Shown here: positions 1 to 64,000 of the stretch, piece after piece
Layout: each line of letters starts with the position of its first letter
How positions within the stretch are numbered: the first letter of the stretch is position 1
Source of the DNA: Candidatus Nealsonbacteria bacterium
Lineage (GTDB): Bacteria > Patescibacteriota > Minisyncoccia > Minisyncoccales > CAZKCU01
Assembly: GCA_047456305.1 (NCBI GenBank)
Contig: CP179888.1
Coordinates: 253,307 to 317,306 of the forward strand
Direction of reading: 5' to 3'
Length of the DNA stretch: 64,000 nucleotides
The notes under the pieces: model-generated
Told to the model about the DNA's origin: nothing
Seen by the model: only the letters and a program-made list of their open reading frames with translations
Databases searched by the model: none
Position numbers and translations under genes: made by a program

Positions 1-40
1 TAAAAAGAAAGAATTTCTAAAAAGAGAGGAAATTAGAACG

Positions 41-2434
41 ATGGAAAGAGATATTCTTAGGGCCCGAGAAGGAACAACAAGAAGAGAAATAGAAGAAAAA
101 AGAGTAAGAGAAGAAGCTAAAGGGGAAAAATTAGAGAGAGAAAGGCTGAAGAGAGAAGAAGAAAAAAAGATAAAAATCGAGGAAGAAAGGAGAAAGGCTG
201 AAGAGGAAACGAGAAAGGCTGAGGAAGCAAAAAGAAGAGCCGAAGCTCTAAAAAAAACTAAAGAAGATAAGAAATTAGAAGAAATAAGGAAGATAGCCGA
301 AGAAAGAAGAAAAGAAATAGAGGAAGCTAAGAAAACAGAAGAAGAAGTACGGAAAGCCAAAGGGGAAAAGAAAAAAAGAGGGGAAGAAGAGATAAAATTA
401 AAAGAAGAAAAAGCTGAATTAGAAAAAGAGCTTGAGAAGCTCCAGGAAAAGAAAGAGCCCTTAGAAACAGAAAGGAATCAGCTTTCAGAAAGAGAAGCTC
501 AATTGAAAAAGACCTTAGAGCAGGTCTTAGAAAAGGAGGCAGAGATTGAAAGAGAAGAAAAAGCTATTGAAGAAAAAGAAAAGGAAGCAAAAACAGCTAA
601 AGAAAGAAAAAAAATAGAAACAAAGAGATGGAAGATAGAAGAAAAAAGACGACAGATAGAAAAAGAAAGATGGGAATGGGAAGAAGAAATTAACAAAATA
701 AAAGGTCAATTAAGAGAGGCTGATTTGAGGTATCATAAACTCCTAAGAGAAGAGGAAGAAATTAAAAACGATAAGAGAAAAATTTCAGATAGGCAGGAAG
801 AGATAAGATTGGAGAAAGAAAAAGCTGAATTAGAAAAAGAGCTTGAGAAACTCCAGGAAAAGAAAGAGCCCTTAGAAACAGAAAAGGCTCAGTTTTCAGA
901 AAGAGAAACTCAATTAAGAAAGTCCTTAGACCAGGTCTTAGAAAGGGAGGCAGATATTGAAAGAGAAGAAAAAGCTATTGAAGAAAAGGAAAAGGAAACA
1001 AAAACAGCTAAAGAAAGAAGAGAAATAGAAACAAAGAGATGGAAGGTAGAAGAAAAAAGACGACAGATAGAAAAAGAAAGATGGGAATGGGAAGAAGAAA
1101 TTAACAAAATAAAAGGTCAATTAAGAGAGGCTGATTTAAAATATCAGAAGATAAAAGATAAAGAGTTAGACCTCCAAAAAAAGATAGAAGAGGCTAGCCG
1201 CTTATTAAAAAAAGATGAGATTGAGGAAAAAAGAGAAGAAACAGAAATTGAAAAGAGAAAAAAAGAGGAGTTTTTGCAAAAACTAGCTCAAGTTAAAGAG
1301 GCAGAAAAAGAAGAGGCAGAAAGATTAAAGAAAGAGGAAGAAGAAAAGGAAAAACTAAGAGAAGAGAGAAGAGAAAGGGAAGAAATTGAGGAAAAGAGAA
1401 AAAAAGAAATAGAAAGATTAAAATTGGAGGAGAAGCAAAGATTGGAAAAAACCAGAGCTGAATTTTTGGCAGAGAAAGAAGGTAAAGAAGTAGAGAAAGA
1501 AAAATTAGAAAAAGAGAAAATAAAAGAAAGATTATCAGAAATTCAAAAAAGAGAAGAAGTAGAAAGGAAAAAATTCTTAGAAAGAATTCAAGGTAAAAAG
1601 AAAGAAATAAAAGAGGTTCAAAGACCAGTAAAAGAAATTGAAGAGCCCACTGTTCCCACACAGCCTGCTGTTCCTTTCCGGCCAACCGAGATTTTCCGTC
1701 CTCTTCCTCAAAAACCCTCTCTGGGAGAGAAATTTTGGGCCAGATTTATAATTTTTTTCGTAATTTTGGCTATCTTAGCTGCAATTTCTACCTTCTGGTA
1801 TTGGTTCCTCTTTATCAGAAAACCACCGCTGCCGCCCTCCCCTCCTCCCCAAAAAGAAATTATTATTGTCCCAGAAATAGCTATTCCCGAATCTTTAATC
1901 TCGGTTGAAATAATTCGAACTTTCGAGATTACGAAATCCGAAGAGACTCTCATCTACCTTTCTCAGATTCTTAAAGAAGACTTAGGGGAAGACCAGTTTA
2001 CCAGAATTATAATAAAAGATTTAACTAAGAAAAAAGTTCCCGGCCTGAAAGAATTTTTGGATACTTTCCAGGCCAAAACTCCAGAAGATTTTTATCAAAA
2101 ATTAAGCGATGAGTTCACTTTGTTTATTTATTCCCAAAAAGAAGGCAACAGATTGGGCCTGGTGACGAAAATAGAGACAAAAGAAGGACTACCAGAAATA
2201 CTAAGATTCTGGGAAGATATAATGGAAACAGACCTATCAAATTTTTTCGCTTTCCTGGGCAAGGATAAACCAGCTCTCAAAGATTACTTTACTAAAACCG
2301 CTTACCATCAGGGAGTTATTCGTTGCCAGACTTTTACTGAGGAAGATTTTGAAGCTTGTTATTTAATAACAGATAGTCACTTCATTTTCACAAGCTCTTT
2401 GGAAAGTATGAAAAAAACAATTGATAAGTTGTAA
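41..2434 (+). CDS. Glu/Lys-rich coiled-coil protein with one TM helix and a C-terminal extracytoplasmic domain; possibly 5'-truncated by the window edge
   Basis: 797-aa ORF. The frame stays open from nt 2 upstream of ATG 41. About 540 aa of E/K/R low complexity, then a Pro-rich linker, then the hydrophobic segment FWARFIIFFVILAILAAISTFWYWFLF, then a ~200-aa globular tail. No family recognised. Confidence 0.7.
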   Translation: MERDILRAREGTTRREIEEKRVREEAKGEKLERERLKREEEKKIKIEEERRKAEEETRKAEEAKRRAEALKKTKEDKKLEEIRKIAEERRKEIEEAKKTEEEVRKAKGEKKKRGEEEIKLKEEKAELEKELEKLQEKKEPLETERNQLSEREAQLKKTLEQVLEKEAEIEREEKAIEEKEKEAKTAKERKKIETKRWKIEEKRRQIEKERWEWEEEINKIKGQLREADLRYHKLLREEEEIKNDKRKISDRQEEIRLEKEKAELEKELEKLQEKKEPLETEKAQFSERETQLRKSLDQVLEREADIEREEKAIEEKEKETKTAKERREIETKRWKVEEKRRQIEKERWEWEEEINKIKGQLREADLKYQKIKDKELDLQKKIEEASRLLKKDEIEEKREETEIEKRKKEEFLQKLAQVKEAEKEEAERLKKEEEEKEKLREERREREEIEEKRKKEIERLKLEEKQRLEKTRAEFLAEKEGKEVEKEKLEKEKIKERLSEIQKREEVERKKFLERIQGKKKEIKEVQRPVKEIEEPTVPTQPAVPFRPTEIFRPLPQKPSLGEKFWARFIIFFVILAILAAISTFWYWFLFIRKPPLPPSPPPQKEIIIVPEIAIPESLISVEIIRTFEITKSEETLIYLSQILKEDLGEDQFTRIIIKDLTKKKVPGLKEFLDTFQAKTPEDFYQKLSDEFTLFIYSQKEGNRLGLVTKIETKEGLPEILRFWEDIMETDLSNFFAFLGKDKPALKDYFTKTAYHQGVIRCQTFTEEDFEACYLITDSHFIFTSSLESMKKTIDKL
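386..1146 (+). repeat. Tandem duplication, 2 copies with a 411-nt (137-aa) period, inside the E/K-rich CDS
   Basis: gaagagata...aaagctgaattagaaaaagagcttgagaa at 386 recurs at 797. The protein blocks EKELEKLQEKKEPLETE...KERWEWEEEINKIKGQLREADL are nearly identical. Confidence 0.9.
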
Positions 2435-2471
2435 ACTTTATATGTTTAGGAAAAAACTTTTTATTAAAAAA

Positions 2472-2804
2472 ATGAAAGAAAAATTAGAAAAGGAAAGGGC
2501 CTCAATTGAGGAACAACTTCAAAGTTTTGCCAAAAAAGATAAAAAACTACCCGGAGATTGGGAGACTCGTTTCCCACAATTCAATGGCGGCAATTTGGAA
2601 GAAGCAGCAGATGAAGTTGAGGAATACGAATCTTTGCTCCCGATTGAATTCAGTCTTGAAAATAGACTTAGAGATATTAATCTGGCTTTGGAAAAAATTA
2701 AAAAGGGGAGATATGGAAAGTGCGAGAAGTGCGGAAAGGAAATCTCCCGAGAGCGCCTCAAAGTCTGTCCTGAAGCCAGATTTTGTTTAAAATGCCAAAA
2801 ATAA
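2472..2804 (+). CDS. DksA/TraR-family C4 zinc-finger protein
   Basis: C-terminal CEKCGKEISRERLKVCPEARFCLKCQ (CxxC-x17-CxxC) preceded by a coiled-coil. ATG 2472 preferred over the track start 2421. Confidence 0.75.
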   Translation: MKEKLEKERASIEEQLQSFAKKDKKLPGDWETRFPQFNGGNLEEAADEVEEYESLLPIEFSLENRLRDINLALEKIKKGRYGKCEKCGKEISRERLKVCPEARFCLKCQK

Positions 2805-2859
2805 AATCTATTTGTAATGTTTAAAGTCTACATTATAATCGAAATTCGAACTTCCAGAT

Positions 2860-4407
2860 ATGCCGTCTAAAATTTTCTCAGCTGCCATAGTTGGTTTAGA
2901 CGCCCAAATTATTGAAGTAGAAGTCGATGCCTCATATGGATTGAGGCATTTTGAAATTGTCGGCCTGCCAGATAAAGCAGTCGAGGAATCAAAGGAAAGA
3001 GTGGGGACGGCAATAAAAAGTTCCGGCTTTCAATCTCCCCATCATCAGCCAATTCGGGTTTTGGTAAATCTTGCTCCAGCTGATTTAAAAAAAGAAGGGT
3101 CTTTATATGACCTTTCTATTGCTTTGGGTTTTCTGGTGGCTTCAAAACAAATAAAATTTGACCCGACAGATAAAATTTTTTTAGGTGAGCTGGCTTTAGA
3201 TGGAAAATTAAGACCGGTTAAAGGAACACTTTCTATTGCTCTGGCAGTAAAAAATGAAGAAAATTTTTCTGAAATAATCTTGCCCAAAGCCAATGCTCCA
3301 GAAGCTGCTCTGGTTTCTGCCAGAGTTTCAGGTTTAGACAGAAAAAACTTTAAGGTAGTTGGTGTCGAAAACCTGAAAGAAACTATTGATTATTTAGAGG
3401 GAAAAATTCAGCTATCTTCTTTTAAAGCGAAAATTAAGGATTTTTTTGGAAAACCGAATTATCCTGTTGACTTAGGATTCATTAAAGGACAGGAATATGC
3501 CAAAAGAGCTTTGGAAATTGTTGCTGCCGGAGCTCATAATCTTTTGATGGAGGGGCCTCCGGGCGCCGGCAAAACCCTTCTGGCTAAAGCCATCCCCTCT
3601 CTTTTGCCCCCTCTTTCTTTTGAAGAGTCATTAGAAGTTACAAAAATTTATAGTGTGGCCGGCCTCCTGCTGAAAGAAAAGCCTCTCTTAAATCTCAGGC
3701 CGTTCAGGTCTCCCCACCATGCTTCCTCAGAAGTTGCCTTAATTGGCGGCGGTAATCCTCCCAGGGCAGGAGAGATAACTTTGGCCCATCGGGGAGTTCT
3801 GTTTTTGGATGAATTCCCCGAATTCCATCGGGATGTTCTGGAAAGCCTCCGCCAGCCGATTGAAGAAGGGAGAATCACAATTTTAAGAGCAAGGCATTCC
3901 CTGACCCTGCCAGCCCGCTTTACCCTGGTAGCGGCAACCAATCCCTGTCCCTGCGGATACTACGGTGACCCAGAAAAGAAATGTAGCTGTACCCCTTCTC
4001 AAATTTCAATGTACCGTCGAAAACTCTCTGGACCTCTGATGGACAGGATTGACCTTTTTATTAATGTTCCCCAGTTAAAATACGAAAAACTGGCAGCTCC
4101 GGATGAGGAAAATAGGAGTTTGAGAATAAGAGAAGGAGTTGAGATCGCTCGCCGGATTCAACGAGAAAGATTCAAGAAAGAAAAAACCAACTCTGAGATG
4201 GAGTTTTCCCAAATAAAAAAATATTGTCAGATTGATTTAAAATCTCAAAATCTTCTGAGAAACTATGTCAATTCTGGCAAGCTTTCTGCCCGGGGTTATC
4301 ACCGAGTTTTAAAAGTGGCCAGAACCATTGCTGATTTAGATAACTCAGAGAACATTTCTTATAACCATTTAAGTGAAGCTTTAATGTATAGAATAAGAGA
4401 AGCCTAA
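2860..4407 (+). CDS. comM: Mg-chelatase-like ATPase, YifB/ComM family
   Basis: Lon-like N-terminal domain, Walker A GPPGAGKT, Walker B VLFLDEFPEF, CPCGY Zn motif, 515 aa. Confidence 0.9.
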   Translation: MPSKIFSAAIVGLDAQIIEVEVDASYGLRHFEIVGLPDKAVEESKERVGTAIKSSGFQSPHHQPIRVLVNLAPADLKKEGSLYDLSIALGFLVASKQIKFDPTDKIFLGELALDGKLRPVKGTLSIALAVKNEENFSEIILPKANAPEAALVSARVSGLDRKNFKVVGVENLKETIDYLEGKIQLSSFKAKIKDFFGKPNYPVDLGFIKGQEYAKRALEIVAAGAHNLLMEGPPGAGKTLLAKAIPSLLPPLSFEESLEVTKIYSVAGLLLKEKPLLNLRPFRSPHHASSEVALIGGGNPPRAGEITLAHRGVLFLDEFPEFHRDVLESLRQPIEEGRITILRARHSLTLPARFTLVAATNPCPCGYYGDPEKKCSCTPSQISMYRRKLSGPLMDRIDLFINVPQLKYEKLAAPDEENRSLRIREGVEIARRIQRERFKKEKTNSEMEFSQIKKYCQIDLKSQNLLRNYVNSGKLSARGYHRVLKVARTIADLDNSENISYNHLSEALMYRIREA

Positions 4408-5399
4408 TAAATATATCCTTTAATGGAAGGTGAACCTACTCTCAGCTTCCTATAATTCATTCTCCCTAAACCAATATAATTCATTTCTGAAAAAACAACT
4501 TTATCTCCTCTCACTTCTTCCACATAGCCCACATGACCATAATATCTATTGCCGCTAAGAGAAATTACTGCCCCCACCCGGGGAGTGCAATTGCTTCCTT
4601 TGCAAACTTTAAAACCAGACCTGATTGCCCCGTCTAACCAGTTTATAGCATTGCCCCAGCCAGGAATTATTCTTCTCTGAGCCACCCACCAAGTACATTG
4701 GCCCCAGGAATAAGTATGAGATTTATCGTAAAAATTACTAGTAGAGAGAGATGGTGGTTCCTCTTGAACAATTGGAACTGAAGGAAGTTTGCCGTCAGGA
4801 ATTATCAAAACCTCTTTCACTACAATGTCTCCGTCGCCAGAAAGATCATTAAATTCGATGATTTTTTCGGGATCTGTCTTGTATTTCTCAGCTATACTGC
4901 CAACTGTATCTCCTTTTTTTACTAAATGCATTACCCCAGAAACTGGCAAAATGAGAAGTTTTTGGTCAAGTTTAATCTTTGATTTTTGACTTAAATCATT
5001 TGCCCAGAGCAAAGTATCAAGAGAAATGCCAAAATGAGCAGCGATACCCGTAAGAGTATCGCCAGTTTGAACCGTGTATTCAATAATTCCTTCCCGGGTA
5101 GTGGTTCCCAGTTCGCTTTCAGAATCTCCTGACAAACTCCCCAAAACCTGAGGGGTAACCAAAATTGGAGGGGAGAAGGCAATGAGACTACTCTTTTGAA
5201 TTAAAAGGAAATCAGGTGATTCTTTTAAGGAGTTTTGAATTGGCCCAACAAATGGCTCCCCCCCACCTTCTGATTGATTATTTAGGTTAGCCAGAGAAGC
5301 ATTCAAATTTTGGGCTACCACAATTGAATTTACTTCTGACCAAAAGTGGTGAGGAATAAAAAGAAGAATTGAAAGTAAAATAATTGAAATTATCCCCAA
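4404..5399 (-). CDS. Secreted peptidoglycan hydrolase, 2x LysM plus C-terminal CHAP domain
   Basis: N-terminal TM/signal segment. LysM-like GDTLTGIAAHFGISLDTLLWANDL and GDTVGSIAEKYKTDPEKIIEFNDL. CHAP-like GQCTWWVAQRR...GHVGYVEEV. Confidence 0.8.
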   Translation of the reverse strand: MGIISIILLSILLFIPHHFWSEVNSIVVAQNLNASLANLNNQSEGGGEPFVGPIQNSLKESPDFLLIQKSSLIAFSPPILVTPQVLGSLSGDSESELGTTTREGIIEYTVQTGDTLTGIAAHFGISLDTLLWANDLSQKSKIKLDQKLLILPVSGVMHLVKKGDTVGSIAEKYKTDPEKIIEFNDLSGDGDIVVKEVLIIPDGKLPSVPIVQEEPPSLSTSNFYDKSHTYSWGQCTWWVAQRRIIPGWGNAINWLDGAIRSGFKVCKGSNCTPRVGAVISLSGNRYYGHVGYVEEVRGDKVVFSEMNYIGLGRMNYRKLRVGSPSIKGYIY

Positions 5400-5619
5400 A
5401 TAAAGGAAGGGGTCTTTTAGAGATCCCTTATTTTTTTGGGTAATCTTGTATATTTTTTCCTTTAAACGGCTCGAAAGCCATTTAAGGGTTTTTTTTAGTG
5501 GCGTAGGAATAGTTTTTTAACTTATCTATGCTTTTCGACCACTTTTCTCCAGTTTACTATTCCAAGCCCTAAAGTCAAGGGTCTTATCCACACCCAAGAA
5601 ACTATGCTAAAATAAAAAA

Positions 5620-6471
5620 ATGGACTTAACTTCAAAAAGAGATATTAAAAAATTGCTCAAAGAACGCCGTATTCAGCCGTCAAAAAGACTTGGCCAGAAT
5701 TTTTTGATTGATAAAGCTGTTATTAAAAAAATTATAAAGGAGGCTCGGCTCAAAACCAAAGACATTGTTTTGGAAATCGGTCCAGGAATTGGAACTTTAA
5801 CCCAGGACCTCTCAAAAGAGGCAAAAAAGCTAATTACCGTAGAAAAAGATTTAAAAATGTATGACATATTGAAGGAACTGTTGGAATGTTGGAATGTTAA
5901 AAATGTTGAGCTTGTTAAAGAAGATATTTTAAAATTTAATCCTCTAACCTATAAATTAAAGGCTAAAAGCTATAAAGTAGTGGCTAATTTGCCTTTTTAT
6001 CTTACTGCTCCGGCAATCAGAAAATTCCTGGAAACTAAATTGCCGCCAGAATTAATGATTTTAGTGGTTCAAAAAGAGGTGGCTCAAAGAATTTGCGCCA
6101 GACCTCCTAAAATGAATATCTTGGCTGTTTCCGTCCAATTTTATGCCAAGCCCGAGATTATAAGTTACGTATCAAAGAAATCTTTCTGGCCTTCCCCCAA
6201 GGTCGATAGTGCAATAATTAAAATTACCCCAACGAAACCCGGCGACATAATTATGAAACCCGGCAACGTTGATTTATTCTTTAGAATTGTTAAGGCTGGG
6301 TTTTCTCAACCAAGAAAACAACTTGTCAACAACCTCTCAAAAAAGTTAGAATTAAACAAACAAGGGGTTAAGTTCCGGCTTCTAAAAAATAATATTCAAC
6401 CTACTCAAAGAGCTGAAACCTTATTCATTAAAGATTGGATAAATCTAACAAAAAGTTATAAAATTAATTAA
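5620..6471 (+). CDS. rsmA: 16S rRNA (adenine1518/1519-N6) dimethyltransferase
   Basis: LGQNFLID and the SAM motif LEIGPGIGTLT; NLPFY; 283 aa. Confidence 0.92.
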   Translation: MDLTSKRDIKKLLKERRIQPSKRLGQNFLIDKAVIKKIIKEARLKTKDIVLEIGPGIGTLTQDLSKEAKKLITVEKDLKMYDILKELLECWNVKNVELVKEDILKFNPLTYKLKAKSYKVVANLPFYLTAPAIRKFLETKLPPELMILVVQKEVAQRICARPPKMNILAVSVQFYAKPEIISYVSKKSFWPSPKVDSAIIKITPTKPGDIIMKPGNVDLFFRIVKAGFSQPRKQLVNNLSKKLELNKQGVKFRLLKNNIQPTQRAETLFIKDWINLTKSYKIN

Positions 6472-6518
6472 TCATTATTAAGGATTTCAAATTATAGATT
6501 TTGTAGTATAATATTTCA

Positions 6519-8174
6519 ATGGCTCAAAAAATAAAAAATTTTTTCCTAAATCTTAAATGGAATAAAAAACGGTTAATCCCGACTTCCCCTCTCCCTAAAC
6601 GAAGATTGTGGTTTGATACCCGGGCATTCGCTTTTGTGCCAGTTCTTATTTTTCTTGGTATAGCTGCGGTTTCAGGTGCTTTCCTCACCTCATTTGGCCA
6701 GACGATATTAGGGGGGACAATCGGTAATCTTACTTTGGCTATTGTTGTAGCCATTCTTCAAATACCCTTACTTCTGGCAAATGTCTTTCTCTCTATGAGT
6801 ATTGCTATCTTAGGCGTAGTTACCTCGCCAGGATTTATCTCTCTTTCTTATACTAATCCAGCTGGAAACGAATTTCTCGCGGTCGGTTGGGCATTAACCA
6901 GAGATTTAGCCAATATAGGTTTTGTTATCATCTTAGTTATTATTGGATTAGCTACTGCTCTAAAAATTAGGGAATACCAATGGCAAAAAACTTTACCCCT
7001 TTTAATCGGAATAGCCTTATTAATTAATTTCACCCCGGTTATTTTGGGCCTAATTGTTGATGCTTCAAATATCATGATGCATTTCTTTTTAGGCGATATG
7101 GTTGATTTTACTTTTGTGGCAACGATATGGCATGAGCAACTAAATATCCTTCTTGACTCCGCTGCTTGGTCAAGAGACTTAAGTTTTCTCCCTTTTGCTC
7201 AGAGCCTTTTCCTAATCGTTTTCGGCTTTATAAGTGGCTTCATCTTTTTTCTCTTTAGCTTTCTTTTTATTTTACGATACATAGCCATCTGGATGTTAGT
7301 AATTTTATCTCCTATTGCTTTCTTTTGTTATATTCTACCAGCCACCCGGGACCTGTTTAAGACGTGGTGGAATCAATTTATTCAGTGGTCTATTATTGGA
7401 GTATCTGCCGCGTTTTTTCTCTGGCTATCCAGTCAGCTTTTACTCCTATCTTGGGAAGGAAAGGTAATGGGTGGAACGTTTGATACAGGAGAAAAAGCGA
7501 CAGCTCCCATAGCTGAGATGATGAATCAACTTTTACCTTATAGCATAGGGATTGGCTTCCTTATTGCCGGTTTTTTTGTGGCTCTCACCACCTCAGCTAT
7601 GGGAGCTACTGGCATTATTACTGCCACCCAAAAAGGAGCAAAAACAGCTCTAGCTTGGACAGCAAAGAAAACAGGAAGAGGAATCGAGAGAGGATTAAAA
7701 ATTCCAAAAGGAGCTGAACGGCTTGGCCGTTGGGCAGCTGGAAAGAAAATTTTTGGAGTTGCCGCGAGGCCATTAATAGGTTATGCAAAGAGACGGGGAG
7801 AAGAAGAAAAAAAAGAATTAGAGGGTTTACCTTTTGCAACTCGGGCGAAAATGACAAGAAAACCAGGACAGAGTATCCAAGATAGTCTCCGAGATGTAGT
7901 TAGAGGATTAGATGCGAGAAAGTTCGCAAGCGAAGCTCGACCTGATGATATAACCTTAGATGTGCTTAGAGCAATGAGTATGAAACAGGTTACCACAACA
8001 GGAGATAGGGGAAGCTCTAAGTTAAAGAATACTCTGCAAGATATAATCAGTAATAATTTTCAAACCCTCGCTACTGAAGTTAATGATCTATTGGCGGCGG
8101 GGAAAACTCAAGAAGCTAATAATTTAGCAGCGAAGATGAATCATATTATGACCAATACAAATTATACTACTTAA
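6519..8174 (+). CDS. Polytopic membrane protein, VirB6/TrbL-like (T4SS channel component candidate)
   Basis: At least 8 predicted TM helices followed by a charged cytoplasmic tail. Lies in the same locus as PrgI-like and VirB4 genes. The family assignment comes from architecture and context only. Confidence 0.5.
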   Translation: MAQKIKNFFLNLKWNKKRLIPTSPLPKRRLWFDTRAFAFVPVLIFLGIAAVSGAFLTSFGQTILGGTIGNLTLAIVVAILQIPLLLANVFLSMSIAILGVVTSPGFISLSYTNPAGNEFLAVGWALTRDLANIGFVIILVIIGLATALKIREYQWQKTLPLLIGIALLINFTPVILGLIVDASNIMMHFFLGDMVDFTFVATIWHEQLNILLDSAAWSRDLSFLPFAQSLFLIVFGFISGFIFFLFSFLFILRYIAIWMLVILSPIAFFCYILPATRDLFKTWWNQFIQWSIIGVSAAFFLWLSSQLLLLSWEGKVMGGTFDTGEKATAPIAEMMNQLLPYSIGIGFLIAGFFVALTTSAMGATGIITATQKGAKTALAWTAKKTGRGIERGLKIPKGAERLGRWAAGKKIFGVAARPLIGYAKRRGEEEKKELEGLPFATRAKMTRKPGQSIQDSLRDVVRGLDARKFASEARPDDITLDVLRAMSMKQVTTTGDRGSSKLKNTLQDIISNNFQTLATEVNDLLAAGKTQEANNLAAKMNHIMTNTNYTT

Positions 8175-8178
8175 GCCT

Positions 8179-8634
8179 ATGAAAAACCTTAGATTAAATC
8201 AAAATAATGGGATAACTTTTCCAGAAGAAGCTAGTTCTATCATTCGCTCACTTGTAGGAAAGTATGGGTTAGAAACGCTGGAAGAACTGATTAAAGAAGT
8301 TGGCTCATCAACAAAAGTATTAACACTTAAAGAAAAAAGCGAACTTAAAGGAAGACTTATAAGTCTTCCTGGTCGCCAAATAGCCAAAACAGTTAAAGAA
8401 GTTGCTCAGGAAAAAATCAGAAGTGAAGACGCATTCGTTGCTGCTCTCCAGGAACGCTTAAATATTCCGGGAAAAACTGCTAAAGAATTAGCTAAGGACT
8501 TGGAGGAGAAGGTTCTTAGTTTAGTCCAAATAACTTTTGGAGAAAGGGAAAAGATACCAACTGCCAAAGAAGTGGAGAAAACTAAACCAGCTCTTCCTAA
8601 GAAGCCAGACACCTATCGTGAACCAATTGAGTGA
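8179..8634 (+). CDS. Hypothetical soluble protein
   Basis: 151-aa ORF starting 5 nt after the VirB6-like gene. Ends in ...KKPDTYREPIE. No motif recognised. Confidence 0.5.
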   Translation: MKNLRLNQNNGITFPEEASSIIRSLVGKYGLETLEELIKEVGSSTKVLTLKEKSELKGRLISLPGRQIAKTVKEVAQEKIRSEDAFVAALQERLNIPGKTAKELAKDLEEKVLSLVQITFGEREKIPTAKEVEKTKPALPKKPDTYREPIE

Positions 8635-8740
8635 AGAAAAATTTAAAAAATATTAAGTATTGGAAAATAGACTGGTCAAGATTAATATCTTTCAAAATAA
8701 ATGGAAAGAGGGCTATTTCTAACCCTCTTCTTTATTTTGT

Positions 8741-10009
8741 TTACTTTGCCTTCGCGCCTCTGCGAGATTCTACCGCTTCCTTAGTTTTCTCCATCAACTT
8801 CTTGATTCTCTCTTCTTCGGTCTCTTCTTTTTTTTCTTCTTTTCCCTTTCCTTCAGGCATTCCTTTCTCTCCTTCTCCTTGAGGATTTCCCACCGGCATT
8901 CTCTTCCAGAGAGCAATGAGATCTTGTATAGGATTATCCGTTTTAACATCAAGAAAAGCGTTTCCATCAATTGCCATTCTTCTCTTAATTAGGTCCAAAT
9001 TCTCTGTTAGTAAATCTTTATATTTGGTAATAAAGCCCTCCGGGTTTTCTCTGAGCATTTTTTGAATATCTTCTAGAGATATTCCTGTTTGTTCAGTTAT
9101 CATTTCAAGCAGCGTACCAGTAGTCGCAGCTGCTCTTGCCTCGGCCTCTCGCTGACCAAGCCATTTTTTCAGGGTAGCGTCTCGGTACTCCTCTCGAGGA
9201 TTAATTTCTTTAACTTCAATTTTTCTAACATCTATTCCATAACGATCCAGAAATTCCTTTTCTAATAATTCCTCCTCTAGCTTCCCATATATTTCTTCCC
9301 CTATTGCTTCTGTCTTCTGAATCAATAGTTTATATGGCTTTGAAGTGATAGAATCTCGGACTGCCGGTTTTATCCGATTAACTATAGTCTCTAACCAACT
9401 TTGAACGGCAAACAGAGCCTTGCGAGGATTAACTACTCTCTGGGTTAAAATCACTTCTACATTTAAAGGTAGCAATTCCTCATCTTCAGCATTTTCAACT
9501 TCAGCCCAATAAATATCATCTTTAAGAAGAATGTAATCGAGCTTCTCTTTAGGATGGCTCTGAATTTCACCATTTTCTGCTACTCCGGTCCACTGAAAAA
9601 TATAGGTGTAGATTTGGTCAAACGGCCAAAATCCGTAATATCTTAAACCTCCAAATGGATGCCAACGTTCCCTTCCTTCCACAACATTTGATTTTCTATC
9701 TAAGGTATAACCTCTCCATTGAATTAAAGCTCGGCGAAACTGCCCGCCCTTAGTTACTTTATACACCTTTCCTTCCGGTGTTGTTACCTTTTTAAAAGTA
9801 GCACCTCTAACTACTGCCTTTGCTGTTCCCTCTTCTACAAAAGTAAAAAAAAGGTTTTTTTTTGCTAACACAAAGTAAATCAGAATAACTAAGAAAACCA
9901 AGGCTCCAAAAGTTACAACAAGGAATATCCAACCAAAAAATATAGTCCCTATTGCCAATCCTGCTAACAATCCAGTAAGGCAGAGTAACCAAAATATTAG
10001 CGCTTTCAT
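8741..10009 (-). CDS. SPFH/band-7 (prohibitin/stomatin-like) membrane protein
   Basis: Two N-terminal TM helices, then a band-7-like core (AKAVVRGA...VNPRKALFAVQSW) and an acidic/Lys-rich tail. Start set at ATG 10009, which has a strong AAGGAGG 6 nt upstream. The track start is 10162. Confidence 0.6.
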   Translation of the reverse strand: MKALIFWLLCLTGLLAGLAIGTIFFGWIFLVVTFGALVFLVILIYFVLAKKNLFFTFVEEGTAKAVVRGATFKKVTTPEGKVYKVTKGGQFRRALIQWRGYTLDRKSNVVEGRERWHPFGGLRYYGFWPFDQIYTYIFQWTGVAENGEIQSHPKEKLDYILLKDDIYWAEVENAEDEELLPLNVEVILTQRVVNPRKALFAVQSWLETIVNRIKPAVRDSITSKPYKLLIQKTEAIGEEIYGKLEEELLEKEFLDRYGIDVRKIEVKEINPREEYRDATLKKWLGQREAEARAAATTGTLLEMITEQTGISLEDIQKMLRENPEGFITKYKDLLTENLDLIKRRMAIDGNAFLDVKTDNPIQDLIALWKRMPVGNPQGEGEKGMPEGKGKEEKKEETEEERIKKLMEKTKEAVESRRGAKAK

Positions 10010-10387
10010 CTTCAAACCTCCTTTCCAAATAACCTTCATTATTTTTTTAAAAAGCTTCCAGAGATACTTCCCAAAACCAATAATTATTTTACTTAAAATA
10101 ATTATCTTTCGGGAAATCCAATCTAATCTCTGACGAATCCATTTCATCTTCATCTCTTTCATCTCCTATTCCTATTTATTTAATTTTAAATGTTTCTGGG
10201 ATTACCCAGAAGCCAAGGAAATCCTTTTCTTCTTTCCTTGACTTTTACATTATATCATTACTCCAAAATTTTGTCAAATTTTTGTATAAAGAATGATTCT
10301 AAGGTTAGCCATTGAATTTCTCTTGTAGTTTCTTTTTAATTTGTGGTAAAATTAGAAAAGGAGTAAAATAAAAAATAATAAATTACT

Positions 10388-10807
10388 ATGCGGTTTCAAG
10401 TTCCTCAATTTATTGAAAAAGAGGCAAAAATAGTGGGACCTTTAACTTTCAAGCAGTTTCTTTATTTAGGAGCAGCCGGAGTAATTTTGTTTTTCCTTTA
10501 TTTTTATTTAGCAGCAAAAAGTCCTTTATCCTTTGCCTTAATTACCATATTTTTGGTAATCGGGGCTTTGGCTTTTGCTTTTTTAAAAATTGGCGGTCAG
10601 CCTCTTTTAAGTATTTTGCTAAAATTTTTGAATTTTTCTTTTTCTTCAAAAATTTATCTCTGGAAAAAGAAAGCAATTTCTCCAAAGATTATCAAAAAAG
10701 AAGAAAAACTCAAAAAAGAAGAGCCCTCTAAAGAGCCAACCTTAAAAGTTGCCGAAAAAAGCAAACTAAAGAAGTTATCAACTCAAATTGAAATGAGAAT
10801 GAGATAA
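10388..10807 (+). CDS. PrgI/VirB3-like small T4SS membrane protein
   Basis: N-terminus MRFQVPQFIEKEAKIVGPLTFKQFLYLG followed by two TM helices, typical of the PrgI family. Sits immediately upstream of VirB4. Confidence 0.65.
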   Translation: MRFQVPQFIEKEAKIVGPLTFKQFLYLGAAGVILFFLYFYLAAKSPLSFALITIFLVIGALAFAFLKIGGQPLLSILLKFLNFSFSSKIYLWKKKAISPKIIKKEEKLKKEEPSKEPTLKVAEKSKLKKLSTQIEMRMR

Positions 10808-10811
10808 CATT

Positions 10812-11456
10812 ATGGCACAGCCAACAACCCAACAATTTTTAGAAATCGACCAAATCAGGCAGGGTATTCTTATTCTAAAGAATAAAACTTTAAGAGGAGT
10901 TTTGATGGTTTCTTCTCTTAATTTTGCCTTAAAGTCTGAGGACGAACAGAATGCCATTTTGTATCAATTTCAAAGTTTTTTGAATTCTCTGGATTTTTCC
11001 TGCCAAATTGTCGCCCAATCCCGAAAACTTAATATCACAGGTTATCTTGAAAAATTAAAAGAGTTAGAGAAAACTCAAGAAAATGAACTTTTGAAAATGC
11101 AAACTGCTGAATACCACGAGTTTATACAACATTTAGTAGAGACCGGAGCTATTCTGACAAAGAATTTTTTTGTTGTCATTCCTTACACTCTTTTGGAATC
11201 TCAGGGATTTGCTGCTGAAGGAAAGAAATTACTAAAAATGCCCAAAATTCCTACCCTAACCGAGGAGAACTTCCAAAGATATAAAAGCCAACTTTGGCAG
11301 AGAATGGAATTTGTTGCCTTAGGTTTAAGAAGGTGTGGCCTTCAGGCTGTTCCCTTGACCACTCCTGAACTTATTGAACTTTTCTGGAGCTTACACCATC
11401 CTAAAGAAGCTGAGGTCGGTTACTACCCCGAACTTCCCGGAGAATTAGTTATTTAA
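10812..11456 (+). CDS. VirB4 N-terminal-domain-like protein (stand-alone)
   Basis: FLEIDQIRQGILILKNKTLRGVLMVSSLNFALKSEDEQNAILYQFQSFLNSLDF resembles the N-domain pattern of Gram-positive VirB4/TraE. 214 aa with no NTPase motif. Confidence 0.45.
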   Translation: MAQPTTQQFLEIDQIRQGILILKNKTLRGVLMVSSLNFALKSEDEQNAILYQFQSFLNSLDFSCQIVAQSRKLNITGYLEKLKELEKTQENELLKMQTAEYHEFIQHLVETGAILTKNFFVVIPYTLLESQGFAAEGKKLLKMPKIPTLTEENFQRYKSQLWQRMEFVALGLRRCGLQAVPLTTPELIELFWSLHHPKEAEVGYYPELPGELVI

Positions 11457-11459
11457 CTG

Positions 11460-11481
11460 AGCACATAATACTTTATGTGCT
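11460..11481. repeat. AGCACATAA/TTATGTGCT palindrome family, copy 1
   Basis: agcacataa-tact-ttatgtgct lies between the VirB4-N-like gene and virB4. Confidence 0.8.
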
Positions 11482-11498
11482 TCGGTTAAATTTTATTA

Positions 11499-13304
11499 AT
11501 GTTTATGATAAATTTTTTCAAAAAATTTTTAAGAAAGGGGCCAGAGGTCCAAGAGAAGATTTTTGAAGCTGGGGCAATTGGAATCAAAGACATTATTGCT
11601 CCGGCCTCTATTGAAGTAACTCAAAATTATCTCAAACTCGGAGAAAAACTGGCTAAATCTTTTTTTATTTTTTCCTATCCCAGATATCTAAGCACGGCCT
11701 GGTTTTCTCCGGTCATTAATCTGGACACTCCGATGGATATTTCTTTTTTCATCCACCCGGTTGATATGAGCCGGATTTTAAAGCGACTGAGGAAAAAGAT
11801 AACTGAAGTTCAGTCCGAAATTATGGAGAGAGAAGAAAAAGGATTAATTCGCGATCCAGTTTTGGAAATTGCCTACCGAGATTTAGAAGTCTTAAGAGAT
11901 AAGTTTCAGTCTGCCCAAGAAAGAATGTTTAGATTCGGCTTATATCTCACTATTTATGGCGATACCCAAGAAGAGCTGAGAGAGACTGAAACTATTTTGA
12001 GGTCAATTCTGGAAGGGAGATTAGTCTATATAAAACCAGCTCTCTTCCAACAAAGGGAAGGTTTTATTTCTACCTCCCCTTATGGTCTGGATTTGCTGCA
12101 AGTTCATACCCCAATGAATACTGAACCTCTATCCAGCTCCTTTCCCTTTATTTCTTTTGACCTGAGCTCTAATGAAGGAATTTTATACGGAATCAACCAA
12201 CACAACAATTCCCTAATTTTGTTTGATAGATTTTCTTTGGAAAATTACAACGAAGTTTTTTTCGGAGTAGCCGGCTCAGGGAAGTCATATTTGGTAAAAA
12301 TTGAAATTTTGCGTTCTTTGATGACGGGTGTCGATGTCATCGTAATTGACCCGGAAAACGAATACAAATTTTTGTCTGAGGCTGTTGACGGTTCTTTCTT
12401 TAATATTTCCCTGGCCTCAACAGACAGAATCAATCCTTTTGATTTGCCAATCCCAAGAGAGGATGAGAGACCGGCTGATGTCTTAAGATCAAACATTATG
12501 AATTTAGTTGGTTTATTAAGGATTATGTTGGGAGGTTTAAGTCCGGAAGAAGACGCAATTATGGACCGGGCCCTAACTGAAACTTACGCTGCAAAAGATA
12601 TTACCCCGGACTCTGATTTTTCAAAAATTACTCCTCCTTTGATGTCAGATTTAGAGCAGGTTTTAGAAACCATGGAGGGAGCTGAAGGTTTGGTTAGAAG
12701 ATTAAGAAAATTCACCAAAGGAACCTATGCTAACTTCTTTAACAATTATTCAAACATTTCAATGGAAAATAAATTTGTTGTTTTCGGAATCAGAGATATG
12801 GAAGAAGAATTAAGACCAATGGCTATGTTCATAATTATGAGGTATATCTGGAATAAAGTCAGGTCTGAGTTGAAAAAAAGAATTTTAGTTGTTGATGAGG
12901 CCTGGTGGTTAATGCAGACCGAGGATGGGGCTTCTTTCTTATATGGTCTTGTTAAAAGAGCCAGAAAATACTGGTTAGGGGTAACTACTATTACCCAGGA
13001 TGTTTCTGATTTTATGAGGTCTGACTATGGCCAGCCAATTATTAACAATTCCTCTTTGAAACTTTTAATGAAACAGTCTCCGGCAGTGATTGATTCTATT
13101 CAAAAGGTTTTTAACCTAACCGAGGAGGAAAAACTTCGCCTACTCGAGGCAGCAGTTGGAGAGGGAGTCTTTTTTGCTGGCCAAAAGCATGTGGCAATTA
13201 GAGTGGTCGCCTCTTATTCTGAAGATCAATTAATCACCACTGCCCCCGAAGAAATTCTAAGAATAAAAGAAGCCAAAAAAAGATTAGTTGAAGAAAAATT
13301 ATAA
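11499..13304 (+). CDS. virB4: VirB4/TrbE-family T4SS ATPase
   Basis: Walker A GVAGSGKSY, Walker B ILVVDEAWWLM, N-domain IAPASIEVTQNYLKLGEKLAKSFFIFSYPRYL. 601 aa. Confidence 0.85.
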   Translation: MFMINFFKKFLRKGPEVQEKIFEAGAIGIKDIIAPASIEVTQNYLKLGEKLAKSFFIFSYPRYLSTAWFSPVINLDTPMDISFFIHPVDMSRILKRLRKKITEVQSEIMEREEKGLIRDPVLEIAYRDLEVLRDKFQSAQERMFRFGLYLTIYGDTQEELRETETILRSILEGRLVYIKPALFQQREGFISTSPYGLDLLQVHTPMNTEPLSSSFPFISFDLSSNEGILYGINQHNNSLILFDRFSLENYNEVFFGVAGSGKSYLVKIEILRSLMTGVDVIVIDPENEYKFLSEAVDGSFFNISLASTDRINPFDLPIPREDERPADVLRSNIMNLVGLLRIMLGGLSPEEDAIMDRALTETYAAKDITPDSDFSKITPPLMSDLEQVLETMEGAEGLVRRLRKFTKGTYANFFNNYSNISMENKFVVFGIRDMEEELRPMAMFIIMRYIWNKVRSELKKRILVVDEAWWLMQTEDGASFLYGLVKRARKYWLGVTTITQDVSDFMRSDYGQPIINNSSLKLLMKQSPAVIDSIQKVFNLTEEEKLRLLEAAVGEGVFFAGQKHVAIRVVASYSEDQLITTAPEEILRIKEAKKRLVEEKL

Positions 13305-13321
13305 AGAAAATGTAATAAATT

Positions 13322-13762
13322 ATGGATGAATACGAAGTAAATGAGGGAGGAGCTCTGGCAGCTCCTAAAGGAGAGGTTTCGGGAGAAATTGAAGCCTTAG
13401 AGGAAGCAACAAAAAAAGTAGGAGCTCTTTTTAGCCCCGAAGGAATTATAATGCTCTCGATGGCGCTTTTAGTTGATGGCGGTGAGCTTTTGTTCGAGTT
13501 TATTCCCGGAGCTGGACAAATTATTTCAATCGCAATTGATATTTTTGCTGTTCTTTTTTTTGGCTTTTGGATGTGGTTTTTTCGCTCGAAAAGGGCAAAA
13601 ATTACTCCTAAAGCTGCAGTTAGCAGAGCTAAAGTATTACAATGGGGAAAAAGAATGAAATGGCTAAGGCCCTTATGTTTTCTTATTGAATTAATCCCAA
13701 TAGGTAGTAGTTTTCTTCCTTTCTGGATTTTAATAGTTTATCTTGAATTAGTTTATGAATAA
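13322..13762 (+). CDS. Small integral membrane protein (T4SS-locus associated)
   Basis: 146 aa with an acidic N-terminus and 3-4 TM helices. Overlaps the next gene by 8 nt. Confidence 0.55.
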   Translation: MDEYEVNEGGALAAPKGEVSGEIEALEEATKKVGALFSPEGIIMLSMALLVDGGELLFEFIPGAGQIISIAIDIFAVLFFGFWMWFFRSKRAKITPKAAVSRAKVLQWGKRMKWLRPLCFLIELIPIGSSFLPFWILIVYLELVYE

Positions 13763-15314
13763 AAAACAAAAGTTTTTTTTCTTTTTTCTTTTTTTTCTTT
13801 TTTTTATCTTTTGGGCTCATTTTGTTTTGGCAATTGAATTCCGGGCACCGGAAATAAATTATCCTTCTCTTCCTTTCCCTGGGGTTGATTCTCCCCAGGT
13901 TTTTCTTGAAGAAATTAAAGAAGGTAAAATCCCCGGAGAACAGGCTTTTCCTCTCTATGTTAAGTATTTCTATTATCTATTCTTAACGATTGCAGGTTTG
14001 TTGGCTCTTGGGACAATAATTTATGGCGGTTTTCTTTATTTAATTTCAGCTGGCGCCCCGGTTAAAATGATTGCTGCCAGAGAGCAAATTACCGGAGGGA
14101 TTTTAGGGCTGGTTATTCTACTTTCTTCTTATCTAATTTTGGCCACTATCAACCCCCAGCTGACAATCCTTCGGCTTCCCGGCTTAGAAAAAATTACCCT
14201 ACCAGAGATAGAGCTTCCTGAACCTGGTGAAAAAAAACTTCCAACCTATTTCCAGATTCCCCTCGGAATGATTATTGAAAAGACGGTTCTAAACGAAGAA
14301 GCGCAGGAAAAATTAGATTATATCTACCAAACAACAGAAGAGGCAGCAAAAGCGGCAGAAGAGTTATATGAGCTAAGCGAAGAAATATATTCTTTGGTTA
14401 TGAGCGCTGATTGCGGTAATTCAAGATGTCGTGATATCGACTGCTCACCATTTGGATGTACCGGAAAAGACAATCAATCTCAAATAAACACCGTAATAAA
14501 AGAAATACCTCTGGCAATTAAAGATTTAGAAGAAAAAACAAACGAGATATCAATTGCAAAAATCCTTTTAATTAATGACCTTTCTCAATTAGAAGCAGCC
14601 GGGCTTTTAATGAGTTTAGCTTCTGGAGTGTTTGAATATGGTACTCGATTAAATATCGAGTCTTTTCAGGAAATTGAAATTACTTCTTTCCCTGATTGGG
14701 AAGATATTGATATTAAGATGAATGATAAGATAGCTAAAGACCCAGTTACATTTTACTTAGACAAAGAAAGAAATGAACAAGAAATCTATCTCGCCTCAGT
14801 GCTTCGCTTGGCAGGAGACGCTGGTCTTCCGCCTGAGCCTTTGGGAGGTTGGCCAGAACCCCCTCCAGCCGAACCTGGTAAATTACAATGGCCGACTGCA
14901 ACAACAGAAGTAACAAGTGAATTTGGATGGCGCATTCATCCCATATATGGAGTACTAATGTTCCATAACGGTATCGATATTGGGGCGTCCTATGAACCAG
15001 TTTATGCAACTGCTGATGGAACAGTAATTTTTGCAGGGCTGCTTGGTGGATATGGTTATCTTGTAGTTATTAAACACGACGAGCTCGCAACTTTATATGC
15101 TCATTTAAGTAAATACTCTATCTCTGTCAAACGAGGAGATGGAGTGGAAGCTGGCCAACGAATTGCACTAAGCGGCAATACTGGTACAAGTACTGGTCCT
15201 CACCTTCATTTTGAAGTCCGCCATGATCCTTATGATTTAGCTAAGGACTTTTATACATATTCTCTTCTTCGACCTTTAAATCCATTAGGCTATTTGTCAA
15301 AGATAGAATATTAA
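13755..15314 (+). CDS. T4SS-pilin-like (TrbC/VirB2-type) N-domain fused to a Cys-motif linker and a C-terminal M23 metallopeptidase
   Basis: Signal peptide; pilin-like hairpin YVKYFYYLFLTIAGLLALGTIIYGGFLYLISAGAP...GILGLVILLSSYLILATINPQL. M23 motifs HNGIDIG, YAHLS and GNTGTSTGPHLHFEV. Confidence 0.8.
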   Translation: MNKKQKFFFFFLFFLFFIFWAHFVLAIEFRAPEINYPSLPFPGVDSPQVFLEEIKEGKIPGEQAFPLYVKYFYYLFLTIAGLLALGTIIYGGFLYLISAGAPVKMIAAREQITGGILGLVILLSSYLILATINPQLTILRLPGLEKITLPEIELPEPGEKKLPTYFQIPLGMIIEKTVLNEEAQEKLDYIYQTTEEAAKAAEELYELSEEIYSLVMSADCGNSRCRDIDCSPFGCTGKDNQSQINTVIKEIPLAIKDLEEKTNEISIAKILLINDLSQLEAAGLLMSLASGVFEYGTRLNIESFQEIEITSFPDWEDIDIKMNDKIAKDPVTFYLDKERNEQEIYLASVLRLAGDAGLPPEPLGGWPEPPPAEPGKLQWPTATTEVTSEFGWRIHPIYGVLMFHNGIDIGASYEPVYATADGTVIFAGLLGGYGYLVVIKHDELATLYAHLSKYSISVKRGDGVEAGQRIALSGNTGTSTGPHLHFEVRHDPYDLAKDFYTYSLLRPLNPLGYLSKIEY

Positions 15315-15335
15315 TCAAAAGCTGCTAACCAAAAT

Positions 15336-16223
15336 ATGAAAAGATTATTTTTTAAAAAAAACTTAATTTTAAAAACTTTTCTCCTTCTGTTTTTATTTAT
15401 TTCTCTTTTCTTATTTTCGAATTTCTTTTATAATCAAAGTAAGGGAATTTTAGCAGTAGAAGAGACCGAGGAAGTAGAAGAGGCCGAGGAAGAAGAAAAG
15501 GGAAGACTACTCTGCGGAAAGGAAATTCCGGTTGGAGAAGCAATGGAGAAAACCGGGGAATTGTTGGAAGAAATAACAAGGGAACTTGAAAAAATTGAAT
15601 CAAATTCTTATTTTCTCATTAAAACTCAAGAAGACATGGAAGAACTGGCTAAAAATTGCACTATGGAAAACTGTACACCCAAATGTGAAGCTATTACTAT
15701 AAAAGGTGCTACTGTTGCGTGTATTCACAAACCTTGCCAGGGTGACCCTTGCGAAGAAAGAGAAAAAATAGAAAAATTATTTGAGAAAATTACTCGTCTT
15801 AATAAAGAAATTCAGGAAGGTAAAGATAAAATATATAAATTAATTTATAAAAGCGTAGAGCCTCTTTGCATAGAAGGAAATGAAGATATCAGAACTCCTG
15901 GGGAAAAAATTCTATGTGCTACTAATCCAGCTTGTTGGGAATTGACACGGGAAACGCTTCTATCTCTTTTGCCGGAAGATTTCTTAGAAAAAATAGGGCT
16001 CTGCCCAAGCATAACAGTCCAAAAAGCTATAAGCAGAAAATTAAATCTATCAAGGGGTGAATTTGAGAAATGCTATGTGCCGGCAGCTGAGTTAGAAAAG
16101 ATTGGGAAAATATTACTCAATTGCGATACAGTTATGAGCCAAAACCTGCCCCGAGAAACAAAAACAGAAGAAAAAGGAATACCTGTCTGCACCAGTTTGC
16201 ACAATTGGTTTTGTTGCTACTAA
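15336..16223 (+). CDS. Secreted Cys-rich coiled-coil protein
   Basis: N-terminal signal/TM segment, acidic stretch and 18 Cys. The motif NCTMENCTPKCE...CIHKPCQGDPC resembles SADCGNSRCRDIDCSPFGCTG in the middle of the preceding protein. Confidence 0.6.
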   Translation: MKRLFFKKNLILKTFLLLFLFISLFLFSNFFYNQSKGILAVEETEEVEEAEEEEKGRLLCGKEIPVGEAMEKTGELLEEITRELEKIESNSYFLIKTQEDMEELAKNCTMENCTPKCEAITIKGATVACIHKPCQGDPCEEREKIEKLFEKITRLNKEIQEGKDKIYKLIYKSVEPLCIEGNEDIRTPGEKILCATNPACWELTRETLLSLLPEDFLEKIGLCPSITVQKAISRKLNLSRGEFEKCYVPAAELEKIGKILLNCDTVMSQNLPRETKTEEKGIPVCTSLHNWFCCY

Positions 16224-16228
16224 AAAAT

Positions 16229-17332
16229 ATGTCAAATCTTAAAAAAAACGTTTTTGCTCTAATTTTCATCACTTCTTTTGTTTTATTTTTGGGAAGTTCT
16301 CTTTTTATTCAAGCAGCCGAAGAAGAAAGACCACTTGAAATCGAATATCCAGAAATTGGTGAATGGCGGCCAGAAACAGTAGAACAAGCTGTTCTTCCAG
16401 AATACATAAAATATATCTTTAATTTCGCCGTCGCAATTGCCGGCTTAGTTGCTTTTGGGGCCTTAGTTTATGGTGGGTTTCGTTATATAACCTCAGTTGG
16501 CGCGCCAATTGTCCAGACAGAGGCTAAAGACCAAATTTTTGCCGGCATTATAGGGCTTGTTATTTTACTTTCTTCTTATTTAATCTTAACTACTGTTAAT
16601 CCCCAATTAGTAATCTTGACTTTGGAAAAACCTGAATGGCCAGAACTTCCAACTGATTTGCCAGGAGTTTACCTTACTTACCTTATTGACGGAGAGGATG
16701 TAGTAAAATCTTATACTCAAAATGCATCTTCTTTGGATATGCCTAGTGATAGAATGACAGACGTCAAAATAGTCAATCCAATTGATTATGACTATGAAAC
16801 AGAAGAGAAAAAACCGGGAAAATACTACTATGGGGCAATCCTTTTCCCACAGACCGTCTATATAGGAGAACCGCCTGAAATTTGTCGTAGTATAATCCCT
16901 GGGGAAGTGGTAGAAGAGTGGACTTGTCGAATTTCTAAAAAAGCTGCTTCACTGGTTGTCTTTCGAGAAGTTGAAAAAACTGATGGCGAAGTCACACTTT
17001 GTACAGGGACAGAAGGGACAGGAGATTATTGTCACACCTGGGGTTTCACCCGGGATGGGGCGACGGACAACGAGTGGAAGGGATTAGAAAAGCTATCCAA
17101 AAAGGTTTGGTCAATTAAGATTGAAGGAAATTATTTGTTAATTCTTAAGGGTGTGGTCGAAGGTGCGTGGTATACTCGTGATACGGTATACCTCGCACGC
17201 TTTCAAGGCCCGGGTGAATGGCCGGACCTCACAAAATATACAATAAATCAATGTGGTCATCGGTCCTGGAATTTTTGGCATTACTACCAGGACTCTTGTG
17301 CCACCGAGTATATGATTATCCCAACGTATTAA
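16229..17332 (+). CDS. T4SS-pilin-like N-domain protein with a Cys-containing C-terminal beta-rich domain
   Basis: Start moved to ATG 16229 (MSNLKKN...). The N-domain YIKYIFNFAVAIAGLVAFGALVYGGFRYITSVGAP...GIIGLVILLSSYLILTTVNPQL is paralogous to the N-domain of 13755..15314. Confidence 0.75.
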   Translation: MSNLKKNVFALIFITSFVLFLGSSLFIQAAEEERPLEIEYPEIGEWRPETVEQAVLPEYIKYIFNFAVAIAGLVAFGALVYGGFRYITSVGAPIVQTEAKDQIFAGIIGLVILLSSYLILTTVNPQLVILTLEKPEWPELPTDLPGVYLTYLIDGEDVVKSYTQNASSLDMPSDRMTDVKIVNPIDYDYETEEKKPGKYYYGAILFPQTVYIGEPPEICRSIIPGEVVEEWTCRISKKAASLVVFREVEKTDGEVTLCTGTEGTGDYCHTWGFTRDGATDNEWKGLEKLSKKVWSIKIEGNYLLILKGVVEGAWYTRDTVYLARFQGPGEWPDLTKYTINQCGHRSWNFWHYYQDSCATEYMIIPTY

Positions 17333-17358
17333 AAGGCCACGTTCTTTTTGTCATTTAA

Positions 17359-17392
17359 TAAAAAACTACTCTATTTATTCGGGTAGTTTTTT
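17359..17392. terminator. AT-rich hairpin between convergent genes (possible bidirectional terminator)
   Basis: aaaactac-N13-gtagtttttt lies between the pilin-like gene (+) and jag (-). Confidence 0.35.
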
Positions 17393-17425
17393 AAACTAAC
17401 TTTTTATAGAAGTTAAAACTTAAAA

Positions 17426-17887
17426 TTAGGGATATGGTCTCACTACCACTCTTCTTTCTGGTTCTTGACCTATGCTTTCTGTCGTAACATTAGTTCTTGC
17501 CGCTAACTCCAAATGAATAATCCTTCTTTCATAGGCTGGCATTGAAGGAAGCTGTTTTTCTTTTTTTGACAGGGCTACCTCGTCAGCAGCAGCTCTTGCC
17601 ATTTCTTTTAAATAGTCAATTTTTTTCTTTTTATAATCTGAAATATCAAGGTCAATAAAAAAAGGTTCTTCAATTTGTCTTTTTAATATTGCCTTTAAAA
17701 GATGCTGGATTTCAGTTAGGGTCTGACCTCTTTCTCCGATTAAAATCTGAGGCTCTGAAGTCTTTATATTTATGGGAATGGTTTGGTCTTTCTGGGGCAA
17801 AATTTTAATTTCTACTTCAAAAGTCATCTTTTTAAAAAACTCTTCAACAGTTTCTTTAATTTTTTTAAGGCTATTTTGATTAAGCAT
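17426..17887 (-). CDS. jag: Jag/KhpB-type RNA-binding protein (KH + R3H)
   Basis: KH-like ILIGERGQTLTEIQHLLK and R3H-like ERRIIHLELA...TESIGQEPERRVVV. Located downstream of yidC. Confidence 0.85.
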   Translation of the reverse strand: MLNQNSLKKIKETVEEFFKKMTFEVEIKILPQKDQTIPINIKTSEPQILIGERGQTLTEIQHLLKAILKRQIEEPFFIDLDISDYKKKKIDYLKEMARAAADEVALSKKEKQLPSMPAYERRIIHLELAARTNVTTESIGQEPERRVVVRPYP

Positions 17888-18632
17888 GGTGTTTGAAAGT
17901 AATATATTGTTGGACTATTGAGAATAATGCGACCACTAACCAATAAAGGGCGACTGCTGCTGGAAACCGCCAAAGAATAAAAACTGTGAAAATTGGAAAG
18001 AAATAAAGCATCTGTTTTTGCATCATTTGAGAAAAATCGGACGAGCCTTTTTTTACTGATTTTTGCTTTGGCGTTACCATTTTTGTCTGAAAAAATTGAG
18101 CGATTCCAGCTCCAATTATTATCGCTATATTCGGCCAAAGCAAATGAGAAATTCCATTTACTTTAACAACAGCCGATTGAGTAAGATTTGTTATCCCTAA
18201 AAAAGTAGTATCAATCTGCCCGGGGTTGGGAACAAAGCTGTATAAAAAACTAAGCTGGTTTTCCCCAAATCCTCTCCAAAAAAGTCGGTAAAGAGCGATT
18301 AAAATTGGGAGCTGAACAATCAATGGTAAACATCCTGAGAAAGGATTAATCTTTTCTTTCTTATAAAGTTCCATTGTGGCCCTGGCCTGTTTTTCTTTAT
18401 CGTTTTTAAATTTTTCCTGAATTTCCTTTATTTTGGGCTGAAGATTAGAAAGTGCTTTTTGGGATTTAGCTCCTTTGGTTCCTAAAGGATAAAGAATAAT
18501 CTTAATTAAAATTGTTAAAGCAATAACTGCTATCCCAAAATCATGCCCCGGTAAATATTGATAGAGCAAAATCAGGGCATTAAATAAAGGCTGGTATAAT
18601 ATTACGTTAAAGGCGTTAATAAATAAATCCAT
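17880..18632 (-). CDS. yidC: Membrane protein insertase YidC (short, Gram-positive/Oxa1-like form)
   Basis: 250 aa. Motifs LQPKIKEIQEKFKNDKEKQ...ELYKKEKINPFSGCLPLIVQLPI. Sits in the rnpA-yidD-yidC-jag synteny. Confidence 0.9.
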   Translation of the reverse strand: MDLFINAFNVILYQPLFNALILLYQYLPGHDFGIAVIALTILIKIILYPLGTKGAKSQKALSNLQPKIKEIQEKFKNDKEKQARATMELYKKEKINPFSGCLPLIVQLPILIALYRLFWRGFGENQLSFLYSFVPNPGQIDTTFLGITNLTQSAVVKVNGISHLLWPNIAIIIGAGIAQFFQTKMVTPKQKSVKKGSSDFSQMMQKQMLYFFPIFTVFILWRFPAAVALYWLVVALFSIVQQYITFKHHA

Positions 18633-18648
18633 TTTTATTTATGGTTCA

Positions 18649-18704
18649 CCCCGTTAAATAATTCCGCTTTCAGCGGAATTGCTGCAAAGCAGCATTTAAC
18701 GGGG
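18649..18704. repeat. Nested three-way hairpin element, copy A
   Basis: 11-bp outer stem ccccgttaaat/atttaacgggg encloses the hairpins aattccgc-tttca-gcggaatt and gctgc-aaa-gcagc. Contains the yidD stop codon. Confidence 0.85.
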
Positions 18705-18908
18705 TAAATCTACTCCCCCAGGATTCCAAGGGTGACACTTTAATATCCTCTTTATTCCTTTTTTGGTGCCTATTACCGGGCCGTATCTCTTAATAGTTTG
18801 GTAGGTGTATTCTGAGCAACTGGGATAAAAACGGCATCTTTTACCAAAGTTTGGCGAAATAAAAATTTGATAAAATTTAATAATTTTTAAAATTATTTTT
18901 CCGAACAT
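18696..18908 (-). CDS. yidD: Membrane protein insertion efficiency factor YidD
   Basis: FYQIFISP...[19 protein letters not shown]...[17 protein letters not shown] 18908 preferred over the TTG at 18929. Confidence 0.9.
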
Positions 18909-18917
18909 TTTTATCGG

Positions 18918-18939
18918 AGCACATAACAATTTATGTACT
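18918..18939. repeat. AGCACATAA/TTATGTGCT palindrome family, copy 2
   Basis: agcacataa-caat-ttatgtact lies between rnpA and yidD. Confidence 0.75.
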
Positions 18940-18943
18940 CGAT

Positions 18944-19282
18944 TTAGATTATTTTTGCTTTTTTAAAAAGCTTATTTACTATTTCCTTAATTTCCTGAAA
19001 ATCCTTGGTTTCCAATCCTGGCCTGGCTATTACTACTCCGTCTATCCCTTTTTTAATTTCATTTAGTTTTATTCTGACTGACTCTCTTAATCTTCTTTTT
19101 ATTTTGTTGCGTAAGGTAGCTTTTTTAAAGAAAGTTTTACTAACCACAAAACCAAAACGGCTACTCTTTAGATTATTTTTTACTTTTTTTAGAACCAAAA
19201 AATCTTCTTTAAATCCTTTTCCCTCTTTAAAAACTTTTTCAAAATCTTTGTTTTTTTTTAGTCGGTTTTCTTTAAACAACAT
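18944..19282 (-). CDS. rnpA: Ribonuclease P protein component
   Basis: 112-aa basic protein with [16 protein letters not shown]...[22 protein letters not shown], directly downstream of rpmH. Confidence 0.88.
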
Positions 19283-19319
19283 CTAAAAAAATTTAAAATG
19301 TTTAGCTCAGCTTGAGATT

Positions 19320-19454
19320 TTAGACTGTGAGTTTTCGTCTCCCTTTTTTCCTTCGTCTAGTTAAAATCCTTTTACCTCCTTTAGTTTTCTTTCTTCTCAA
19401 AAACCCATGGATACGTTTTCTTTTTTTCCTTTTTGGCTGAAAGGTAATACTCAT
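19320..19454 (-). CDS. rpmH: 50S ribosomal protein L34
   Basis: Not in the ORF track because it is 44 aa. Translation by hand gives [44 protein letters not shown], which matches the L34 signature TFQP..RKR...HGF. Confidence 0.93.
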
Positions 19455-19456
19455 AA

Positions 19457-19515
19457 TTCAAGAATATATATTTTTATTTCTTAGCGAATCAAGGTTCTCG
19501 CCGAAGGCGAGGTTC
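19457..19515 (-). repeat. Promoter-hairpin cassette, copy 1 (upstream of rpmH)
   Basis: Minus strand reads gaacCTCGCCttcGGCGAGaaccTTGATTcgctaa-N-tatatattcttgaattATG. Shares about 35 nt with the copy at 20260. Confidence 0.8.
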
Positions 19516-19581
19516 ATATTTCTATTTTACTTAAACTTATAACAAAGTCAATTCATTTCCTTGATTTGTCATGGCTGTATG

Positions 19582-19608
19582 ATAAAAGTCAGGCAAGTTT
19601 GCCTGACT
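19582..19608 (-). terminator. Rho-independent terminator after tRNA-Arg
   Basis: Perfect 10-bp palindrome agtcaggcaa/ttgcctgact, followed on the minus strand by ttttat. Confidence 0.7.
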
Positions 19609-19631
19609 AAGGACTTTCATCCCATTTAAGA

Positions 19632-19703
19632 TGCCCTCGGTAGGAATCGAACCTACATCTGAAGCTCCGGAGGCCTCTGTTTTATCCATTAAACTACGAA
19701 GGC
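19632..19703 (-). tRNA. tRNA-Arg (anticodon CCG)
   Basis: Hand-folded 72-nt cloverleaf. Acceptor GCCTTCG/CGAGGGC, D stem GTTT/AAAC, anticodon stem GAGGC/GCTTC with loop CTCCGGA, T arm GTAGG-TTCGATT-CCTAC, discriminator A. CCA is not encoded. Confidence 0.9.
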
Positions 19704-19746
19704 ACAAAAGGGACGGGGTAATTCTACATCTCTTTAATTACCCGAA

Positions 19747-20259
19747 TTATAATGAAGGGTGAAGAAGAGATTTATCTCTTCGACTATTATATCTAAGTTT
19801 GTTTATTTCGTAACCTGCTATCCCAAAAGATACAGCTATATTTAAAGACTCTTTTTTGCCAAACATTGGCAGAGAAACTACTCTATTAACTCTTTTTAAA
19901 ACAGATTTCGAAACTCCCTTTATTTCATTTCCTATTACCAGGGCTAAGGGAAATTTTGCTTTAAACTTGTTATAGGGTAAACTATTTTTTGTTTGTTCCA
20001 AAGCCACAATAAAAACTTTTTCTTTTTTTAATTTTTCAATAACTCCCCAGCATTTCCAGTGATATTCCCATTTTATCCAGTTCTCTGCCCCTAAGGCTGT
20101 TTTTGAAATTTTTGGGTGGGGAGGAGTACCAGAAATTCCACAAAGAAAAATCTTATTTATCCCTAAAACATCGGCTGTTCTGAAAATAGAACCTATATTT
20201 TCCAAACTTCTAATATTATCACAAACGACATAGAATAACAATTCCTTTTTTAACTTCAT
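19747..20259 (-). CDS. SpoU/TrmH-family RNA 2'-O-methyltransferase
   Basis: LENIGSIFRTADVLG..., LVIGNEIKGVS, SLPMFGKKESLNIAVSFGIAGYEI. The last ~15 codons run into a hairpin repeat. Confidence 0.85.
   Translation of the reverse strand: MKLKKELLFYVVCDNIRSLENIGSIFRTADVLGINKIFLCGISGTPPHPKISKTALGAENWIKWEYHWKCWGVIEKLKKEKVFIVALEQTKNSLPYNKFKAKFPLALVIGNEIKGVSKSVLKRVNRVVSLPMFGKKESLNIAVSFGIAGYEINKLRYNSRRDKSLLHPSL
19761..19782. repeat. GAAGAGAT-tt-ATCTCTTC hairpin repeat (inside the 3' end of the trmH-like CDS)
   Basis: gaagaagagatttatctcttcg. The identical core recurs at 34880..34900 and 53699..53716. Confidence 0.85.
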
Positions 20260-20316
20260 TTCAAGATTATATATTTATACATTAGCGAATCAAGGTTCTC
20301 GCCGAAGGCGAGGTTC
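20260..20316 (-). repeat. Promoter-hairpin cassette, copy 2 (upstream of the trmH-like gene)
   Basis: Minus strand reads gaacCTCGCCttcGGCGAGaaccTTGATT-16 nt-TATAAT-cttgaa-ATG. Confidence 0.85.
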
Positions 20317-20385
20317 TTATTTTAAGTATTTTTTAATTTTCTTAAAATCTTCTTCTAATAACTTTTTATTTTGATTTCTTGTCCA

Positions 20386-21270
20386 TTAAATTAATCTGGT
20401 AATTAGAAATCCAATTATCAAAAATAAGGCAATAGGCGGTAGGGCAGGGATAGGTCTTCGGATTTTTTGGCTGGCAAATATCCAAAAACTGAAAAAAAGA
20501 CCAAATAGGGCAAATAGGGCGACAATTAGAGAATTTAAAATTCCTTCAGAAACTAAAGAGGTACAAAGAAGTAAAGGAAAAGCTATGTCTCCTCCGCCTA
20601 AAATTAAGAATTTTCCTCCGGGTTTAACTGTTTTAAGATTTTCTTTAAAGTCAGAAATTTTGGAAGGAACAATTAAAGCTAAAATGGCTCGACTTTCAAT
20701 CATTTCTTTTGCCATCTTTATCATATGTTTGGTGATATTCACTGCGATGAAGTCATAAATTGAAAGGATTATTAAAAGAGCGACCACTATCAAGGGCTCA
20801 AGTCTTAACCCTAAAATGCTACCTACTCCAGCAATTCCGAAAATAATGCAAAGATTGTGAACCAAAATTGTTGGTCTCTTTAACCACCAAAATATTAAAA
20901 TTCCTGCCAAAAATAAAGCGAAAATGTCTAAAATCCATAAACTAAGCAAAAGCGCGCTTCCCCAGAAAACTACTAAAATAAAGATTCCCTTAAATAATAT
21001 TCCTCTTCCTTTTTTAAATTTCCCGAAAAAAGAAACAAGTAAAATTAAGGAAGTGGTTAAGAGAAAATAAAGAAGAAAGTGCCAAAGGGAAATAGCAGGC
21101 AAAGAGATCTCTTGAATTTCTGAGATTCTATTAATTTTGAAGCTAGCTATAATTCCTAAAACTAAAGTCAAAGAAAACAAAAAAGCCTCGAAGAAAAAAA
21201 TTCTCCAAGGGCTTTGAAGAAAGGTGAATTTTATTTCCCCCGGCTCTTTATTTTGATTGTTTTTTGACAT
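20386..21270 (-). CDS. Presenilin / signal-peptide-peptidase-like intramembrane aspartyl protease (A22 family)
   Basis: About 9 TM helices with all three signature motifs in order: YD (LSIYDFIAV), GxGD (LILGGGDIAFP) and PAL (RPIPALPPIAL). Confidence 0.75.
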   Translation of the reverse strand: MSKNNQNKEPGEIKFTFLQSPWRIFFFEAFLFSLTLVLGIIASFKINRISEIQEISLPAISLWHFLLYFLLTTSLILLVSFFGKFKKGRGILFKGIFILVVFWGSALLLSLWILDIFALFLAGILIFWWLKRPTILVHNLCIIFGIAGVGSILGLRLEPLIVVALLIILSIYDFIAVNITKHMIKMAKEMIESRAILALIVPSKISDFKENLKTVKPGGKFLILGGGDIAFPLLLCTSLVSEGILNSLIVALFALFGLFFSFWIFASQKIRRPIPALPPIALFLIIGFLITRLI

Positions 21271-21343
21271 TTTTGATAGATAAATCTACTAGACGTCCGA
21301 TAAGCTAATTTCCCCTTCTTAGCTTGCTTAGATGAGTACTTTT

Positions 21344-22531
21344 TCATACTAATTTGAGTAATTCTTTTACTTTATCTTTCTTTTCCCAGGTAAATTCCGA
21401 CTCTTCCCTGCCAAAATGACCATAACAGGCGGTTTTTCGATAGATGGGCCGCAAAAGATTAAGCTGTTTAATTATTCCGCTTGGTGATAAATCAAAAATT
21501 TTGGGAATAATTTTAACTAATTTTTCTTCAGAAACTTTTCCTGTTCCGAAAGTATCTACACTTACCTCTGTTGGCTTTGTTCCTCCAATGACATAAGACA
21601 GTCTAACTTGGCATTTTTCAGCTAAATTTGCTGCCACAATATTTTTGGCAATATAGCGAGCCATATAGGCTCCTGACCTGTCAACCTTTGTCGAGTCTTT
21701 CCCGCTAAAAGAGCCACCGCCAATAGGAATTTGGGGGCCGTAAGCGTCAACAACATTTTTTCTCCCTGACATACCAGTATCAGAGACCGGTCCCCCAATG
21801 ACAAAGCGACCGGTGTTATTAATATAAATTTTTGTTTTTTTGTCTAATAAATTCTTGTCTACCCAAATTTTTCTATTAAAAATTTGGGCAGATGAACAAA
21901 CAGGTTTAATTACTCTTTTAATAATATCTCTTTTAATTCGATTTAAAGAGACATCGGATTCATGCTGAGCGGCAATTACCACATTGTCCAATCTTTTTGG
22001 TCGGCTATTTTCATATTCTATAGTAACCTGAGATTTTCCATCCGGTCTTAAATAAGGTAAAATTTTCTTTTTTCTAATTTCAGCCAGCCTCATGACCAAT
22101 TTATGAGCTAAGATAATTGGCAAAGGCATCAATTCTGGAGTTTCGTTACAGGCATAACCTACCGAACTACCTTGGTCGCCAGCCCCTTGTTTTTTAGTTC
22201 CGGTTCTTCTCACTCCTCTGGCAATATCAGGCGATTGTCCGTGAATAGTATTAAAAACTCCTACTGTCTTATAATCAAAGCCGTATTCTGGCTTATCATA
22301 GCCAATATCTTTGATTACCTCTCTGGCTAAATTATTCACGTCAACCCAAGTTTTAGTAGTAATTTCTCCGCCAACTATTACATAGCCATTGCCAACCATA
22401 ACCTCACAAGCCACCCGGCCATATTTATCATCCTTTAAAACTGCATCCAAAACAGTGTCAGCAATTTGATCTGCGACTTTGTCGGCGTGTCCAATGGCAA
22501 CTGATTCTGAAGTGAGAAAATATTTTTTCAT
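21344..22531 (-). CDS. metK: S-adenosylmethionine synthetase
   Basis: [20 protein letters not shown]-like N-terminus, [26 protein letters not shown]. 395 aa. Confidence 0.95.
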
Positions 22532-22593
22532 ATTTGAGTTATTTTATCATTTTATTTAAAAGTTTCAACCAGTCTTCTTTGAGCTCCAAGCCT

Positions 22594-23745
22594 TTACAAA
22601 AAAGGCGAAGGGTGAAAAGAAGTTAACCTTCTTTGAGCTTCAATTTTTTCTCGATTTGAAATTTTACTTTTTTGGATACCCTTCTTTATGAAATTTAGCA
22701 ATTTATCGTAGCATCTACGATCTACGAATTCCGGAGTTCCATCTTTCCCCCCGAACGCCCACGAGTATCTGGCTGGATCTTCATAAGAAGGTTTAGCTCC
22801 GTAAATTATTTCGCTGACTAGAGAAAGAGCCCGAATTGTTTTAGGACCTACACCTTTTAATGATAAAAGTTGTTCAAAATTTTTTGGCTCTTGAGATTTG
22901 GCAAAAAAGATGGTTTTTTCAAGCCGTTTCAAGTCAAATTTTTCTTTTTCTATGGGATGATGGTAAAATTCTACATCTTTTAATTCCATTTCGGTGAATC
23001 CTGCCATTCTTTTCTGCCTCATTAGAGAATTAGATTTTTCATTAATCAATTTAATATCTTTTAAAAATGTTTTTGGTTCCTTAGTTACCAATCCAGTTGA
23101 AATTTCTTTATTTTCTCTACTTTCTTTAGCAGTCAGATTTAAAGGTTTAACTTCAACATCAGAAATAATCCCTGAATGGGGTTCTTCAATAAAATCTTTG
23201 ACTTTAGAAGATAACCAGTGATATCTTCGAGCTTTTTGAAGACCTGTGTTCATTCCCTGTTGGACAATAGTATACTGGCCAGACTTTGAGAAAATTAAAT
23301 TATGATGATAGATAGAGAAATTATCCTGAATTAAAGCCGAGTCGACTTTGGCTGATATTTTGCTGGCGTAAATCATTTTGTCGATTTTCTCTATTGGCCA
23401 TCCTAAAAACTCTCCCCAATCCTGAATTTGCTGAGGAGTTTTTCTTGAAGTTTTTCCTTTCCCCCCGCAGATAAAAAGACCAAGGTCTGATTCTAAACCT
23501 CTTAATCCTTCTTTAAGAGCGCCCATTACTGTAGTAGTCAAGCCCGACGAATTCCAGTCAAATGCTAAAACACATCCAAAAGATTGAAACCAAACTGGAT
23601 CCGAAAGACGTTTCAAAAATTCCTCGGTTCCGAATTCCTCAACAATAGCTAAAACAATACCCCGCGACAATCTTTTCATCCTTTCAAATAGCCAATAGGG
23701 GCATCTTCCATAATCTAAGGGAACTGTGGCAATACCTGTTCGCAT
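22594..23745 (-). CDS. DUF763-family protein (archaeal-type, HhH-containing)
   Basis: MRTGIATVPLDYGRCPYWLFERMKRLSRGIV...FQSFGCVLAFDWNSSGLTTTV and HhH LKGVGPKTIRAL. Assigned from memory of the family pattern. Confidence 0.6.
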   Translation of the reverse strand: MRTGIATVPLDYGRCPYWLFERMKRLSRGIVLAIVEEFGTEEFLKRLSDPVWFQSFGCVLAFDWNSSGLTTTVMGALKEGLRGLESDLGLFICGGKGKTSRKTPQQIQDWGEFLGWPIEKIDKMIYASKISAKVDSALIQDNFSIYHHNLIFSKSGQYTIVQQGMNTGLQKARRYHWLSSKVKDFIEEPHSGIISDVEVKPLNLTAKESRENKEISTGLVTKEPKTFLKDIKLINEKSNSLMRQKRMAGFTEMELKDVEFYHHPIEKEKFDLKRLEKTIFFAKSQEPKNFEQLLSLKGVGPKTIRALSLVSEIIYGAKPSYEDPARYSWAFGGKDGTPEFVDRRCYDKLLNFIKKGIQKSKISNREKIEAQRRLTSFHPSPFL

Positions 23746-23809
23746 TATTTAATTTTATCAAAAAACCGGCTTTTGAGCCAGTTCCTATTTAGTATTATTT
23801 TTGTAAAAT

Positions 23810-24793
23810 TTATTTTTTAACTCTAGAAATTCTAATTAAACCTGAACAAGGAATAATCTCTATTCCTTTCTTTTCAAGTTCATCTAAAAATAGATTTACT
23901 CCCAAAGAATCGCTGCTCATATGGCCGGCAATTACTACATTGATGTTCGCACTTTCGGCTTCCTTCCGATGTTCTTCTGATTGATGCATTCCAATTATCG
24001 TACCGATTCCCGCTTGAGCCATTTTTTCATAAAGTTTTGGCGAGCCCTCAGTGCCACCAGTAATTTCAGTAAGGGCGATTTTACCACAGCGGTTTTCTTT
24101 ATCTCCCACAAAAATCTTAGGACCGGCCCCAATTTTAAGAGCCTCTTTATACTCTGGAATTTCTTTTAATAAATCCATTAAATCGTCAATCCTTTCTGGT
24201 TTTTCTTTTTCGATTAAATTTTTTAGAAATTTTGCTGCTAAATTGTCACAGGGGGTGTGAGAATTCATTAAATTCACTTTCAATAATTTAGCAGTATCAA
24301 CCGTTCTTTGATGGTTTAATTTATTCACTCCCCTGGACACTTCATCAATTCTTTCTTTCATCAACCCTTCGGCAATATTTATTGGGACTCCATAAAAATT
24401 TAAAACATCACATTGTAAATCCATCACATCTGCTAAATGAGCTAATCCCCTACCAAGAGGATGGTGAGAAATAATTAAGTCAATATCGCCAATTTCTTTA
24501 GCCAATAAAATCTCAGCTGGAGCAATATCAATGCCAATTAAAACTTTTTTAATTTCTTTGTCTTCAGCAATATTTAAAATTCTTGAATCTAAATAAGGAT
24601 TTTCTAAAGCTTCTTTGTCAAATTCTTCTTTCTCCTTATCCTCCAGTTTTTCATATTTTTCCCTTTTTCTTTCTAAAAACTTCTCTACTCCTTCTTTTCC
24701 TCTGAAATCTGCTTCAATCCCCATTTCTATAGCTAAGTTGTAAATCTCATTTATTTTCATTAGAATTTGTCCTTTCTCTCCCTTCTCCCACAT
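23810..24793 (-). CDS. Nif3/YbgI-family dinuclear-metal-centre protein
   Basis: DLIISHHPL motif, C-terminal VIAGHMSSD. An alternative start is ATG 24760 (MKINEIY...). Confidence 0.7.
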   Translation of the reverse strand: MWEKGEKGQILMKINEIYNLAIEMGIEADFRGKEGVEKFLERKREKYEKLEDKEKEEFDKEALENPYLDSRILNIAEDKEIKKVLIGIDIAPAEILLAKEIGDIDLIISHHPLGRGLAHLADVMDLQCDVLNFYGVPINIAEGLMKERIDEVSRGVNKLNHQRTVDTAKLLKVNLMNSHTPCDNLAAKFLKNLIEKEKPERIDDLMDLLKEIPEYKEALKIGAGPKIFVGDKENRCGKIALTEITGGTEGSPKLYEKMAQAGIGTIIGMHQSEEHRKEAESANINVVIAGHMSSDSLGVNLFLDELEKKGIEIIPCSGLIRISRVKK

Positions 24794-24965
24794 CAGACGC
24801 GGGAGAAGAAAAAGCAGGAGCGAGTTTTACTTTTTTAAAAAATTTTTGATATAATTCCTGAATTTGTTTTTCTTGTTCCTTTATGTCAAAAACTTCCCGG
24901 CGAATCCGAGCCTTTTCTTTGCGAATAAATTTCCTTAGGCTTTTGGGAAGTCTTCTCTTTACCAT
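24747..24965 (-). CDS. Small basic hypothetical protein
   Basis: 72-aa ORF MVKRRLPKSLRKFIRKEKARIRREVF.... Its 3' end overlaps the Nif3 start region. No family recognised. Confidence 0.35.
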   Translation of the reverse strand: MVKRRLPKSLRKFIRKEKARIRREVFDIKEQEKQIQELYQKFFKKVKLAPAFSSPASDVGEGRERTNSNENK

Positions 24966-25045
24966 AAATAAAAAACCACTTAAAAAGAATTAACATAATA
25001 TTTTGTATCTTAACTTAATTTAATTATTTTTTCAAGCAAAACTAC

Positions 25046-26482
25046 CTACTCTCCTTTAATTACAGCCAAGGGAACTAATTTTGCCACTTTTCTTGAGAGT
25101 CCAGCATTGTGAACTACTTCTACAACCTCATTAACATCTTTGTAAGCCAAGGGCGCTTCTTCAGCAATTCCTCGTATTGACCGGCACTTCACTAAAATCC
25201 CTTTTTCTTTTAATCTTCTAATCACCTCTTCTCCTCTAACCGCTCTCATTGCTGCATGTCGGGACATTGCCCTTCCGGCGCCGTGAGCTACGGTATGCCA
25301 AGCTTCTTTTGATTCTTCAATACCAGCTAAAACATACGAGGGAGTTCCCATTGAGCCAGGCAGGATAGCAGGTTGACCGGTTTCTCTATATTTCTCTGGA
25401 ATCTCAGGATGTCCTGGCGGAAAAGCTCTTGTTGCTCCCTTCCGATGAACTATTAATTTCATTTTTTTGCCATCAACCTCGTGTTCCTCAACTTTAGCAA
25501 TATTATGGGCAACATCGTAAAGTAATTTAAGTCCTCCCTTTCCCAAGACTGACTGCCAAACTTTTCTAATATAGTGGGTAATCATATGTTTATTCGACCA
25601 AGAATAGTTTGCCCCAGCACACATTGCCTTAAAATATCTTTGACCTTCTGAAGAATTGAATGGAACGCAGGCTAATTCTCTGTCTGGTAATTTTATTCTA
25701 TACTTTAACATAGCTTGCATCATTATTCTTATGTAATCGGTAGCAATTTGATGGCCAAGTCCACGAGACCCACAATGGACCATTACTACTATTTGGTCTT
25801 TAAATAGACCGAAAACTTCGGCTATCTTTTCATCAAAAACCTCTTCAATTTTTTCAATGCTACAAAAATGATTCCCACTCCCCAAAGTCCCAACTTGATC
25901 TCTTCCTCTCATTTTTGCTCGTTCTGAAACACAAGAAGCATCAGCTTCAATCATTCTCCCTTTCTCTTCGCAATTTTCAATATCCTCCTTCTCGCCATAC
26001 CCTTTTTCTACTAAATAAGGAACTCCTCCTTCTAAAATCTTATCTATTTCTTCAATTGAAAGTTTTATTTTTCTTCCTCGACCCAAACCCGAGGGAACCT
26101 CTCCCTGAATCTCAGTAGCTAATTTCTCTAAATAAGGTTTAATTTCTTTCTCAGTATATTCTGATTTTAATAATCTAATAGAGCACGAAATATCATAACC
26201 CACTCCGCCGGGTGATATTACCCCCTCAGGATATCTTGTAGCTGCTACCCCGCCGATAACAAAACCATAGCCGGTATGAGCATCGGGCATAGCTAAAGAA
26301 TATTTTACAATTCCCGGCAATGAAGCAACATTGATGATTTGCTTTATTGCGTCAGGTTCTATTTTTTCTAATAGTTTTCCTGAAACATAAAGTCTTGCCG
26401 GGACTCGCATATCAGCTCTGAAAGATTTCGGTATCTCCCATAAATAATCAGTTATTTTTTTGAAATCTTTTTTAGAAACCAT
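25046..26482 (-). CDS. rtcB: RNA-splicing ligase RtcB (3'-phosphate/5'-OH RNA ligase)
   Basis: PDAHTGYGF, GYDISC, GSGNHF, HCGSRGLGHQ, HRKGAT, PGSMGTPSY, HGAGR. 478 aa. Confidence 0.95.
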   Translation of the reverse strand: MVSKKDFKKITDYLWEIPKSFRADMRVPARLYVSGKLLEKIEPDAIKQIINVASLPGIVKYSLAMPDAHTGYGFVIGGVAATRYPEGVISPGGVGYDISCSIRLLKSEYTEKEIKPYLEKLATEIQGEVPSGLGRGRKIKLSIEEIDKILEGGVPYLVEKGYGEKEDIENCEEKGRMIEADASCVSERAKMRGRDQVGTLGSGNHFCSIEKIEEVFDEKIAEVFGLFKDQIVVMVHCGSRGLGHQIATDYIRIMMQAMLKYRIKLPDRELACVPFNSSEGQRYFKAMCAGANYSWSNKHMITHYIRKVWQSVLGKGGLKLLYDVAHNIAKVEEHEVDGKKMKLIVHRKGATRAFPPGHPEIPEKYRETGQPAILPGSMGTPSYVLAGIEESKEAWHTVAHGAGRAMSRHAAMRAVRGEEVIRRLKEKGILVKCRSIRGIAEEAPLAYKDVNEVVEVVHNAGLSRKVAKLVPLAVIKGE

Positions 26483-26505
26483 TCACTTAAAATTAATTAA
26501 AAATC

Positions 26506-27126
26506 CTAAAAAGAGGAAAATTTTAGAATTGTTTTAATGAAATATTGATGAACTCTAAGGTCATCTGTTAACTCGGGATGGAAAGTCAGGGCTAAAATAT
26601 TGTTTTTCTTTACTCCGATTATTTCATTTTTATATCTAACCCAAATTTTAGTCTCTCCCCAAACTTTTTCTATCGCTGGTGCTCGAATGAAAACTGTTCG
26701 GAAAGATTTACTACCGAGCTCTGGTATTTTGACATCAACCTCAAAAGAATTAACCTGCCGGCCATAAGCATTTCTCAAAACTTCCATTTCCATCAAACCC
26801 AACAAAATTGTGCCAGTTCGTTTAACTTGTTCATCTCCTTTTTTTGCCAATAAAATAGTACCAGCGCAGGTTCCCAAAATTGGCAACTCTTCTTTGGCCA
26901 GCTTTATTATTTTCTCTCGGATTCCGATTTTGAGCATCAATCTATTTATAGTCGTTGATTCTCCGCCTGGTATCACTAAGCCAAGAATATCGTTCAAGTC
27001 TTCTCTTTTTCTCACTATTACAACTTCTCCTTCAAGACCGAGTTTTTTCATTGCCTTTTCCAAAGCTTCAACATGCTCTGAAACCGCACCCTGTAAAGCC
27101 AAAACTCCTATTTTTAATCTCTTCAT
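26506..27126 (-). CDS. pdxT: Pyridoxal 5'-phosphate synthase glutaminase subunit
   Basis: [18 protein letters not shown] (catalytic Cys), FHPEL. Overlaps pdxS by 4 nt. Confidence 0.92.
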
Positions 27127-28028
27127 GTGCTCCGAATTTGCATCAATTGATCCTTTGTTAGCGTTTTTATATCCAAGCTTGGCATTGCTTCTCCTAATCC
27201 TTTTGAAACTTCAGCTATCAATTTCGGATCGTCGTAGTGCAAAGTAGCTTCAACTATTACCTTGGCATATTTTGCCGGGTTTGAACTCTTAAATATTCCT
27301 GAGCCAACAAATATGCCATCGGCACCCATTTGCATCATTAGAGCAGCATCAGCCGGGGTGGCAATGCCACCAGCCGCAAAATTAACTACTGGCAACCTTC
27401 CTAATCTTCTTATTTCTTTAACCAATTTAAACGGAATCCGATATTCTTTGGCCTTTTTCTTAAGATGACCCTCTGACATTTTTTTCAAAGCTCCAATTTC
27501 TCTCTTTATCAGTTTCATATGTCTTACTGCCTCAACAACATTCCCCGTTCCAGGCTCTCCCTTTGTTCTGATCATAGCTGCTCCTTCATTTATTCTTCGT
27601 AGGGCTTCGCCTAAATTTCTTGCCCCGCAAACAAAGGGGGTAATAAATTTTCTTTTCTCGATGTGTTCCTCTTCGTCAGCCGGGGTCAAAACCTCGCTTT
27701 CATCAACCATATCCACACCCAAAGCCTGGAGAATTTGGGCTTCAGCAAAATGGCCAATTCGACATTTGGCCATAACCGGAATTGTTACTATCTCCATTAT
27801 TTCTTGGATCTTTTCTGGATCAGCCATTCTGGCCACCCCACCTCTTATCCTAATGTCAGATGGAACAGCTTCCAAAGCCATAACCGCCACTGCCCCGGCT
27901 TTTTCAGCTATCTTTGCCTGCTCAGCATTAATAACATCCATTATCACCCCACTTTTTTGCATTTTGGCAAAGCCCCTTTTTAGTCTCTCTGTTCCTCTAT
28001 TCTCAATAATTCTTTTAGTTATTTTCAT
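27123..28028 (-). CDS. pdxS: Pyridoxal 5'-phosphate synthase lyase subunit
   Basis: [62 protein letters not shown]. Confidence 0.95.
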
Positions 28029-28159
28029 AAAATATTATTTATGGGCAATAAATTGCTAATAGTCGGCTTTTAATATACCTATAATAACAAAAATTTTGAA
28101 TAAGAACAAGTTTTTAAAAATATCTTCTTTTTAATCTTACTTTAATTTTCCCTAAGAAT

Positions 28160-28187
28160 AAAAGCCCCGTAAAATACGAGGCTTTTT
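28160..28187 (-). terminator. Hairpin terminator after the GH130 gene
   Basis: aaagccccg-taaaata-cgaggcttttt lies immediately 3' of the stop on the minus strand. Confidence 0.5.
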
Positions 28188-28190
28188 AAA

Positions 28191-29141
28191 TTAATATTCG
28201 GTACATTTCTCCAGGTACTCAAGAACATCGTCTAAATTAGCAATGGCTAGCGCTACCACTGAATCCGCAGCTCCATAATAAACTAAAAGTTCATTTGTTT
28301 TTTCATCAACAACCGCGCCGCAGGGAAAAACAACATCGTCTACATCACCCACTCTTTCGTAACTCTCTTTCGGACCAAAGACCCAATCTCGACTCCGGCG
28401 AATCACCTCAAGACTTTCTAAATCCAATAAAACCAGGCCAACTCGATAAATAGTACCTGAGGATGTATTTCTCCCCCCATGGTAAATAATCAACCAACCT
28501 TCTGGAGTTTCAATCGGCGGTGGACCTAACCCCACTCTGTGAGAATCCCAAGCTCTTTGTCTAGTAGAAATTAGCATCCTGTCTTTCCCCCAAAAATTCA
28601 GGTCTTTAGAAAAAGAAACCCAAATATCAGCCCTTCTATTAACAATAGGTCTGTTTATAAGGGCATAGTATCCTTTAATAGTTTTAGGGAATAAAGAAGC
28701 ATCTTTATTTGGAGGTATTAACTGATGCCCTAAACGTTTAAAATTAGAGAAATCTTTAGTTGCTATCAAAGAAATACCAGGAGGTTCTCCAACCACCTCA
28801 TTAAAGAAAGAAACGCAGGTAATTATATATTCTTGCCGTTCTTCCACCCAAACAATCCTCGGATCTTCTAATCCAAATGCCGCTTCGCCAAAATCTGATT
28901 CTGCCACTAATACTGGTTCGTGACTTATCCGCCAATTTGTTTTGCCGTCTTTACTTTTAGCAATTGTCAAATGGGAATATCCTTGTTTATCTTCAACCCG
29001 TACCAAAAGCAATATCTCATCATTAAATTTTATTGCGCCAGGATTAAAAACTGATGCCGCCCCATAGGGCCAATTTTCTGAAGTTAGAATCGGGTTTTCT
29101 TCATATCGCCTGAAAATCTCCTCAAATTTTCCTTTACTCAT
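28191..29141 (-). CDS. GH130-family glycoside phosphorylase/hydrolase (DUF377-type beta-propeller)
   Basis: NPGA, LEDPRIVWV, YYGAADSVVALA. A strong AAGGAGGG lies 5 nt upstream of the ATG. Confidence 0.75.
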   Translation of the reverse strand: MSKGKFEEIFRRYEENPILTSENWPYGAASVFNPGAIKFNDEILLLVRVEDKQGYSHLTIAKSKDGKTNWRISHEPVLVAESDFGEAAFGLEDPRIVWVEERQEYIITCVSFFNEVVGEPPGISLIATKDFSNFKRLGHQLIPPNKDASLFPKTIKGYYALINRPIVNRRADIWVSFSKDLNFWGKDRMLISTRQRAWDSHRVGLGPPPIETPEGWLIIYHGGRNTSSGTIYRVGLVLLDLESLEVIRRSRDWVFGPKESYERVGDVDDVVFPCGAVVDEKTNELLVYYGAADSVVALAIANLDDVLEYLEKCTEY

Positions 29142-29228
29142 TTCTTCCCTCCTTTTTTAATTTTTAGTTTTTAAATAACTACTATATTTCTACATTATCA
29201 TACTTTTATTTTTTTACAATCCTATATT

Positions 29229-29253
29229 AAAAACCCGCCAAAGCGGGATTTTG
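29229..29253 (-). terminator. Rho-independent terminator after archease
   Basis: Minus strand reads aaaatCCCGCtttgGCGGGttttt. Confidence 0.7.
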
Positions 29254-29288
29254 TTCTTAGAATAATTAAATGCTTTAAACTTATATAT

Positions 29289-29693
29289 TTAAATGTCAAA
29301 CAAAACGGTAGTTTGCCAGGTGCCATCTTTTTTTTGATGGATGTCTAAACTATGGTATGTGACGGCTTTGATGTCTTCGCCAAAGCTTTCTACTTTTTGG
29401 CCAACGAGTTCTGCTTTGAGTCCGGTATCAATGAATTTTTTAAAATTTACCTCGCTGTAAACTTCTTTATTAACTTGCGTTAAATATAGAACCTCGCTTA
29501 AAAAATCAACTAAAAGAGAAGACAACTCAGGAGAGCTTATTTTAATTTCTCTTTTTACTTTTCCTGGTAAAATTTCTGGTCTTTGGTTTTCTGTCATCGC
29601 TAAGAGCATATTTAAAAAAAGCTCTTCTTTATTTTTCCCAAAAGCTCTAATTTTTAAATCAGCTTTATGCTCTAAAATCTCGAATTTTTTCAT
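29289..29693 (-). CDS. Archease (RtcB activator/chaperone)
   Basis: FEILEHKADLKIRAFGKNKEELF...AVTYHSLDI. 134 aa. Overlaps the upstream Mur-ligase gene by 4 nt. Confidence 0.85.
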   Translation of the reverse strand: MKKFEILEHKADLKIRAFGKNKEELFLNMLLAMTENQRPEILPGKVKREIKISSPELSSLLVDFLSEVLYLTQVNKEVYSEVNFKKFIDTGLKAELVGQKVESFGEDIKAVTYHSLDIHQKKDGTWQTTVLFDI

Positions 29694-30895
29694 AAATTGA
29701 TTTTTTTAAATTCTTCTCGAACAACTGTCCTATCATCCCACGGTATTTTTTTACCCCCTTTTACACAAATCCAGGGTTCACAACCCTTACCAGTGATAAC
29801 CACTATATCATTTGTTTTGGCTAATTCCAGCGATTTTCTAATCGCCTCTCTTCTATCTAATATTTTTATTGCCATTTCTCTAGTCCCATCAGCAACTTGA
29901 TTTATAATTTCCATTGGGTCTTCGTCATAAGGGTCCTCATTAGTAACAATTACTTCCTGACAATATTTGGCGGCTATTTTTCCTAAAACCGGCCTTTTCC
30001 ATTTATCTCGGCCTCCTCCACAAGCACCGAGCACACAAATTAGTTTAGTAGTTTGTAGTTTGTAGTTAGTAGTTAGGGTTTGATAAACTTTTTCTAAAGC
30101 ATTGGGGGTAAAAGCGTAATCCACAAATATCTTAAAGGGGCTTGAAATCACCTCTTCCATTCTTCCGGGAATGCCGCCAGCTGCCTCTAATACTTTTTTA
30201 CAAATCTCTAAATTAATCCCCTGGGACAAGCCAACGCAAGTTGCGGCTAATGCATTATAAATATTAAAATCACCTATCAACCGAAGTTTAAATTGGATAT
30301 CTTTGTTATTAATATCTCCTTTATTTAATCCGTAGCTATATTTTTTCTTTGCTGGAAATCTCAAAAAATATTCCCTGTTTTCATCGTCTAAGTTTATAAT
30401 ATGAACCCCTTTGGTTATTTTAAAAAGTTTTCCTTTAGCGGCTCGATAATTTTCGAAGCTACCGTGAGTTTCAATGTGTTCTGGACTTAAATTTGTAAAA
30501 ACTGCTACCTCAAAATCAATGAATTTATGCCGGTACTGCTTTATTCCTTCAGACGTCACTTCCAAAACTACATACTTACACCCAGAGTTTAGTGCCTGCC
30601 TTAAAAATCTCTGAAGTTTGAAACGGCCGGGCATTGTCATCTTTAAAGTATTTGGCCACTCTTTTCCACCTATTTTAAATTTAATCGAAGATAAAGAAGC
30701 AACCTTGCATCCAGCTGCTACTAAAATTTTTGATGCCAATTCAACAACCGTTGATTTTCCATTGGTTCCGGTAACTCCAATAACAATTAATTTTCGCGAG
30801 GGAAATCTGTAAATTATTGCTCCTAAAAAAGCTAATAAAAAATGATACCAGTCCAACAGAAAAGAAGGAATAAACTTTTTAATTAAATCTTTCAT
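29690..30895 (-). CDS. Mur ligase family protein (MurE-like, lacking the N-terminal domain)
   Basis: GVTGTNGKST, LEVTSEG, DYAFTPNALEKV, GACGGGRDKWKRP. Confidence 0.7.
   Translation of the reverse strand: MKDLIKKFIPSFLLDWYHFLLAFLGAIIYRFPSRKLIVIGVTGTNGKSTVVELASKILVAAGCKVASLSSIKFKIGGKEWPNTLKMTMPGRFKLQRFLRQALNSGCKYVVLEVTSEGIKQYRHKFIDFEVAVFTNLSPEHIETHGSFENYRAAKGKLFKITKGVHIINLDDENREYFLRFPAKKKYSYGLNKGDINNKDIQFKLRLIGDFNIYNALAATCVGLSQGINLEICKKVLEAAGGIPGRMEEVISSPFKIFVDYAFTPNALEKVYQTLTTNYKLQTTKLICVLGACGGGRDKWKRPVLGKIAAKYCQEVIVTNEDPYDEDPMEIINQVADGTREMAIKILDRREAIRKSLELAKTNDIVVITGKGCEPWICVKGGKKIPWDDRTVVREEFKKINL
30038..30085. repeat. Heptamer-type AAACTAY tandem tract inside the Mur-ligase CDS
   Basis: The coding-strand (minus) reading is aactactaactacaaactacaaactactaaactaattt. 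It resembles the uvrB tract at 32672. Confidence 0.6.
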
Positions 30896-31856
30896 TTCTT
30901 TTTAATAAATCTTCTATATCTTGTATGATTGACCCCATTACCGTTGGAGTGGCTCCAGCACCAGGTCCAGTGAGAATATATGTTCCGTCGATTCCATAAA
31001 TCAAAGCAGCATTATTAACTCCCGGAGGTACTAACTGTAAAAATAAAGGGTTTTGGGTGCGATTCTTAAATCCACATGATACCAACCATTCATTTATCGG
31101 GAATTTAAATTCTCCAACTACATCCTCCTTGTTTTCTTCTTTGGCAATCGAAACAATATATCTCCTAAAAGTTGCCTCTCTAACCAATTTCTTCAAACCA
31201 ATCCCACCGATTTTCTGAGCATCGATATTTTTAGCTCTGATTTCACCGAAACCGCAAATATTAAGTAGTACGGAAATCTTCATTGGGATATCTTTACAAG
31301 CCTCGGTATTAATTACTTCAAGCACTTCTTGGGTTCCTGGTTCGGCGTAGCCCAATTTTTTTGCTTCTTCAACTACCTCATCCAAGGCTTTTCCTCTACT
31401 TAATCCATCAAAAATATAATTCAAAGTACCATTTATAACCAGATGGATTTCTTTTATCCCAGGAGTTAACCGATCTTTTAACCAATGTAATAGTCTAGTC
31501 CCACCACCTACAGTAGCAGAATAGCCAATTTTGCTTATCCAAGGTTTCAACTCAGGGAAATAATTACCTAATGCTCCTTTCTCAGAGCTCACCACTGGAA
31601 TTCCTTTTTCTACTAAATTTTTTATGTAATTATAGGCAATATTTCCATCGTCAAGCGTAGAAATACACAAGACAGCGATGTCTACTTTTTCGAAATACTT
31701 CAGCCAATTATTCAGTTCATCAATCTTTTTTTCTCCGGAATCATATATCCCTGAAGTTATAGCAATTACTGGGACCGCCCATCCTTTTTGAAGTACCCTT
31801 TTTTTTACTTCCTGACCAATTCTACCATAACCAATAAGGCCTATTTTTGCTTTCAT
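30879..31856 (-). CDS. Homoserine-dehydrogenase-family NAD(P)-binding oxidoreductase
   Basis: N-terminal IGLIGYGRIGQEV Rossmann motif; INGTLNYIF and LGYAEPG motifs of the HSDH catalytic domain. Confidence 0.55.
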   Translation of the reverse strand: MKAKIGLIGYGRIGQEVKKRVLQKGWAVPVIAITSGIYDSGEKKIDELNNWLKYFEKVDIAVLCISTLDDGNIAYNYIKNLVEKGIPVVSSEKGALGNYFPELKPWISKIGYSATVGGGTRLLHWLKDRLTPGIKEIHLVINGTLNYIFDGLSRGKALDEVVEEAKKLGYAEPGTQEVLEVINTEACKDIPMKISVLLNICGFGEIRAKNIDAQKIGGIGLKKLVREATFRRYIVSIAKEENKEDVVGEFKFPINEWLVSCGFKNRTQNPLFLQLVPPGVNNAALIYGIDGTYILTGPGAGATPTVMGSIIQDIEDLLKRNERFN

Positions 31857-31987
31857 ATGCTTTATTTTAACTTATTTTCCGAAAATTTTAAACCCTTGAA
31901 TAAAGGAAGGATTTAAGCTAAATTTAAGTGTATGTTCAACGAATTATAAATTCATTTCACATTTTCGATAAATTAAAATTTATCTCA

Positions 31988-33940
31988 ATGTTCAAGTTAA
32001 GGTCCTCATTTAAACCGACCGGCGACCAACCCCAGGCAATTGAAAAATTGACTAAAAATCTAAAAGATGGGAGGCGATTTAATGTGCTTTTAGGGACGAC
32101 TGGTAGCGGTAAAACCTATACAATGGCAAGGCTAATAGAAAAGGTCCAAAAACCAGTTTTGCTGATATCGCCAAATAAAACTTTATGCGCTCAATTGTTT
32201 CAGGAGTTCAAAGAGTTTTTTCCTGAAAATGCCATTCATTACTTTGTTTCATACTATGACTATTATCAACCTGAAGCTTATATCCCCCAAACCGACACCT
32301 ATATTGAAAAAGATGCTAAAATCAATGAGGAAATTGACAGACTAAGACATTCAGCAACTCAGGATTTGTTAATTAGAGATGATATTATTGTTGTCGCCTC
32401 GGTTTCTTGCATTTATAATATTGGATCGCCAGAAACTTATCAAAAAGTCTCTTTAGAAATTAAACCCGGCCAAAAAGTCAAGAGAAGGGATTTTTTAAAA
32501 AATCTTTGTGTTTTACAATACCGGAGAAATGATATTGATTTCAAGCCCGGAACTTTCCGAGTCAGAGGCAATATTGTCGATATTTATTTAGTAACGGGTA
32601 AAGAAATTTTGAGGGTGGAATTTTCCGGCGATCAAATTTCTTCCCTTTGGCAAGGAAATCCCGATTTTAAAAATAACTATAAACTAAAAACTATAAACTA
32701 TAAACTAATTTATCCGGCTCACTTTTGGGTTACCCCTGAAGAGAAATTGAGCATCGCCATTGAAAATATAAAATTAGAACTACAAGAGAGATTGAAAGAA
32801 TTAAAAAAGCAAAAAAAGTCGCTGGAAGCTCAAAGATTGGAACAGAGAACAAATTATGATTTAGAAATGTTAAAAGAAACCGGCTATTGTCACGGAATCG
32901 AGAACTACTCCCGGCATTTAGAATTTAGGGAACCCGGACAAGCTCCTTATACTTTAATTGATTACTTTCCGAATAATTTTATAGTTTTTATTGATGAATC
33001 CCATATGACCCTACCCCAGCTTCATGCTATGGCAAATCAAGATAGAGCCAGGAAGAAAACCCTCGTTGAATATGGTTTCAGGCTTCCTTCAGCTGTTGAT
33101 AATAGACCTTTAACCTTTGAGGAATTTGAAAAAAAGATTAATCAGGTAATTTATATTTCAGCCACTCCAGGAGAGGAAGAAAAAAGAAAGGCAACTAAAG
33201 AAAATATTATTGAACAATTAATTAAGCCAACCGGATTATTAGAACCCTCAATTGAAGTCAGACCAACAAGAAATCAAGTGAAAGATTTAATAAAAGAAGT
33301 TAAAAGAAGAGTTGCAAAAAGACAAAGAACTTTAGTAATCACTCTCACCAAAAGATTGGCCGAAGCCCTCTCTGATTATTTAGCCGAGGAGGGAATTAAA
33401 ACCCAATGGCTACATTCTGAAATCAAAACCTTAGAGAGACCTCAAATTTTAAAGGAATTGAGAGAAGGAAAATATGATGTTTTGGTTGGGATTAATCTTT
33501 TAAGAGAGGGGTTGGACTTACCAGAAGTTGCTTTAGTTGCAATTTTAGATGCTGATAAAGAAGGATTTTTAAGGTCAGAAACTACTTTAATTCAAACTAT
33601 GGGTCGGGCAGCCAGACACGAAGCTGGCCATGTTATTTTATATGCTGATAAAATTACCAAATCTATGAAAGCTGCGATAAAAGAAGTGAAAAGAAGAAGA
33701 AAAATTCAAATGGAATATAACAAACTTCACAATATTACACCGAAACCAATTATTAAACCGATAAGAGAATGGCCATTTGCCTCCAGGGAAAAGCCCACTG
33801 TTCTCACACAGGAGATAGGGTCAGAATTTTGGATAATCCGGGATAAAAAACTTCTAGAAAAAGAAATGAAAACAGCTGCCCACAATCTTGATTTCGAGAG
33901 GGCGGCAGAAATTAGAGACTTGATAAAAAAACTAAAATAA
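31988..33940 (+). CDS. uvrB: Excinuclease ABC subunit B
   Basis: GDQPQAI, GTTGSGKT, YYDYYQPEAY, DESH, helicase motifs, C-terminal UVR domain FERAAEIRD. ATG 31988 preferred over GTG 31928. Confidence 0.95.
   Translation: MFKLRSSFKPTGDQPQAIEKLTKNLKDGRRFNVLLGTTGSGKTYTMARLIEKVQKPVLLISPNKTLCAQLFQEFKEFFPENAIHYFVSYYDYYQPEAYIPQTDTYIEKDAKINEEIDRLRHSATQDLLIRDDIIVVASVSCIYNIGSPETYQKVSLEIKPGQKVKRRDFLKNLCVLQYRRNDIDFKPGTFRVRGNIVDIYLVTGKEILRVEFSGDQISSLWQGNPDFKNNYKLKTINYKLIYPAHFWVTPEEKLSIAIENIKLELQERLKELKKQKKSLEAQRLEQRTNYDLEMLKETGYCHGIENYSRHLEFREPGQAPYTLIDYFPNNFIVFIDESHMTLPQLHAMANQDRARKKTLVEYGFRLPSAVDNRPLTFEEFEKKINQVIYISATPGEEEKRKATKENIIEQLIKPTGLLEPSIEVRPTRNQVKDLIKEVKRRVAKRQRTLVITLTKRLAEALSDYLAEEGIKTQWLHSEIKTLERPQILKELREGKYDVLVGINLLREGLDLPEVALVAILDADKEGFLRSETTLIQTMGRAARHEAGHVILYADKITKSMKAAIKEVKRRRKIQMEYNKLHNITPKPIIKPIREWPFASREKPTVLTQEIGSEFWIIRDKKLLEKEMKTAAHNLDFERAAEIRDLIKKLK
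32672..32712. repeat. Heptamer tandem tract AACTATA/AACTAAA x5 inside uvrB
   Basis: aactataaactaaaaactataaactataaactaattt encodes NNYKLKTINYKL. Confidence 0.7.
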
Positions 33941-33968
33941 CTTAATATCAAACTATAAACATCCCACA

Positions 33969-34006
33969 TCGGAAGGGGGTCGGGAGAACCCTTCGGTTCT
34001 TCCGTG
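33969..34006. repeat. GC-rich hairpin element (AGAACC-cttc-GGTTCT core) between uvrB and rpsT
   Basis: cggaagggggtcgggagaacccttcggttcttccg. Further GC-rich cgagcg-type sequence extends to about 34080. Confidence 0.6.
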
Positions 34007-34100
34007 TAGGAAAATATTAAAAACCGAGGGTTTTTAAAGAGCGGTGTTAGTCGAGCGATGCGAGACGTGCCGCGACCTAACTAGGTGATACCACTACTAT

Positions 34101-34361
34101 ATGGCAATTACTAAATCGGCTAAAAAAGCGCTCAGGCAAAACTTAAAAAGAAAGTATCGAAACATACAAAAGAAAAAAATAATAAAAAACCTCTTAAAAG
34201 AGGTTAGGAATTTAATTTCTCAGAAAAAAATTAAAGAAGCAAAAAATCTTTTACCCAAAGTTTATAAATTATTAGATAAAGCAGCAAAAACTGGATTAAT
34301 TAAAAAAAACACTGCAGATAGAAAAAAAGCAAGGACAACTAAATTAATAAATAAATCCTAA
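34101..34361 (+). CDS. rpsT: 30S ribosomal protein S20
   Basis: MAITKSAKKALRQNLKRKYRN...KAAKTGLIKKNTADRKKAR. 86 aa. Confidence 0.9.
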   Translation: MAITKSAKKALRQNLKRKYRNIQKKKIIKNLLKEVRNLISQKKIKEAKNLLPKVYKLLDKAAKTGLIKKNTADRKKARTTKLINKS

Positions 34362-34375
34362 AAAAATGGGAATGA

Positions 34376-35500
34376 CTATATCTCGGTGATTAGTAAATCT
34401 AAGGCTGTCTGAGGGTCTATTTTCCCAGTTTTTATATTTAAATCTGCCTGAAAAATTTTTTGGTAGATTTTTTTTAGTTCATCAATTGTAAACCTTTTAG
34501 CTTGTTGAATTGACTTTCTTATTACATAAGGATGTAACTTTAGTTTTTCGCTAAGTATTCGCATATCGTTTACATATAATTCAGTTTTTGATTCGCATGA
34601 TTTTACCAAAAGTAAGTTCCGGAACTGAAAATTTATCATTGAAAGAAGATACAAAGGTGAATCCCCTTTTTCTAAATGTTTATGAATTAACAAAAGAGCC
34701 TGCTTTTTATTTCCTGAAGATATGGCATCGATAGTTTTAAAAATATCGGTTTCGATTTTTGGTCTAACTAAAAGTTCAACATCTTCTTCTCCAATTTCTT
34801 GTTTCTTCTTGTAGTCAAAGAGAACTTCGTTCTCTTTTCCACCTTCGCTCACCGAGCGAGGCGAAGCCGAGCGAAGGTTAAGAAGAGATTTATCTCTTCG
34901 CCTCGCTACGCGCGGCGCTCGGTAACAAACAAGTTTTCTAATTTCATTGCTAATCTGCCAAAGGTCATTCCCTATAAATTCAATTAACTTTCCTAAAGCT
35001 CTATCTGAAACCTGACACTGATATTTTTCAAATTCTTTCTTGACCCAGTTTTTTAATCTTTGACTTCCCAAAAGTTTAAATTCCTGGAATTTTGCCTGCC
35101 CTTTTAGAAAATTAAATAAGGCGTCATTTTTAGAAAACTCACCTTCTTCATAGAATAAAATTATATCCCCCGCACCAGAAACTTCGTTTCGGTGCAGGAC
35201 TGGTCCAGCACCGAGCTCCGCTCTGGTGCTGGGTTTTGAATCTCTGAATTTCTTAGAATTTTCTAAAAATTTTCTTTTAAACTCACTATTGGAAAAAGCG
35301 TTTTTTAATACCATCAATTTTTTTTCCTGAAACATTGAAATTATTTGAAACTCGCCTTTAAATTCCTGGTAGCTATCTTTTTTGAAATCAAAATACTTCA
35401 AATTCAATCCACTTTTGGAAGTTTTTTTGTAGTGCTCAATTATCTCATTCAACTTTTGTCGCGACCTGTAAGTATCAGGTCCATAAAGAAAGATAATCAT
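34376..35500 (-). CDS. holA: DNA polymerase III delta subunit, carrying two in-frame GC-rich repeat insertions
   Basis: MIIFLYGPDTYRSRQKL... N-terminus, C-terminal delta-like helical domain. ATG 35500 preferred; the track start 35515 lies in a hairpin. Confidence 0.75.
   Translation of the reverse strand: MIIFLYGPDTYRSRQKLNEIIEHYKKTSKSGLNLKYFDFKKDSYQEFKGEFQIISMFQEKKLMVLKNAFSNSEFKRKFLENSKKFRDSKPSTRAELGAGPVLHRNEVSGAGDIILFYEEGEFSKNDALFNFLKGQAKFQEFKLLGSQRLKNWVKKEFEKYQCQVSDRALGKLIEFIGNDLWQISNEIRKLVCYRAPRVARRRDKSLLNLRSASPRSVSEGGKENEVLFDYKKKQEIGEEDVELLVRPKIETDIFKTIDAISSGNKKQALLLIHKHLEKGDSPLYLLSMINFQFRNLLLVKSCESKTELYVNDMRILSEKLKLHPYVIRKSIQQAKRFTIDELKKIYQKIFQADLNIKTGKIDPQTALDLLITEI
34817..34923. repeat. 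Composite GC-rich hairpin element inserted in frame in holA (~35 codons)
   Basis: aaagagaac-ttc-gttctcttt + ttccaccttcg... + gaagagat-tt-atctcttc + cgcctcgctacgcgcggcgctcgg. Shares ctcttttccaccttcg with the intergenic copy at 44240. Confidence 0.8.
35172..35232. repeat. GC-rich double-hairpin insertion in frame in holA
   Basis: gcacc-agaaacttcgtttc-ggtgc and ccagcacc-N12-ggtgctgg. Encodes ...STRAELGAGPVLHRNEVSGAG.... Confidence 0.7.
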
Positions 35501-35534
35501 AGACCGAGCTTCCATTTATGGAAGCGAAGGTAAA

Positions 35535-35555
35535 GAAGAGGACTAAGTCCTCTTC
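35535..35555. repeat. GAAGAGGAC-taa-GTCCTCTTC hairpin overlapping the fpg stop codon
   Basis: gaagaggactaagtcctcttc. The tag stop of fpg lies in the loop or stem region. Confidence 0.8.
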
Positions 35556-36460
35556 GCCCTTTGGCAACTAGGACAGTAATGGACACTTCTGCCCCCTAAT
35601 TTTACCCTTTTTATTTTTGTGCCGCAACGCGGACAAGGTTCTCCTTCTCGGCGATAAACTTTTCTTTCTTTATCGAAATATCCTCTTTCTCCAGAAATCC
35701 TCCGAAAATCAGAAATACTTTCTCCACCAAGTTTAATTGCCTTTGCTAAAATTTCTCTCATTGCCTGATAAATTTCTTTCAATTCCTCATCAGTTAATTT
35801 TGAAACATTTTTGAAAGGATAAATTTTCGCCTGCCACAAAATTTCATCAGAGTAAATATTGCCAATCCCAGCAATGACAGTTTGGTCCATTAAAACTTGC
35901 TTTATCTTACCTCTTTTCCCTTTAAAACATTCTTTAAATTTTTCAAAAGTAAAATCTTTTTCTAAGGGTTCCGGGCCAAAAGAACATAATTCCTCTTTAA
36001 GTCCTTCATTATTCCAAAGTTCGACCTTGGCAAATTTTCTTAAATCTGACAGGGCTAACATTTGACCATTATCTAAAGTAAATAATAAATGAATATAGGT
36101 ATTAATTTTCTCCGCCAAGGGTCCGGCAGGAGGAATCCATTTCCCTCTGCTGAATTCCCACTTACCCAGGAGTAAGTGGCCAGTTAATTTTTGATGAATT
36201 AACAAAGAACGGTTCGAGGGGCCCACTTCTGTGGGAGGGCGGTGGGGAGGTATGTAGTCTGATAAATTAAAAATAATATTTTTCCCTCTTCGCCAGATTT
36301 TTTGAATTTTTTTACCCTTGATTTCTTTTTTAAATTGCTCAAAATCTTCGGGTTTTCTTACTACCTTGGGAAAATCGGTCCAAACATCAATAAAAGTCCT
36401 GTTAAGGACCTTTTTATTTAAATCTCGGATTATTGTTTCTACTTCGGGTAATTCCGGCAT
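35543..36460 (-). CDS. mutM: Formamidopyrimidine-DNA glycosylase
   Basis: MPELPEVETI N-terminus (the catalytic Pro2 requires start 36460, not 36484), H2TH, C-terminal zinc finger CPRCGTKIKRVKLGGRSVHYCPSCQ. Confidence 0.9.
   Translation of the reverse strand: MPELPEVETIIRDLNKKVLNRTFIDVWTDFPKVVRKPEDFEQFKKEIKGKKIQKIWRRGKNIIFNLSDYIPPHRPPTEVGPSNRSLLIHQKLTGHLLLGKWEFSRGKWIPPAGPLAEKINTYIHLLFTLDNGQMLALSDLRKFAKVELWNNEGLKEELCSFGPEPLEKDFTFEKFKECFKGKRGKIKQVLMDQTVIAGIGNIYSDEILWQAKIYPFKNVSKLTDEELKEIYQAMREILAKAIKLGGESISDFRRISGERGYFDKERKVYRREGEPCPRCGTKIKRVKLGGRSVHYCPSCQRAKRT
36210..36250. repeat. GC-rich insertion in frame in fpg
   Basis: cggttcgaggggCCCACttctGTGGGagggcggtggggagg encodes PPHRPPTEVGPSNR inside the N-terminal beta-sandwich. 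Confidence 0.55.
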
Positions 36461-36479
36461 ACGACCGAAGGGAGCACCA

Positions 36480-36502
36480 AGCATATAATTTATTTATGTG
36501 CT
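36480..36502. repeat. AGCACATAA/TTATGTGCT palindrome family, copy 3
   Basis: agcatataa-tttat-ttatgtgct lies between the response regulator stop and the fpg start. Confidence 0.75.
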
Positions 36503-36516
36503 CGGTTTCGCTCCAC

Positions 36517-36885
36517 TCATTTGAGTGCTCCTTTTACCTTCTCGATAATTTCTCCGGGAGTGAAGTGGGCTTTAATCAAATAATCAACTGCTCCTAATTT
36601 AAGTCCCCTTTCCACATCATCTTTCTGGCCGAGATTGGAAAGAATAATTACTGGAATCTGAGCTAAAGACATATCTTCTTTCATTTTTGATAAAACCTCA
36701 AATCCATCAATTCCCGGCAAAATTAAATCAAGTAAAACCAAATCCGGCTTCTCTTCTTTTATTTTTTTTATTCCCTCTTCACCATCAATTGCTTCTGTAA
36801 TATTGAAATTCTCTTTCTTGAGTTTCCGAACAATTAATTCTCTTAAAAATTTATCGTCCTCAACGATTAAAATTGTTTTTGCCAT
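36517..36885 (-). CDS. Stand-alone response-regulator receiver domain (CheY-like)
   Basis: ILIVEDD, DLVLLDLILPGIDG, PVIILSN, K at LIKAHF. 122 aa with no output domain. Confidence 0.88.
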   Translation of the reverse strand: MAKTILIVEDDKFLRELIVRKLKKENFNITEAIDGEEGIKKIKEEKPDLVLLDLILPGIDGFEVLSKMKEDMSLAQIPVIILSNLGQKDDVERGLKLGAVDYLIKAHFTPGEIIEKVKGALK

Positions 36886-36886
36886 A

Positions 36887-37255
36887 TTAATTACCTATTT
36901 GTTTTTTAACTTTATTAATTACCTCTTGGGGGTCGAATTCGGTTTTAATCAGCCAATCTTTCGCTCCCAACTCCTGAGCTTTATCAATTTCCACTGGCTG
37001 ACCAGAATTAGATATGACGATCACTGGAATTTTCTTCAACTCCCTGTCTTTTTTCATCTCTTCCATCACTTCAAAGCCTCCCATCTTTGGCATAATAATA
37101 TCAAGAAGAATAAGGTCGGGTTTTACCTCTTTCATTTTTCCCAGCCCCTCTTGCCCGTCTCTAGCCACTGAAGTTTCATATCCCTCAGCAGTTAGTTTCC
37201 TCTGGAGAAGGTCAATCATAATCTCTTCGTCTTCGACAATTAAAATTTTCTTCAT
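36887..37255 (-). CDS. Stand-alone response-regulator receiver domain (CheY-like)
   Basis: ILIVEDEE, DLILLDIIMPKMGG, PVIVISN, WLIKTEF. 122 aa. Separated from the next receiver gene by 1 nt. Confidence 0.88.
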   Translation of the reverse strand: MKKILIVEDEEIMIDLLQRKLTAEGYETSVARDGQEGLGKMKEVKPDLILLDIIMPKMGGFEVMEEMKKDRELKKIPVIVISNSGQPVEIDKAQELGAKDWLIKTEFDPQEVINKVKKQIGN

Positions 37256-37257
37256 AA

Positions 37258-37356
37258 TTCAAGATTATATATTTACCCTGTTAAATGCTGCTTTGCAGCA
37301 ATTTCGTCTTTGACGAAATTATTTAACAGGGTGAATACCTTAGCGAATCAAGATTC
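37258..37356 (-). repeat. Promoter-hairpin cassette, copy 3, interrupted by nested hairpin element copy B
   Basis: ttcaagattatatattt (-10 half) and ttagcgaatcaagattc (-35 half) are separated by the 56-nt element at 37276..37331. Confidence 0.8.
37276..37331. repeat. Nested three-way hairpin element, copy B (inverted relative to copy A)
   Basis: Outer stem ccctgttaaat/atttaacaggg encloses gctgc-ttt-gcagc and aatttcgtc-ttt-gacgaaatt. Confidence 0.85.
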
Positions 37357-37364
37357 TTATTATT

Positions 37365-38975
37365 TTACCCTGTTTTTAAAAATTCTCCAAATTTCTCTTT
37401 AATGGGTAAAGTAAAATGAAAGGTTGAACCTTTATTTTCTTCAGATTCAAACCAAATTTTTCCGCCATGGGCTTCAATAATGTTTTTAGTAATGAAAAGA
37501 CCAAGACCAGAACCTTCGGTTTCCATTCTCATTACATTGGCTGCTCGGAAAAACTTGGTAAATACTCTCGCTTTTTGGTTTTTTGGAATCCCCACCCCAG
37601 TATCTTTTATAGAAACCTCTATTTCCTTTTTAACACGTTTTAAAGAAACTGTCACCTTCCCACCAGCCAGGGTATACCTTATAGCATTGTCAAAAAGGTT
37701 TTGAATGGCCAGCCTCATTTTTTCGACATCAATCAAAACTAATGGTAATTTCTTTTCTGGTTTTTTAAACTCGACTTTAATTCCTCTTTTTTTACTCTCT
37801 TCTTTATAAGAGTTTACCACAAATTGGGCCACTACCTCAATATCAGCCCGGGTTGGTTTATAAAGATATCTTCCCTCCTCAATCCTGGTTACATTTAAAA
37901 GGTCGTTAATTAAAGTAATCATCCTTTCATTAGAACCGTAAGTTTTTTCAATAAAGTTTCTCTGTTCTTTGGTTGTCTCGCCAAGGTCTCCGTCGAGAAA
38001 CATTCTCAAAGTCCATTTTATTGCAGACAAGGGAGTCCTTAGCTGATGAGCGGCTATCGAAACAAACTCAGTTTTCATTCTCTCTATCCTCTTTTCCCTG
38101 GTAACATCGTGTAAAATAACCAGAGTTCCTAATTTCTCTTCTTCTCTCATTATAGGAATAGTAGAAACTTCTAAAACTAAATCTTCTTTGGTTTGAAATT
38201 CTTTTCTAAAAATTCCTTTAATTTCTGGTCCTAAAAGCTTCGCCAAAGATGCAAGAGCAGGGATATTACTTAATTCTAAAATTGGCCTATTTATTAAATC
38301 TTTGGCTCCAATATTAAAAAAAACTTCTGCCTGGGGATTAATTAATGCTAAATTATTTTTCTCGTCAAAAAGAAATAATCCATCAGTAAAATTGGTAATT
38401 ATTGCCTGGGTCTTATTCTTCTCTTCCTCTGTCGCTTTTAGAGCTTCCTTTATATCTTCCAAAATATTCAACAAAGCCCTGCCCGAAGCCTCTAAATCTT
38501 TAGTCTTTCCTACCAGTTCTTTAGTTTTTTCTCTTACTTTTTTTTCAAGTTCCTCCTGAAATTTTTTTAATACGCTAATATTAAAAAGAGCAAAAAAATA
38601 TCCTATCAAATTTCCCTTCTCGTCTTTTCTGAATTGGCCAGAAACATTAACTGGGATTTTTTTTCCATCTTTTGTCAAAAGTGTCATTTCTCTGATAATT
38701 CGTTTCTTTTTGCTAAGAATTTCTTCTTCTAAAGTCTTAACTCTTCTTTTCTCTAAAAATAAAAAGCTTGTTTCCTTTCCTACTATTTCCATCTCATTAT
38801 AACGGGTCAAATCTTGAAAGGCCCGATTAATGCCAATAATAACATCTGCCGGATTAACTATAAAAACCGGCAGAGGCAGGAACTCAGAGAACTCCTCAAT
38901 ATACCTTTCCAAGCTCTCTAAGTCTTCTCTGGTCTTTTGATACTCTAATTCTAAGGATAATCTTTTTCCAGGCAT
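37365..38975 (-). CDS. PAS-domain sensor histidine kinase
   Basis: Two PAS-like regions, H-box FVSIAAHQLRTPL, N-box NLFDNAIRY, G-boxes DTGVGI and GSGLGL. Confidence 0.88.
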   Translation of the reverse strand: MPGKRLSLELEYQKTREDLESLERYIEEFSEFLPLPVFIVNPADVIIGINRAFQDLTRYNEMEIVGKETSFLFLEKRRVKTLEEEILSKKKRIIREMTLLTKDGKKIPVNVSGQFRKDEKGNLIGYFFALFNISVLKKFQEELEKKVREKTKELVGKTKDLEASGRALLNILEDIKEALKATEEEKNKTQAIITNFTDGLFLFDEKNNLALINPQAEVFFNIGAKDLINRPILELSNIPALASLAKLLGPEIKGIFRKEFQTKEDLVLEVSTIPIMREEEKLGTLVILHDVTREKRIERMKTEFVSIAAHQLRTPLSAIKWTLRMFLDGDLGETTKEQRNFIEKTYGSNERMITLINDLLNVTRIEEGRYLYKPTRADIEVVAQFVVNSYKEESKKRGIKVEFKKPEKKLPLVLIDVEKMRLAIQNLFDNAIRYTLAGGKVTVSLKRVKKEIEVSIKDTGVGIPKNQKARVFTKFFRAANVMRMETEGSGLGLFITKNIIEAHGGKIWFESEENKGSTFHFTLPIKEKFGEFLKTG

Positions 38976-38991
38976 AAAATCAACGAATAAA

Positions 38992-39606
38992 CTACTCCCA
39001 CCTTATCACATACTCATGATAAGGATATCCTTTGTAGACACATTTAGTTTCTTGGATGGTTGTTTTTTCGCTTTTAATGACGAATTGAGCGACTCTTAGA
39101 AAATAACCAGCGTGAAAATTACATATTATAGGATGGAACTTATATCCTTCCACCCGAACTACTAGATATTTTTCTTTCTCTGAAAACTCGGAGGCTTCCA
39201 CCTCCCCGAAGTCAAAATGTTTTCGCCAATAGTTTGAGCTCTCTTCAAAACATCTCTTAGGAGAAATAAAATATTTCATTAATAGTTTAACAATAAAAGA
39301 ATATTTTGGAGCAGAATTTCCCATGTCAAAAATATCAGAATCTTCCCATTTAAAAATCTCCTTAGCTACAAGAATAACTAAAACACTTAAAGCTTCCGGA
39401 TACCATGCCAGTGGACGAATTCCCTTGAACTTTAAAGGATAACCCAATTCTTCCATCTTTCTTTCAACTAGCCTTACCCCTTCTTCTCCTTTTCTGTAGG
39501 AGATATAGACAGCATGGGTACGCAATATCTCCCCCCTTGAATTTCCCTTAATCTGTATCAGTCTATCGGCCTCTTTTTTTAATGAGGTGTTTTTTTGATT
39601 CATCAT
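38992..39606 (-). CDS. Hypothetical protein (possible ligand-binding accessory protein of the two-component module)
   Basis: 204-aa ORF located between the coiled-coil membrane protein and the kinase. No motif recognised with confidence. Confidence 0.5.
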   Translation of the reverse strand: MMNQKNTSLKKEADRLIQIKGNSRGEILRTHAVYISYRKGEEGVRLVERKMEELGYPLKFKGIRPLAWYPEALSVLVILVAKEIFKWEDSDIFDMGNSAPKYSFIVKLLMKYFISPKRCFEESSNYWRKHFDFGEVEASEFSEKEKYLVVRVEGYKFHPIICNFHAGYFLRVAQFVIKSEKTTIQETKCVYKGYPYHEYVIRWE

Positions 39607-40036
39607 TTTTTATTCTTACTTTTTTTAATTCTTTAATCTCTTTTTTTAGTTCTATCATTTTTAATTCCCGGCCAACAGCTGCTTTTTGGAACCTTTCTAA
39701 TTCCTCAATTTTTTTTTGAAGTTCTCTAGTTCTCTCTTCAACCCCTTCCTCAAGACTGGCTTTTTCTTCTTGTAAGGCTAATGTTCTGGCTCTAATTTTA
39801 ATTTCAAGAATTGTTCTGGCTTCTTCTAACTCTTTGGTCTTCTCTTTAACCTTTTTCTCCAGTTCTTCACTTATGGTCCAAAAATAATTTAATTTATTTC
39901 CGATAATAGCGAAAACAATCCCGCCAACTCCCAGGGCAATTAAAATAGTTAAAATAGTAGGTAGGGAAGGAAACATATATTCTGAAATGGGATAATTTAG
40001 ATAAGAAGGAAAAAGCCGAGTAATTTCTAATTCCAT
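39563..40036 (-). CDS. Membrane-anchored coiled-coil protein
   Basis: One TM helix (LPTILTILIALGVGGIVFAII), then LEKKVKEKTKELEEAR...ELERFQKAAVGRELKMIELKKEI. Shares the LEKKVxEKTKEL motif with the kinase. Confidence 0.55.
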   Translation of the reverse strand: MELEITRLFPSYLNYPISEYMFPSLPTILTILIALGVGGIVFAIIGNKLNYFWTISEELEKKVKEKTKELEEARTILEIKIRARTLALQEEKASLEEGVEERTRELQKKIEELERFQKAAVGRELKMIELKKEIKELKKVRIKNDESKKHLIKKRGR

Positions 40037-40067
40037 TTTATCATAAATTTAAAGCCTCTTTAAATTT

Positions 40068-40973
40068 TTAAGCTTTTGGCAATTTTTCCAACAAACTATA
40101 GAATTCAAAATTTCTTAGAATTTGAACAAGTTTTTCTTTGATATATCCTTTCCACTGACATTTTTTTAAATTAAAATCAATTGGAGCGTCTTTTCTAATC
40201 TCAGATAGCATCTTACTAAAAAATGCTTGTTCTTTGTATTTTATTAATCTTTCTTTTATTGCTGGCTTAATTTCTTTTGCCCTGCCGGTTTCCTCTTTTA
40301 TTTCTCGATAAAGATTTTCTAAGGAACCAAAAAGCTTTATTAGCTGAATAGCTGTTTTCTCACCTATGCCAATAACTCCCGGAATGTTATCAGAGGAATC
40401 ACCTTTTAGAGCCCTAAAATCAATCAGTTGAGATGGGCTAAGGCTATATCTCTCTTTTACTGCTTTTTCATCATAGATAATTGTATCTTTCAAGCCCTTT
40501 TTAAAAGTATAAACTTTAGTATTTTTATCAACTAACTGTAGGATATCAAGATCGCCGCTTAAAATAAGGGTTTCGATTTCAGGTATTATTTGTTTTTTGG
40601 GGGCAAGTTTAGAAATAGTCCCAATAATGTCATCTGCTTCAAATCCTTCCTTTTCAAAAATGGGCACGTTAAATCCTCTTAAGATTTCTTTTACTTTTGG
40701 AATTTGCTGATACAGTTCTTCTGGGGTTGGGGGCCTTTTTGCTTTATATTCTTTAAATTTTTTATGACGGAAAGTCGGACCCGGTAAATCAAAACAAGCT
40801 GCAATAAAATCTGGCTGAAATTCCTTTAGGGCTTTCAAGAAAACCAATATAAAACCGTAGACAGCGTTAACCAATTCTCCTTTTTTTGTAGTTAAAGGAG
40901 GCAAGGCATGATAAGCCCGATGAATTAAAGAATTACTGTCAATAATTATCAAGCGTTTTTTCTTGCCGTTCAT
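40068..40973 (-). CDS. 5'-3' exonuclease / flap endonuclease (Pol I N-terminal-domain homolog)
   Basis: LIIIDSNSLIHRAYHA, FEADDIIGT, SGDLDILQL, GDSSDNIPGVIGIGEKTA (H3TH). Confidence 0.9.
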   Translation of the reverse strand: MNGKKKRLIIIDSNSLIHRAYHALPPLTTKKGELVNAVYGFILVFLKALKEFQPDFIAACFDLPGPTFRHKKFKEYKAKRPPTPEELYQQIPKVKEILRGFNVPIFEKEGFEADDIIGTISKLAPKKQIIPEIETLILSGDLDILQLVDKNTKVYTFKKGLKDTIIYDEKAVKERYSLSPSQLIDFRALKGDSSDNIPGVIGIGEKTAIQLIKLFGSLENLYREIKEETGRAKEIKPAIKERLIKYKEQAFFSKMLSEIRKDAPIDFNLKKCQWKGYIKEKLVQILRNFEFYSLLEKLPKA

Positions 40974-41055
40974 TGTTTTATTTTAACACAAATTAAAAAA
41001 ACCTTCGAAGGAAGGTTAATGTTGAAGTCTCAAAGCGCCAATTCTTTGGTAAATC

Positions 41056-41517
41056 CTAAAACCGACCGCTCTGTCCAATTTTTATCTTTCTTTTATTCTG
41101 ACCAATAAACTCAAATTTTAGTATTATACTGTTTTGGGGCAGTATTTTGCCGATGCGGTCAGCCCATTCGATGGCAACGATATTTTTGGGATTAGAAATA
41201 ATTTCTTTAAAACCCAAATCTAAAATTTCTTTTGGTTTTTGGATGCGATAACAATCAATATGATAAAAGTTCGTAAACCTTAAATCTTTAATCTTAAATC
41301 TTTTAATTATTACAAAGGTAGGACTTAAAATTCTCTCTTTTATTCCTAACCCTTTGGCAAAGCCCTGTAAAAAAGTAGTTTTGCCACCACCTAAATCACC
41401 TATTAAACCAAAAACAATTGCTCTCTTTGCGGGGCTGCGTTTTAAAATGCTCTTGGCAAAAGATTCTCCAAGCTTTTTAGTTTGGGTAGAATTTTTAGTT
41501 AGAAAGGTTTTTTTCAT
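41056..41517 (-). CDS. tsaE: tRNA t6A biosynthesis ATPase TsaE
   Basis: GDLGGGKTTFLQGFAKGLGI, SPTFVII, HIDCYR, EWAD. Start ambiguous (41517, 41541 or 41544); the N-terminal extension lies in the hairpin ttgatgct-N12-agcatcaa. Confidence 0.85.
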   Translation of the reverse strand: MKKTFLTKNSTQTKKLGESFAKSILKRSPAKRAIVFGLIGDLGGGKTTFLQGFAKGLGIKERILSPTFVIIKRFKIKDLRFTNFYHIDCYRIQKPKEILDLGFKEIISNPKNIVAIEWADRIGKILPQNSIILKFEFIGQNKRKIKIGQSGRF

Positions 41518-41620
41518 TGATGCTTCGGCTTCGCTCAGCATCAATCCTGAGTTTGCCGACGGATTGACTTTTTAAGAAATTTAAGCTAATTTTAATTAAC
41601 TATTTTAATTCTAACTATTT

Positions 41621-43003
41621 ATGCCAGAAGTTTCAAAAAAAATTACAGGTCTAATAGAAATTTCTCCCAAAATACTTGCTGAAACTCAAAAGAAAATAAA
41701 AAATATTTCTGATTTTAAGGAAAAGATTGAAGAGTTTTTAAAAAAGAGTGTCTCGGAAATTTTAGAAGTTATTTTGGGAGGGGGAATAAGTCTCGATGTC
41801 TCTGACATTCACATTGAGCCAGAAGAAAATCAAGCTAAAATCCGAGCCAGAATTGATGGAATCTTACAAGATGTAATAATTTTTGATTTAAAAACATATC
41901 AAACCCTTCTCTCTCGGATTAAGCTTGTTTCTGGAATTAAATTAAATATTACTGATCGACCCCAGGATGGGAGATTCTCTATTGTAATGCCACCAGCCCG
42001 CCCAAGTTTTGCAAAACAAAATTTGGGTGGGCCATCTGAGCCAATTGAAATTAGGGCCTCAACCTTGCCAGCTGAGCATGGAGAATCAATTGTCCTGAGA
42101 ATTTTGAACCCAAAAGGCTTAATTGAAATTGAGGAATTAGGGGTGAGAAAAGATTTATTAGAAATTTTTAAAAAGGAAATAAAAAGGCCGAATGGAATGA
42201 TTATTGTTACCGGGCCTACCGGCTGCGGGAAAAGTACAACTCTATATGCCTTTTTAAAAACAATCCAAAAACCAGAGATTAAAATTATAACTATTGAAGA
42301 CCCTATTGAGTATCATTTAAAAGAGATTTCCCAGACTCAAATTTCTCCGGAAAAAGGTTATGATTTTGCCTCAGGTCTCAAATCCATTATGCGCCAAGAC
42401 CCTGATGTAATTTTAGTAGGAGAAATAAGAGATATGGAAACCGCCAAGATTAGTCTCCAGGCAGCCGTAACCGGCCATTTAGTTTTAACTACCTTGCATA
42501 CTAATGATGCTGCTGGAACAGTGGTCAGGTTGGAAGCCTTGGGAGAAAAACCAGTAAACATTGCTCCGGCAATAAACATGGCTGTCGCCCAAAGATTGGT
42601 CAGAAAAGTTTGCCAGAAATGCCTGAAGCTTGAAAAAATTTCTTCGCTTGATTTTAAAAAAATTAAAAAAGCCCTCAAGGAAATCCCAAAGAAAATAATT
42701 AATCCTCCTAATGGGGTTTCTCCACTATTGAAGGGCAAAAGTTCTGCTGCCTTAAAAATCCCTCAAGTTAAAGGGTGTAAAGATTGTAATTTTACAGGTT
42801 TCAGGGGCCGAATCGGGATTTTTGAGGCTTTTTTAGTTGATAATGAGATGGAAAAATTTATTCTAACTTCGCCTTCAATTTCAGCCCTAAGAGAAAAAGC
42901 TATAAAAAAAGGAATGCTCACTATGTACCAGGATGGAATAATAAAGGTCTTAGAAGGAATTACTACTATCAAAGAGGTAGAAAGAGTAACCGGAATGCAA
43001 TGA
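41621..43003 (+). CDS. GspE/PilB-family type II/IV secretion (pilus assembly) ATPase
   Basis: PQDGRF, Walker A GPTGCGKST, Asp box, Walker B ILVGEIRD, His box TGHLVLTTLHTND, tetracysteine CQKC...CKDC. Confidence 0.9.
   Translation: MPEVSKKITGLIEISPKILAETQKKIKNISDFKEKIEEFLKKSVSEILEVILGGGISLDVSDIHIEPEENQAKIRARIDGILQDVIIFDLKTYQTLLSRIKLVSGIKLNITDRPQDGRFSIVMPPARPSFAKQNLGGPSEPIEIRASTLPAEHGESIVLRILNPKGLIEIEELGVRKDLLEIFKKEIKRPNGMIIVTGPTGCGKSTTLYAFLKTIQKPEIKIITIEDPIEYHLKEISQTQISPEKGYDFASGLKSIMRQDPDVILVGEIRDMETAKISLQAAVTGHLVLTTLHTNDAAGTVVRLEALGEKPVNIAPAINMAVAQRLVRKVCQKCLKLEKISSLDFKKIKKALKEIPKKIINPPNGVSPLLKGKSSAALKIPQVKGCKDCNFTGFRGRIGIFEAFLVDNEMEKFILTSPSISALREKAIKKGMLTMYQDGIIKVLEGITTIKEVERVTGMQ
41996..42032. 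repeat. 37-nt near-perfect palindromic element inside the pilB-like CDS
   Basis: gcccgcccaagttttg-caaaa-caaaatttgggtgggc forms a 16-bp stem. Same family as 58271..58305. Confidence 0.85.
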
Positions 43004-43062
43004 AATCTCCGCTTTCATTTTAACGCTTCGCCTCGCTTGCTGCGCTCGCTCGGCTCGCGTGA

Positions 43063-43201
43063 ATAAATTAACCCCGAGGATGGGGGCCAGCTTGAGTTTT
43101 AGGAACACGAAGTCAGAATTTTTCCGAGGGGTAATTTCGCCGTAGCCAAATTATCCATCTCTGAAAAATTCCAGGGGCCCCCAGCTCCGGGGTTAATTTA
43201 T
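43063..43201. repeat. 139-nt element closed by ~25-bp imperfect terminal inverted repeats (MITE-like or structured RNA)
   Basis: ataaattaaccccgaggatgggggcc ... ggcccccagctccggggttaatttat. Preceded by GC-rich cgagcg-type sequence at 43020..43060. Confidence 0.7.
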
Positions 43202-43233
43202 AACACCTATTATAACACTAATTATAACAAGCT

Positions 43234-44217
43234 ATGAGAAATTTGTCAAGAGTAACGGTTCTCCTTCTTATTTTTTTCTGGTTAGGGACGACTGGAATAT
43301 TTTCAACTAACTTTATTTTTGCTACAGAAAAAATAGATATTAATACCGTTCCCATTGAAGATTTGGTTAAAATTATTCATATAGGAGAAAGTAGGGCAAG
43401 AGAATTGATTTCTCTAAGGCCCTTCTCTTCTTTAGATGAACTCACCAAAATAAAAGGTATAGGCGAAGCGAGGCTTAGGGATATCAAAGAACAGGGTTTG
43501 GCGTGGGTCACCCCTCATCAATCAGAAGTTCAACCTGAAGCAAAACCTCAACCCAATCCTGAGCTTCAGCCTATTGAGGAGTCCGAAATCCAACCCGAGC
43601 CAAAACCAATAACTTATCCTTTAGCTATTGTTATAAACGAACTTCTTCCTAATCCTGAGGGAATACCAGATGCTGAAGGAGAATGGATTGAAATTTTTAA
43701 TCAGAATAATTTTGAAGTTTTGCTTTCTGACTGGAAAATAACTGACACAGTAGGAAAAATTACTACTTATTCTCTCCCAAAAGGAACAAAAATTCCTCCT
43801 CAGGGCTTTTTAGTTCTTTCTCGGCCAACTACTAAAATCACTTTAAATAATGATGGTGATGGTCTAAAACTTATTCAACCTGATGGAAAAATAGTGGATG
43901 AGGTAACTTATGAAAAAGCTCCTCGAGGCCAGTCCTTTAACCTTGTTAACTCTGATTGGGCCTGGAACACGAATTTAACCCCTGGGGCAGCAAATTTTAT
44001 TCCTTTTGCTCAACCAGAAGAAAAAACAGAAACTGAACTCCTGAAAGATAAATCTGCTACTGAACCCGAAACAAAAAGAGAATTAGCAGCCGCAGGTCTA
44101 CAAATCTCAAAACCCTCAAAGTCTTTATTTGTTTTATTAATTGCTTTGGCTCTCGCCATTTCCTCAGGAATAATAATCTTAGTCTTAAAAAAGAAACTAT
44201 CAAGTACCCGAGCGTAG
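43234..44217 (+). CDS. ComEA-like helix-hairpin-helix DNA-binding protein with a lamin-tail domain and C-terminal TM anchor
   Basis: Signal/TM segment; HhH INTVPIEDLVKIIHIGESRARELI...IKGIGEARLRDI; LTD IVINELLPNPEG...GEWIEIFN; C-terminal TM LFVLLIALALAISSGIIILVL. Confidence 0.75.
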   Translation: MRNLSRVTVLLLIFFWLGTTGIFSTNFIFATEKIDINTVPIEDLVKIIHIGESRARELISLRPFSSLDELTKIKGIGEARLRDIKEQGLAWVTPHQSEVQPEAKPQPNPELQPIEESEIQPEPKPITYPLAIVINELLPNPEGIPDAEGEWIEIFNQNNFEVLLSDWKITDTVGKITTYSLPKGTKIPPQGFLVLSRPTTKITLNNDGDGLKLIQPDGKIVDEVTYEKAPRGQSFNLVNSDWAWNTNLTPGAANFIPFAQPEEKTETELLKDKSATEPETKRELAAAGLQISKPSKSLFVLLIALALAISSGIIILVLKKKLSSTRA

Positions 44218-44221
44218 CGAA

Positions 44222-44303
44222 GTCAAAGAGCGCTTCGCGCTCTTTTCCACCTTCGTCCCGCAAACGGGACTCGGTGGCTGAAGAAGAATAAATATTCTTC
44301 GCC
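44222..44303. repeat. Array of three GC-rich hairpins (aaagagcg/cgctcttt; ccacc..gtcccg/cgggac..ggtgg; gaagaata/tattcttc)
   Basis: Read directly from the sequence. Begins right after the stop of the ComEA/LTD gene. Confidence 0.8.
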
Positions 44304-44308
44304 TAGGG

Positions 44309-44337
44309 TTGATTTATAGGAAAAATTAAAATAAAAT
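44309..44337 (+). promoter_or_regulatory. Sigma70-type promoter giving a leaderless yebC mRNA
   Basis: TTGATT-17 nt-TAAAAT, then 6 nt, then ATG 44344. Confidence 0.55.
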
Positions 44338-44343
44338 TAAATT

Positions 44344-45081
44344 ATGTCAGGGCATTCTCACGCTAAAAAAATCTTACACAAGAAACAAATTACCGACGCT
44401 CAAAGAGGTAAGGTATTTTCAAAACTGGCTCGGATGATTTCAGTTGCTGCTCGAGAAGGTGGTGACCCGGAAACCAATCTTCAGCTACGACGGGCGTTAG
44501 AAGAGGCTAAGACTTTTGCCTTACCAAAGGAGAATATAGAAAGAGCGATAAAACGAGGAACCGGCGAGATTGGTGAAAAAAAATTAGAACAGTTTATTTT
44601 CGAGGCTTATGGTCCCGGTGGAATTGCAATTATTATTGAAGGAATTACTGATAATAAAAATCGAACTCTGAGCGAGATTAAACAGATTTTAAATCAAAAC
44701 AATGGAAAACTAGCTGATGCTGGCTCAGTGAAGTGGCTATTTGAAAGAAAAGGTTGTATTATTGTAGATTTAAAATTACAGATTGAAGATTTTAAAAATA
44801 AAGAAGATTTAGAGATCTTAGCGATTGAGGCCGGGGCAGAAGATATATATTGGCATAATAATCTTTTGGATGTTTATACAAAAATTGAGGAATTAGAAAA
44901 AGTAAAGAAAAATTTGGAAGAAAAAGGGATTAAAATTGAATCTGCTTCTTTGGATTGGGTAGCAAAAGAAGAAATTAAATCAGATGAAAAAACTAAAGAA
45001 GGCTGTCAAAAACTTTTTGAGGCCTTAGACGAATCAGAAGCTGTCCAAGATATTTATTCTAATATCAAGCCGAACACATAA
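44344..45081 (+). CDS. yebC: YebC/PmpR-family transcriptional regulator
   Basis: MSGHSHAKKILHKKQ..DAQRGKVFSKL, YEAYGPGG-like FEAYGPGGIAIIIE. 245 aa. Confidence 0.92.
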   Translation: MSGHSHAKKILHKKQITDAQRGKVFSKLARMISVAAREGGDPETNLQLRRALEEAKTFALPKENIERAIKRGTGEIGEKKLEQFIFEAYGPGGIAIIIEGITDNKNRTLSEIKQILNQNNGKLADAGSVKWLFERKGCIIVDLKLQIEDFKNKEDLEILAIEAGAEDIYWHNNLLDVYTKIEELEKVKKNLEEKGIKIESASLDWVAKEEIKSDEKTKEGCQKLFEALDESEAVQDIYSNIKPNT

Positions 45082-45096
45082 TTTTTATGTGCTCGG
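45070..45096. repeat. AGCACATAA/TTATGTGCT palindrome family, copy 4 (contains the yebC stop)
   Basis: ccgaacacataa-ttt-ttatgtgctcgg. Confidence 0.8.
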
Positions 45097-45102
45097 CGAA
45101 TC

Positions 45103-45171
45103 GAAGAACATTCGTTCTTCTCTACCCTTCGCTGCGGCTCGGGTAGATGAAGAAGAGAACGTAGTTCTCTT
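45103..45171. repeat. Array of three GC-rich hairpins (gaagaac/gttcttc; ctaccc/gggtag; aagagaac/gttctctt)
   Basis: Read directly from the sequence, between yebC and the next gene. Confidence 0.8.
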
Positions 45172-45189
45172 TGCCCTTAAAATTTAGTC

Positions 45190-45504
45190 ATGCCAACTGA
45201 ACAATTTATTAGAAAGAAAGCAGTGGAACTTTTAAGAAAAGAGGGTTGGATCACCTGGTATCCTTCTCGTGCGAAATATAAACAAAATGACATTTTCGGA
45301 ATTATTGATTTATTAGCCGTCAAAAAAAAGAAATTGAAGAAAATTCAACTGACCACCCTCCCGAACGTTTCGGCCAAGAGAAAAAAAATAACAAATTTCC
45401 TTAAAACATTTAAAGTAGAGCTTCTCATTGAGATTTGGGCCTGGGATAAACGGAAGAGAAAATTCAGAAAAGAAAAGATTAATATAAAAATAAAAGGGGC
45501 TTGA
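45190..45504 (+). CDS. Hypothetical basic protein (weak resemblance to a PD-(D/E)XK nuclease fold)
   Basis: 104 aa. LRKEGWITWYP...DIFGIIDLLAVKKKK pattern. Preceded by TAAAAT-6 nt-ATG. Confidence 0.5.
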   Translation: MPTEQFIRKKAVELLRKEGWITWYPSRAKYKQNDIFGIIDLLAVKKKKLKKIQLTTLPNVSAKRKKITNFLKTFKVELLIEIWAWDKRKRKFRKEKINIKIKGA

Positions 45505-45507
45505 AAC

Positions 45508-45536
45508 TTGACAAGCCTTGCTCAGAAAACTATAAT
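45508..45536 (+). promoter_or_regulatory. Consensus sigma70 promoter
   Basis: TTGACA-17 nt-TATAAT, perfect in both hexamers. Confidence 0.65.
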
Positions 45537-45629
45537 CTTTGTATCCCTTAGAAAATGGTTAATAGAGAGATTGAAAAGGTCGAAAACAATTGAATAAAAA
45601 TTAATAAAATTTAATAAAGAGAATTAATT

Positions 45630-45800
45630 ATGATTTACAAAGACAAAATTCTAACTCCTATTATTAGCCAGGAGCCAGAAAAGGCTCCCGGAGAGACTCC
45701 TGAAGAAACTCCTGCAGAAACTCCTGCAGAGGAAGAAACTCCTGCAGAGGAAACTCCTGCAGAAACTCCTGCAGAGGAAGAAAAGAAAGAGGAAGTTTAG
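45630..45800 (+). CDS. Small acidic repeat protein (56 aa, ETPAE repeats); alternatively part of a non-coding transcript
   Basis: Hand translation gives MIYKDKILTPIISQEPEKAPGETPEETPAETPAEEETPAEETPAETPAEEEKKEEV. Below the track cutoff. Bracketed by the consensus promoter and a strong terminator. Confidence 0.4.
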   Translation: MIYKDKILTPIISQEPEKAPGETPEETPAETPAEEETPAEETPAETPAEEEKKEEV

Positions 45801-45810
45801 GAGTAAATTA

Positions 45811-45838
45811 AAACCCCGCTTTAAAAGGCGGGGTTTTA
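45811..45838. terminator. Rho-independent (bidirectional) terminator
   Basis: aaaCCCCGC-tttaaaag-GCGGGGtttt lies between the small ORF (+) and tyrS (-). Confidence 0.75.
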
Positions 45839-45854
45839 AAAAACGGGGTTTTAA

Positions 45855-47054
45855 TCAGATAATCTTGACGAATTTTCTTTTCCCTACTTGGACAATCTGT
45901 CCCTTTTTTATTTCTATAACTTTTTGCCAGTCTTCCTGAATCTGCCTATCTATTTTCACTCCTTTTTGTAAAACTAATCTTTTAGCCTCAGATTTAGAAA
46001 GGGCTAATTTTGTTTTTAAGAGAAGGTCGAGTAAAGCAATCTTCTTTTTTCGAATTCGAATTTCTGGAATTTTTGCCGGTATTTTTTTTTCTTTGAAGAT
46101 GCGATTAAATTCCTTCTCAGCTTCAAGAGCTGCCTTTTTAGTATAATAAGAAGCAACAATTTCTCTAGCTAGCTTTGTTTTAGCATCTCTGGGGTTTAGT
46201 TTCTTTTTTTTTATTTGAGCTGAGATTTGTTTTATCTCATTCGTTGGCAAATCGGTGCATAGTTCAAAAGCAAGAATAATCAAGCTATCCGGCCAACTCA
46301 TTATCTTGCCATACATCTTTTCCGGTTTTTCGTCTAGGCTAACTATATTCCCCTCTGTTTTCCCCATTTTCTTCCCCTCTGGGTCAACCAGAAGTTTAGT
46401 TGTCAGCACGAACTTTTCCTTATTTTTCATCTTCTTCATTAACCTTCTCCCTGCCAACATATTAAAAGTTTGATCGTTTCCTCCTATTTCTAGATCAACA
46501 TCCATCGTAACGCTGTCGTAAGCTTGAAATATTGGATACAAAAATTCATGCACGTGAATGTCTCTACCTGCTTTTATTCGTCTTTGAAACATATCTCTTT
46601 CTAATAATCTAGCAACAGTAAACTTGGAAGCTAAAGCAAGCATATCTATTGGTTTTAATTTATTAGTCCATTCTTCGTTATGCAAAAACCTAACATTTAA
46701 CTTGTTGAAATCTAAAATTTTCCCAATCTGCTTTTTGTAATTTTTAGCAAAAATTAACACTTGCTTACGTGTTAACGTCTTTCTTGTCGCATATTTACCA
46801 GCTGGGTCGCCAATGGTGGCTGTAAAGTCGCCTATTAAAACAATGGTCTCATGCCCCAAGTCTTGAAATTGACGCAATTTTCTTAAAACTACAAAGTGGC
46901 CTAAATGAAGCTTACCTGTAGGATCAATACCGGTATAAACCCTAAGTTTCTTGCCAGATTTTAAAACTTTTTCTAATGCCTTGCTGTTAGGATAAATATT
47001 TTCTACTCCTCGGGTTAAAAGTTCTTCAATTTTTTTGGGATTAATTTTGGTCAT
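45855..47054 (-). CDS. tyrS: Tyrosyl-tRNA synthetase
   Basis: HIGH-type GKLHLGH, KMSKS-type KMGKT, C-terminal S4 domain. 399 aa. Confidence 0.93.
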   Translation of the reverse strand: MTKINPKKIEELLTRGVENIYPNSKALEKVLKSGKKLRVYTGIDPTGKLHLGHFVVLRKLRQFQDLGHETIVLIGDFTATIGDPAGKYATRKTLTRKQVLIFAKNYKKQIGKILDFNKLNVRFLHNEEWTNKLKPIDMLALASKFTVARLLERDMFQRRIKAGRDIHVHEFLYPIFQAYDSVTMDVDLEIGGNDQTFNMLAGRRLMKKMKNKEKFVLTTKLLVDPEGKKMGKTEGNIVSLDEKPEKMYGKIMSWPDSLIILAFELCTDLPTNEIKQISAQIKKKKLNPRDAKTKLAREIVASYYTKKAALEAEKEFNRIFKEKKIPAKIPEIRIRKKKIALLDLLLKTKLALSKSEAKRLVLQKGVKIDRQIQEDWQKVIEIKKGQIVQVGKRKFVKII

Positions 47055-47115
47055 TTTTTTAGTTTAACATATTTTTAAAGATGAATAAAATCAAAAATTA
47101 TGATACCATATAAAT

Positions 47116-49047
47116 ATGCCAAAAAGAAGATTTTATCGAAAAATTTATCAGAAGGACAAAAAAGGAAAAAGAAGAAGTAGATCTCTTTTAATTTTAAAAT
47201 TCTTTGGATATTTTCTTTTATTTTTTGTTTTTATTTCTTTATTTTTATTTGTTTACTATGCCAAAGACCTTCCCCGACCAGAAAGATTTACCGAAAAGCC
47301 ATTTATCCAATCAACTAAAATTTACGACAAGACAGGGGAAATTCTTCTCTATGATATTTATGGTGAAGAAAAAAGAGATGTTATTTCTTTGGACCAAGTT
47401 CCAGAATATTTAAAGGAGGCTGTGATTGTGGCTGAAGATATTAATTTTTATCACCATTTTGGATTAGACATTAAGGGAATAATCCGAGCCGTCCTATCTA
47501 ATTTAAGAGTGGGTAAAGCAATTTATGGAGGATCAACTATCAGTCAGCAACTCATCCGTTCTTCTTTCTTAACTAGAGAAAAAACTTTAAAAAGAAAGGT
47601 GAGAGAGATTATTTTAACTCTTGAGTTAGAAAGAAGATATTCTAAAGATGAAATTTTAGAATTTTATTTGAATCAGGTCCCTTTTGGTTCTAATACCTAT
47701 GGAGTAGAAGCTGCTTGCCAGACTTATTTTAACAAACCTATCTCTGAAATCTCTTTGCCAGAAGCTGCTATTTTAGTTTCTTTAATCAGGTCCCCGAGTT
47801 ATCTTTCTCCTTACGGAGAACACAAAGATAAGCTCCTATCTAGAAAAGATTATATCTTAGACAGAATGTTAAAAGAAGGATATTTAACTCAAGAAGAAAG
47901 AGATAAAACCAAAGAATCTGAAATAACCTTTGCCAAAATTTTACAGCCAATCCGAGCTCCTCATTTTGTAATGTATGTTATGGAATACCTTAAACAAAGG
48001 TACGGAGAAGATTTTTTAAAAGAAAAAGGGCTTAGAGTTTATACCTCTTTAGATTGGGAACTCCAGGAATGGGCTGAAAAAGTAATTAAAGAAGGGGGAG
48101 AGATTAATAAAAATTACCGAGCTCATAACGCCAGCTTAGTGGCTATTGACCCAAAAACCGGTCAAATTTTGGCTATGGTGGGGTCAATAGATTATTTCGG
48201 AGACCTTTTCCCTGAGGATTGTTTAGCAGGAGAAAATTGTTTATTTGAACCTTATCCTAATGTTACAATTCGAGGACGCCAGCCAGGCTCTGCTTTTAAA
48301 CCTTTTGTCTATGCTACCGCTTTTAAAAAGGGTTATGATGATAAAGTTGTCGTGATCGACGAAGAAACTAATTTCGGCACCCCGGCCTACCCTTATATCC
48401 CCAGAAATTATGATGGACTTTTCCGGGGTCAGGTCTCTTTGAGACAGGCTTTGGCTCAATCTTTGAATGTCCCTTCAATAAAAGTCCTGGCCAATTTTGC
48501 CGGTTTACAAGATAGCATCCAGACTGCTAAGGATTTAGGTATTACTACCTTAACTAAGCCTCCTTCTTTTTACGGTCTCCCTTTGGTCCTGGGCGGCGGA
48601 GAGGTAACTTTATTAGAAATGGTTTCAGCTTATGGAACTTTTGCTGCCAAAGGCTGGCATGTTCCCCCAGTCTCTATTTTAAAAATCGAGGATTCTACTG
48701 GAAATATTATTGAGGAAAATAAAAAAACTCCAAAAATGGTCTTGGAGCCGGAAGTTGCTTCCCTTATTAATGACATTTTATCAGACAATGAAGCCAGAGC
48801 TCCTATGTTTGGAAGCCGTCCTTTGCTTTATTTTGAAAGCTACCAGGTGGCGGCAAAAACTGGAACGACCCAAAACTATAAAGATGGCTGGGTAATTGGT
48901 TATACTCCTTCAATAGCGGCTGGGGTTTGGGTTGGAAACAACAATAACTCTTCGATGTCAAAACAACCAGGGATAGTTTTAGCCGGTCCTATCTGGAGAA
49001 GATTTATGGAGAAAGTTCTTTTATTAAGAGGAACTGAGAACTTCTGA
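47116..49047 (+). CDS. Class A penicillin-binding protein (transglycosylase + transpeptidase)
   Basis: N-terminal TM; GT51 motifs EDINFYHHFG, GGSTISQQL, RKVRE; transpeptidase motifs SAFKP, SLN, KTGTT. Confidence 0.92.
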   Translation: MPKRRFYRKIYQKDKKGKRRSRSLLILKFFGYFLLFFVFISLFLFVYYAKDLPRPERFTEKPFIQSTKIYDKTGEILLYDIYGEEKRDVISLDQVPEYLKEAVIVAEDINFYHHFGLDIKGIIRAVLSNLRVGKAIYGGSTISQQLIRSSFLTREKTLKRKVREIILTLELERRYSKDEILEFYLNQVPFGSNTYGVEAACQTYFNKPISEISLPEAAILVSLIRSPSYLSPYGEHKDKLLSRKDYILDRMLKEGYLTQEERDKTKESEITFAKILQPIRAPHFVMYVMEYLKQRYGEDFLKEKGLRVYTSLDWELQEWAEKVIKEGGEINKNYRAHNASLVAIDPKTGQILAMVGSIDYFGDLFPEDCLAGENCLFEPYPNVTIRGRQPGSAFKPFVYATAFKKGYDDKVVVIDEETNFGTPAYPYIPRNYDGLFRGQVSLRQALAQSLNVPSIKVLANFAGLQDSIQTAKDLGITTLTKPPSFYGLPLVLGGGEVTLLEMVSAYGTFAAKGWHVPPVSILKIEDSTGNIIEENKKTPKMVLEPEVASLINDILSDNEARAPMFGSRPLLYFESYQVAAKTGTTQNYKDGWVIGYTPSIAAGVWVGNNNNSSMSKQPGIVLAGPIWRRFMEKVLLLRGTENF

Positions 49048-49066
49048 AGTAATACCTAAAAAAATG

Positions 49067-50197
49067 CTATGTCCCTTTAATTGGCATTGCAACATAGATA
49101 TAACTTTCATCCCCTACTGGTTTTAAAACTCCAGGGCCTACCTCGCCATTTAGCTCAAAAATCACCTCTGAACTTTTTATATTCAAGAGCCCGCTATTTA
49201 AAAATCTATAATTAAAAGAAATTTCTTCCTCTTTCCCTTTTGTTTTCCCTGAGAGTAAAGAATGGTATTCTCCAGTTTCGGGATTCTGGCTGGAAATCTC
49301 TACTATTTCTTTTTTAGGGTCAATTTTAAATTTGACCTCATTTATTTTCCCGCTAAAAAGACTGGCCGCTTTAATCTGATTTAAAAATTCCTGCTTATCT
49401 AAAATAACCTGAGTTTCATATTTTTTAGGAATAATTTCTTGATAGTTTGGGTATTCTCCTTCGATTAATTTTGAAGTAAGATGAATTTCTGGATGGGGGG
49501 TTTCGGACATTGTAGACTCAAATAAAATTTGGTTAGGGTTAACCAGGATTTTAATCTCTCCTTGTTTTTCTCCAAAAATATTAATTATTTCTTTTGCTGT
49601 TTTTTGGGGCAGAATCAGGGAGATTTCCTTTTCAATTGTAAGTGGTTTTTTTAAAAACAGAGTTTTTTCACCTAATCTAAAACTATCAGTAGCTGCCATT
49701 TTTATTAAGTCTTTTTGGATAAGGAAATGGATGCCTGAAATTTCAGGCTTTACTGTAGAAGGAAGAGCAATGTCTACAATTTGATTTAAGGCCTGACAAA
49801 AAGAATAACTGTCAAGAGAAAATGAGATGCCTTCTGATATTTCAGGAATAATCGGAAAATCTTCTGAGCTTTGTCCTTTTATTTTGGTTTTATAACCCTC
49901 ACATTCAACAGATAGAATTTGATTATGGGCTGTTAATTCAACCGGTTTTTCAGGTAAGAGACTTATAAAAGTTGACAAAATAGAACTTGGAACAGTAACC
50001 TCACCTTCTTTTTCTATTTTAGAAAGAACCCACCATTTAATTCCTATTTCTAAGTCTGTCGCTGCTAATAATAAAAAGTTTTTTTCAGCTTTTAAAAGAA
50101 GATTTCTAAGAATAGGTAAAGTAAAAGATTTAGAGGAAACTCTTTCAATGATGTTAAGTCCTTGTTTTAATTTATTTTGTAATATTATTAATTTCAT
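49067..50197 (-). CDS. dnaN: DNA polymerase III beta sliding clamp
   Basis: 376 aa with three-domain length. LPILRNLLLKA, MAATDSFRL. Sits directly downstream of dnaA. Confidence 0.9.
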   Translation of the reverse strand: MKLIILQNKLKQGLNIIERVSSKSFTLPILRNLLLKAEKNFLLLAATDLEIGIKWWVLSKIEKEGEVTVPSSILSTFISLLPEKPVELTAHNQILSVECEGYKTKIKGQSSEDFPIIPEISEGISFSLDSYSFCQALNQIVDIALPSTVKPEISGIHFLIQKDLIKMAATDSFRLGEKTLFLKKPLTIEKEISLILPQKTAKEIINIFGEKQGEIKILVNPNQILFESTMSETPHPEIHLTSKLIEGEYPNYQEIIPKKYETQVILDKQEFLNQIKAASLFSGKINEVKFKIDPKKEIVEISSQNPETGEYHSLLSGKTKGKEEEISFNYRFLNSGLLNIKSSEVIFELNGEVGPGVLKPVGDESYIYVAMPIKGT

Positions 50198-50255
50198 TAT
50201 AGTTATAGGTAATGGGTAAAACTATTTTTTTAAATAGATTAGTCAAAAGAAAACT

Positions 50256-50342
50256 AGTGGAAAACGAGCAAAGAAGTAGTTAATTAATTAGGGATAATAA
50301 AAAGAAGAAAAGAAAAAGAAATTTTTAAAGAGATTTTCCACT
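50256..50342. promoter_or_regulatory. Inverted pair of DnaA-box-like 9-mers TTTTCCACT in the dnaA-dnaN spacer
   Basis: agtggaaaa at 50256..50264 and ttttccact at 50334..50342, plus tttttcaca at 50357..50365. The spacer is AT-rich. Confidence 0.4.
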
Positions 50343-50402
50343 TTTAATACCATGCCTTTTTCACAAATTGACCAAGGAAATTTTTAGCAAAAGGGTAAAA
50401 AC

Positions 50403-51752
50403 TCAGATGCTAAAAACAAGTTGCCTGATTAACTCAATTTCTTCCTTTAAATTTTCGTTTGTTTCAAGTTCTTTTAAAATTTTCTTGTAGGAATGAATAG
50501 CTGTGGTATGGTCTTTTCCCCCTATTTTCCTTCCTATAAAAGGGTAGGAACTTTTTAAGTCTTCCCTTAATAAATACATCGCAATCTGGCGAGGTCTGAC
50601 GATTTCTCTTTTACGTGAGGAATCTAAAAGGTTATTTTCTTTAAGGTCGTAAAACTTAGCTACCGCCCTGATTATTTTTTTCGGTGTGGCTATTTTAGTT
50701 GGAGAAAAGAGTAATTTTTTAAGCAAAGATTTAGCTTCTTCGGGCTCTAAGGATTGGTTATTTAACTTTTGATAAGCGACTAATCTGTTCAAAGCTCCTT
50801 CAAGTTCCCTAATATTTCTTTGGATGTTTGATGCGATATAGACAAGAGTTTCTTCGGGAGGGCTAATTTTTTTTTCTTGGGCCTTTGTTTTAAGAATAGC
50901 CATTCTTGTTTCGAAATCAGGATAACCAATATCAGCTATCATTCCTCCCTCAAACCTAGACCTTAGTCTCTCCGTGAGTGCAGGGATAGCCTTTGGGGGC
51001 CGGTCAGAGGAAAGAACTATTTGTTTATTTCTTTCGTAAAGGGTATTAAAAGTATGGAAAAACTCTTCTTGGGTTTTTTCTTTCCCAGCCAGAAATTGAA
51101 CATCATCAATAATAAGGACATCTATCGCCCGGTATTTCGTTTTAAAACTTTCCATAGTATGATTTTTAATTGCCGTTACCACCCCAGAGGTGAATTTTTC
51201 AGAAGGAATATATTTTAATTTTTTTTCTGGAAAATTTTTAGTTATCTCATTACCGATTGCCTGCAGTAAATGGGTTTTGCCGAGACCCACCCCTCCATAA
51301 ACAAATAAAGGATTGTAGATAAGGCCAGGATCTTTTGAGGATGCCCAGGCAGCGGCCTGTGGTAGTTCATTAAAAGGGCCGACTACAAAATTTTCAAAAG
51401 TATAGCGGGGGTTAAGATTAGTATCTTTGTCAATTTTTAATTCTTGAAACTCAAGCTGGTCCGATTCTGGGTAAGAGAAAGAGGGTTTTTTAAAAACTTT
51501 TAATCCCTGTCGGACAACAGTATATTTAATCTCTTTAATTTCTTCGTCCAAACTATGCAAGAGTTTAAAAATAATTTTGTTGTATTTATTTTCAAGCCAC
51601 TCTTTGGCAAAAGAATTGGGAACAGAAACTATAACCTGGCCTTCTTTCTGAGAAAGAATCCCGGTATTTTTAAACCATGTACTAAAATTAGCCTGGGAAA
51701 TATTTAATTGGATTTGGGCCAAAACCGTCTGCCACAATTCCTCCTTGGTCAT
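50403..51752 (-). CDS. dnaA: Chromosomal replication initiator DnaA
   Basis: Walker A GGVGLGKTHL, IDDVQFL, sensor motifs, C-terminal DNA-binding KDHTTAIHSYKKI. A GGGGA SD lies 7 nt upstream. Confidence 0.95.
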   Translation of the reverse strand: MTKEELWQTVLAQIQLNISQANFSTWFKNTGILSQKEGQVIVSVPNSFAKEWLENKYNKIIFKLLHSLDEEIKEIKYTVVRQGLKVFKKPSFSYPESDQLEFQELKIDKDTNLNPRYTFENFVVGPFNELPQAAAWASSKDPGLIYNPLFVYGGVGLGKTHLLQAIGNEITKNFPEKKLKYIPSEKFTSGVVTAIKNHTMESFKTKYRAIDVLIIDDVQFLAGKEKTQEEFFHTFNTLYERNKQIVLSSDRPPKAIPALTERLRSRFEGGMIADIGYPDFETRMAILKTKAQEKKISPPEETLVYIASNIQRNIRELEGALNRLVAYQKLNNQSLEPEEAKSLLKKLLFSPTKIATPKKIIRAVAKFYDLKENNLLDSSRKREIVRPRQIAMYLLREDLKSSYPFIGRKIGGKDHTTAIHSYKKILKELETNENLKEEIELIRQLVFSI

Positions 51753-52060
51753 AAGTGTTCCCCTAAAATTAAAAGATAAAATATTTTTGCGTTTTTAATT
51801 ACGCCTTAATTTTTTGGTTTTTCTTTCTTAATAAATTATACCACAAAGTCAATCGGATAGTAAAATAAACATCAAATTCAGAAAGATGTTAATAAACTGG
51901 GGAGAACTTGTGGGTTATAAAAAACTTAATAGTCGGTTAATATTCTAATCCAAATTAATAGAAAATTTCTGAAAAGAATCAACGGGAAAGAAATATATTG
52001 CCAACACTTTCCTTAAACTCAAACAGGTTGACAGATATTTTTAGGAGGTTAATAATAAAA

Positions 52061-52218
52061 GTGAGGGGGTGCGAGGGAATCTCCTCTAAGGACACGGTTT
52101 TAATGGAGGAGGTTTGAGGTACGTGCCTGGTTACGTCCGACACCAGTGAGTCTCTGATAAACTGATATCATTAAGGCCGCTCCCCCTCACTAAAGAAGAG
52201 GTGCTTCACCTCTTTTTT
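52061..52218 (+). ncRNA. Candidate structured RNA or riboswitch-like leader with an intrinsic terminator (family not identified)
   Basis: GC-rich island. The closing stem gtgaggggg(t)gcg / cgc(t)ccccctcac encloses ~105 nt with internal helices (cuccuc/gaggag, cugg/ccag, gaua/uauc). It is followed by aagaggtg-ctt-cacctcttTTTT at 52196..52218, 30 nt before ATG 52248. Confidence 0.45.
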
Positions 52219-52247
52219 AGTTTTTAAAGATGTGTTAAACTAAAAAT

Positions 52248-52820
52248 ATGAGATACAAAATTGCTGTTTCTGGAGCAGCCCAGATTGGCCATTGCTGTAA
52301 GGGGATTAAGGAGTTGTCTAAAAAAATTGGGCGAGAAATTTTTCGCCAAAATTGTGTCCTGGTTACTGGAGCTACAACCGGTGTCCCCTATTTTGCTGCC
52401 TTAGGATGTAAGGAGGTGGGAGGATTCAGTATTGGTTTTTCACCAGCAACCTCTGAAGCCGCCCACTTAAAAAGATATAAACTTCCAGTGGATGCTTTTG
52501 ATGTAATGGTTTATACCGGCGCTGATTATGTGGGGAGAAATGTAATTATGACAAAGGCAGTAGATGGAGTGATTATTATCTGCGGGAGAATGGGGACCTT
52601 GCATGAATTCGCCACTGCTTTTGAAATTCAAAAACCAATTGCGGTTTTAGAAGAAACAGGGGGAACGGCTGATAAAATTAAGAAGATTGCCACTGGTCCT
52701 TATCGAGGGGTTAAAAAAATTATTTATGAAAAAAATCCCAAAGAATTGGTAAAAAAATTAATTGAATTAATTAAAAAAGAGAAAAAAGAAAATTCTAAAC
52801 TAAAAGGTCGACTCAAATAG
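52248..52820 (+). CDS. TIGR00725/LOG-like Rossmann-fold nucleotide-binding protein
   Basis: IAVSGAA...LVTGATTGVPYFAALG...GVIIICGRMGTLHEF pattern. Confidence 0.6.
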   Translation: MRYKIAVSGAAQIGHCCKGIKELSKKIGREIFRQNCVLVTGATTGVPYFAALGCKEVGGFSIGFSPATSEAAHLKRYKLPVDAFDVMVYTGADYVGRNVIMTKAVDGVIIICGRMGTLHEFATAFEIQKPIAVLEETGGTADKIKKIATGPYRGVKKIIYEKNPKELVKKLIELIKKEKKENSKLKGRLK

Positions 52821-52840
52821 AAAATAAGTTTTTAAAAATT

Positions 52841-53116
52841 ATGCCAAATGAAGAACCTCAAGTTCCCGAGGAAGGAAAATTAGTGGGGGAAATTACTCAC
52901 TATTTCGGGAATATAGGGGTGGCGGTTATTAAGCTTTCTGATACCTTAAAAGCAGGAGATAGTATTAGAATTGTTGGAGGGGACACTGATTTTACTCAGG
53001 CTGTAGAATCTATGGAAATCGAGCACAAAAAAATTGAAACAGCTAAGGCTGGAGATTCTGCTGGTTTAAAAGTTGAGCAAAAAGTAAGAGAGGGATATAA
53101 GGTATACAAAGTGTAA
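52841..53116 (+). CDS. Small EF-Tu-domain-2-like beta-barrel protein
   Basis: GEITHYFGNIGVAVIKLSDTLKAGDSIRIVG...IETAKAGDSAGLKV. Confidence 0.55.
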   Translation: MPNEEPQVPEEGKLVGEITHYFGNIGVAVIKLSDTLKAGDSIRIVGGDTDFTQAVESMEIEHKKIETAKAGDSAGLKVEQKVREGYKVYKV

Positions 53117-53142
53117 AGGCAACACCAATATACTAATTAGGC

Positions 53143-53209
53143 ACTAATTTACGAATTTTAGCAATTCGTATAATTAGTACATTCCTGTGAAATTCGTATT
53201 TGATTAGTG
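53143..53209. promoter_or_regulatory. Operator-like inverted repeat plus a third half-site upstream of mgtC
   Basis: actaatttacgaatt-ttagc-aattcgtataattagt, followed by aattcgtatttgattagt. Confidence 0.4.
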
Positions 53210-53218
53210 CAGCATCTT

Positions 53219-53671
53219 ATGGAGTTTTTAGTTAACTCTCAAATTAGAATTATTTTACAATTATTACTGGCTGCTTTTTTGGGCGGACTAATCGGCCTAG
53301 AAAGAGAATATAAGAGAAAAGAAGCCGGACTTCAAACTTATAGTTTGGTAGCTTTGGGGACTTGTCTTTTTACTGTGATTACTTTTGAATTATTTAATTT
53401 TTTTATCAACAAAGAAGGTATTAGTTTTGACCCTTCCAGAATAATTCAGGCCATAGCTGTTGGAATTGGTTTTATTGGAGCCGGGGTGATTTTCCGCCAG
53501 CCATCAGGGGTTGTAGGTTTAACTACTGCTGCCGGTTTATGGACAACTGCGGCTATTGGAATTGCTATAGGAGTTAAGCTTTATTTTTTAGCTATTTTTG
53601 CTACTTTTTTAGCTCTTCTGGTATTGGCCGGCTTTGGAATATTGGAAGAGAAAATTTTTAAGAAGTCTTGA
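53219..53671 (+). CDS. mgtC: MgtC/SapB-family membrane protein
   Basis: LLAAFLGGLIGLEREYKRKEAGLQTYSLVALG...GAGVIF...GLTTAAGLWTTAAIGIAIG. The alternative GTG start is at 53207. Confidence 0.88.
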   Translation: MEFLVNSQIRIILQLLLAAFLGGLIGLEREYKRKEAGLQTYSLVALGTCLFTVITFELFNFFINKEGISFDPSRIIQAIAVGIGFIGAGVIFRQPSGVVGLTTAAGLWTTAAIGIAIGVKLYFLAIFATFLALLVLAGFGILEEKIFKKS

Positions 53672-53720
53672 CCGCTTAAGCGATAGCGCAGAGCAAAAGA
53701 AGAGATTTATCTCTTCGCCC
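53672..53720. repeat. GC-rich hairpin element with a GAAGAGAT-tt-ATCTCTTC core
   Basis: cgcttaagcg...gaagagatttatctcttcgccc lies directly after the mgtC stop. Confidence 0.8.
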
Positions 53721-53801
53721 ACTGAAGGAGAGATGATAAAATAACTAAAAGAAAAAAGGAACCGTTCGTTCAGCTCACTGTAATTTACTTCGCAAATTAA
53801 A

Positions 53802-54140
53802 ATGAAACCTCAAAAAATTATCGGCTGGCTCTTATTATTCACCGGCCTAATAATAATATTTTACAGCATTTTTGCTTCTTATAATATTTTTACTGGAAAA
53901 GCTCTGGAGCCAACAGTTTTTAAGACGTCAGAAAAAGAAGCAGTTTTGCCTCAAAAAGGTAAAGTTCAGACCCAAGAGGCTCAAATGCAAGAAATGATTG
54001 GGGGGCAATTGAAAGAAATGCTGCCGGTTGATTTTATACCAAAACTTTTAAATCTGCTTGCTTGGTCAATAATGGCGGGAATTATGATTTTCGCTGGCAC
54101 CCAGATATCAAGTCTGGGCATTAAATTAATAAAAAGGTAA
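53802..54140 (+). CDS. Small two-TM membrane protein
   Basis: 112 aa with hydrophobic N- and C-terminal helices. Confidence 0.5.
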   Translation: MKPQKIIGWLLLFTGLIIIFYSIFASYNIFTGKALEPTVFKTSEKEAVLPQKGKVQTQEAQMQEMIGGQLKEMLPVDFIPKLLNLLAWSIMAGIMIFAGTQISSLGIKLIKR

Positions 54141-54221
54141 TTACTCTTTCAATTTTTTCCGGCACAGTTTTTAGCTGCGCTTTTTTGGTTTTCAAAATAA
54201 ATGTGATATAAAAAAGAGAAT

Positions 54222-56720
54222 ATGCAATTCTTCGCTGATTTTCATCTACATTCAAAATATTCAAGAGCGACCTCTCCTCAGATGGATTTGGAAAATCTTG
54301 ATAAGTGGGCAAAAATTAAAGGAATAAAAGTTTTAGGGACTACTGATTTTACCCATCCTATTTGGTTTAAAGAGTTAAAGGAGAAATTAGAACCTGCTGA
54401 GCCAGGTTTATTTAAATTAAAAAATTCAGATTCAGAAACCCGTTTTATTTTAACTACAGAAATTAGCTGCATTTATTCAAAAAAAGGAAGGGTTCGAAAG
54501 ATTCATATTATAGTTTTTGCTCCTGATTTTAAAACAGTTGAAAAAATTAATACCCATTTGGGCTGGATTGGGAATCTAAAATCAGATGGCCGGCCAATTT
54601 TAGGATTAGATGCCAAAGAATTAGCAAAAATTGTTTTAAATGTTTCCGATAGTTGTTTAGTAGTACCTGCTCACTGTTTATTGCCTAATACTTATCTTCA
54701 TAGTAATCTAGGGATCAAAATGATAAAAGATATATCTGTAGGTGATCGTGTTTACACGCATGAAGGGCGATTTAAGAAAGTAGAAAAAGTTTATACAAGA
54801 GCTTATAAAGGGCAAATTTATAACATAAAACCTTACTATTTTAGGATAGGGTTGAAAACTACTTCTGAACATCCTTTTTATATAATTAAGACTCATTGGT
54901 GCCCTAATATGGGGCATACTATTTGCAAGAAGAGTTGTGCCTTTATTGATCACAGTAGTTGTTCTTATAAGTATTTTGAAAATTATCAACCTAAATGGAT
55001 ACAAGCGAAAAATATTAGAAAAGGAGATGTTCTGATTTTTCCTCGCTTTAATAAAATTATTAAGAATATAAAGGAGATAAAACTTAATAGATATTTAAAG
55101 CGAAGCGAATATCAATTAGAAAGAAATTTTATAAAAGCTGCTAGTGGTACCAGAGCGAACTTTATACCCAATACAATAAAAATAACTAAGGGGTTTTGCA
55201 GATTAGTTGGTTATTATTTGTCCGAAGGATATACAGATTATAGAGATTCTGTTTCTTTCTGTTTTAATGAGAAAGAAAAAGATTATATTGAGGATGTAAA
55301 AAATTTGATGGCGAAGATATTTCATCTTTCCTATTGTCGGAAATACAAAAGAAAAAGTAGCAAAAGTACAGAATTAATATTTTTCTCAAAACCTCTCGCT
55401 CAGATTTTTGGTAGATTATTCTATGATGATTCTATTTTAAGAAGAGCCCATACGAAGTGTTTACCCCATTGGATGTTGAATTTACCGCTAGACAAACAGG
55501 TAGAAATTTTAAAAAGTTGGTGGTGGGGAGATACGGGATGTACTTCTTCAAGGATGTTGATGAATCAAATGAAAATAATTTGTCTTAGACTAGGAATAAT
55601 TCCTTCTATTAATCAACAATCTAAAGAAGATTTTAATGAGAAATATGCTCATAAGCATAAAATAGAAGATAGGACTATTTGGGCACAACACGATCATTTT
55701 CATTTCTACGGACTCTCATTTTTCCAAGATTTATTTGGGTTATTGGAAACTTCTGAATTTAAAAAATTTAATACTAAACTTCATCGAAGACATGGATGGA
55801 TTGATGAGGATTATGTTTATATGCCGATTCGCGATATTGAAATCACAAATTATAAAGGAAAGGTTTATAATTTAGAAGTAGAGAAAGATAATTCTTATGT
55901 TAGTGAATTTGCAACAGTTCATAATTGTTGGACTCCATGGTTTGCTTTGTTTGGTTCAAAATCAGGGTTTGATTCAATTGAAGAATGTTTTGAAGATTAT
56001 TCAAAATATATTTTTGCCGGCGAAACTGGGTTATCTGCGAACCCGAAAATGTTTTGGCGGATGCCTGATGGTCGAAAACTTAGTTTAATCTCAAACAGTG
56101 ATTCACACAGTCCGGCCAAGTTGGGCAGAGAAGCAAATGTTTTTGACACGGAATTGAGTTATAATGCGATAATAGAAGCCATTAAACAAAAAGACCCTCA
56201 AAAATTTTTATACACCATTGAATTTTTTCCCGAAGAGGGCAAATATCATTTTGACGGCCACAGGAATTGCAATATAAGTTTAAGTCCGGCTGAAACCAAA
56301 AAATACAATGGAATTTGTCCTCGCTGTGGAAGACCCTTAACTGTTGGAGTTCTAAATCGAGTTGAACAATTAGCCGACCGGCCCGAGGGATTTAAGCCTC
56401 AAGGTGCCATACCTTTTAAAAGTTTGATTCCTTTGGCAGAAATAATTGCTGAAGTTTTAGGTGTTGGGGTTGGCACAAAAGAAGTAGAAAAACAATACAA
56501 GGACCTGATTGAAAAATTCGGTTCAGAATTTAATGTTTTGCTTAACGTTTCTGTTTCTGATTTGAGAGCAGCAACTTTGCCCGAAATTGCCGAAGCCATT
56601 TCAAGAGTCCGCGAGGGAAAAGTGAGTGTTGAGCCAGGCTACGATGGAGTTTATGGGAAAATCAGGATTTTTTCGAAAGGTGAGAAAAAAGACTTATCTC
56701 GCCAAGGAACCTTGTTTTAA
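54222..56720 (+). CDS. EndoQ-like PHP-domain nuclease (TIGR00375-type) interrupted by an intein
   Basis: N-extein FADFHLHSKYSRATS...GTTDFTHPIWF...VVPAH. C-extein CWTPWFALFGSKSGFDSIEE...SNSDSHSP...CPRCGRPLTVGVLNRV. The exteins total about 415 aa. Confidence 0.85.
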   Translation: MQFFADFHLHSKYSRATSPQMDLENLDKWAKIKGIKVLGTTDFTHPIWFKELKEKLEPAEPGLFKLKNSDSETRFILTTEISCIYSKKGRVRKIHIIVFAPDFKTVEKINTHLGWIGNLKSDGRPILGLDAKELAKIVLNVSDSCLVVPAHCLLPNTYLHSNLGIKMIKDISVGDRVYTHEGRFKKVEKVYTRAYKGQIYNIKPYYFRIGLKTTSEHPFYIIKTHWCPNMGHTICKKSCAFIDHSSCSYKYFENYQPKWIQAKNIRKGDVLIFPRFNKIIKNIKEIKLNRYLKRSEYQLERNFIKAASGTRANFIPNTIKITKGFCRLVGYYLSEGYTDYRDSVSFCFNEKEKDYIEDVKNLMAKIFHLSYCRKYKRKSSKSTELIFFSKPLAQIFGRLFYDDSILRRAHTKCLPHWMLNLPLDKQVEILKSWWWGDTGCTSSRMLMNQMKIICLRLGIIPSINQQSKEDFNEKYAHKHKIEDRTIWAQHDHFHFYGLSFFQDLFGLLETSEFKKFNTKLHRRHGWIDEDYVYMPIRDIEITNYKGKVYNLEVEKDNSYVSEFATVHNCWTPWFALFGSKSGFDSIEECFEDYSKYIFAGETGLSANPKMFWRMPDGRKLSLISNSDSHSPAKLGREANVFDTELSYNAIIEAIKQKDPQKFLYTIEFFPEEGKYHFDGHRNCNISLSPAETKKYNGICPRCGRPLTVGVLNRVEQLADRPEGFKPQGAIPFKSLIPLAEIIAEVLGVGVGTKEVEKQYKDLIEKFGSEFNVLLNVSVSDLRAATLPEIAEAISRVREGKVSVEPGYDGVYGKIRIFSKGEKKDLSRQGTLF
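54675..55925 (+). mobile_element. Intein (417 aa) with a LAGLIDADG homing-endonuclease domain
   Basis: Starts at Cys (CLLPNTYL...GDRVYT), block B TTSEHPF, LAGLIDADG motifs LVGYYLSEGY and ILKSWWWGDTG, terminal KVYNLEVEKDNSYVSEFATVHN followed by +1 Cys. 1251 nt, in frame. Confidence 0.85.
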
Positions 56721-56723
56721 AAT

Positions 56724-57086
56724 ATGATCGAAAATTATAAATTTGGTTCAATTACAATCGATGGAAAAACCTATAACCATGATGTTGAAGTTCGCTGGAC
56801 AGATGAAGTTTTAAAATGGTGGAGAAAAGAATCCCATCTGATTGACGCTGAAGACGTAAAAAGAGCAGTTGAACAAAACCCTGACACAATTATTATTGGG
56901 ACTGGAGAATCGGGAATAGCTAGAGTCACCGAAGATACCCAGAGGTTTATTACCAAGGAAAATATCAAACTGATTATTGATAAAACCGGAGAGGCAGTAA
57001 AAACTTTCAACATAATCAAAAGAGAATCGGAGAGAGAAGAAAGGAGACAAAGAAAGGTGATAGGGTTGTTTCACTTGACTTGTTAA
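56724..57086 (+). CDS. Mth938-domain (DUF498) protein
   Basis: YKFGSITIDGKTYNHDVEV...THLIDAEDV...PDTIIIGTGESG...IKLIIDKTGEAVKTFN. Confidence 0.7.
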   Translation: MIENYKFGSITIDGKTYNHDVEVRWTDEVLKWWRKESHLIDAEDVKRAVEQNPDTIIIGTGESGIARVTEDTQRFITKENIKLIIDKTGEAVKTFNIIKRESEREERRQRKVIGLFHLTC

Positions 57087-57266
57087 TTGAATCGTGTATG
57101 ATAGAGTTAGACCGATAAGTCGAGTATCTTAAGTTAAGTCTTGTTAATACTCCAAAATTAGTTTCCAATTTTGGAGGCCACCATTAGCGAAGGCCAAAAT
57201 TAAGCATAGCGACCGAGGGTCTAAAAGGTCGTTTTTTATTAATCTAAATTTAATCTATTAGAATTT

Positions 57267-57473
57267 ATGGCCTTCAAAAAATTCGATGAAACGCCCCGTG
57301 AAGGGGGTTTCCAGCGTCAGATGTTCGATGTTTCTAAAATGAATATTAAATGTCGTGATTGTGGGACAGAAATAACTCAGCTACCTTTTAACCCAGACCC
57401 TGAGAGATTAGATTCTATTCGCTGTCAAGATTGTATGCGTAAATTCCGAGAGCAGAGACCAAGAAGATTTTAG
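57267..57473 (+). CDS. Small zinc-ribbon protein (CxxC-x20-CxxC)
   Basis: IKCRDCGTEITQLPFNPDPERLDSIRCQDCMRKF, basic tail, followed by a terminator. Confidence 0.6.
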   Translation: MAFKKFDETPREGGFQRQMFDVSKMNIKCRDCGTEITQLPFNPDPERLDSIRCQDCMRKFREQRPRRF

Positions 57474-57491
57474 TTTTATTCTTCAGCTAAC

Positions 57492-57518
57492 AAAAAACCC
57501 GCTCTTGGCGGGTTTTTT
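57492..57518. terminator. Rho-independent (bidirectional) terminator
   Basis: aaaaaaCCCGC-tcttg-GCGGGtttttt lies between convergent genes. Confidence 0.8.
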
Positions 57519-57555
57519 GTTATAATGGATTTATTTCTCAGTCGCCTCTCTATTG

Positions 57556-58659
57556 TTAAAAATTTTTACCTAAAAAGGAAATTGAGCTTCCTTTGACCTT
57601 AAATTTTCCTTCAATGAATTTTTCAATTACCCAGATGTTAGTTTTACAATGATTGGTAATTTCTGAAACTGTAACTTGGTTTTTGCCAGGGGCTAAGGCC
57701 ATAAAAATTAAAATTTGATCTCCTAAATGTTTATCCAAACAGGCTCCAGATTTCTGTTCTTTTAATAATTCCAAAGCTGCTTCTTTGCCTACATCTTCTG
57801 CCCTCTTACCTAATTTTCCCAAATTATCGGTTCCAATTACTGTATTTTCAAATTCGACAATTAGGCAAATTTGACTGCCCGGGCATTGAGTTTGATAATA
57901 CTCAATTTTTTCTTCAATGGGTAATTTTAATTTTCCTAAAATCTCTCTTACCCCAGCAATTTGGCGCTCAGCCACTTTTTTATCTTTCAAGATATTTGAG
58001 GCTCCGGAGATTACTAAAATTTTTTTAAGTGAACCTCGCTCAGTAAGATTAAGATTTTTTAGTTTAGACGGAAAAACTCTTATCTCCACTTTTGCTCCAC
58101 CTTCTGGGTAATATCCTCGTTTTAAAACACTGATTTCAACTAGCGGAGAACGGTTCTCCGTCAAATTCATTTTTTCTAAAGTTGGTAAAAAGACATAGCG
58201 AAAATAATCAATAGTAGGCGAGAAAAAAGTATCAGTTGCTCCGCCAGTAAAAATAATTTTTAGAGGCTTGCCCTCCCAAATTTTGTTAGACAAAACTTGG
58301 GAGGGTGAAGGAGCAAATAAAGCCGGCAGAATCAAAGTTTGTAAAACTAAGGTTATGCTTCCAGCAGTAGGAATATTTACAGAGACCCGGTCTCTGTAAA
58401 TATCTCCAGGGTAAAACTTAATTTCTTCACTTTCTAATCTATCACCTTCTAACCGTCCATTACAGAACTGTGCCAAAGCTTGAATGCCTAAAAGATGTTG
58501 AATGGACAGGCCCGGTTTGGGCCTCGACTTGCGAATATTGAAAATTCGGCAGGGTTTTTGAGTTACTGCCGAAAGAGCGCAGGCACTTCGTAAAGTTTGA
58601 CCTCCGCCGGAGCCGTAGGAACCGTCAATTTCAATAAGATTTTGATTTGGCATAATCAA
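57556..58659 (-). CDS. rtcA: RNA 3'-terminal phosphate cyclase
   Basis: IDGSYGSGGGQTLRSACALS, RPKPGLSIQHL, GGATD, DKHLGDQIL. Carries an in-frame palindromic element. Confidence 0.9.
   Translation of the reverse strand: MIMPNQNLIEIDGSYGSGGGQTLRSACALSAVTQKPCRIFNIRKSRPKPGLSIQHLLGIQALAQFCNGRLEGDRLESEEIKFYPGDIYRDRVSVNIPTAGSITLVLQTLILPALFAPSPSQVLSNKIWEGKPLKIIFTGGATDTFFSPTIDYFRYVFLPTLEKMNLTENRSPLVEISVLKRGYYPEGGAKVEIRVFPSKLKNLNLTERGSLKKILVISGASNILKDKKVAERQIAGVREILGKLKLPIEEKIEYYQTQCPGSQICLIVEFENTVIGTDNLGKLGKRAEDVGKEAALELLKEQKSGACLDKHLGDQILIFMALAPGKNQVTVSEITNHCKTNIWVIEKFIEGKFKVKGSSISFLGKNF
58271..58305. repeat. 35-nt palindromic element inside the rtcA CDS
   Basis: ccctcccaaattttg-ttaga-caaaacttgggaggg. 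Family partner of 41996..42032. Confidence 0.85.
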
Positions 58660-58780
58660 CTAAAATTTTCTTCTTCATTAATTTTAGCACGATATTTAGA
58701 TTTTTTAATTTTTAATGTAGGAGGCTTGACAGAGTTTCTTGGTATAATAGAATAAGTTATTGGAGAGAAACTTAAGGGGC

Positions 58781-58808
58781 TTGACAAGAGTCCTCCAGTG
58801 AGTAAAAT
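58781..58808 (+). promoter_or_regulatory. Sigma70-type promoter for the greA leader
   Basis: ggcTTGACA-16 nt-TAAAAT. Shares the ggcttgaca context with the promoter at 45508. Confidence 0.5.
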
Positions 58809-59021
58809 AAAATCGAAGAGATTGTAAATACTCCGCAATTAAAAAAAATTATGTCGAGAAATCAAAAAAATTCACACCTTAGGATTAGAAAAACCTGTTT
58901 TCCAACTGGCATTGTTTGGGTTATGGTTTATTCCACCCCACTTGCCAAAGAAGTTTTTCGGGAGGATTCGGGAATTAGATTAAATAGATAAATAAAGCTC
59001 GACAATAAATAAAGAATTTCC

Positions 59022-59049
59022 AAACCTCCCGAAAGGGGGGTTTGTCCTT
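59022..59049 (+). terminator. Leader terminator or attenuator hairpin immediately upstream of greA
   Basis: CCTCCC-gaaa-GGGGGG followed by tttgtcctt. The upstream CGGGAGG (58959..58965) can pair alternatively with CCTCCCG. Confidence 0.45.
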
Positions 59050-59051
59050 AT

Positions 59052-59528
59052 ATGACAAAAGAAAAGAAGTTTTATTTAACTAAAGAAGGATTAGAGAAAA
59101 TAAAGAAAGAATACAAAGACCTCAAAGATCTCAAATTTTTTAAAACCAAGGGAGAGATGCCCAAAATTTGGCATTCCGAGGATTTAAATCCTGAATACCT
59201 CTCTTTCCAGGAAGATTTAAGTTTTCTAGAGACAAGGATAGCTGAACTTGAATACATTTTTAAAAGTGCGGAATTAATTAAAGTCCCCTCAAAAGAAAAA
59301 CAAAATATCATTAATTTAGGAGCTCAGGTAATAATTGAGGTCGATGGTCAAACCGATGAATTTGAAATCGTTGGAACATTAGAGGCCAATCCTGCTATTG
59401 GTAAAATTTCTAATGAATCTCCGGTTGGAAAAATTCTTTTGGGTCATAAAGTTGGTGATGAGGTTGTTATATCTTCGCCAGTTATGACAACTTATAAAAT
59501 AAAGAAAATAAAATACAATATTTCTTAG
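59052..59528 (+). CDS. greA: Transcription elongation factor GreA
   Basis: N-terminal coiled-coil LTKEGLEKIKKEYKDL; C-terminal ISNESPVGKILLGHKVGDEV. 158 aa. Confidence 0.88.
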   Translation: MTKEKKFYLTKEGLEKIKKEYKDLKDLKFFKTKGEMPKIWHSEDLNPEYLSFQEDLSFLETRIAELEYIFKSAELIKVPSKEKQNIINLGAQVIIEVDGQTDEFEIVGTLEANPAIGKISNESPVGKILLGHKVGDEVVISSPVMTTYKIKKIKYNIS

Positions 59529-59555
59529 AATAATTTCAATTACCTCAGATTATTT

Positions 59556-59579
59556 AGAGAGGATTTTTCCTCTCTTTTT
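59556..59579 (+). terminator. Rho-independent terminator after greA
   Basis: agagagga-tttt-tcctctct followed by tttt. Confidence 0.75.
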
Positions 59580-59620
59580 AATTCATTGAGTCTATGGTAA
59601 AATTAAATGAAGAATGAAGT

Positions 59621-60238
59621 ATGAAAAATATCCTCAATTTTTTAATTGAAGTTGGAAAGTTAAAAGGAATACCAAGGAAGGGTTGGGTACTAAGAGGAAT
59701 AAAAAATCCTGAGACAATTGCTTCCCATACTTTTAGAATAGCCATTATGTCTTGGCTTTTGGGTAGAGAAAAGAAAATTAATATAAATAAGGTTATTAAA
59801 ATATCTTTAATTCATGACCTCTGTGAAGTCTATGCTGGAGACACTACCCCCTATGATAATAAGCTTTTTTCTAAAGATAAGAAAAAGTGGAAGGAAATAA
59901 CTAAAAAATGGCCTAGGTTTTCGAAAGAAGAAAAAGAAAAAATTTCTCAAAAAAAATATAAAAAGGAAAACAAAGCATTGGAGAAACTCATTTTAAACCT
60001 ATCCCCAGATTTAAAGAAAGAAATAAGAAGTCTTTGGAATGATTATGAGAAAGGTTTAACAAGAGAAGGAAAATTTGTTCGTCAACTAGATCGGGTAGAA
60101 AATTTATTACAGGCTATGGAATATTGGGAAAAAGATAAGCAATTTGCAATTGAACCTTGGTGGATTCAAATAGAAGAATTAGTAGATGACCCAATTTTGC
60201 TTAAATTTATTAAAGAGATGGAAAAAAAATTTTATTAA
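59621..60238 (+). CDS. HD-domain phosphohydrolase (YfbR-like 5'-nucleotidase family)
   Basis: PRKGWVLRGI..PETIASHTFR...LIHDLCEVYAGDTTP. Confidence 0.8.
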   Translation: MKNILNFLIEVGKLKGIPRKGWVLRGIKNPETIASHTFRIAIMSWLLGREKKININKVIKISLIHDLCEVYAGDTTPYDNKLFSKDKKKWKEITKKWPRFSKEEKEKISQKKYKKENKALEKLILNLSPDLKKEIRSLWNDYEKGLTREGKFVRQLDRVENLLQAMEYWEKDKQFAIEPWWIQIEELVDDPILLKFIKEMEKKFY

Positions 60239-60274
60239 ATAGAGAAATTAAAGAGAAAATAAGGAACAGAACAT

Positions 60275-60517
60275 ATGGAGTGTAAAAAAGACTACAACCC
60301 GCCCACCGCGTCCTCCCATTCGCTTAAATGCGAGCGGGCCCCTCAAAATTTAAGAGATTGCCCCTGTACTTATCCTGGCTGTCCAAGAAAAGGAATTTGT
60401 TGCCAGTGTCTAAAATATCATTTGGAAAATAACGAACTTCCAGCCTGTTGTTTTTCTAAAGAGGCAGAAAGAACTTATGACCGCTCCTTTAAGAAATTTA
60501 TTGCAGAGTTTAAATAA
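60275..60517 (+). CDS. Small Cys-rich protein
   Basis: CPCTYPGCPRKGICCQCLKYHLENNELPACCF. The N-terminal ~25 codons are unusually GC-rich with internal inverted repeats. Confidence 0.55.
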   Translation: MECKKDYNPPTASSHSLKCERAPQNLRDCPCTYPGCPRKGICCQCLKYHLENNELPACCFSKEAERTYDRSFKKFIAEFK

Positions 60518-60522
60518 AAGTT

Positions 60523-61482
60523 ATGAGAGAAACAATTTTAGATTTTCCAAAACAATTTAAAGAAGGCATAGAAAAAGCAAAAGATGTTAGGGTTGAGGGA
60601 AGATTTGAAAATATTATAATTTGTGGAATGGGTGGTTCAGCTTTACCTGCTGACCTTTTACTTATTTTTTTTAATGATTTGAAATTACCCCTCTATATTC
60701 ATCGCAGCTACAACCTTCCTCCTCAAGCAACTAAAGAAAGCTTAATAATTTGTATTTCTTTTTCCGGGAATACTAAAGAGACAATTTCAACCTTTAAAGA
60801 AGCTCAAGAAAGAAAACTTAAAGCAGCAGCTATTACTGCTGGAGGAGAACTTGCAAAGTCTGCCAAAAAATATAATACGCCTCTTGTTTTTCTGCCTTCT
60901 GTCAAAATCCAACCCCGCTGGGCCTTCGGCTATCTTTTTGGGGCTTTGATTAAAGTCTTATCTAATTCTGGAGTGATTGAAGATAATTCTGATGAGATTT
61001 TAAAAATAGCTGAAAAGCTAAAACCCCTTGAATTAGAAACTCAGGGTAAAAGTTTAGCTAAAAAATTAGTTGGCAAAATTCCCCTTGTCTATGCTTCAAA
61101 TAAATTTAAATCTTTGGCTCGGATTTGGAAAATAAATTTCAATGAAAATTCAAAAATAATGGCTTTTTGGAACTATTTTCCTGAACTTATTCATGACGAG
61201 ATTGTAGGATATAGCAATCTCAAAAATTTTCATGTGATTATACTTCGAGATTCAGATGACCATCCAAAGATTTTAAAAGCAATGGACTTAACCGCTGATT
61301 TATTAAAGCAGAAAGGCATTGAAGTTGATTTTGTTGAACTTGAGAAAAAAAATGTTTTAGAAAAAGTGTTTAACAATTTAATTCTCTCTGATTGGGTAAG
61401 CTATTATTTGGCAAAAGAATATAAAATTGATCCAACTCCAGTAGAAATTGTGGAAGAATTTAAGAAAAAATTGAAAGAGTAA
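60523..61482 (+). CDS. Bifunctional phosphoglucose/phosphomannose isomerase (SIS domain)
   Basis: IIICGMGGSALPADLL, ICISFSGNTKET. Length and architecture fit the PGI/PMI family. Confidence 0.75.
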   Translation: MRETILDFPKQFKEGIEKAKDVRVEGRFENIIICGMGGSALPADLLLIFFNDLKLPLYIHRSYNLPPQATKESLIICISFSGNTKETISTFKEAQERKLKAAAITAGGELAKSAKKYNTPLVFLPSVKIQPRWAFGYLFGALIKVLSNSGVIEDNSDEILKIAEKLKPLELETQGKSLAKKLVGKIPLVYASNKFKSLARIWKINFNENSKIMAFWNYFPELIHDEIVGYSNLKNFHVIILRDSDDHPKILKAMDLTADLLKQKGIEVDFVELEKKNVLEKVFNNLILSDWVSYYLAKEYKIDPTPVEIVEEFKKKLKE

Positions 61483-61573
61483 GTGAGCCCATTAGAAATT
61501 TGGAACTCAAGAGTAATTTCCCGAGTTTTTTTCTCGGACTTTTTGTGTTAAGATATTAAAAATAAAATCATTT

Positions 61574-62818
61574 ATGTCCAAAAAATGCTCCAGGACAATT
61601 TGTTTTGTCCACTATGGAATCGGTTGGAAAGATGGCGTTAATATGGCCTTTAAAACTTTGGCTCAGGAAATTAAAAAAAAGGAGCCTTCTTTGAATTTCT
61701 GCTTTTTGGGCGGTGTAATTAAAGAACGGTTTTTAAAGCCTGCTCTTTATAAAGTAATACCTGAACTTCTTCCCAAAAGAACCAAATTAACTAAAGACTA
61801 TATTCAAAAAAAGAGCAAAATTATTGCTAAAAAACTTGCCAAAAACACTGAAGCAATGGAAGTGGTAGTTATTGAAAATCCTTTTTTAGGTAGTTATAAT
61901 TTGCCGGTTATGCTGGGATATTCTCTTTATGCCAGTTGCCAAAAACCAAAAGGGACCAAAGTATTTTTTAGAATTCATGATTTCTATAAAGATTTTCCAA
62001 GATATTCTAAAGAGCTTCAAAAAATTTTTTCTCCTCAAGAAATTAAAGAAATTACCAATGGAAAAGGCGTCGATGGTTTTTTAATAATTAATCGTAGGCT
62101 CCGAGAAAAGCTAATTAAAGAAGGAGTGTCCAAAGAAAAAATATTTTATCTACCCAACGGGATTAATGAAAAAATATTTAACAAACCTTTGACTAAAAAA
62201 GAAGAGAGGTTGATTTGCCAAAGTTTAAAAATTCCTCCACAAAAAACAAAAAAAAGCAAAATTTTACTTTATCCAGTCCGAATAATACCAAGAAAAAACA
62301 TTGAAGAGGCAATCTTGCTAACTGCCCTTATTCGAAAGATAACAAAGGAAAACTATATTTTGATAATTTCTGGTAAAGTTGACAAAAATGACCCTTTGAG
62401 CAAAACTTATTATACTAGGTTAAAGAAACTCAAGAGATTAGCAAGCTTCCCGATAATTTTCACTAAAAATAGAATAAAAAAATTCAATATAGGTGATTTA
62501 TATCAAATTTCTGAGGCTATCTTGATGACCAGCAGAAAAGAAGGTTTTGGCTATCCTTTTTTGGAATGCTGGTTTGCCCGAAAAATTGTTATTGGCCGGC
62601 GGATTGAAGAGGTTATAAGGGATTTTGAAAAAAGCGGGCTCAGGTTTTGGTGGCTTTACCGTCAATTTTCTATTCCTGCTTTAATTAAACAGATTGAACT
62701 TCTTCAAAATAGAAAGAAACAAAAACAAATTATTGTTGCTAACCTAAAGGCAGCCAGAAAGGTCTATAAAATATCAAAGGTTAGCAAGAATTTTTTGAAA
62801 TTGGTTGGTCTAAAATGA
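61574..62818 (+). CDS. GT-B (group 1 / GT4-like) glycosyltransferase
   Basis: C-terminal SRKEGFGYPFLECWFARKIVIG (E-x7-E-like motif). Confidence 0.6.
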   Translation: MSKKCSRTICFVHYGIGWKDGVNMAFKTLAQEIKKKEPSLNFCFLGGVIKERFLKPALYKVIPELLPKRTKLTKDYIQKKSKIIAKKLAKNTEAMEVVVIENPFLGSYNLPVMLGYSLYASCQKPKGTKVFFRIHDFYKDFPRYSKELQKIFSPQEIKEITNGKGVDGFLIINRRLREKLIKEGVSKEKIFYLPNGINEKIFNKPLTKKEERLICQSLKIPPQKTKKSKILLYPVRIIPRKNIEEAILLTALIRKITKENYILIISGKVDKNDPLSKTYYTRLKKLKRLASFPIIFTKNRIKKFNIGDLYQISEAILMTSRKEGFGYPFLECWFARKIVIGRRIEEVIRDFEKSGLRFWWLYRQFSIPALIKQIELLQNRKKQKQIIVANLKAARKVYKISKVSKNFLKLVGLK

Positions 62819-63996
62819 GAGAAGTTAATCCAAATAAAATTAAAAGAGCAGAGATTATTGTGGGTATTCCTTCTTATAACGAAGCAGACACTATTTCCAA
62901 TGTTGTCCGACAAGTAGACGCAGGACTTGAAAAGTATTTTAGGAACAGAAAAAAGGTGATAATTAATACTGACAATAACTCTCCCGATAAGACAGGCAAA
63001 GTTTTTTTAGGAACAAAAACAAAAACTCCAAAGATTTATATTTCAACCTCACCCGGTATTCGGGGGAAGGGAAATAATTTCCACAATCTTTTTTTAAAAA
63101 TAAAAAATTTAGGGGCAGAGGCTGCAGCTAGTATTGATGCTGATATAAAAAGCGTCACAGCTGAATGGGTGAAATGTCTTTTAGAGCCAATTACTGCAGA
63201 TTATGACTACGTATCTCCACTTTATCTTCGGGACAAAAATGATGGCACCATAACTAATCATATTTGCTACCCTTTAGCTTATGGACTTTTGGGCTATAAT
63301 ATTCGCCAGCCTATTGGAGGAGATGCGGGTTTTTCAAAAAGATTGGTTGAATACTGGCTAAATCAAAAATGGACAGAGCCAGTAAGAAATTACGGCATCG
63401 ACATTTTTATGACTTCAAATGCTATCAAAGGAGGATTTAGATTGGGCCAGGTAAATTTAGGGTCGAAAATTCACAAACCAAGCGCTCCTAAATTGGGCAA
63501 TATGTTTTTAGAAGTTATAGATACTCTTTTTAAATTTTTGTCTGAGAACAAAAATTTATGGCAAAAAGAAATAAATTTGCAAACTCTACCCTTAATTTGC
63601 GATGCAAAAAACAAAGCAGGATATCAAGAACTCTCTATTGATAATGAGGTGATTGAAGAAAAGGCAATTTCTGAATTTCAAGAGAATTATAAATATATAA
63701 AAAAATATATCTCCCAAGAACTTCGTTCTCAGCTTGAAGAAATGTTTCTCCGGAAAAAATCTTTAAAAATAACCCTTGACCTTTGGCCTGAAATAGTTTA
63801 CCAGTTATTTTATCTCTATGATATTAATTCAAGCAACACTTCAATCATTAAATTTTTGAGAGCCCTTTATTTTGGAAGGATTGTTTCTTTTATTAAGGAA
63901 ACATCTGGCAAGACCCAGGAAGAATCAGAAAAAATAATCCAAAAACAGGCTCACTACTTCTTTGAGAAAAGAAATTATTTACTGTCGTTGCCTTAA
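62815..63996 (+). CDS. GT-A (family 2-like) glycosyltransferase
   Basis: IVGIPSYNEADTI and a DAD motif (SIDADIKS). Overlaps the upstream GT gene by 4 nt. Confidence 0.55.
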   Translation: MREVNPNKIKRAEIIVGIPSYNEADTISNVVRQVDAGLEKYFRNRKKVIINTDNNSPDKTGKVFLGTKTKTPKIYISTSPGIRGKGNNFHNLFLKIKNLGAEAAASIDADIKSVTAEWVKCLLEPITADYDYVSPLYLRDKNDGTITNHICYPLAYGLLGYNIRQPIGGDAGFSKRLVEYWLNQKWTEPVRNYGIDIFMTSNAIKGGFRLGQVNLGSKIHKPSAPKLGNMFLEVIDTLFKFLSENKNLWQKEINLQTLPLICDAKNKAGYQELSIDNEVIEEKAISEFQENYKYIKKYISQELRSQLEEMFLRKKSLKITLDLWPEIVYQLFYLYDINSSNTSIIKFLRALYFGRIVSFIKETSGKTQEESEKIIQKQAHYFFEKRNYLLSLP

Positions 63997-64000
63997 ATCA

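Follow-up and report, generated by a model that had tools for sequence, protein, structure and literature searches.

The window (the whole 64,000-nucleotide stretch of DNA analysed here) carries two copies, A and B, of a short T-shaped palindrome, and these are very probably non-autonomous selfish DNA elements of exactly 60 bp drawn from a large family whose members share the same arms. The element is best classed as a selfish palindrome of the MITE/REP/RPE-like type, working at the DNA level rather than at the RNA level. Two hairpin-bearing copies had been placed at 18649-18704 and 37276..37331 by the first-pass annotation, and both are present there. The three-way junction which it described (a 56-nt unit with an 11-bp outer stem) also holds, but its extent had been drawn too short, the unit being 60 bp long and the stem 12 bp when a target-derived base is included. 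The true inserted unit consists of TTC followed by 57 nt (5'-TTCACCCYGTTAAAT-hairpin-hairpin-ATTTAACRGGG-3'). The features of both copies and the genes around copy A are as follows.

18645..18704, + strand: copy A, full 60-bp unit (TTCACCCCGTTAAAT-H1-H2-ATTTAACGGGG), delimited by the empty orthologous sites in L124 and L127 against the filled ones in L125 and L126
18648..18659, + strand: left arm of copy A (ACCCCGTTAAAT), 5' half of the outer stem, invariant across the family alignment
18660..18680, + strand: hairpin H1 of copy A, a 9-bp stem with a 3-nt loop, from folding, with 5 of 9 pairs covarying
18681..18693, + strand: hairpin H2 of copy A (GCTGC-AAA-GCAGC), from folding and covariation
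18694..18705, + strand: right arm of copy A (ATTTAACGGGG plus the target-derived T), 3' half of the outer stem
37276..37335, - strand: copy B, full 60-bp unit on the strand opposite to copy A, from the arm pattern, the covariance model and splice-out
18696..18929, - strand: yidD, with its last three codons (L-P-R) and stop TAA within copy A; PF01809 YidD in locus L001
17880..18632, - strand: yidC, starting 12 nt downstream of copy A

On either strand of each copy, a 12-bp outer stem encloses hairpins of 9 bp and 5 bp around a junction without any unpaired base, one base of the outermost A-T pair being donated by the target. The folded spans are 18648-18705 in copy A (ACCCCGTTAAAT / AATTCCGCTTTCAGCGGAATT / GCTGCAAAGCAGC / ATTTAACGGGGT) and 37275-37332 in copy B, the latter being the reverse complement of copy A with changes. 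Minimum free energies under RNA parameters range from -31 to -37 kcal/mol (both copies, both strands), as against -8 to -13 for shuffled sequences, corresponding to z = -7.9 to -10; equally good folds occurred in 0 of 200 shuffles, every shuffle being beaten by both copies, and DNA folding parameters gave the same outcome for each. The similarity of A and B, earlier put at about 85%, is indeed close but amounts to 49 of 60 positions (82%) over the full unit, and the differences are the compensatory pairs that had already been listed. Within the window, the arm pattern matches twice, against 0.00 matches expected by chance, and a covariance model built from family members detects only copies A and B in the 64 kb.

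YidC homologues assign the window to Candidatus Nealsonbacteria. The yidD-yidC region was compared across five relatives, and the site is found both filled and empty among close relatives. It is empty in L124 (YidC 89% identical) and L127, where yidD ends in ...GAC TTG CCT TAA and yidC starts 3-4 nt further on, and it is filled in L126, in L125 (85% identical) and in the window. Excising 18645-18704 yields ...GTA GAT TTA CCA TAA, the ancestral YidD end VDLP-stop. Copy A, as annotated, now supplies the last codons and the stop of yidD; its insertion truncated and re-terminated yidD, and moved yidC 60 nt away from the yidD stop. In the closest relative, where the site is empty, precise loss of the element would be consistent with what is seen. 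Copy B lies in a different setting, between a histidine kinase and the first of the response regulators that follow it.

37365..38975, - strand: PAS histidine kinase, lying upstream of copy B and having a coding 3' end (...ACAGGGTAA)
36887..37255, - strand: first response regulator, downstream of copy B
37346..37351, - strand: -35 hexamer (TTGATT) from the cassette that copy B interrupts, recognised from the intact paralogous cassettes
37264..37269, - strand: -10 hexamer (TATAAT) belonging to this same cassette; the response-regulator ATG follows 8 nt downstream, a layout of the leaderless type
20266..20293, - strand: cassette 2, an intact paralogue (TTGATT-16-TATAAT) in front of the SpoU methylase gene, serving as empty-site comparator
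19463..19492, - strand: intact paralogous cassette 1 (TTGATT-18-TATATT), upstream of rpmH

Excision of 37276-37335 converts the kinase-regulator spacer to CTTGATTCGCTAAGGTATAAATATATAATCTTGAATTATG, a TTGATT-16-TATAAT promoter whose restored spacer (CGCTAAGGTATAAATA) is identical at 15 of 16 positions to that of cassette 2 upstream of the SpoU gene. The position assigned to copy B between these two genes, and its splitting of a promoter cassette between the -35 and the -10, are both borne out. Since excision of A and of B in each case restores the empty-site sequence, both are clean 60-bp insertions without target-site duplication, and none was seen at either reconstructed site (orthologous at yidD-yidC, paralogous at the cassette). 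The earlier view of an inserted structured repeat was thus right as to insertion, for which the filled and empty sites of the relatives speak, but it requires amendment at the kinase-regulator locus. In relatives with 87-96% identical kinases, only 10-12 nt separate the kinase stop from the regulator start; therefore, the whole cassette of ~101 nt together with its element is new in the window lineage, and the event at this locus is the arrival of a cassette-plus-element composite rather than of the element alone. The same composite is present upstream of unrelated genes on four metagenome contigs (L141, L145, L149 and L147), with the -35 half (...TTGATTCGCTAAGGTA or a close variant) and the -10 half (TAAATATATAAT...) flanking the element. 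The repeated leaderless-type promoter cassette is itself shown to be mobile in this lineage. Copy B is carried inside this mobile cassette, parting its -35 from its -10, and transcription reading through from the kinase gene then probably drives expression of the response regulator. A different insertion occupies the kinase-regulator junction in L132 and L133, and L133 carries a further polymorphic, degenerate copy between its two response regulators. Separately, the sequence CAGGGTAAAAT upstream of copy B was considered as a degenerate element end and rejected, as relatives show it to be the conserved 3' end of the kinase gene.

The target contributes the base directly behind GGG and the AA(A) that comes next, and the right flank is mostly YAAR (TAAA in most copies, CAAG three times); where the search pattern left that base free, the flanks read TAAA, CAAG, CAGG, CTAA or TTAA. 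The element enters DNA as a precise block, without target duplication and usually just 5' of YAAR (mostly TAAA), with the target extending the stem. Its copies are found in either orientation, between genes, at gene ends (where an arm supplies the TAA stop) or in frame within genes (adding ~20 aa). Two candidate modes of insertion were discarded. A 9-bp target duplication had been suspected in WOR-3 copies from their ACGCAGATT repeats, which are a local motif and not a duplication because they are often missing or unlike on the two sides; a serine-recombinase crossover of 2 bp would need GG at site A and TA at site B. Furthermore, the interior of the element is not fixed in direction. At the orthologous yidD-yidC site, L125 has its interior inverted relative to the window and L126 between identical flanks; across the family, the TTC-bearing side shows no correlation with which hairpin comes first (22 vs 19), and single hairpin loops also flip (for example, GTCAAAGAC vs GTCTTTGAC). 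This flip-flop is most simply read as the interior inverting where it stands, between the inverted arms or through template switching, with the interior and single hairpin loops both presumably able to flip in place; at the yidD-yidC site, independent re-insertion at the same spot may be an alternative. Filled and empty sites, together with flip and flop states, provide clean population-genetic markers for uncultivated lineages.

Apart from the window, the family is represented by hundreds of members rather than by two copies only. A scan of 185,579 species genomes for ACCCYGTTAAAT-N30-50-ATTTAACRGGGT, with a chance expectation of ~0.05 matches (our own estimate, not computed by a tool), returned at least 119 loci with the same 12-bp arms. 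Among the matches listed, the hosts comprise many Patescibacteria classes, several Omnitrophota and WOR-3 MAGs (several contigs each), and further MAGs of Calditrichaceae, Stahlbacteria, Desulfobacterales and Bacteroidales; 125 of the 130 copies taken from these listed matches are unique. The copies are dispersed, show presence/absence polymorphism and have no coding capacity of their own. Their arms are perfect terminal inverted repeats of 11-12 bp (CCCYGTTAAAT / ATTTAACRGGG), in which the Y/R pair covaries (T-A 97, C-G 23, mismatched 10). The three-way junction is perfect, with zero unpaired bases, in 83 of 98 parsable members, and the inner hairpins vary freely yet stay paired (93 distinct stem sequences among 152 hairpins), most of them closing in triloops (114 of 152 loops, dominated by C-AAA-G, C-GAA-G and their complements). 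In a uniform subset of 14 sequences, 10 pairs have changed on both sides, a figure matched by 0 of 500 shuffles. The H2 sequence of copy A defines a subfamily with identical H2 at 17 distinct sites, both window copies counted. The covariance model recovers additional diverged copies (up to four per 8 kb), and the variants include single-hairpin forms, forms of 100-148 nt which keep the junction, short versions with arms only 7-8 nt apart, nested copies and tandem copies 2 nt apart. About 30 copies, mostly from WOR-3, combine the same arms with an unstructured interior of 38-45 nt that is conserved within the group; therefore, the hairpins are not essential everywhere. Unbiased loci from close relatives contain ~3 copies in every 75 kb, and in some Patescibacteria genomes the density rises to one copy per 2-3 kb, with some copies clustered (for example, 3 in 2 kb in L067).

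The genomic contexts of the copies are largely tandem (84, against 13 divergent and 10 convergent); some copies lie inside ribosomal-protein operons and one inside a 23S rRNA intervening sequence. In approximately 23 copies (~18%), as in copy A with yidD, the preceding gene ends on a stop codon inside the element, and 12 copies (~10%) are in frame inside Pfam-verified domains of genuine genes, namely Amidase/GatA, RrnaAD/KsgA, Ribosomal_L18p (L18), DNA_pol3_alpha (DnaE), RecG_wedge (RecG), Glycos_transf_1 (GT1), DsbD_2 (DsbD), ThiI, DNA_pol3_delta2 (HolB) and a SAM methyltransferase. The Pfam domains either span the insert of ~20 aa or are split by it. The predicted insert peptide is HPVK-x(12-16)-FNRV, with a second frame reading TLLN...LTG; the arms leave two of three frames open on both strands, the third giving an immediate TAA, and 61 of the 125 unique copies have a length divisible by three (p = 2.5e-4). 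As the open frame is kept in every intragenic copy, the element is translated and not removed from the RNA. On the same ground, excision at the RNA level followed by RtcB ligation was rejected as a candidate (RtcB, Archease and RtcA are all encoded in the window). Altered stop codons and added 20-aa inserts of this kind mislead gene callers.

A cis-acting structured RNA, in which an mRNA three-way junction would direct processing, stabilise 3' ends or terminate transcription inside operons, had been hinted at by the first-pass annotation, and it is a very improbable explanation. The very stable RNA fold and the strong covariation would suit it, as would the location of most copies between co-directional genes (the tandem contexts given above, ribosomal-protein operons included), where they are transcribed, and the copy in the 23S rRNA intervening sequence. 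Nevertheless, orientation is indifferent to transcription: judged by hairpin order the co-directional contexts divide 28 vs 18, and judged by the AATT hairpin they divide 16 vs 12, without preference, and the TTC side relative to gene direction divides 16 vs 10, without strand bias. Nor does the sense strand have any advantage, being the better-folding strand in 33 cases as against 36 for the antisense (Wilcoxon p = 0.14) and carrying 67 G-U pairs as against 69, and G-T pairs are nearly missing from the stems altogether (13 of 1012 pairs, 1.3%). No T-run follows the stem on either strand (AAA follows, and GAA on the other strand), and a terminator scan left the whole element unflagged on both strands, picking up only the inner hairpin H2 of copy B on the + (antisense) strand. 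The search of Rfam, which had been proposed earlier, gave no family match to the element; at the gathering threshold only tRNA-Arg was matched, and in E-value mode the best match was a spurious miRNA model at 22 bits against a cut-off of 70. The position of copy B in a promoter spacer and the translation of the copies within ORFs likewise stand against an RNA role.

The position of copy B might instead suggest a functional part of a promoter, with the arms acting as operator for a conserved DNA-binding protein or the palindrome as a supercoiling-sensitive cruciform switch; extrusion of the 58-nt palindrome would return the -35 and -10 to a spacing of 18 nt. Copy B and at least four other copies occupy the same -35/-10 position of one cassette type; in Paceibacteria-type genomes the element is found at a constant 36-42 nt upstream of unrelated start codons, in a palindromic cassette of ~130 nt, and WOR-3 copies lie between direct ACGCAGATT motifs. 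Such a fixed place in promoter-like cassettes of many genomes could point to a role in the host instead of pure selfishness. However, most copies lie outside such cassettes, many of them over stop codons or in coding domains, and copy A is situated between yidD and yidC, where relatives have a spacer of 3-4 nt. Moreover, the intact (predicted) cassettes work without the element, and its presence differs between close relatives, making a promoter function an improbable reading. A tyrosine-recombinase site of the integron attC or Xer/dif kind has hardly any likelihood. The arms contain GTTAAAT/ATTTAAC, which match the GTTRRRY/RYYYAAC consensus of attC cores and are similar to the XerD arm TTATGTTAAAT, some copies are clustered (as in L067), and the short versions bring the arms close together; as in attC sites, structure is conserved, sequence is variable, and only short cores of this type are constant. 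The order of the heptamers is, however, reversed with respect to attC (GTTRRRY 5' and RYYYAAC 3'), which largely refutes the reading. In addition, the element has no unpaired central spacer or bulge and no extrahelical bases, no integrase gene lies near any copy, the copies are scattered among housekeeping genes and within ORFs rather than in cassette arrays, and no shared crossover dinucleotide fits both window junctions.

For the selfish palindrome, a mode of movement can be outlined from its structure. A trans-acting enzyme would recognise the conserved arms, the two inner hairpins mattering only as structure, and the element would probably move as folded single-stranded DNA in the form of a T-shaped hairpin. 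An HUH-type or similar enzyme could cut it out and paste it in with no duplication of the target, in the manner of IS200/IS605 and REP/RAYT systems. Such single-strand cut-and-paste, with an HUH-type enzyme acting in trans, is a possible but doubtful version of this scheme. It is favoured because there is no duplication, because either strand folds compactly with DNA-favoured triloops and because the preferred target is short. Two features are at odds with an IS200/IS605-type model: the arms are true inverted repeats, and copies A and B, which share a replichore (dnaA at 50403-51752; GC skew), point in opposite directions; this, together with the lack of strand bias in the family, misfits the lagging-strand bias of IS200/IS605. 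No transposase, HUH nuclease or recombinase adjoins any copy, the clustering of 848 nearby ORFs yielding housekeeping families only; likewise, neither a transposase, HUH nuclease or recombinase nor a RAYT was found among the 50 of 62 called window ORFs scanned against Pfam, in which the sole mobile-type match is an intein with a LAGLIDADG domain. For these reasons, we can only infer the enzyme and the single-strand mechanism. The scanned window ORFs otherwise comprise a T4SS-like cluster, RtcB/Archease/RtcA, dnaA-dnaN, the intein-bearing protein and housekeeping genes. Further, no arm pair flanks an ORF, as a parent IS would, in ~1 Mb of loci (the longest versions being 100-148 nt), IMG/VR viral contigs gave 0 matches to the arm pattern, and blastn of the element against plasmids and phages gave no matches.

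In a broader and rather unlikely proposal, all copies would be substrates of one trans-acting enzyme (HUH-type or new) common to Patescibacteria, Omnitrophota, WOR-3 and other phyla, which would read only the 15-bp arms of a folded single-stranded junction, insert without target duplication and permit a flip-flop of the interior like that of parvoviral ITRs, the whole forming a cross-phylum counterpart of the RPEs. If this were true, the element would be remodelling essential proteins and moving promoter cassettes in bacterial genomes that are the most streamlined known. The putative mobilising enzyme, with its simple and strongly conserved recognition site and its duplication-free insertion, might also be of biotechnological interest.

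Among known systems, the likely insertion chemistry appears closest to that of REP/REPIN and IS200/IS605-derived palindromes. A REP is a palindrome of 20-40 nt that ends on one side in a conserved GTAG (or CGTC) tag, and a REPIN consists of two inverted REPs. The element resembles the REP/REPIN-RAYT system (TnpA-REP, HUH Y1) and IS200/IS605-derived MITEs in being a small intergenic palindrome able to fold as single-stranded DNA, inserted without target duplication, high in copy number and dispersed among housekeeping operons, and a single trans-acting gene could serve all copies; it differs in having neither a GTAG nor a CGTC tag, and its two hairpins are unrelated in sequence rather than inverted REPs. 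IS200/IS605 elements have no terminal inverted repeats and show a strong lagging-strand bias. Insertion beside a short specific target without duplication is common to them and the element, whereas the element has terminal inverted repeats and no replication-linked orientation bias. Classical MITEs (Correia/NEMIS, ERIC, RUP, Chunjie) are similar in their terminal inverted repeats, lack of coding capacity, many copies and insertion polymorphism, and they can also carry or disrupt promoters and sit within operons; however, they have target-site duplications and a parent IS with the same ends, whereas for the element no duplication was seen at the two reconstructed sites and no parent IS in the ~1 Mb of loci covered. 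The ITRs of AAV (a parvovirus) provide a structural analogy only, with a T-shaped A-B-B'-C-C'-A' fold, two short inner hairpins, AAA/TTT triloops and a flip/flop interior; they are ~145 nt long, terminate the linear genome of a virus and have a defined site at which Rep nicks them, whereas the element is chromosomal and internal. To our knowledge, no Rep gene is known for it.

Nothing describing the element family was found in the literature on CPR MITEs and REPs or on T-shaped palindromes, and searches by literal sequence returned only primers and coincidences (a match to a Picrophilus plasmid being a primer). The family is, apparently, large, cross-phylum and undescribed. Patescibacteria (CPR) genomes are usually called streamlined, and here they harbour a dense selfish element, even inside GatA, KsgA, L18, DnaE and RecG. 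In behaviour, the element is closest to the RPEs, palindromic repeats of ~150 bp without a known transposase that are found in frame in unrelated housekeeping genes of Rickettsia and are translated as an extra peptide (PMC10969869). Both are short palindromes without a known transposase that occur in reduced genomes and in frame within housekeeping genes, a likeness of behaviour only from which no membership is claimed. RPEs are ~150 bp long and confined to Rickettsia, whereas the T-shaped family is 55-75 bp long, has a two-hairpin core, spans several phyla, and keeps its arms (11-15 bp) strictly conserved around a freely variable interior. It thus offers a second and far broader case of what Rickettsia shows, selfish DNA lodged in protein-coding genes. 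Several genes, including those for an ABC ATPase, YbeY, S19, a sigma factor, Pth and similar proteins, are bracketed by two copies of the element.

The promoter cassette, a repeated -35/-10 unit of which copy B of the 60-bp element splits one example, occurs three times in the window, each time immediately ahead of a start codon (that of rpmH, of the gene for the SpoU methylase, and of the response regulator):

19455-19512, minus strand, promoter cassette (repeated sequence)
20260-20313, minus strand, promoter cassette (repeated sequence)
37256-37360, minus strand, promoter cassette (repeated sequence)

The three copies share the layout (hairpin CTCGCC-TTC-GGCGAG)-AACCTTGATTCGCTAA-N-TATAAT-CTTGAA(TT)-ATG, and the placement of the -10 only 6-8 nt ahead of the ATG suggests that the mRNAs made from these promoters are leaderless. 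Close relatives lack the cassette at the junction between the histidine kinase and the first response regulator (HK-RR junction); judging from this absence, it is mobile or copied in its own right. The HK-RR junction is an insertion hot spot; two relatives carry a different insertion there (L132, 4112-4243; L133, 4088-4189), comprising a duplication of the first ~8 response-regulator codons and a hairpin whose loop is TCACTTCGCTC. The window also holds a second palindrome family, unrelated to the 60-bp element, in the form of a ~37-nt single hairpin (GCCCGCCCAAGTTTTGCAAAACAAAATTTGGGTGGGC), the two copies of which differ by compensatory changes:

41996-42032, ~37-nt hairpin
58270-58306, ~37-nt hairpin, in the opposite orientation to the preceding copy

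In other genomes, the element occurs in several variants and settings. Paceibacteria/Nomurabacteria-type genomes harbour a ~130-nt palindromic cassette centred on the three-way junction (3WJ), GAGCGAAGCGAATATAATTTTCTTA[3WJ]GATGATTTTTATAGTCGCTTCGCTCCTTAAAAATCAATCATG (loci L025, L028, L029, L066, L068, L075, L086, L092, L111, L122 and others), whose right end keeps a constant distance of 36-42 nt to the ATG in unrelated genes (NusA, DnaJ, TopA, L14 and others). 'Class 2' copies, from WOR-3 and related MAGs (L026, L038, L039, L042, L048, L053, L067, L070, L078, L099, L118 and L120), keep the arms of the element around an unstructured, group-conserved interior of 38-45 nt. These copies often lie between direct repeats of a GGACGCAGATT motif, and the motif itself recurs in the intergenic regions holding them. 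One copy of the window's own subfamily is housed in an intervening sequence of a 23S rRNA gene (L143, 1072-1107; L154, 3979-4002), with the 23S rRNA resuming at model position 2655, a few bases past the element. Nesting is seen in L138/L144, where one hairpin arm of an element is replaced by a complete element (TGCCCTGTTAAAT...ATTTAACAGGGCA). At two genome loci, an element arm is directly adjoined by runs of N, i.e., masked sequence (L018, 5347-5446; L120, 2783-2800).

With respect to gene order, the replication origin probably lies in the dnaN-dnaA region, given the position of these genes (at 49-52 kb) and a cumulative GC skew minimum near 42-50 kb of the window. About 30 kb separate dnaA from rpmH-rnpA-yidD-yidC. 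In the relatives L127 and L128, dnaA stands beside rpmH or rnpA. The rpmH-rnpA-yidD-yidC genes are adjoined by a T4SS-like cluster:

10388-17332, T4SS-like cluster (PrgI, TraG-like ATPase, M23 peptidase, T4SS pilin) in the rpmH-yidC neighbourhood
49067-51752, dnaN-dnaA

Apart from the features described above, an intein ORF is the sole mobile-type feature seen in the window:

54222-56720, 832-aa ORF with an intein splicing domain and a LAGLIDADG homing-endonuclease domain

The 5' end of the window (1-1600) is part of a gene for a long repetitive protein rich in Glu and Lys (ORF 2-2434, 810 aa), which has no Pfam match. Two 300-nt stretches of this ORF, 381-680 and 792-1091, form an internal duplication with 92% identity. 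This 64-kb window of a very small genome has genes for all three of RtcB RNA ligase, Archease and RNA 3'-phosphate cyclase (RtcA):

25046-26482, RtcB
29289-29693, Archease
57556-58653, RtcA

Follow-up and report, generated by a model that had tools for sequence, protein, structure and literature searches.

Two-hairpin repeat units dispersed through Candidatus Nealsonbacteria and related Patescibacteria are probably REP/RPE-like mini-elements inserted as discrete blocks

REP, BIME and REPIN sequences, which are mobilised by RAYT (Y1 HUH) transposases, are short, high-copy hairpin repeats that occur in clusters and presumably function as single-stranded DNA in folded form (PMC3116915). The Rickettsia palindromic elements (RPE; sequence families RPE-1…10), which are ~100-150 bp long, are specific to Rickettsia, where they form in-frame coding insertions that add a peptide, without a transposase (PMC10969869). 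MITEs (PMC10969869) are AT-rich derivatives of a recognisable IS that usually measure 100-500 bp and carry terminal inverted repeats (TIRs) and target-site duplications (TSDs). GC-rich palindromic mini-elements of ~30-60 nt are also found in mitochondria, i.e., the GC clusters of yeast (GC42), the double-hairpin elements (DHE) of Allomyces and the repetitive hairpin-forming elements (RHE) of sponges (PMC4478555, PMC2800124).

Here, we studied a 64,000-nt stretch of DNA from a Candidatus Nealsonbacteria bacterium (GCA_047456305.1 CP179888.1:253307-317306, in the following the window) together with related loci. Units of 45-60 nt are dispersed through the small genomes of Candidatus Nealsonbacteria and related Patescibacteria (candidate-phyla bacteria). 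Like the Rickettsia RPE, they are palindromic repeats in the small AT-rich genome of a host-dependent bacterium. Both are found between genes and, in frame, within unrelated genes, which stay intact and gain a short peptide, and no accompanying transposase has been found for either. They are set apart from the RPE by description, i.e., by their length of 45-60 nt, a two-hairpin GA/GAA plan, nesting and the Patescibacteria host, and we expect no homology at the sequence level. With REP/REPIN sequences they share short high-copy hairpins kept as structure plus a few bases, insertion next to or into each other and the lack of TIRs and TSDs. However, REPs are extragenic by definition while one third of the copies are intragenic here, and REPs accompany and flank their cognate RAYT gene, whereas no RAYT was found in the DNA sampled here. 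Furthermore, the hairpin foot has no conserved GTAG-type tetranucleotide (GTAG or CTAC is seen at some ends only), and the replicative unit consists of two different adjacent hairpins rather than an inverted doublet of one REP.

The mitochondrial elements likewise invade an AT-rich compact genome, show sporadic presence, merge or nest and are occasionally coding, and they likewise lack a recognised mobilising enzyme. They are, however, organellar and unrelated in sequence, and some GC clusters have putative target duplications, of which none is consistent here, such that the comparison is an analogy only. The small dispersed repeats (SDR) of heterocystous cyanobacteria, reportedly described by Elhai et al. 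in 2008 (as cited in PMC3116915), are said to be 21-27 nt long, mostly intergenic and without a recognised transposase. They reportedly resemble our units in being mobile, far smaller than MITEs, often nested and located within hairpins, but differ in sequence and in the phylum of the host, and are reportedly not characterised by in-frame entry into essential genes. IS-derived MITEs are also non-autonomous, short, multi-copy and prone to stem-loop folding of transcripts or DNA, but TIRs, TSDs, a size of 100-500 bp, AT-richness and a recognisable IS parent are all absent here. We found no published description of these two-hairpin units.

The original prediction had listed dispersed hairpins with an AAGA…TCTT outer stem. 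All of them are found, exactly or within a few bases of where they had been placed (19764-19781, 34817-34837, 34882-34899, 35535-35555, 44225-44245, 44283-44300, 45103-45120, 45153-45171 and 53699-53716), with the one at ~33985 being imperfect and bulged; the 18-mer GAAGAGATTTATCTCTTC occurs exactly three times. It could be argued that such hairpins simply result from composition or from local mutation (GAAGA/TCTTC coding words, template-switch palindromes), given that AAGA and TCTT are common words in a 35% G+C genome rich in Lys/Glu codons and that hairpin-templated repair could yield compensatory pairs without selection. But perfect hairpins with an AAGA foot (stem of at least 7, loop 2-8) number 13 in the window versus 2.2 +/- 1.2 (maximum 5) in 40 dinucleotide-preserving block shuffles. 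That is, the excess over the composition expectation, on which the prediction had made the family depend, is about six-fold. Furthermore, covariance-model E-values reach down to 1e-18, whole blocks of 45-57 nt are present or absent at exact junctions, and units of identical sequence recur across many genomes and at loci unrelated to each other. The enrichment, the exact-junction blocks, the model scores and the spread of one 21-mer (see below) effectively refute the by-product explanation, to which we assign next to no chance.

To avoid circularity, compensation was assessed by anchoring solely on GAAGA…TCTTC with a spacing of 7-14 nt. Within the window, 6/11 such anchors enclose at least three additional nested Watson-Crick pairs; for the window plus related loci these are 196/421 (chance ~1.6%), with 36 distinct inner arms among the paired anchors. 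When 147 distinct copies are aligned to the model, pairing holds in 97.7% of cells compared to 86.6% in shuffles, changes on both sides are found in 201 versus 39 cells, and pairing falls to 39-67% when the partner is shifted by 1-3 columns. The stems are thus retained through compensatory change, as had been claimed. On the defined unit strand we count 48 G·T wobbles versus 21 A·C mismatches, a comparison biased by the model's RNA scoring.

In the related loci (0.79 Mb), the covariance model detects 274 units. A 21-mer from the hairpin is found in 104 contig stretches, all of them Patescibacteria MAGs, where we estimate ~0.3 by chance; viral contigs provide no matches to it. Enrichment, model matches and copies across related loci establish a genuine dispersed family. 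The further claim of selection on structure rather than sequence holds in that structure is kept, but is too simple, since this 21-nt version is letter-perfect in all 104 stretches.

The hairpin had been taken as the repeated unit. It is real but not standalone, being only half of the unit: the AAGA…TCTT hairpin is the 3' module of a 45-60-nt element with a second hairpin upstream. The plan reads [ACC(C)-GA-variable inner hairpin-GAA-GG(G)T], 1-3 nt, [(G/A)A(A/T)GA…TC(T/A)TC] and G(ACT/CCY), where each module is a 17-30-nt hairpin. The upstream module 1 has a conserved GA/GAA internal loop, whose unpaired purines GA…GAA are invariant across copies, and a covarying outer stem of its own; covariation is seen in all three helices of the unit. 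A 3' flank TCGCC is indeed common but represents one of two frequent tails, i.e., among 133 distinct units GCCT and GCCC make up 44 and GACT 27. With ACC(C)GAG… at one end and …TCTTCG(ACT/CCY) at the other, the two ends of the unit do not complement each other. Units are GC-enriched in host genomes of ~35% G+C. Predicted DNA folds match the two-hairpin model (z = -2.5 to -6 in 4/5 window units folded), with predicted hairpin energies of -7 to -19 kcal/mol. While module 1 is strand-asymmetric, the second hairpin is nearly palindromic and would therefore fold alike in transcripts of either orientation. No Rfam 15 family matches the units: over the whole window, a single tRNA reaches a gathering score, and nothing relevant is found at E<=1 over 44100-45300.

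Within the 64-kb window, the covariance model, whose construction the prediction had proposed, yields 10 full-length matches. The complete 46-nt unit ACCC-GA-ATTATAAT-GAA-GGGT-GAA-GAAGAGATTTATCTCTTC-GACT at 19740..19785 (+; 64.5 bits, E=2.8e-18; hairpin 19764-19781) sits between a tRNA (19632-19703, minus) and the 3' end of a SpoU/TrmH-like ORF (19747-20259, minus; Pfam SpoU_methylase), whose final residues …SRRDKSLLHPSL it encodes. A degenerate unit at 22584..22639 (+; 25.7 bits, E=3.7e-6) overlaps ORF 22594-23745 (minus) at its 3' end and has its hairpin, AAAGAAG-TTAAC-CTTCTTT, at 22616-22634. Directly 3' of the stop of the T2SS-E-like ORF 41621-43003 lies the unit 42994..43061 (-; 25.1 bits, regex parse; hairpin AATGAAA-GCGGAGA-TTTCATT at 42999-43019). 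The 53671..53720 unit (+; 38 bits) combines a variant module 1, ACCGCTTAAGCGATAGCGCAGAGC, with the common hairpin (53699-53716) and follows immediately on the stop of the MgtC-family ORF 53207-53671; this variant is also found 3' of tRNA genes in L017 and L061.

Hairpin clusters after stop codons, described earlier as arrays, are present, but the one at 44207..44305 is a unit within a unit and no tandem of equivalents. This 99-nt composite (+; 24.8 bits at 44275-44305(+)) has an outer unit TACCCGAGCGTAGCGAA … GGCTGAAGAAGAATAAATATTCTTCGCCTA with hairpin 44283-44300, into whose first module a unit in minus orientation is nested at 44221-44275 (hairpins 44225-44245 and 44251-44266; 29.1 bits at 44220-44276(-)). 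The stop codon of ORF 43234-44217 falls within the insertion. At 45100..45144 (-; 65.1 bits) we find the 45-nt unit ACCCGAGCCGCAGCGAAGGGTAGAGAAGAACGAATGTTCTTCGAT with hairpin 45103-45120, abutted by a partial unit or solo hairpin at 45144..45177 (+; 16.6 bits, E=0.0026; AAGAGAAC-GTA-GTTCTCTT at 45153-45171).

One copy had correctly been located in holA (ORF 34376-35515, minus). Unit e1 (34811..34923, -), delimited by its presence/absence in relatives, lies in frame on the holA coding strand, measures 57 nt without its guest and has boundaries ambiguous by 3 nt (TAC/GTA); its hairpin 34817-34837 reads AAAGAGAAC-TTC-GTTCTCTTT on the plus strand. The loop of e1's inner hairpin hosts, in opposite orientation, the nested unit e2 (34851..34904, +; 53-54 nt, 41.3 bits), ACC-GA-GCGAGGCGAAGCCGAGC-GAA-GGT-TAA-GAAGAGATTTATCTCTTC-GCCT, with hairpin 34882-34899. 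A 58-nt unit (35501..35558, +; 33.8 bits) separates the holA start codon from the fpg end, and its hairpin GAAGAGGAC-TAA-GTCCTCTTC (35535-35555) provides a new fpg stop codon in the loop. The predicted stop-codon overlaps thus apply to fpg as well as to the SpoU/TrmH-like ORF, which ends within the 19740-19785 unit. A further in-frame holA insert of 66 nt at 35168..35233 (no strand assigned), recognised by presence/absence in relatives, is GC-rich and forms three hairpins without the AAGA hairpin; no further copies are found in ~1 Mb sampled. This insert belongs to another family that shows the same phenomenon.

Next, we compared the window with related loci. Among syntenic relatives (L001, L003, L005; 88-98% DNA identity), each unit is either there or cleanly missing as a whole block, with polymorphic sites including holA, the fpg/holA junction and positions after gene ends. 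Unit e1 is absent from L001, present guest-free in L003 and present with guests in the window and L005. Unit e2 occurs in the window, L005 and L111 and is missing at that site in L003, L112 and L110, while one relative has a third nested unit, e3 (45 nt), within holA e1. The 66-nt insert is shared by the window, L003 and L110 and absent from L001, L005, L112 and L111. In L001, fpg and holA overlap by 4 nt without the 35501..35558 unit, the 44207..44305 composite is missing, and a different small repeat occupies the 42994..43061 site; overall, its 21 kb of syntenic sequence show zero model matches compared to nine in the respective stretch of the window. Unit density thus differs strongly among close relatives. 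Near-identical copies of the 45100..45144 unit are found at unrelated loci in relatives, including the inside of holA and of a homoserine dehydrogenase gene in L005. In UvrB, both the units and their sites vary from lineage to lineage.

That is, insertions land in intergenic DNA, across stop codons, within genes and within one another. The units are probably REP/RPE-like selfish mini-elements of 45-60 nt that are recognised as folded DNA and inserted as discrete blocks. They would be non-autonomous, with a trans-acting enzyme that recognises the shape of a single-stranded fold or an extruded cruciform together with a small number of bases, similar to REP/REPIN-RAYT and IS200/IS605 ends. Such shape-based recognition would conserve the structure while inner stems differ between sub-families. 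Selection would then spare copies only where they are tolerated, i.e., at gene ends, in disordered protein loops and within older copies, with in-gene units translated into short loop peptides.

With regard to the mobilising enzyme, the units show no terminal inverted repeats, the mapped junctions no consistent target duplication (0-3 nt ambiguity), and the five or six mapped junctions no common target motif. Insertion of the IS200/IS605 type (PATE-like) takes place 3' of a fixed tetra-/pentanucleotide and without target duplication. At six junctions here, the left flanks differ (GTTAC, TATA, TCAT, GTTC, GCTC, AAGTA). Single-strand insertion of this type is usually orientation-biased, whereas unit strands are unbiased with respect to local GC skew (74 positive vs. 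76 negative; 35 vs. 34 at strongly skewed loci). A tblastn search of ~0.93 Mb with approximate IS200/RAYT queries gave spurious matches only (LepA, UPRT), and no transposase of any kind was found in this sampled DNA. No gene recurrently adjoins units; the unit-flanked ORFs are housekeeping genes. The search for a RAYT/TnpA-REP-like gene had been part of the original prediction; the REP-like lead was a reasonable direction, but REP membership is not established because no such gene was found in the ~0.93 Mb sampled with these approximate queries. An HUH/Y1-type single-strand transposase is our leading guess for the mobiliser, albeit a tentative one and not a result.

The conservation of orthologous copies is harder to reconcile with selfish spread. 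Between holA genes with 69% identity (52% at third positions), the e1+e2 pair retains 94.6%, and e1 (98%) and the 66-nt insert (94%) are similarly conserved where the host is 65% identical. Orthologous copies thus reach ~94-98% identity, third codon positions included, while host third positions are at ~50%, and the holA e1 variant is found in holA orthologues only. Judged by these alignments, their conservation far exceeds what would be expected of a selfish insert in decay, which points to nucleotide-level selection in place or very site-specific re-insertion. Simple selfish spread explains neither.

One may therefore ask whether the units serve the host as nucleic-acid signals that selection maintains, with mobility secondary; they may, e.g., be a protein binding or recognition site, a DNA-uptake-type signal in DNA scavengers or an mRNA-stability hairpin. 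Beside the orthologue identity, this would fit the letter-perfect 21-mer in 104 contig stretches of many MAGs, the invariant unpaired GA/GAA bases, the missing transposase in the sampled DNA and the near-palindromic second hairpin with its same fold in either transcript orientation. Nevertheless, we consider a host signal improbable: individual copies are missing from close relatives without any trace of compensation (zero in L001 vs. nine in the syntenic stretch of the window), density varies strongly among them, units insert into and disrupt other units, and copies lie inside essential genes in either orientation and any open frame. Moreover, known uptake sequences arise via point substitution and not as 45-57-nt hairpin blocks. 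Likewise unlikely is a joint reading, in which the 45-nt unit is among the smallest bacterial mobile units, its mover is not a recognisable HUH/DDE transposase, and copies are kept by nucleotide-level selection even in essential genes. Here, ~95% identity where host synonymous sites are saturated would imply a conserved trans-acting partner and a role in symbiotic, DNA-scavenging cells. If this were true, the candidate roles would be an uptake, recombination, defence, replication or repair signal, and the folded GA/GAA double hairpin would be a new Patescibacteria-specific recognition module.

Finally, we evaluated unit location relative to genes for 150 units. Within long ORFs lie 49/150 (23 sense, 26 antisense), 26/150 overlap ORF ends, and about half of the copies are intergenic. 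Open stretches of at least 150 codons embed 47 units, which use all six frames, mostly four, and yield recurrent peptides. All five sized coding insertions (57, 54, 45, 66 and 42 nt) are multiples of three, and the ORFs remain open; in holA, AlphaFold pLDDT is below 50 at residues 93-115 and 200-237, i.e., at the two insertion sites. Copies at gene ends, as had been noted, could act in cis on transcripts as factor-independent terminators, 3'-end protectors or RNA-processing sites. The intergenic half, the 26 units at ORF ends, several units that carry the upstream gene's stop codon and the predicted energies of -7 to -19 kcal/mol are in accordance with this, and E. coli REPs stabilise upstream mRNA. 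On the other hand, unit orientation shows no bias relative to flanking genes (150 units) despite the strand-asymmetric module 1, and one third of the copies are in ORFs, among them holA and uvrB, essential genes in which a terminator would be lethal. Together, these two observations argue against a strand-specific transcript-level role as the family's reason. In addition, there is no Rfam family match, near-identical relatives differ in presence at the same gene junctions, and 9/10 window copies have no U-tract. A transcript-level role is thus very unlikely, and the gene-end location of the presumed selfish units is best explained by where insertions are tolerated. In contrast to intrinsic terminators, family copies are followed by CGCC or CGAC instead of a U-tract, many are intragenic, and their orientation is random, consistent with the earlier view that they are not classical terminators. 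The T-run is confined to AAGAGGTG-CTT-CACCTCTT at 52196..52214 (+), followed by six T, which scores just 7.1 bits (E=2.3) and was rejected as a family member; it is an ordinary intrinsic-terminator-like hairpin.

The family of AAGA-footed hairpins is real, with more structure than first seen, and every hairpin listed in the original prediction is found in the sequence. An 18-mer, GAAGAGATTTATCTCTTC, occurs in three exact copies (at 19764, 34882 and 53699). Counting perfect hairpins with a stem of at least 7, a loop of 2-8 and AAGA at the foot, we find 13 in the window compared to 2.2 ± 1.2 (maximum 5) in 40 dinucleotide-preserving shuffles done in 2-kb blocks, i.e., the hairpins exceed what composition produces. 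Compensatory stem variation was assessed by a search anchored on the outer words GAAGA…TCTTC only (spacing 7-14 nt), such that inner pairs are not selected for. At least three further nested Watson-Crick pairs are present in 6/11 matches from the window and in 196/421 matches from the window plus related loci, the latter with 36 different inner arms. The chance expectation is about 1.6%, and the claimed compensation is thus borne out.

The prediction is incomplete as to the repeat unit, for the hairpin does not stand alone. Aligned copies show a larger unit with two hairpins, of which the AAGA hairpin is the 3' half. Read 5' to 3', the first module consists of an outer stem strand ACC, ACCC, ATC or GCC, followed by GA, a variable inner hairpin, GAA and the closing strand GGT, GGGT, GAT or GGC. 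After 1 to 3 nt follows (G/A)A(A/T)GA(R)…loop…(Y)TC(T/A)TC, and the unit ends with G(ACT or CCY)-3'. Its shortest form has 45 nt; one related locus (L087) holds three such copies in a head-to-tail array. On the strand defined in this way, GNA triloops with a closing C-G pair are frequent in the hairpins, and GA faces GAA in the internal loop. A K-turn was rejected for this loop, since, judged by eye, the bases that follow GAA pair with the 5' strand and covary in Watson-Crick fashion (ACC/GGT, ATC/GAT, GCC/GGC). Nearest-neighbour DNA folding yields the two-hairpin structure on either strand for 4/5 window units folded, the defined strand being favoured over its complement by about 1 kcal/mol in the same 4/5. 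The 133 distinct parsed units have 78 different second hairpins between them, and the seemingly conserved outer stem also occurs in GATGA…TCATC and AATGA…TCATT versions.

A covariance model built from 30 diverse short copies finds ten full-length matches in the window (E-values from 1.7e-18 to 2.5e-5), all of them within 19.7-53.7 kb, and 274 units at E≤0.001 in 0.79 Mb of related loci plus the window. Covariation is observed in all three helices of 147 distinct model-aligned copies: 97.7% of cells are paired (86.6% in shuffles), 201 cells are changed on both sides (39 in shuffles), and sliding the partner columns by 1-3 reduces pairing to 39-67%. This alignment was fitted to the model, and the anchored test serves as the independent check. 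Rfam contains no matching known RNA family for the units.

How units come and go is visible in syntenic DNA of relatives (L001/L002, L003/L004 and L005; 88-98% identical to the window), where nucleotide alignments show clean presence or absence of blocks. The holA product has 379 aa in the window vs. a modal length of 311-315 aa in homologues and 315 aa in insertion-free relatives, and its protein alignment reveals nested insertions at two sites with a patchy distribution. A 57-nt unit (e1) is present in the window, L003 and L005 and absent in L001; the e1 copies of the window and L005, not that of L003, hold a unit of 53-54 nt (e2) in their inner loop; and L005 alone carries a further 45-nt unit within the e1 hairpin. 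A 58-nt unit separates the start of holA from the end of fpg and shifts the fpg stop codon into a hairpin loop, while both genes instead overlap by 4 nt in L001. The 99-nt block after ORF 43234-44217 is one unit inside the first module of another, i.e., a 'three-hairpin long form' at 44207-44305 is rejected as a single element; the composite at 45100-45177 is only partly resolved into units. All resolved nestings (3/3) have opposite orientation. The 45-nt unit at 45100-45144 has near letter-for-letter copies in holA and a homoserine dehydrogenase gene of L005 and in several other genomes, and in UvrB both the units and their positions vary with the lineage. At the mapped junctions we find neither terminal inverted repeats (TIRs) nor a shared target word, and any duplication is ambiguous and at most 0-3 nt. 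A MITE is ruled out, given that TIRs and target-site duplications (TSDs) are missing. Searching the 150 best units for further empty sites gave two more informative pairs only.

From these best 150 units, 75 are intergenic, 26 lie across ORF ends and 49 are wholly within long ORFs (23 sense, 26 antisense); of the sampled DNA, an estimated 88% is coding. Where an intergenic unit lies between tandem genes, it has the orientation of the genes in 20 cases and the opposite one in 23, and no replication-strand bias is seen (unit strand vs. local GC skew, 74 against 76). These results argue against a strand-specific function at the transcript level as the reason for the family. They also agree with the prediction that the hairpins are not classical terminators, a reading that is ruled out by the missing T-run, the many intragenic copies and the random orientation. 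The only T-run after such a hairpin is found at 52196-52214, and that hairpin scores as a non-member.

As the window has genes for RtcB, archease and RtcA, we considered splicing or bypass of the units at the RNA level. This is disfavoured, because the measured coding insertions (57, 54, 45, 66 and 42 nt) are all multiples of three and units of either orientation leave the ORFs open. In total, 47 units lie within stretches that stay open for at least 150 codons, where all six frames are used, mostly four of them; recurrent unit-encoded peptides are RRDKSLL(H/Y)PSLRLG and EGEE(D/S)KSSSSPFAxARE. For holA, the sequence predicts the junction-spanning peptide …LVCYRAPRVARRRDK…, and an AlphaFold model of the window protein has pLDDT <50 at residues 93-115 and 200-237, i.e., at the two insertion sites, both flanked by confidently predicted elements. 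Together, these observations are in line with intragenic copies being translated as tolerated loops.

The 21-mer AAGAAGAGATTTATCTCTTCG occurs in 104 stretches of a species-representative genome collection, for which we estimate about 0.3 matches by chance. All 85 listed titles are Patescibacteria-type or unclassified-bacterium MAGs, named among them Nealsonbacteria, 'Parcubacteria group', Paceibacter normanii and generically labelled bins. A phage vector was rejected, as the 21-mer has no match in viral contigs. The 21 kb of L001 contain no unit at all vs. nine in the syntenic part of the window; unit load thus differs sharply among close relatives.

At orthologous sites, conservation is far higher in the copies than in the gene that hosts them. 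Comparing the window with the more distant locus L111, holA codons are 68.8% identical (third positions 52%) and e1 plus e2 94.6% (third positions also 94.6%). In locus L110, the holA host sequence is 65% identical to the window (third positions 49%), while its e1 is 98% identical to the L003 copy. The same holds for a 66-nt holA insertion of a different family, which lacks the AAGA hairpin (93.9% between L110 and the window, third positions 95.5%) and for which about 1 Mb yields no further copy. The divergence of host codons reaches as far as the junctions, which leaves no co-conversion tract. Relatives nearer to the window lack the insertions compared here. The e1 variant was rejected as a multi-copy master, since a metagenome scan matched only two contigs, both holA orthologues. 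Two readings remain: old insertions under nucleotide-level selection that were precisely lost several times, or highly site-specific, recurrent insertion. Conservation in place exceeds what simple selfish spread explains.

Discrete insertion or loss, nesting, dispersal of identical copies, structural covariation and a few invariant unpaired purines, all without TIRs, TSDs or orientation bias, characterize the units. We consider them probably a mobile mini-element. That is, they may be non-autonomous selfish elements whose folded form would be recognised by a trans-acting enzyme, with selection then leaving copies only at gene ends, in protein loops and in older copies. As a mechanism, REP/REPIN-RAYT or IS200/IS605 chemistry comes nearest, which leaves no duplication and allows precise excision (PMC3116915). 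However, no such gene is found in the approximately 0.93 Mb searched, the replication-strand bias is absent and one third of the copies is intragenic. For these reasons our confidence in a mobile mini-element stays short of high, and an HUH enzyme as its specific mobilising agent appears doubtful. The transposase search with approximate IS200 and RAYT queries gave false matches only (LepA, uracil phosphoribosyltransferase), and guilt by association, i.e., clustering 879 ORFs from unit-bearing loci and listing unit-flanked ORFs, gave housekeeping genes only.

Among the miniature insertion elements that form hairpins, of the REP/RPE/GC-cluster type, the units are a new family. The tiny genomes of candidate-phyla bacteria are usually described as poor in mobile DNA. 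Functionally closest is the Rickettsia palindromic element, which lacks a transposase and colonises the genes of a reduced AT-rich genome in frame (PMC10969869). The units do likewise, with no transposase found, but are smaller by a factor of two to three, differ in their defined architecture and occur in another phylum. They share the hairpin logic with REP/REPIN, which in contrast are extragenic and RAYT-linked. A striking analogy exists to mitochondrial GC clusters and double-hairpin elements, GC-rich palindromes of 30-60 nt that merge and nest in compact AT-rich genomes (PMC4478555, PMC2800124). Full-text searches of literature other than subscription journals turned up no account of such elements for Patescibacteria, Parcubacteria or Nealsonbacteria. 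What stands out is the units' size, nesting, frequent in-frame presence in essential candidate-phyla genes and conservation in place. Close relatives owe a visible share of their sequence differences to this hairpin mini-element, which lengthens essential proteins (holA 379 aa vs. 315 aa), shifts stop codons and gives rise to new C-termini. Gene calling, protein-family length statistics and structure prediction are thereby affected in these organisms, and unit presence or absence provides natural markers for strain tracking. After Rickettsia, this is a second independent bacterial case of palindromic repeats written into proteins, where strong orthologous conservation and no transposase found raise the testable question of how such elements move and persist.

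Further differences to L001 concern GC-rich insertions without AAGA hairpin, i.e., the 66-nt one in holA (35168-35233, in frame), 42 nt in fpg (36216-36257, in frame) and about 138 nt in the interval between the S20 gene and uvrB (33958-34095), with a partial relative in locus L108. The mechanical fpg ORF 35543-36484 (-) starts with MLGAPFGR, upstream of the canonical N-terminus MPELPEVE, and L001 has a different sequence in this stretch; translation probably begins at the second Met. Absent from L001 are about 26.5-30.9 kb, carrying PdxS/PdxT and a GH130 phosphorylase, and 21.7-23.8 kb, comprising neighbour ORF 22594-23745 and most of ORF 21344-22531, which we take to be the S-adenosylmethionine synthetase gene; L001 retains only a 97-aa C-terminal remnant of that protein. 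A 72-nt direct repeat (19467-19538 / 20268-20339, 82% identical) with core TTAGCGAATCAAGGTTCTCGCCGAAGGCGAGGTTC and a CTCGCC-GAAG-GCGAG hairpin flanks a tRNA and a SpoU-methylase gene. This SpoU-methylase gene is missing from L001, which has the repeat at 2811-2845 and 19444-19478. This is a second small repeat family, possibly marking cassette-like gain or loss.

Another hairpin family, (G)AGCACATAA…TTATGTGCT(CGG), lies at gene boundaries (11460-11481, 18916-18941, 36476-36510, 45072-45097); its last copy holds the stop codon of the YebC/TACO1-family ORF 44344-45081. The 104-aa ORF 45190-45504 (+) has no Pfam match, sits at the position of RuvC in L001 (344-838) and shows, by eye, a D…D-x-K-like motif (NDIFGIIDLLAVKK); the resolvase may have been replaced here by a non-orthologous protein. 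Upstream of the ComEA-like ORF 43234-44217, an intergenic block of about 130 nt (43068-43197), closed by TTAACCCCG…CGGGGTTAA, is well conserved in L001, where the DNA just upstream of it is replaced by different repeats. Without an Rfam match at gathering score, it is a candidate structured RNA or leader.

The output of a generic repeat finder was dominated by purine-rich low-complexity coding sequence. ORF 41-2434 (797 aa) is very Glu/Lys-rich and contains a 300-nt internal direct repeat (381-680 / 792-1091, 92% identical). With Intein_splicing, LAGLIDADG_3, Hint and PHP_C matches, the 832-aa product of 54222-56720 (+) looks like an intein-bearing, polymerase-like PHP-domain protein. The cumulative GC skew has its minimum near 40-48 kb, dnaN (49067-50197) and dnaA (50403-51752) are both on the minus strand, and a 500-nt intergenic region (51753-52247) ends with a terminator-like hairpin (52196-52214 plus T6). 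The stretch 49067-52250 probably represents the origin region and may include a small RNA gene.

Follow-up and report, generated by a model that had tools for sequence, protein, structure and literature searches.

Does a membrane protein encoded on a small bacterial genome belong to the presenilin family and, if so, is it likely to act as an intramembrane protease? Presenilin is a membrane-embedded protease linked to Alzheimer's disease. In papers on intramembrane proteolysis, the prokaryotic presenilin homologues are treated as archaeal, and type IV prepilin peptidases are given as the GxGD proteases of prokaryotes (PMC2947513, PMC9282858, PMC9263693). The initial annotation of this DNA had likewise described the characterised prokaryotic members as archaeal, in agreement with the literature (PMC2947513, PMC9282858). 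Our literature searches combining presenilin with Patescibacteria yielded only papers on the mouse gut microbiota, those with Parcubacteria or the candidate phyla radiation (CPR) gave no paper with presenilin, and PF06550, DUF1119 and "bacterial presenilin" were nowhere mentioned in the literature searched. The bacterial occurrence therein seems to be undiscussed and unstudied, so that the literature lags modestly, but genuinely, behind the annotation in databases.

Family assignment of the gene

The gene lies within a 64-kb stretch of a Candidatus Nealsonbacteria contig (hereafter the window, to which all coordinates refer), where it is the sole ORF of its interval:

20386..21270, minus strand: coding sequence of a predicted presenilin/SPP-family (PSH-type) intramembrane aspartyl protease, 294 aa, ATG start

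The ORF list, the translation and the helix prediction agree with the earlier description of a 294-residue protein with YD, GxGD and PAL motifs in this order and in a hydrophobic context. On the minus strand, SIYDFIAV translates to residues 170-177, with the GAC codon of D173 at 20754-20752, and LGGGDIAFP to residues 224-232, with the GAC codon of D228 at 20589-20587. The order is YD (D173), GGGD (D228) and PALPP (275-279), within a setting of hydrophobic helices. As judged from the sequence, the motif set and the family matches described below are far above chance expectation. With dN/dS values of 0.44, 0.30 and 0.16 against three orthologues, the gene, as estimated from these comparisons, evolves under purifying selection.

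In the HMM search, PF06550 ("SPP", signal-peptide peptidase/presenilin aspartyl protease) matches the protein with 59.2 bits against a gathering cut-off of 23.9 (E 6.2e-16), residues 33-293 covering profile positions 7-279 of 283. Since this is the sole Pfam match at E<=0.1, a transporter or another unrelated family is excluded, and the earlier presenilin/SPP call is upheld. Eukaryotic-type models had also been suggested as a check. Here the outcome is divided: PF06550 matches, while neither PF04258 (Peptidase_A22B, eukaryotic SPP/SPPL) nor PF01080 (presenilin proper) does at E<=0.1, so that the link to those two families is by fold only. PF01478 (Peptidase_A24, type IV prepilin peptidase) shows no match at E<=0.1 and no structural match either, and a prepilin peptidase is therefore excluded. 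In MEROPS terms, we take presenilin/SPP to be A22, with presenilin as A22A and SPP/SPPL as A22B, and the type IV prepilin peptidases to be A24.

The only NCBIfam match is the archaeal PSH equivalog NF041679, at 78 bits under a cut-off of 125. The protein is therefore a family member rather than an archaeal PSH equivalog, and a score below the cut-off does not guarantee the same function as archaeal PSH. Methanoculleus marisnigri PSH (4HYC family) is also the sole significant match in a PDB sequence search (E 5e-11); a profile of 26 aligned sequences again retrieves PSH alone (E 1.6e-19) and does not recover PS1. A BLASTP comparison with full-length PSH yields 34% identity along 161 C-terminal residues, and the alignment pairs D173 with D162, D228 with D220, GGGD with GMGD and PALPP with AGLPP, the TKHM after TM6 being common to both proteins. 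Together with the predicted fold described below, every line that can be followed in silico places the protein in the prokaryotic branch of the presenilin/SPP superfamily.

An exact-sequence look-up identified GenBank XOB42042.1 as identical, under the name [quoted passage not shown]. It is encoded on a 639,534-bp Nealsonbacteria contig, where the DUF763 neighbour is XOB42044.1; the size of this contig bears out the reduced genome that had been supposed from the window. The gene is thus already known: its GenBank annotation is correct and its family is common. As NCBI already names the exact protein correctly, we do not present it as a discovery, and the generic NCBI name "presenilin family intramembrane aspartyl protease" is the best label for it.

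Predicted fold, orientation and function

An AlphaFold2 model was built from the 26-sequence alignment, and its helices were assigned by DSSP. The mean pLDDT is 84.4 and the pTM 0.84, with values below 50 only at the first 15 residues and in loop 83-87. The model contains nine long hydrophobic helices, at residues 21-52, 62-82, 89-110, 115-131, 135-156, 159-180, 226-238, 244-267 and 277-293. The elements around the putative active site are as follows:

20731..20796, minus strand: TM6, residues 159-180, a DSSP helix of mean KD hydropathy 2.26, with the YD motif and D173, the candidate for catalytic Asp-1
20596..20730, minus strand: predicted cytoplasmic TM6-TM7 loop, residues 181-225 (DSSP), with the invariant TKHM and 9 Lys+Arg
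20557..20595, minus strand: TM7, residues 226-238 (DSSP), opening with G225-G226-G227-D228; D228 is the candidate for catalytic Asp-2
20434..20448, minus strand: PALPP, residues 275-279, inside the invariant PIPALPPI and directly before TM9; aligned with AGLPP of PSH
20392..20442, minus strand: TM9, residues 277-293, a DSSP helix; the C-terminus is predicted outside the cell from positive-inside counts

In this predicted nine-TM protein, D173 lies in TM6 and D228 at the start of TM7, so the two aspartates are located in adjacent membrane helices, as had been expected. The loop between them contains an amphipathic helix (182-192), equivalent to TM6a, and short β-strands at 198-201 and 222-225 (DSSP).

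A Foldseek search against the PDB returned PSH at the top (4Y6K, 4HYG, 4HYC), with a probability of 1.00 and a target-normalised TM-score of 0.70. Human SPPL2a (9K92) came after it, followed by presenilin-1 in complexes of γ-secretase with substrate or inhibitor (6IDF_B, 6IYC_B and others), both also at a probability of 1.00. Among the matches at E < 1, there was no chain other than PSH, SPPL2a and PS1.

Conservation is concentrated at the same elements. Y172, D173, T180-M183, G225-D228 and P273-I280 are invariant in 26 homologues at 56-84% identity, as are the loop residues I196, P202, F221, L222 and L224 in the aligned set, and all 80 genome-encoded relatives keep YD, GxGD and PAL at identities down to about 33%. 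Such strict invariance is the pattern expected for catalysis. As presenilins have also been credited with non-proteolytic roles, the protein could be imagined as a scaffold without protease activity, or as an ion-leak channel, in which the presenilin fold was retained. However, the two aspartates, the GxGD glycines and the PAL motif are without exception in all 26 aligned homologues and all 80 genome-encoded relatives, and we regard a dead enzyme as very unlikely.

The orientation in the membrane can be estimated from the distribution of basic residues. The successive loops of the Nealsonbacteria protein contain 4, 0, 3, 0, 1, 0, 9, 0 and 3 Lys+Arg, the TM6-TM7 loop with its nine being somewhat above the family mean of 7.4. 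Averaged across the 26 aligned homologues, 17.4 basic residues fall on the N-terminal side versus 1.3 on the opposite side. These positive-inside counts lead to a predicted topology of nine transmembrane helices, N-in/C-out, with a basic cytoplasmic TM6-TM7 loop, and they contradict the N-out/C-in alternative. N-in/C-out is the orientation of presenilin, and that of eukaryotic SPP is the opposite.

Taking together the HMM assignment, the PSH match, the fold, the invariant motifs, the dN/dS values and the positive-inside counts, we consider it highly probable that the gene product is functional and acts on its own as an intramembrane aspartyl protease of the GxGD type, belonging to the presenilin/SPP family (A22) and, within it, to the prokaryotic PSH type. 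In vitro, archaeal PSH is promiscuous. An archaeal homologue has proteolytic activity without cofactors, and it is for the archaeal homologue only that Asp-dependent intramembrane cleavage of a transmembrane substrate has been demonstrated (PMC2947513, PMC9282858); the physiological substrates of the archaeal enzyme are not established (PMC2947513).

By analogy with M. marisnigri PSH and γ-secretase (4HYG, 6IDF, 6IYC), a single-pass transmembrane helix would be admitted laterally and unwound against the TM6a helix and the short strands flanking the TM6-TM7 loop. D173 and D228 would then activate a water molecule held between them, and the helix would be cut inside the bilayer, presumably with no need for cofactor subunits. 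If the rule drawn from the eukaryotic enzymes applies, the presenilin-type orientation leads one to expect single-pass N-out/C-in substrates, i.e. type I stubs, rather than signal peptides, which argues against a literal reading of the Pfam label. As the cell has very few other proteases, the likely role would be to clear or release fragments of membrane proteins.

Eukaryotic SPP, with its orientation opposite to that of presenilin, handles N-in/C-out signal peptides. A narrower form of the above reading is that the protein is specifically the signal-peptide peptidase of the cell, clearing the signal-peptide remnants that signal peptidase leaves in the membrane and replacing SppA or RseP in a reduced genome. 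This would fit the Pfam family name of PF06550, "Signal-peptide peptidase", and the proposal of haloarchaeal homologues as SPP candidates (PMC8305020). It would also fit the ORFs of the window, among which there is no SppA, S2P or rhomboid, although these 64 kb are only part of a genome of roughly 640 kb. A further point is yidC, situated 2 kb downstream of the protease; however, this neighbourhood is not conserved, being present only at the loci L001 and L002. Since the predicted N-in/C-out orientation is that of presenilin, a dedicated signal-peptide peptidase seems unlikely to us, and the broader assignment as a presenilin/SPP-type protease is retained.

Gene neighbourhood, distribution and origin

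Upstream of the protease, a series of genes is found on the same strand (Pfam assignments):

21344..22531, minus strand: metK, the next gene upstream of the protease
22594..23745, minus strand: DUF763 gene
23810..24793, minus strand: NIF3-like gene
25046..26482, minus strand: RtcB gene
26506..28028, minus strand: PdxS/PdxT genes
28191..29141, minus strand: GH130 gene
29289..29693, minus strand: archease gene
29690..30895, minus strand: Mur ligase gene, at the far end of the upstream block (21344..30895)

The reported adjacency to metK is therefore correct. The gaps between NIF3, DUF763, metK and the protease measure 62-73 bp, and the scan gave no terminator-like site between metK and the protease; across the window, the promoter/terminator scan gave nothing above shuffled expectation. 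The protease is possibly co-transcribed with the block.

Synteny was evaluated by tblastn of the window proteins against 80 related loci. The Mur ligase gene was found at 34 of these, archease at 16, RtcB at 32, NIF3 at 43, DUF763 at 29 and metK at 13. Gene order and strand are constant across the related loci, with the protease as the last gene and variable genes downstream. A functional link to metK was considered and rejected: as metK is found at only 13 of the 80 loci and belongs there to a collinear series that extends much further, its adjacency is incidental. A specific pairing of NIF3 with the protease was considered as well and then given less weight. Although NIF3 often abuts the protease gene, the whole Mur-archease-RtcB-NIF3 segment is collinear, and the pair is absent at archaeal PSH and at the archaeal and Chloroflexota members of the family. 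The neighbours of the Mur-to-metK block, including NIF3, DUF763 and metK, are absent around the PSH of Methanoculleus chikugoensis and around L076, L077 and P0430. From these comparisons, we read the block as a gene order kept in a lineage that rearranges little, not as functional coupling.

Downstream and on the same strand follow a SpoU methyltransferase gene, tRNA-Arg, rnpA, yidD, yidC and jag. Elsewhere in the window are dnaA, dnaN, a class A PBP (PBP1), TyrRS, UvrB, holA, Fpg and a Mur ligase. The bacterial nature of the host, which had been proposed from the window, is borne out by rnpA, yidC, dnaA, dnaN, PBP1, UvrB and the Mur ligase.

Relatives of the protein are numerous. A first homologue search gave 746 matches; the best 120 of these all carry PF06550 and, where names are given, they are called "presenilin family intramembrane aspartyl protease" and come from Patescibacteria or Paceibacterales. 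A profile search of 1.84 billion representatives at 50% identity gave 1447 matches at E<=1e-3 and 260 at E<=1e-30. Two conserved peptides, FLILGGGD[IV] and PIPALPPIA, were also used to scan GTDB, each species being represented by one genome; this gave 88 relatives, nearly all from Parcubacteria-type CPR bacteria. The hosts include Paceibacter normanii, Nealsonbacteria (with a complete 689-kb chromosome, L020), Staskawiczbacteria, Uhrbacteria and many MAGs. Homologues with all three motifs are encoded in at least 80 species genomes, and the exceptions to the Parcubacteria-type CPR hosts are one Chloroflexota and some DPANN-like archaea. The presenilin-type protease is thus a widespread family of Parcubacteria, not a rare copy. 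A separate homologue search from a mixed alignment returned mostly Methanoculleus, with little additional taxonomic breadth.

The neighbouring genes identify the hosts of the exceptions. L077 ("Pacearchaeota") comes from a true archaeon, its neighbours being archaeal/eukaryotic uS2, exosome Rrp42 and RNase J, and its relative P0430 is located on a 202-kb archaeal contig with PolD DP1/DP2, Cdc6 and LonB. L076 ("Chloroflexota") is a non-CPR bacterium, with F0F1 ATP synthase genes nearby. The characterised relatives and some of the related loci (L077, P0430) are archaeal, and the window contains the "archaeal-flavoured" RtcB, archease and DUF763 genes; this could suggest that the gene is archaeal and entered a bacterial contig by mis-assembly or mis-binning. 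However, bacterial genes stand on both sides on one strand (rnpA, yidD and yidC downstream; Mur ligase, UvrB, dnaN and dnaA further along), and the GC content is even along the window, so that contamination is not a serious option. In addition, over 40 independent assemblies have the same collinear arrangement, among them the complete 689-kb chromosome, and the identical protein is encoded on the 639-kb contig. Archaeal contamination is hardly credible, and we treat the gene as that of a bacterium.

The origin of the family was approached with a neighbour-joining tree without support values, rooted on Methanomicrobiales PSH as the only outgroup. The CPR, DPANN-like and Chloroflexota members form one clade on a long branch, apart from Methanomicrobiales PSH. 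Archaeal members are among its deep branches, and the Nealsonbacteria protein groups with L001, L002, L007 and L016. At the level of these sequences, the tree shows the CPR proteins as a subfamily that is distinct from characterised PSH and common to DPANN-like archaea; it does not give the direction of any transfer. The mixed clade and its long branch would fit inheritance as well as transfer. Of the earlier proposal that archaeal-type proteolysis had been retained, the presenilin/SPP type stands, and "retained" is no more than one possibility, given the clade with DPANN-like archaea and Chloroflexota on a long branch.

A more far-reaching joint reading is that the clade with PIPALPP is a presenilin subfamily exchanged horizontally between the ultra-small CPR and DPANN episymbionts, perhaps as their sole intramembrane protease with a specific role, and perhaps co-expressed as the last gene of the Mur-archease-RtcB-NIF3-DUF763-metK block. 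The role might be the processing of surface or attachment proteins, or the clearing of all transmembrane stubs and signal peptides. If true, the protein would give bacteria their first presenilin model and would mark gene exchange between CPR and DPANN; as a whole, we consider this combination rather improbable.

For the assignment as a presenilin/SPP-type protease, the significance is more modest. On this assignment, true presenilin-type enzymes belong to the regular gene set of many Parcubacteria with genomes of 0.6-0.7 Mb, which raises the question of which targets they have where membrane proteins are so few. Any practical value would lie solely in biochemistry, with a small cofactor-free bacterial presenilin as a further model enzyme, or in a careful CPR-DPANN phylogeny.

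Comparison with known intramembrane and membrane aspartyl proteases

The type IV prepilin peptidases and FlaK resemble the Nealsonbacteria protein as polytopic membrane aspartyl proteases with GxGD. Their catalytic aspartates are located in soluble regions and cleavage takes place outside the membrane (PMC2947513), whereas the Asp pair of the Nealsonbacteria protein lies inside predicted TM helices; as noted, Peptidase_A24 is not matched.

With SPP/SPPL2a (9K92; PF04258), the protein shares the fold (Foldseek E 3e-4, TMq 0.61), the stand-alone character and the same three motifs, but it differs in giving no PF04258 match and in its predicted orientation, which is opposite to that of SPP. Human presenilin-1 in γ-secretase (6IDF, 6IYC) is similar in fold (Foldseek probability 1.00, TMq about 0.6), in the N-in/C-out orientation predicted here, in the cytoplasmic TM6-TM7 loop and in the YD, GxGD and PALP motifs. 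In contrast, there is no match at the sequence level, either with PF01080 or in the PDB profile search, the Nealsonbacteria loop is short, and there is no sign of autoproteolysis or of cofactor subunits. No nicastrin-, APH-1- or PEN-2-like gene adjoins the protease in the window.

The closest counterpart is PSH/MCMJR1 of Methanoculleus marisnigri (4HYC, 4HYG, 4Y6K; NF041679). The differences are considerable: only 34% identity over the C-terminal 161 residues and 78 bits against the equivalog cut-off of 125, PAL (as in presenilin) in place of AGL, a bacterial host with a position in a separate long-branch clade, and NIF3, DUF763 and metK as neighbours, which are absent near Methanoculleus PSH. 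Nevertheless, the two proteins are alike in length (294 versus 301 aa), in the predicted nine-TM fold, and in the order of YD in TM6 followed by TKHM, GxGD in TM7 and xxLPP before TM9. PSH is also the best structural match (TMt 0.70) and, like the Nealsonbacteria protein, a single-gene protease.

Conserved gene order upstream of the protease

The genes upstream of the presenilin-family protease (PSH) form a block running in the order Mur ligase, archease, (GH130, PdxS/PdxT), RtcB, NIF3-like protein, DUF763 protein, metK and PSH (21344-30895, minus strand). Both the order and the strand are kept in dozens of Parcubacteria genomes (loci L001-L074, one genome per GTDB species), with DUF763 and metK as optional inserts, and the PSH proteins of the genomes sharing this collinear block are just 40-60% identical.

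22594-23745, minus strand, protein with a DUF763 domain (417 bits) and a helix-hairpin-helix motif
23810-24793, minus strand, NIF3-like protein
25046-26482, minus strand, RtcB
29289-29693, minus strand, archease
57556-58659, RNA 3'-phosphate cyclase RtcA, outside this block

The NIF3-like protein shows 58-91% identity across these Parcubacteria genomes, a conservation far above that of the adjoining protease. Its matches to the family models are weak and partial, reaching 39 bits over residues 194-309 only with the Pfam NIF3 model and 33.6 bits with TIGR00486, for which the cut-off is 130, and an exact-sequence look-up did not find the window's sequence in the protein collection. The protein is a divergent form belonging to the candidate phyla radiation (CPR) and is probably essential. 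The DUF763 protein is 61-77% identical among Parcubacteria, and a literature search found barely any mention of this domain.

As a separate observation, RtcB, archease and RtcA make up a complete RNA repair and ligation set in a genome of ~640 kb.

Distribution of the PIPALPP clade

A Chloroflexota MAG and DPANN-like archaeal contigs (loci L076, L077 and L083) also encode members of the PIPALPP clade, the presenilin subfamily of the window's protease named after its PAL-motif stretch, and the neighbouring genes there are unrelated. Therefore, the family is not limited to CPR bacteria.

Other coding features and the origin-associated genes

41-2434, plus strand, 797-aa ORF
10388-17332, plus strand, type IV secretion-like cluster
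54222-56720, plus strand, 832-aa ORF, TIGR00375-family protein with an intein

A Pfam search with the 797-aa ORF returned nothing. Its ~540 residues of coiled-coil-like repeats, extremely rich in Glu, Lys and Arg, are followed by a Pro-rich linker, one TM helix and a C-terminal domain of ~200 aa. Since the ORF encodes these repeats, the first 2 kb of the window show a strong purine skew (GC skew 0.37, AT skew 0.51).

The secretion-like cluster comprises genes for a PrgI-family protein, a VirB4/TraG-type P-loop ATPase, an M23 peptidase and a T4SS pilin-domain protein, and a LysM-CHAP hydrolase (4404-5399) is encoded nearby. The intein that splits the TIGR00375-family protein bears a LAGLIDADG homing-endonuclease domain; from its sequence, we take the host protein to be a PHP-domain, EndoQ-like one.

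The cumulative GC skew is lowest near 40-42 kb. At bacterial origins, dnaA-dnaN usually occurs together with the rnpA-yidD-yidC-jag cluster; in the window, dnaA-dnaN (49067-51752) is separated from rnpA-yidD-yidC-jag (17426-19282) by ~30 kb, both being on the minus strand.
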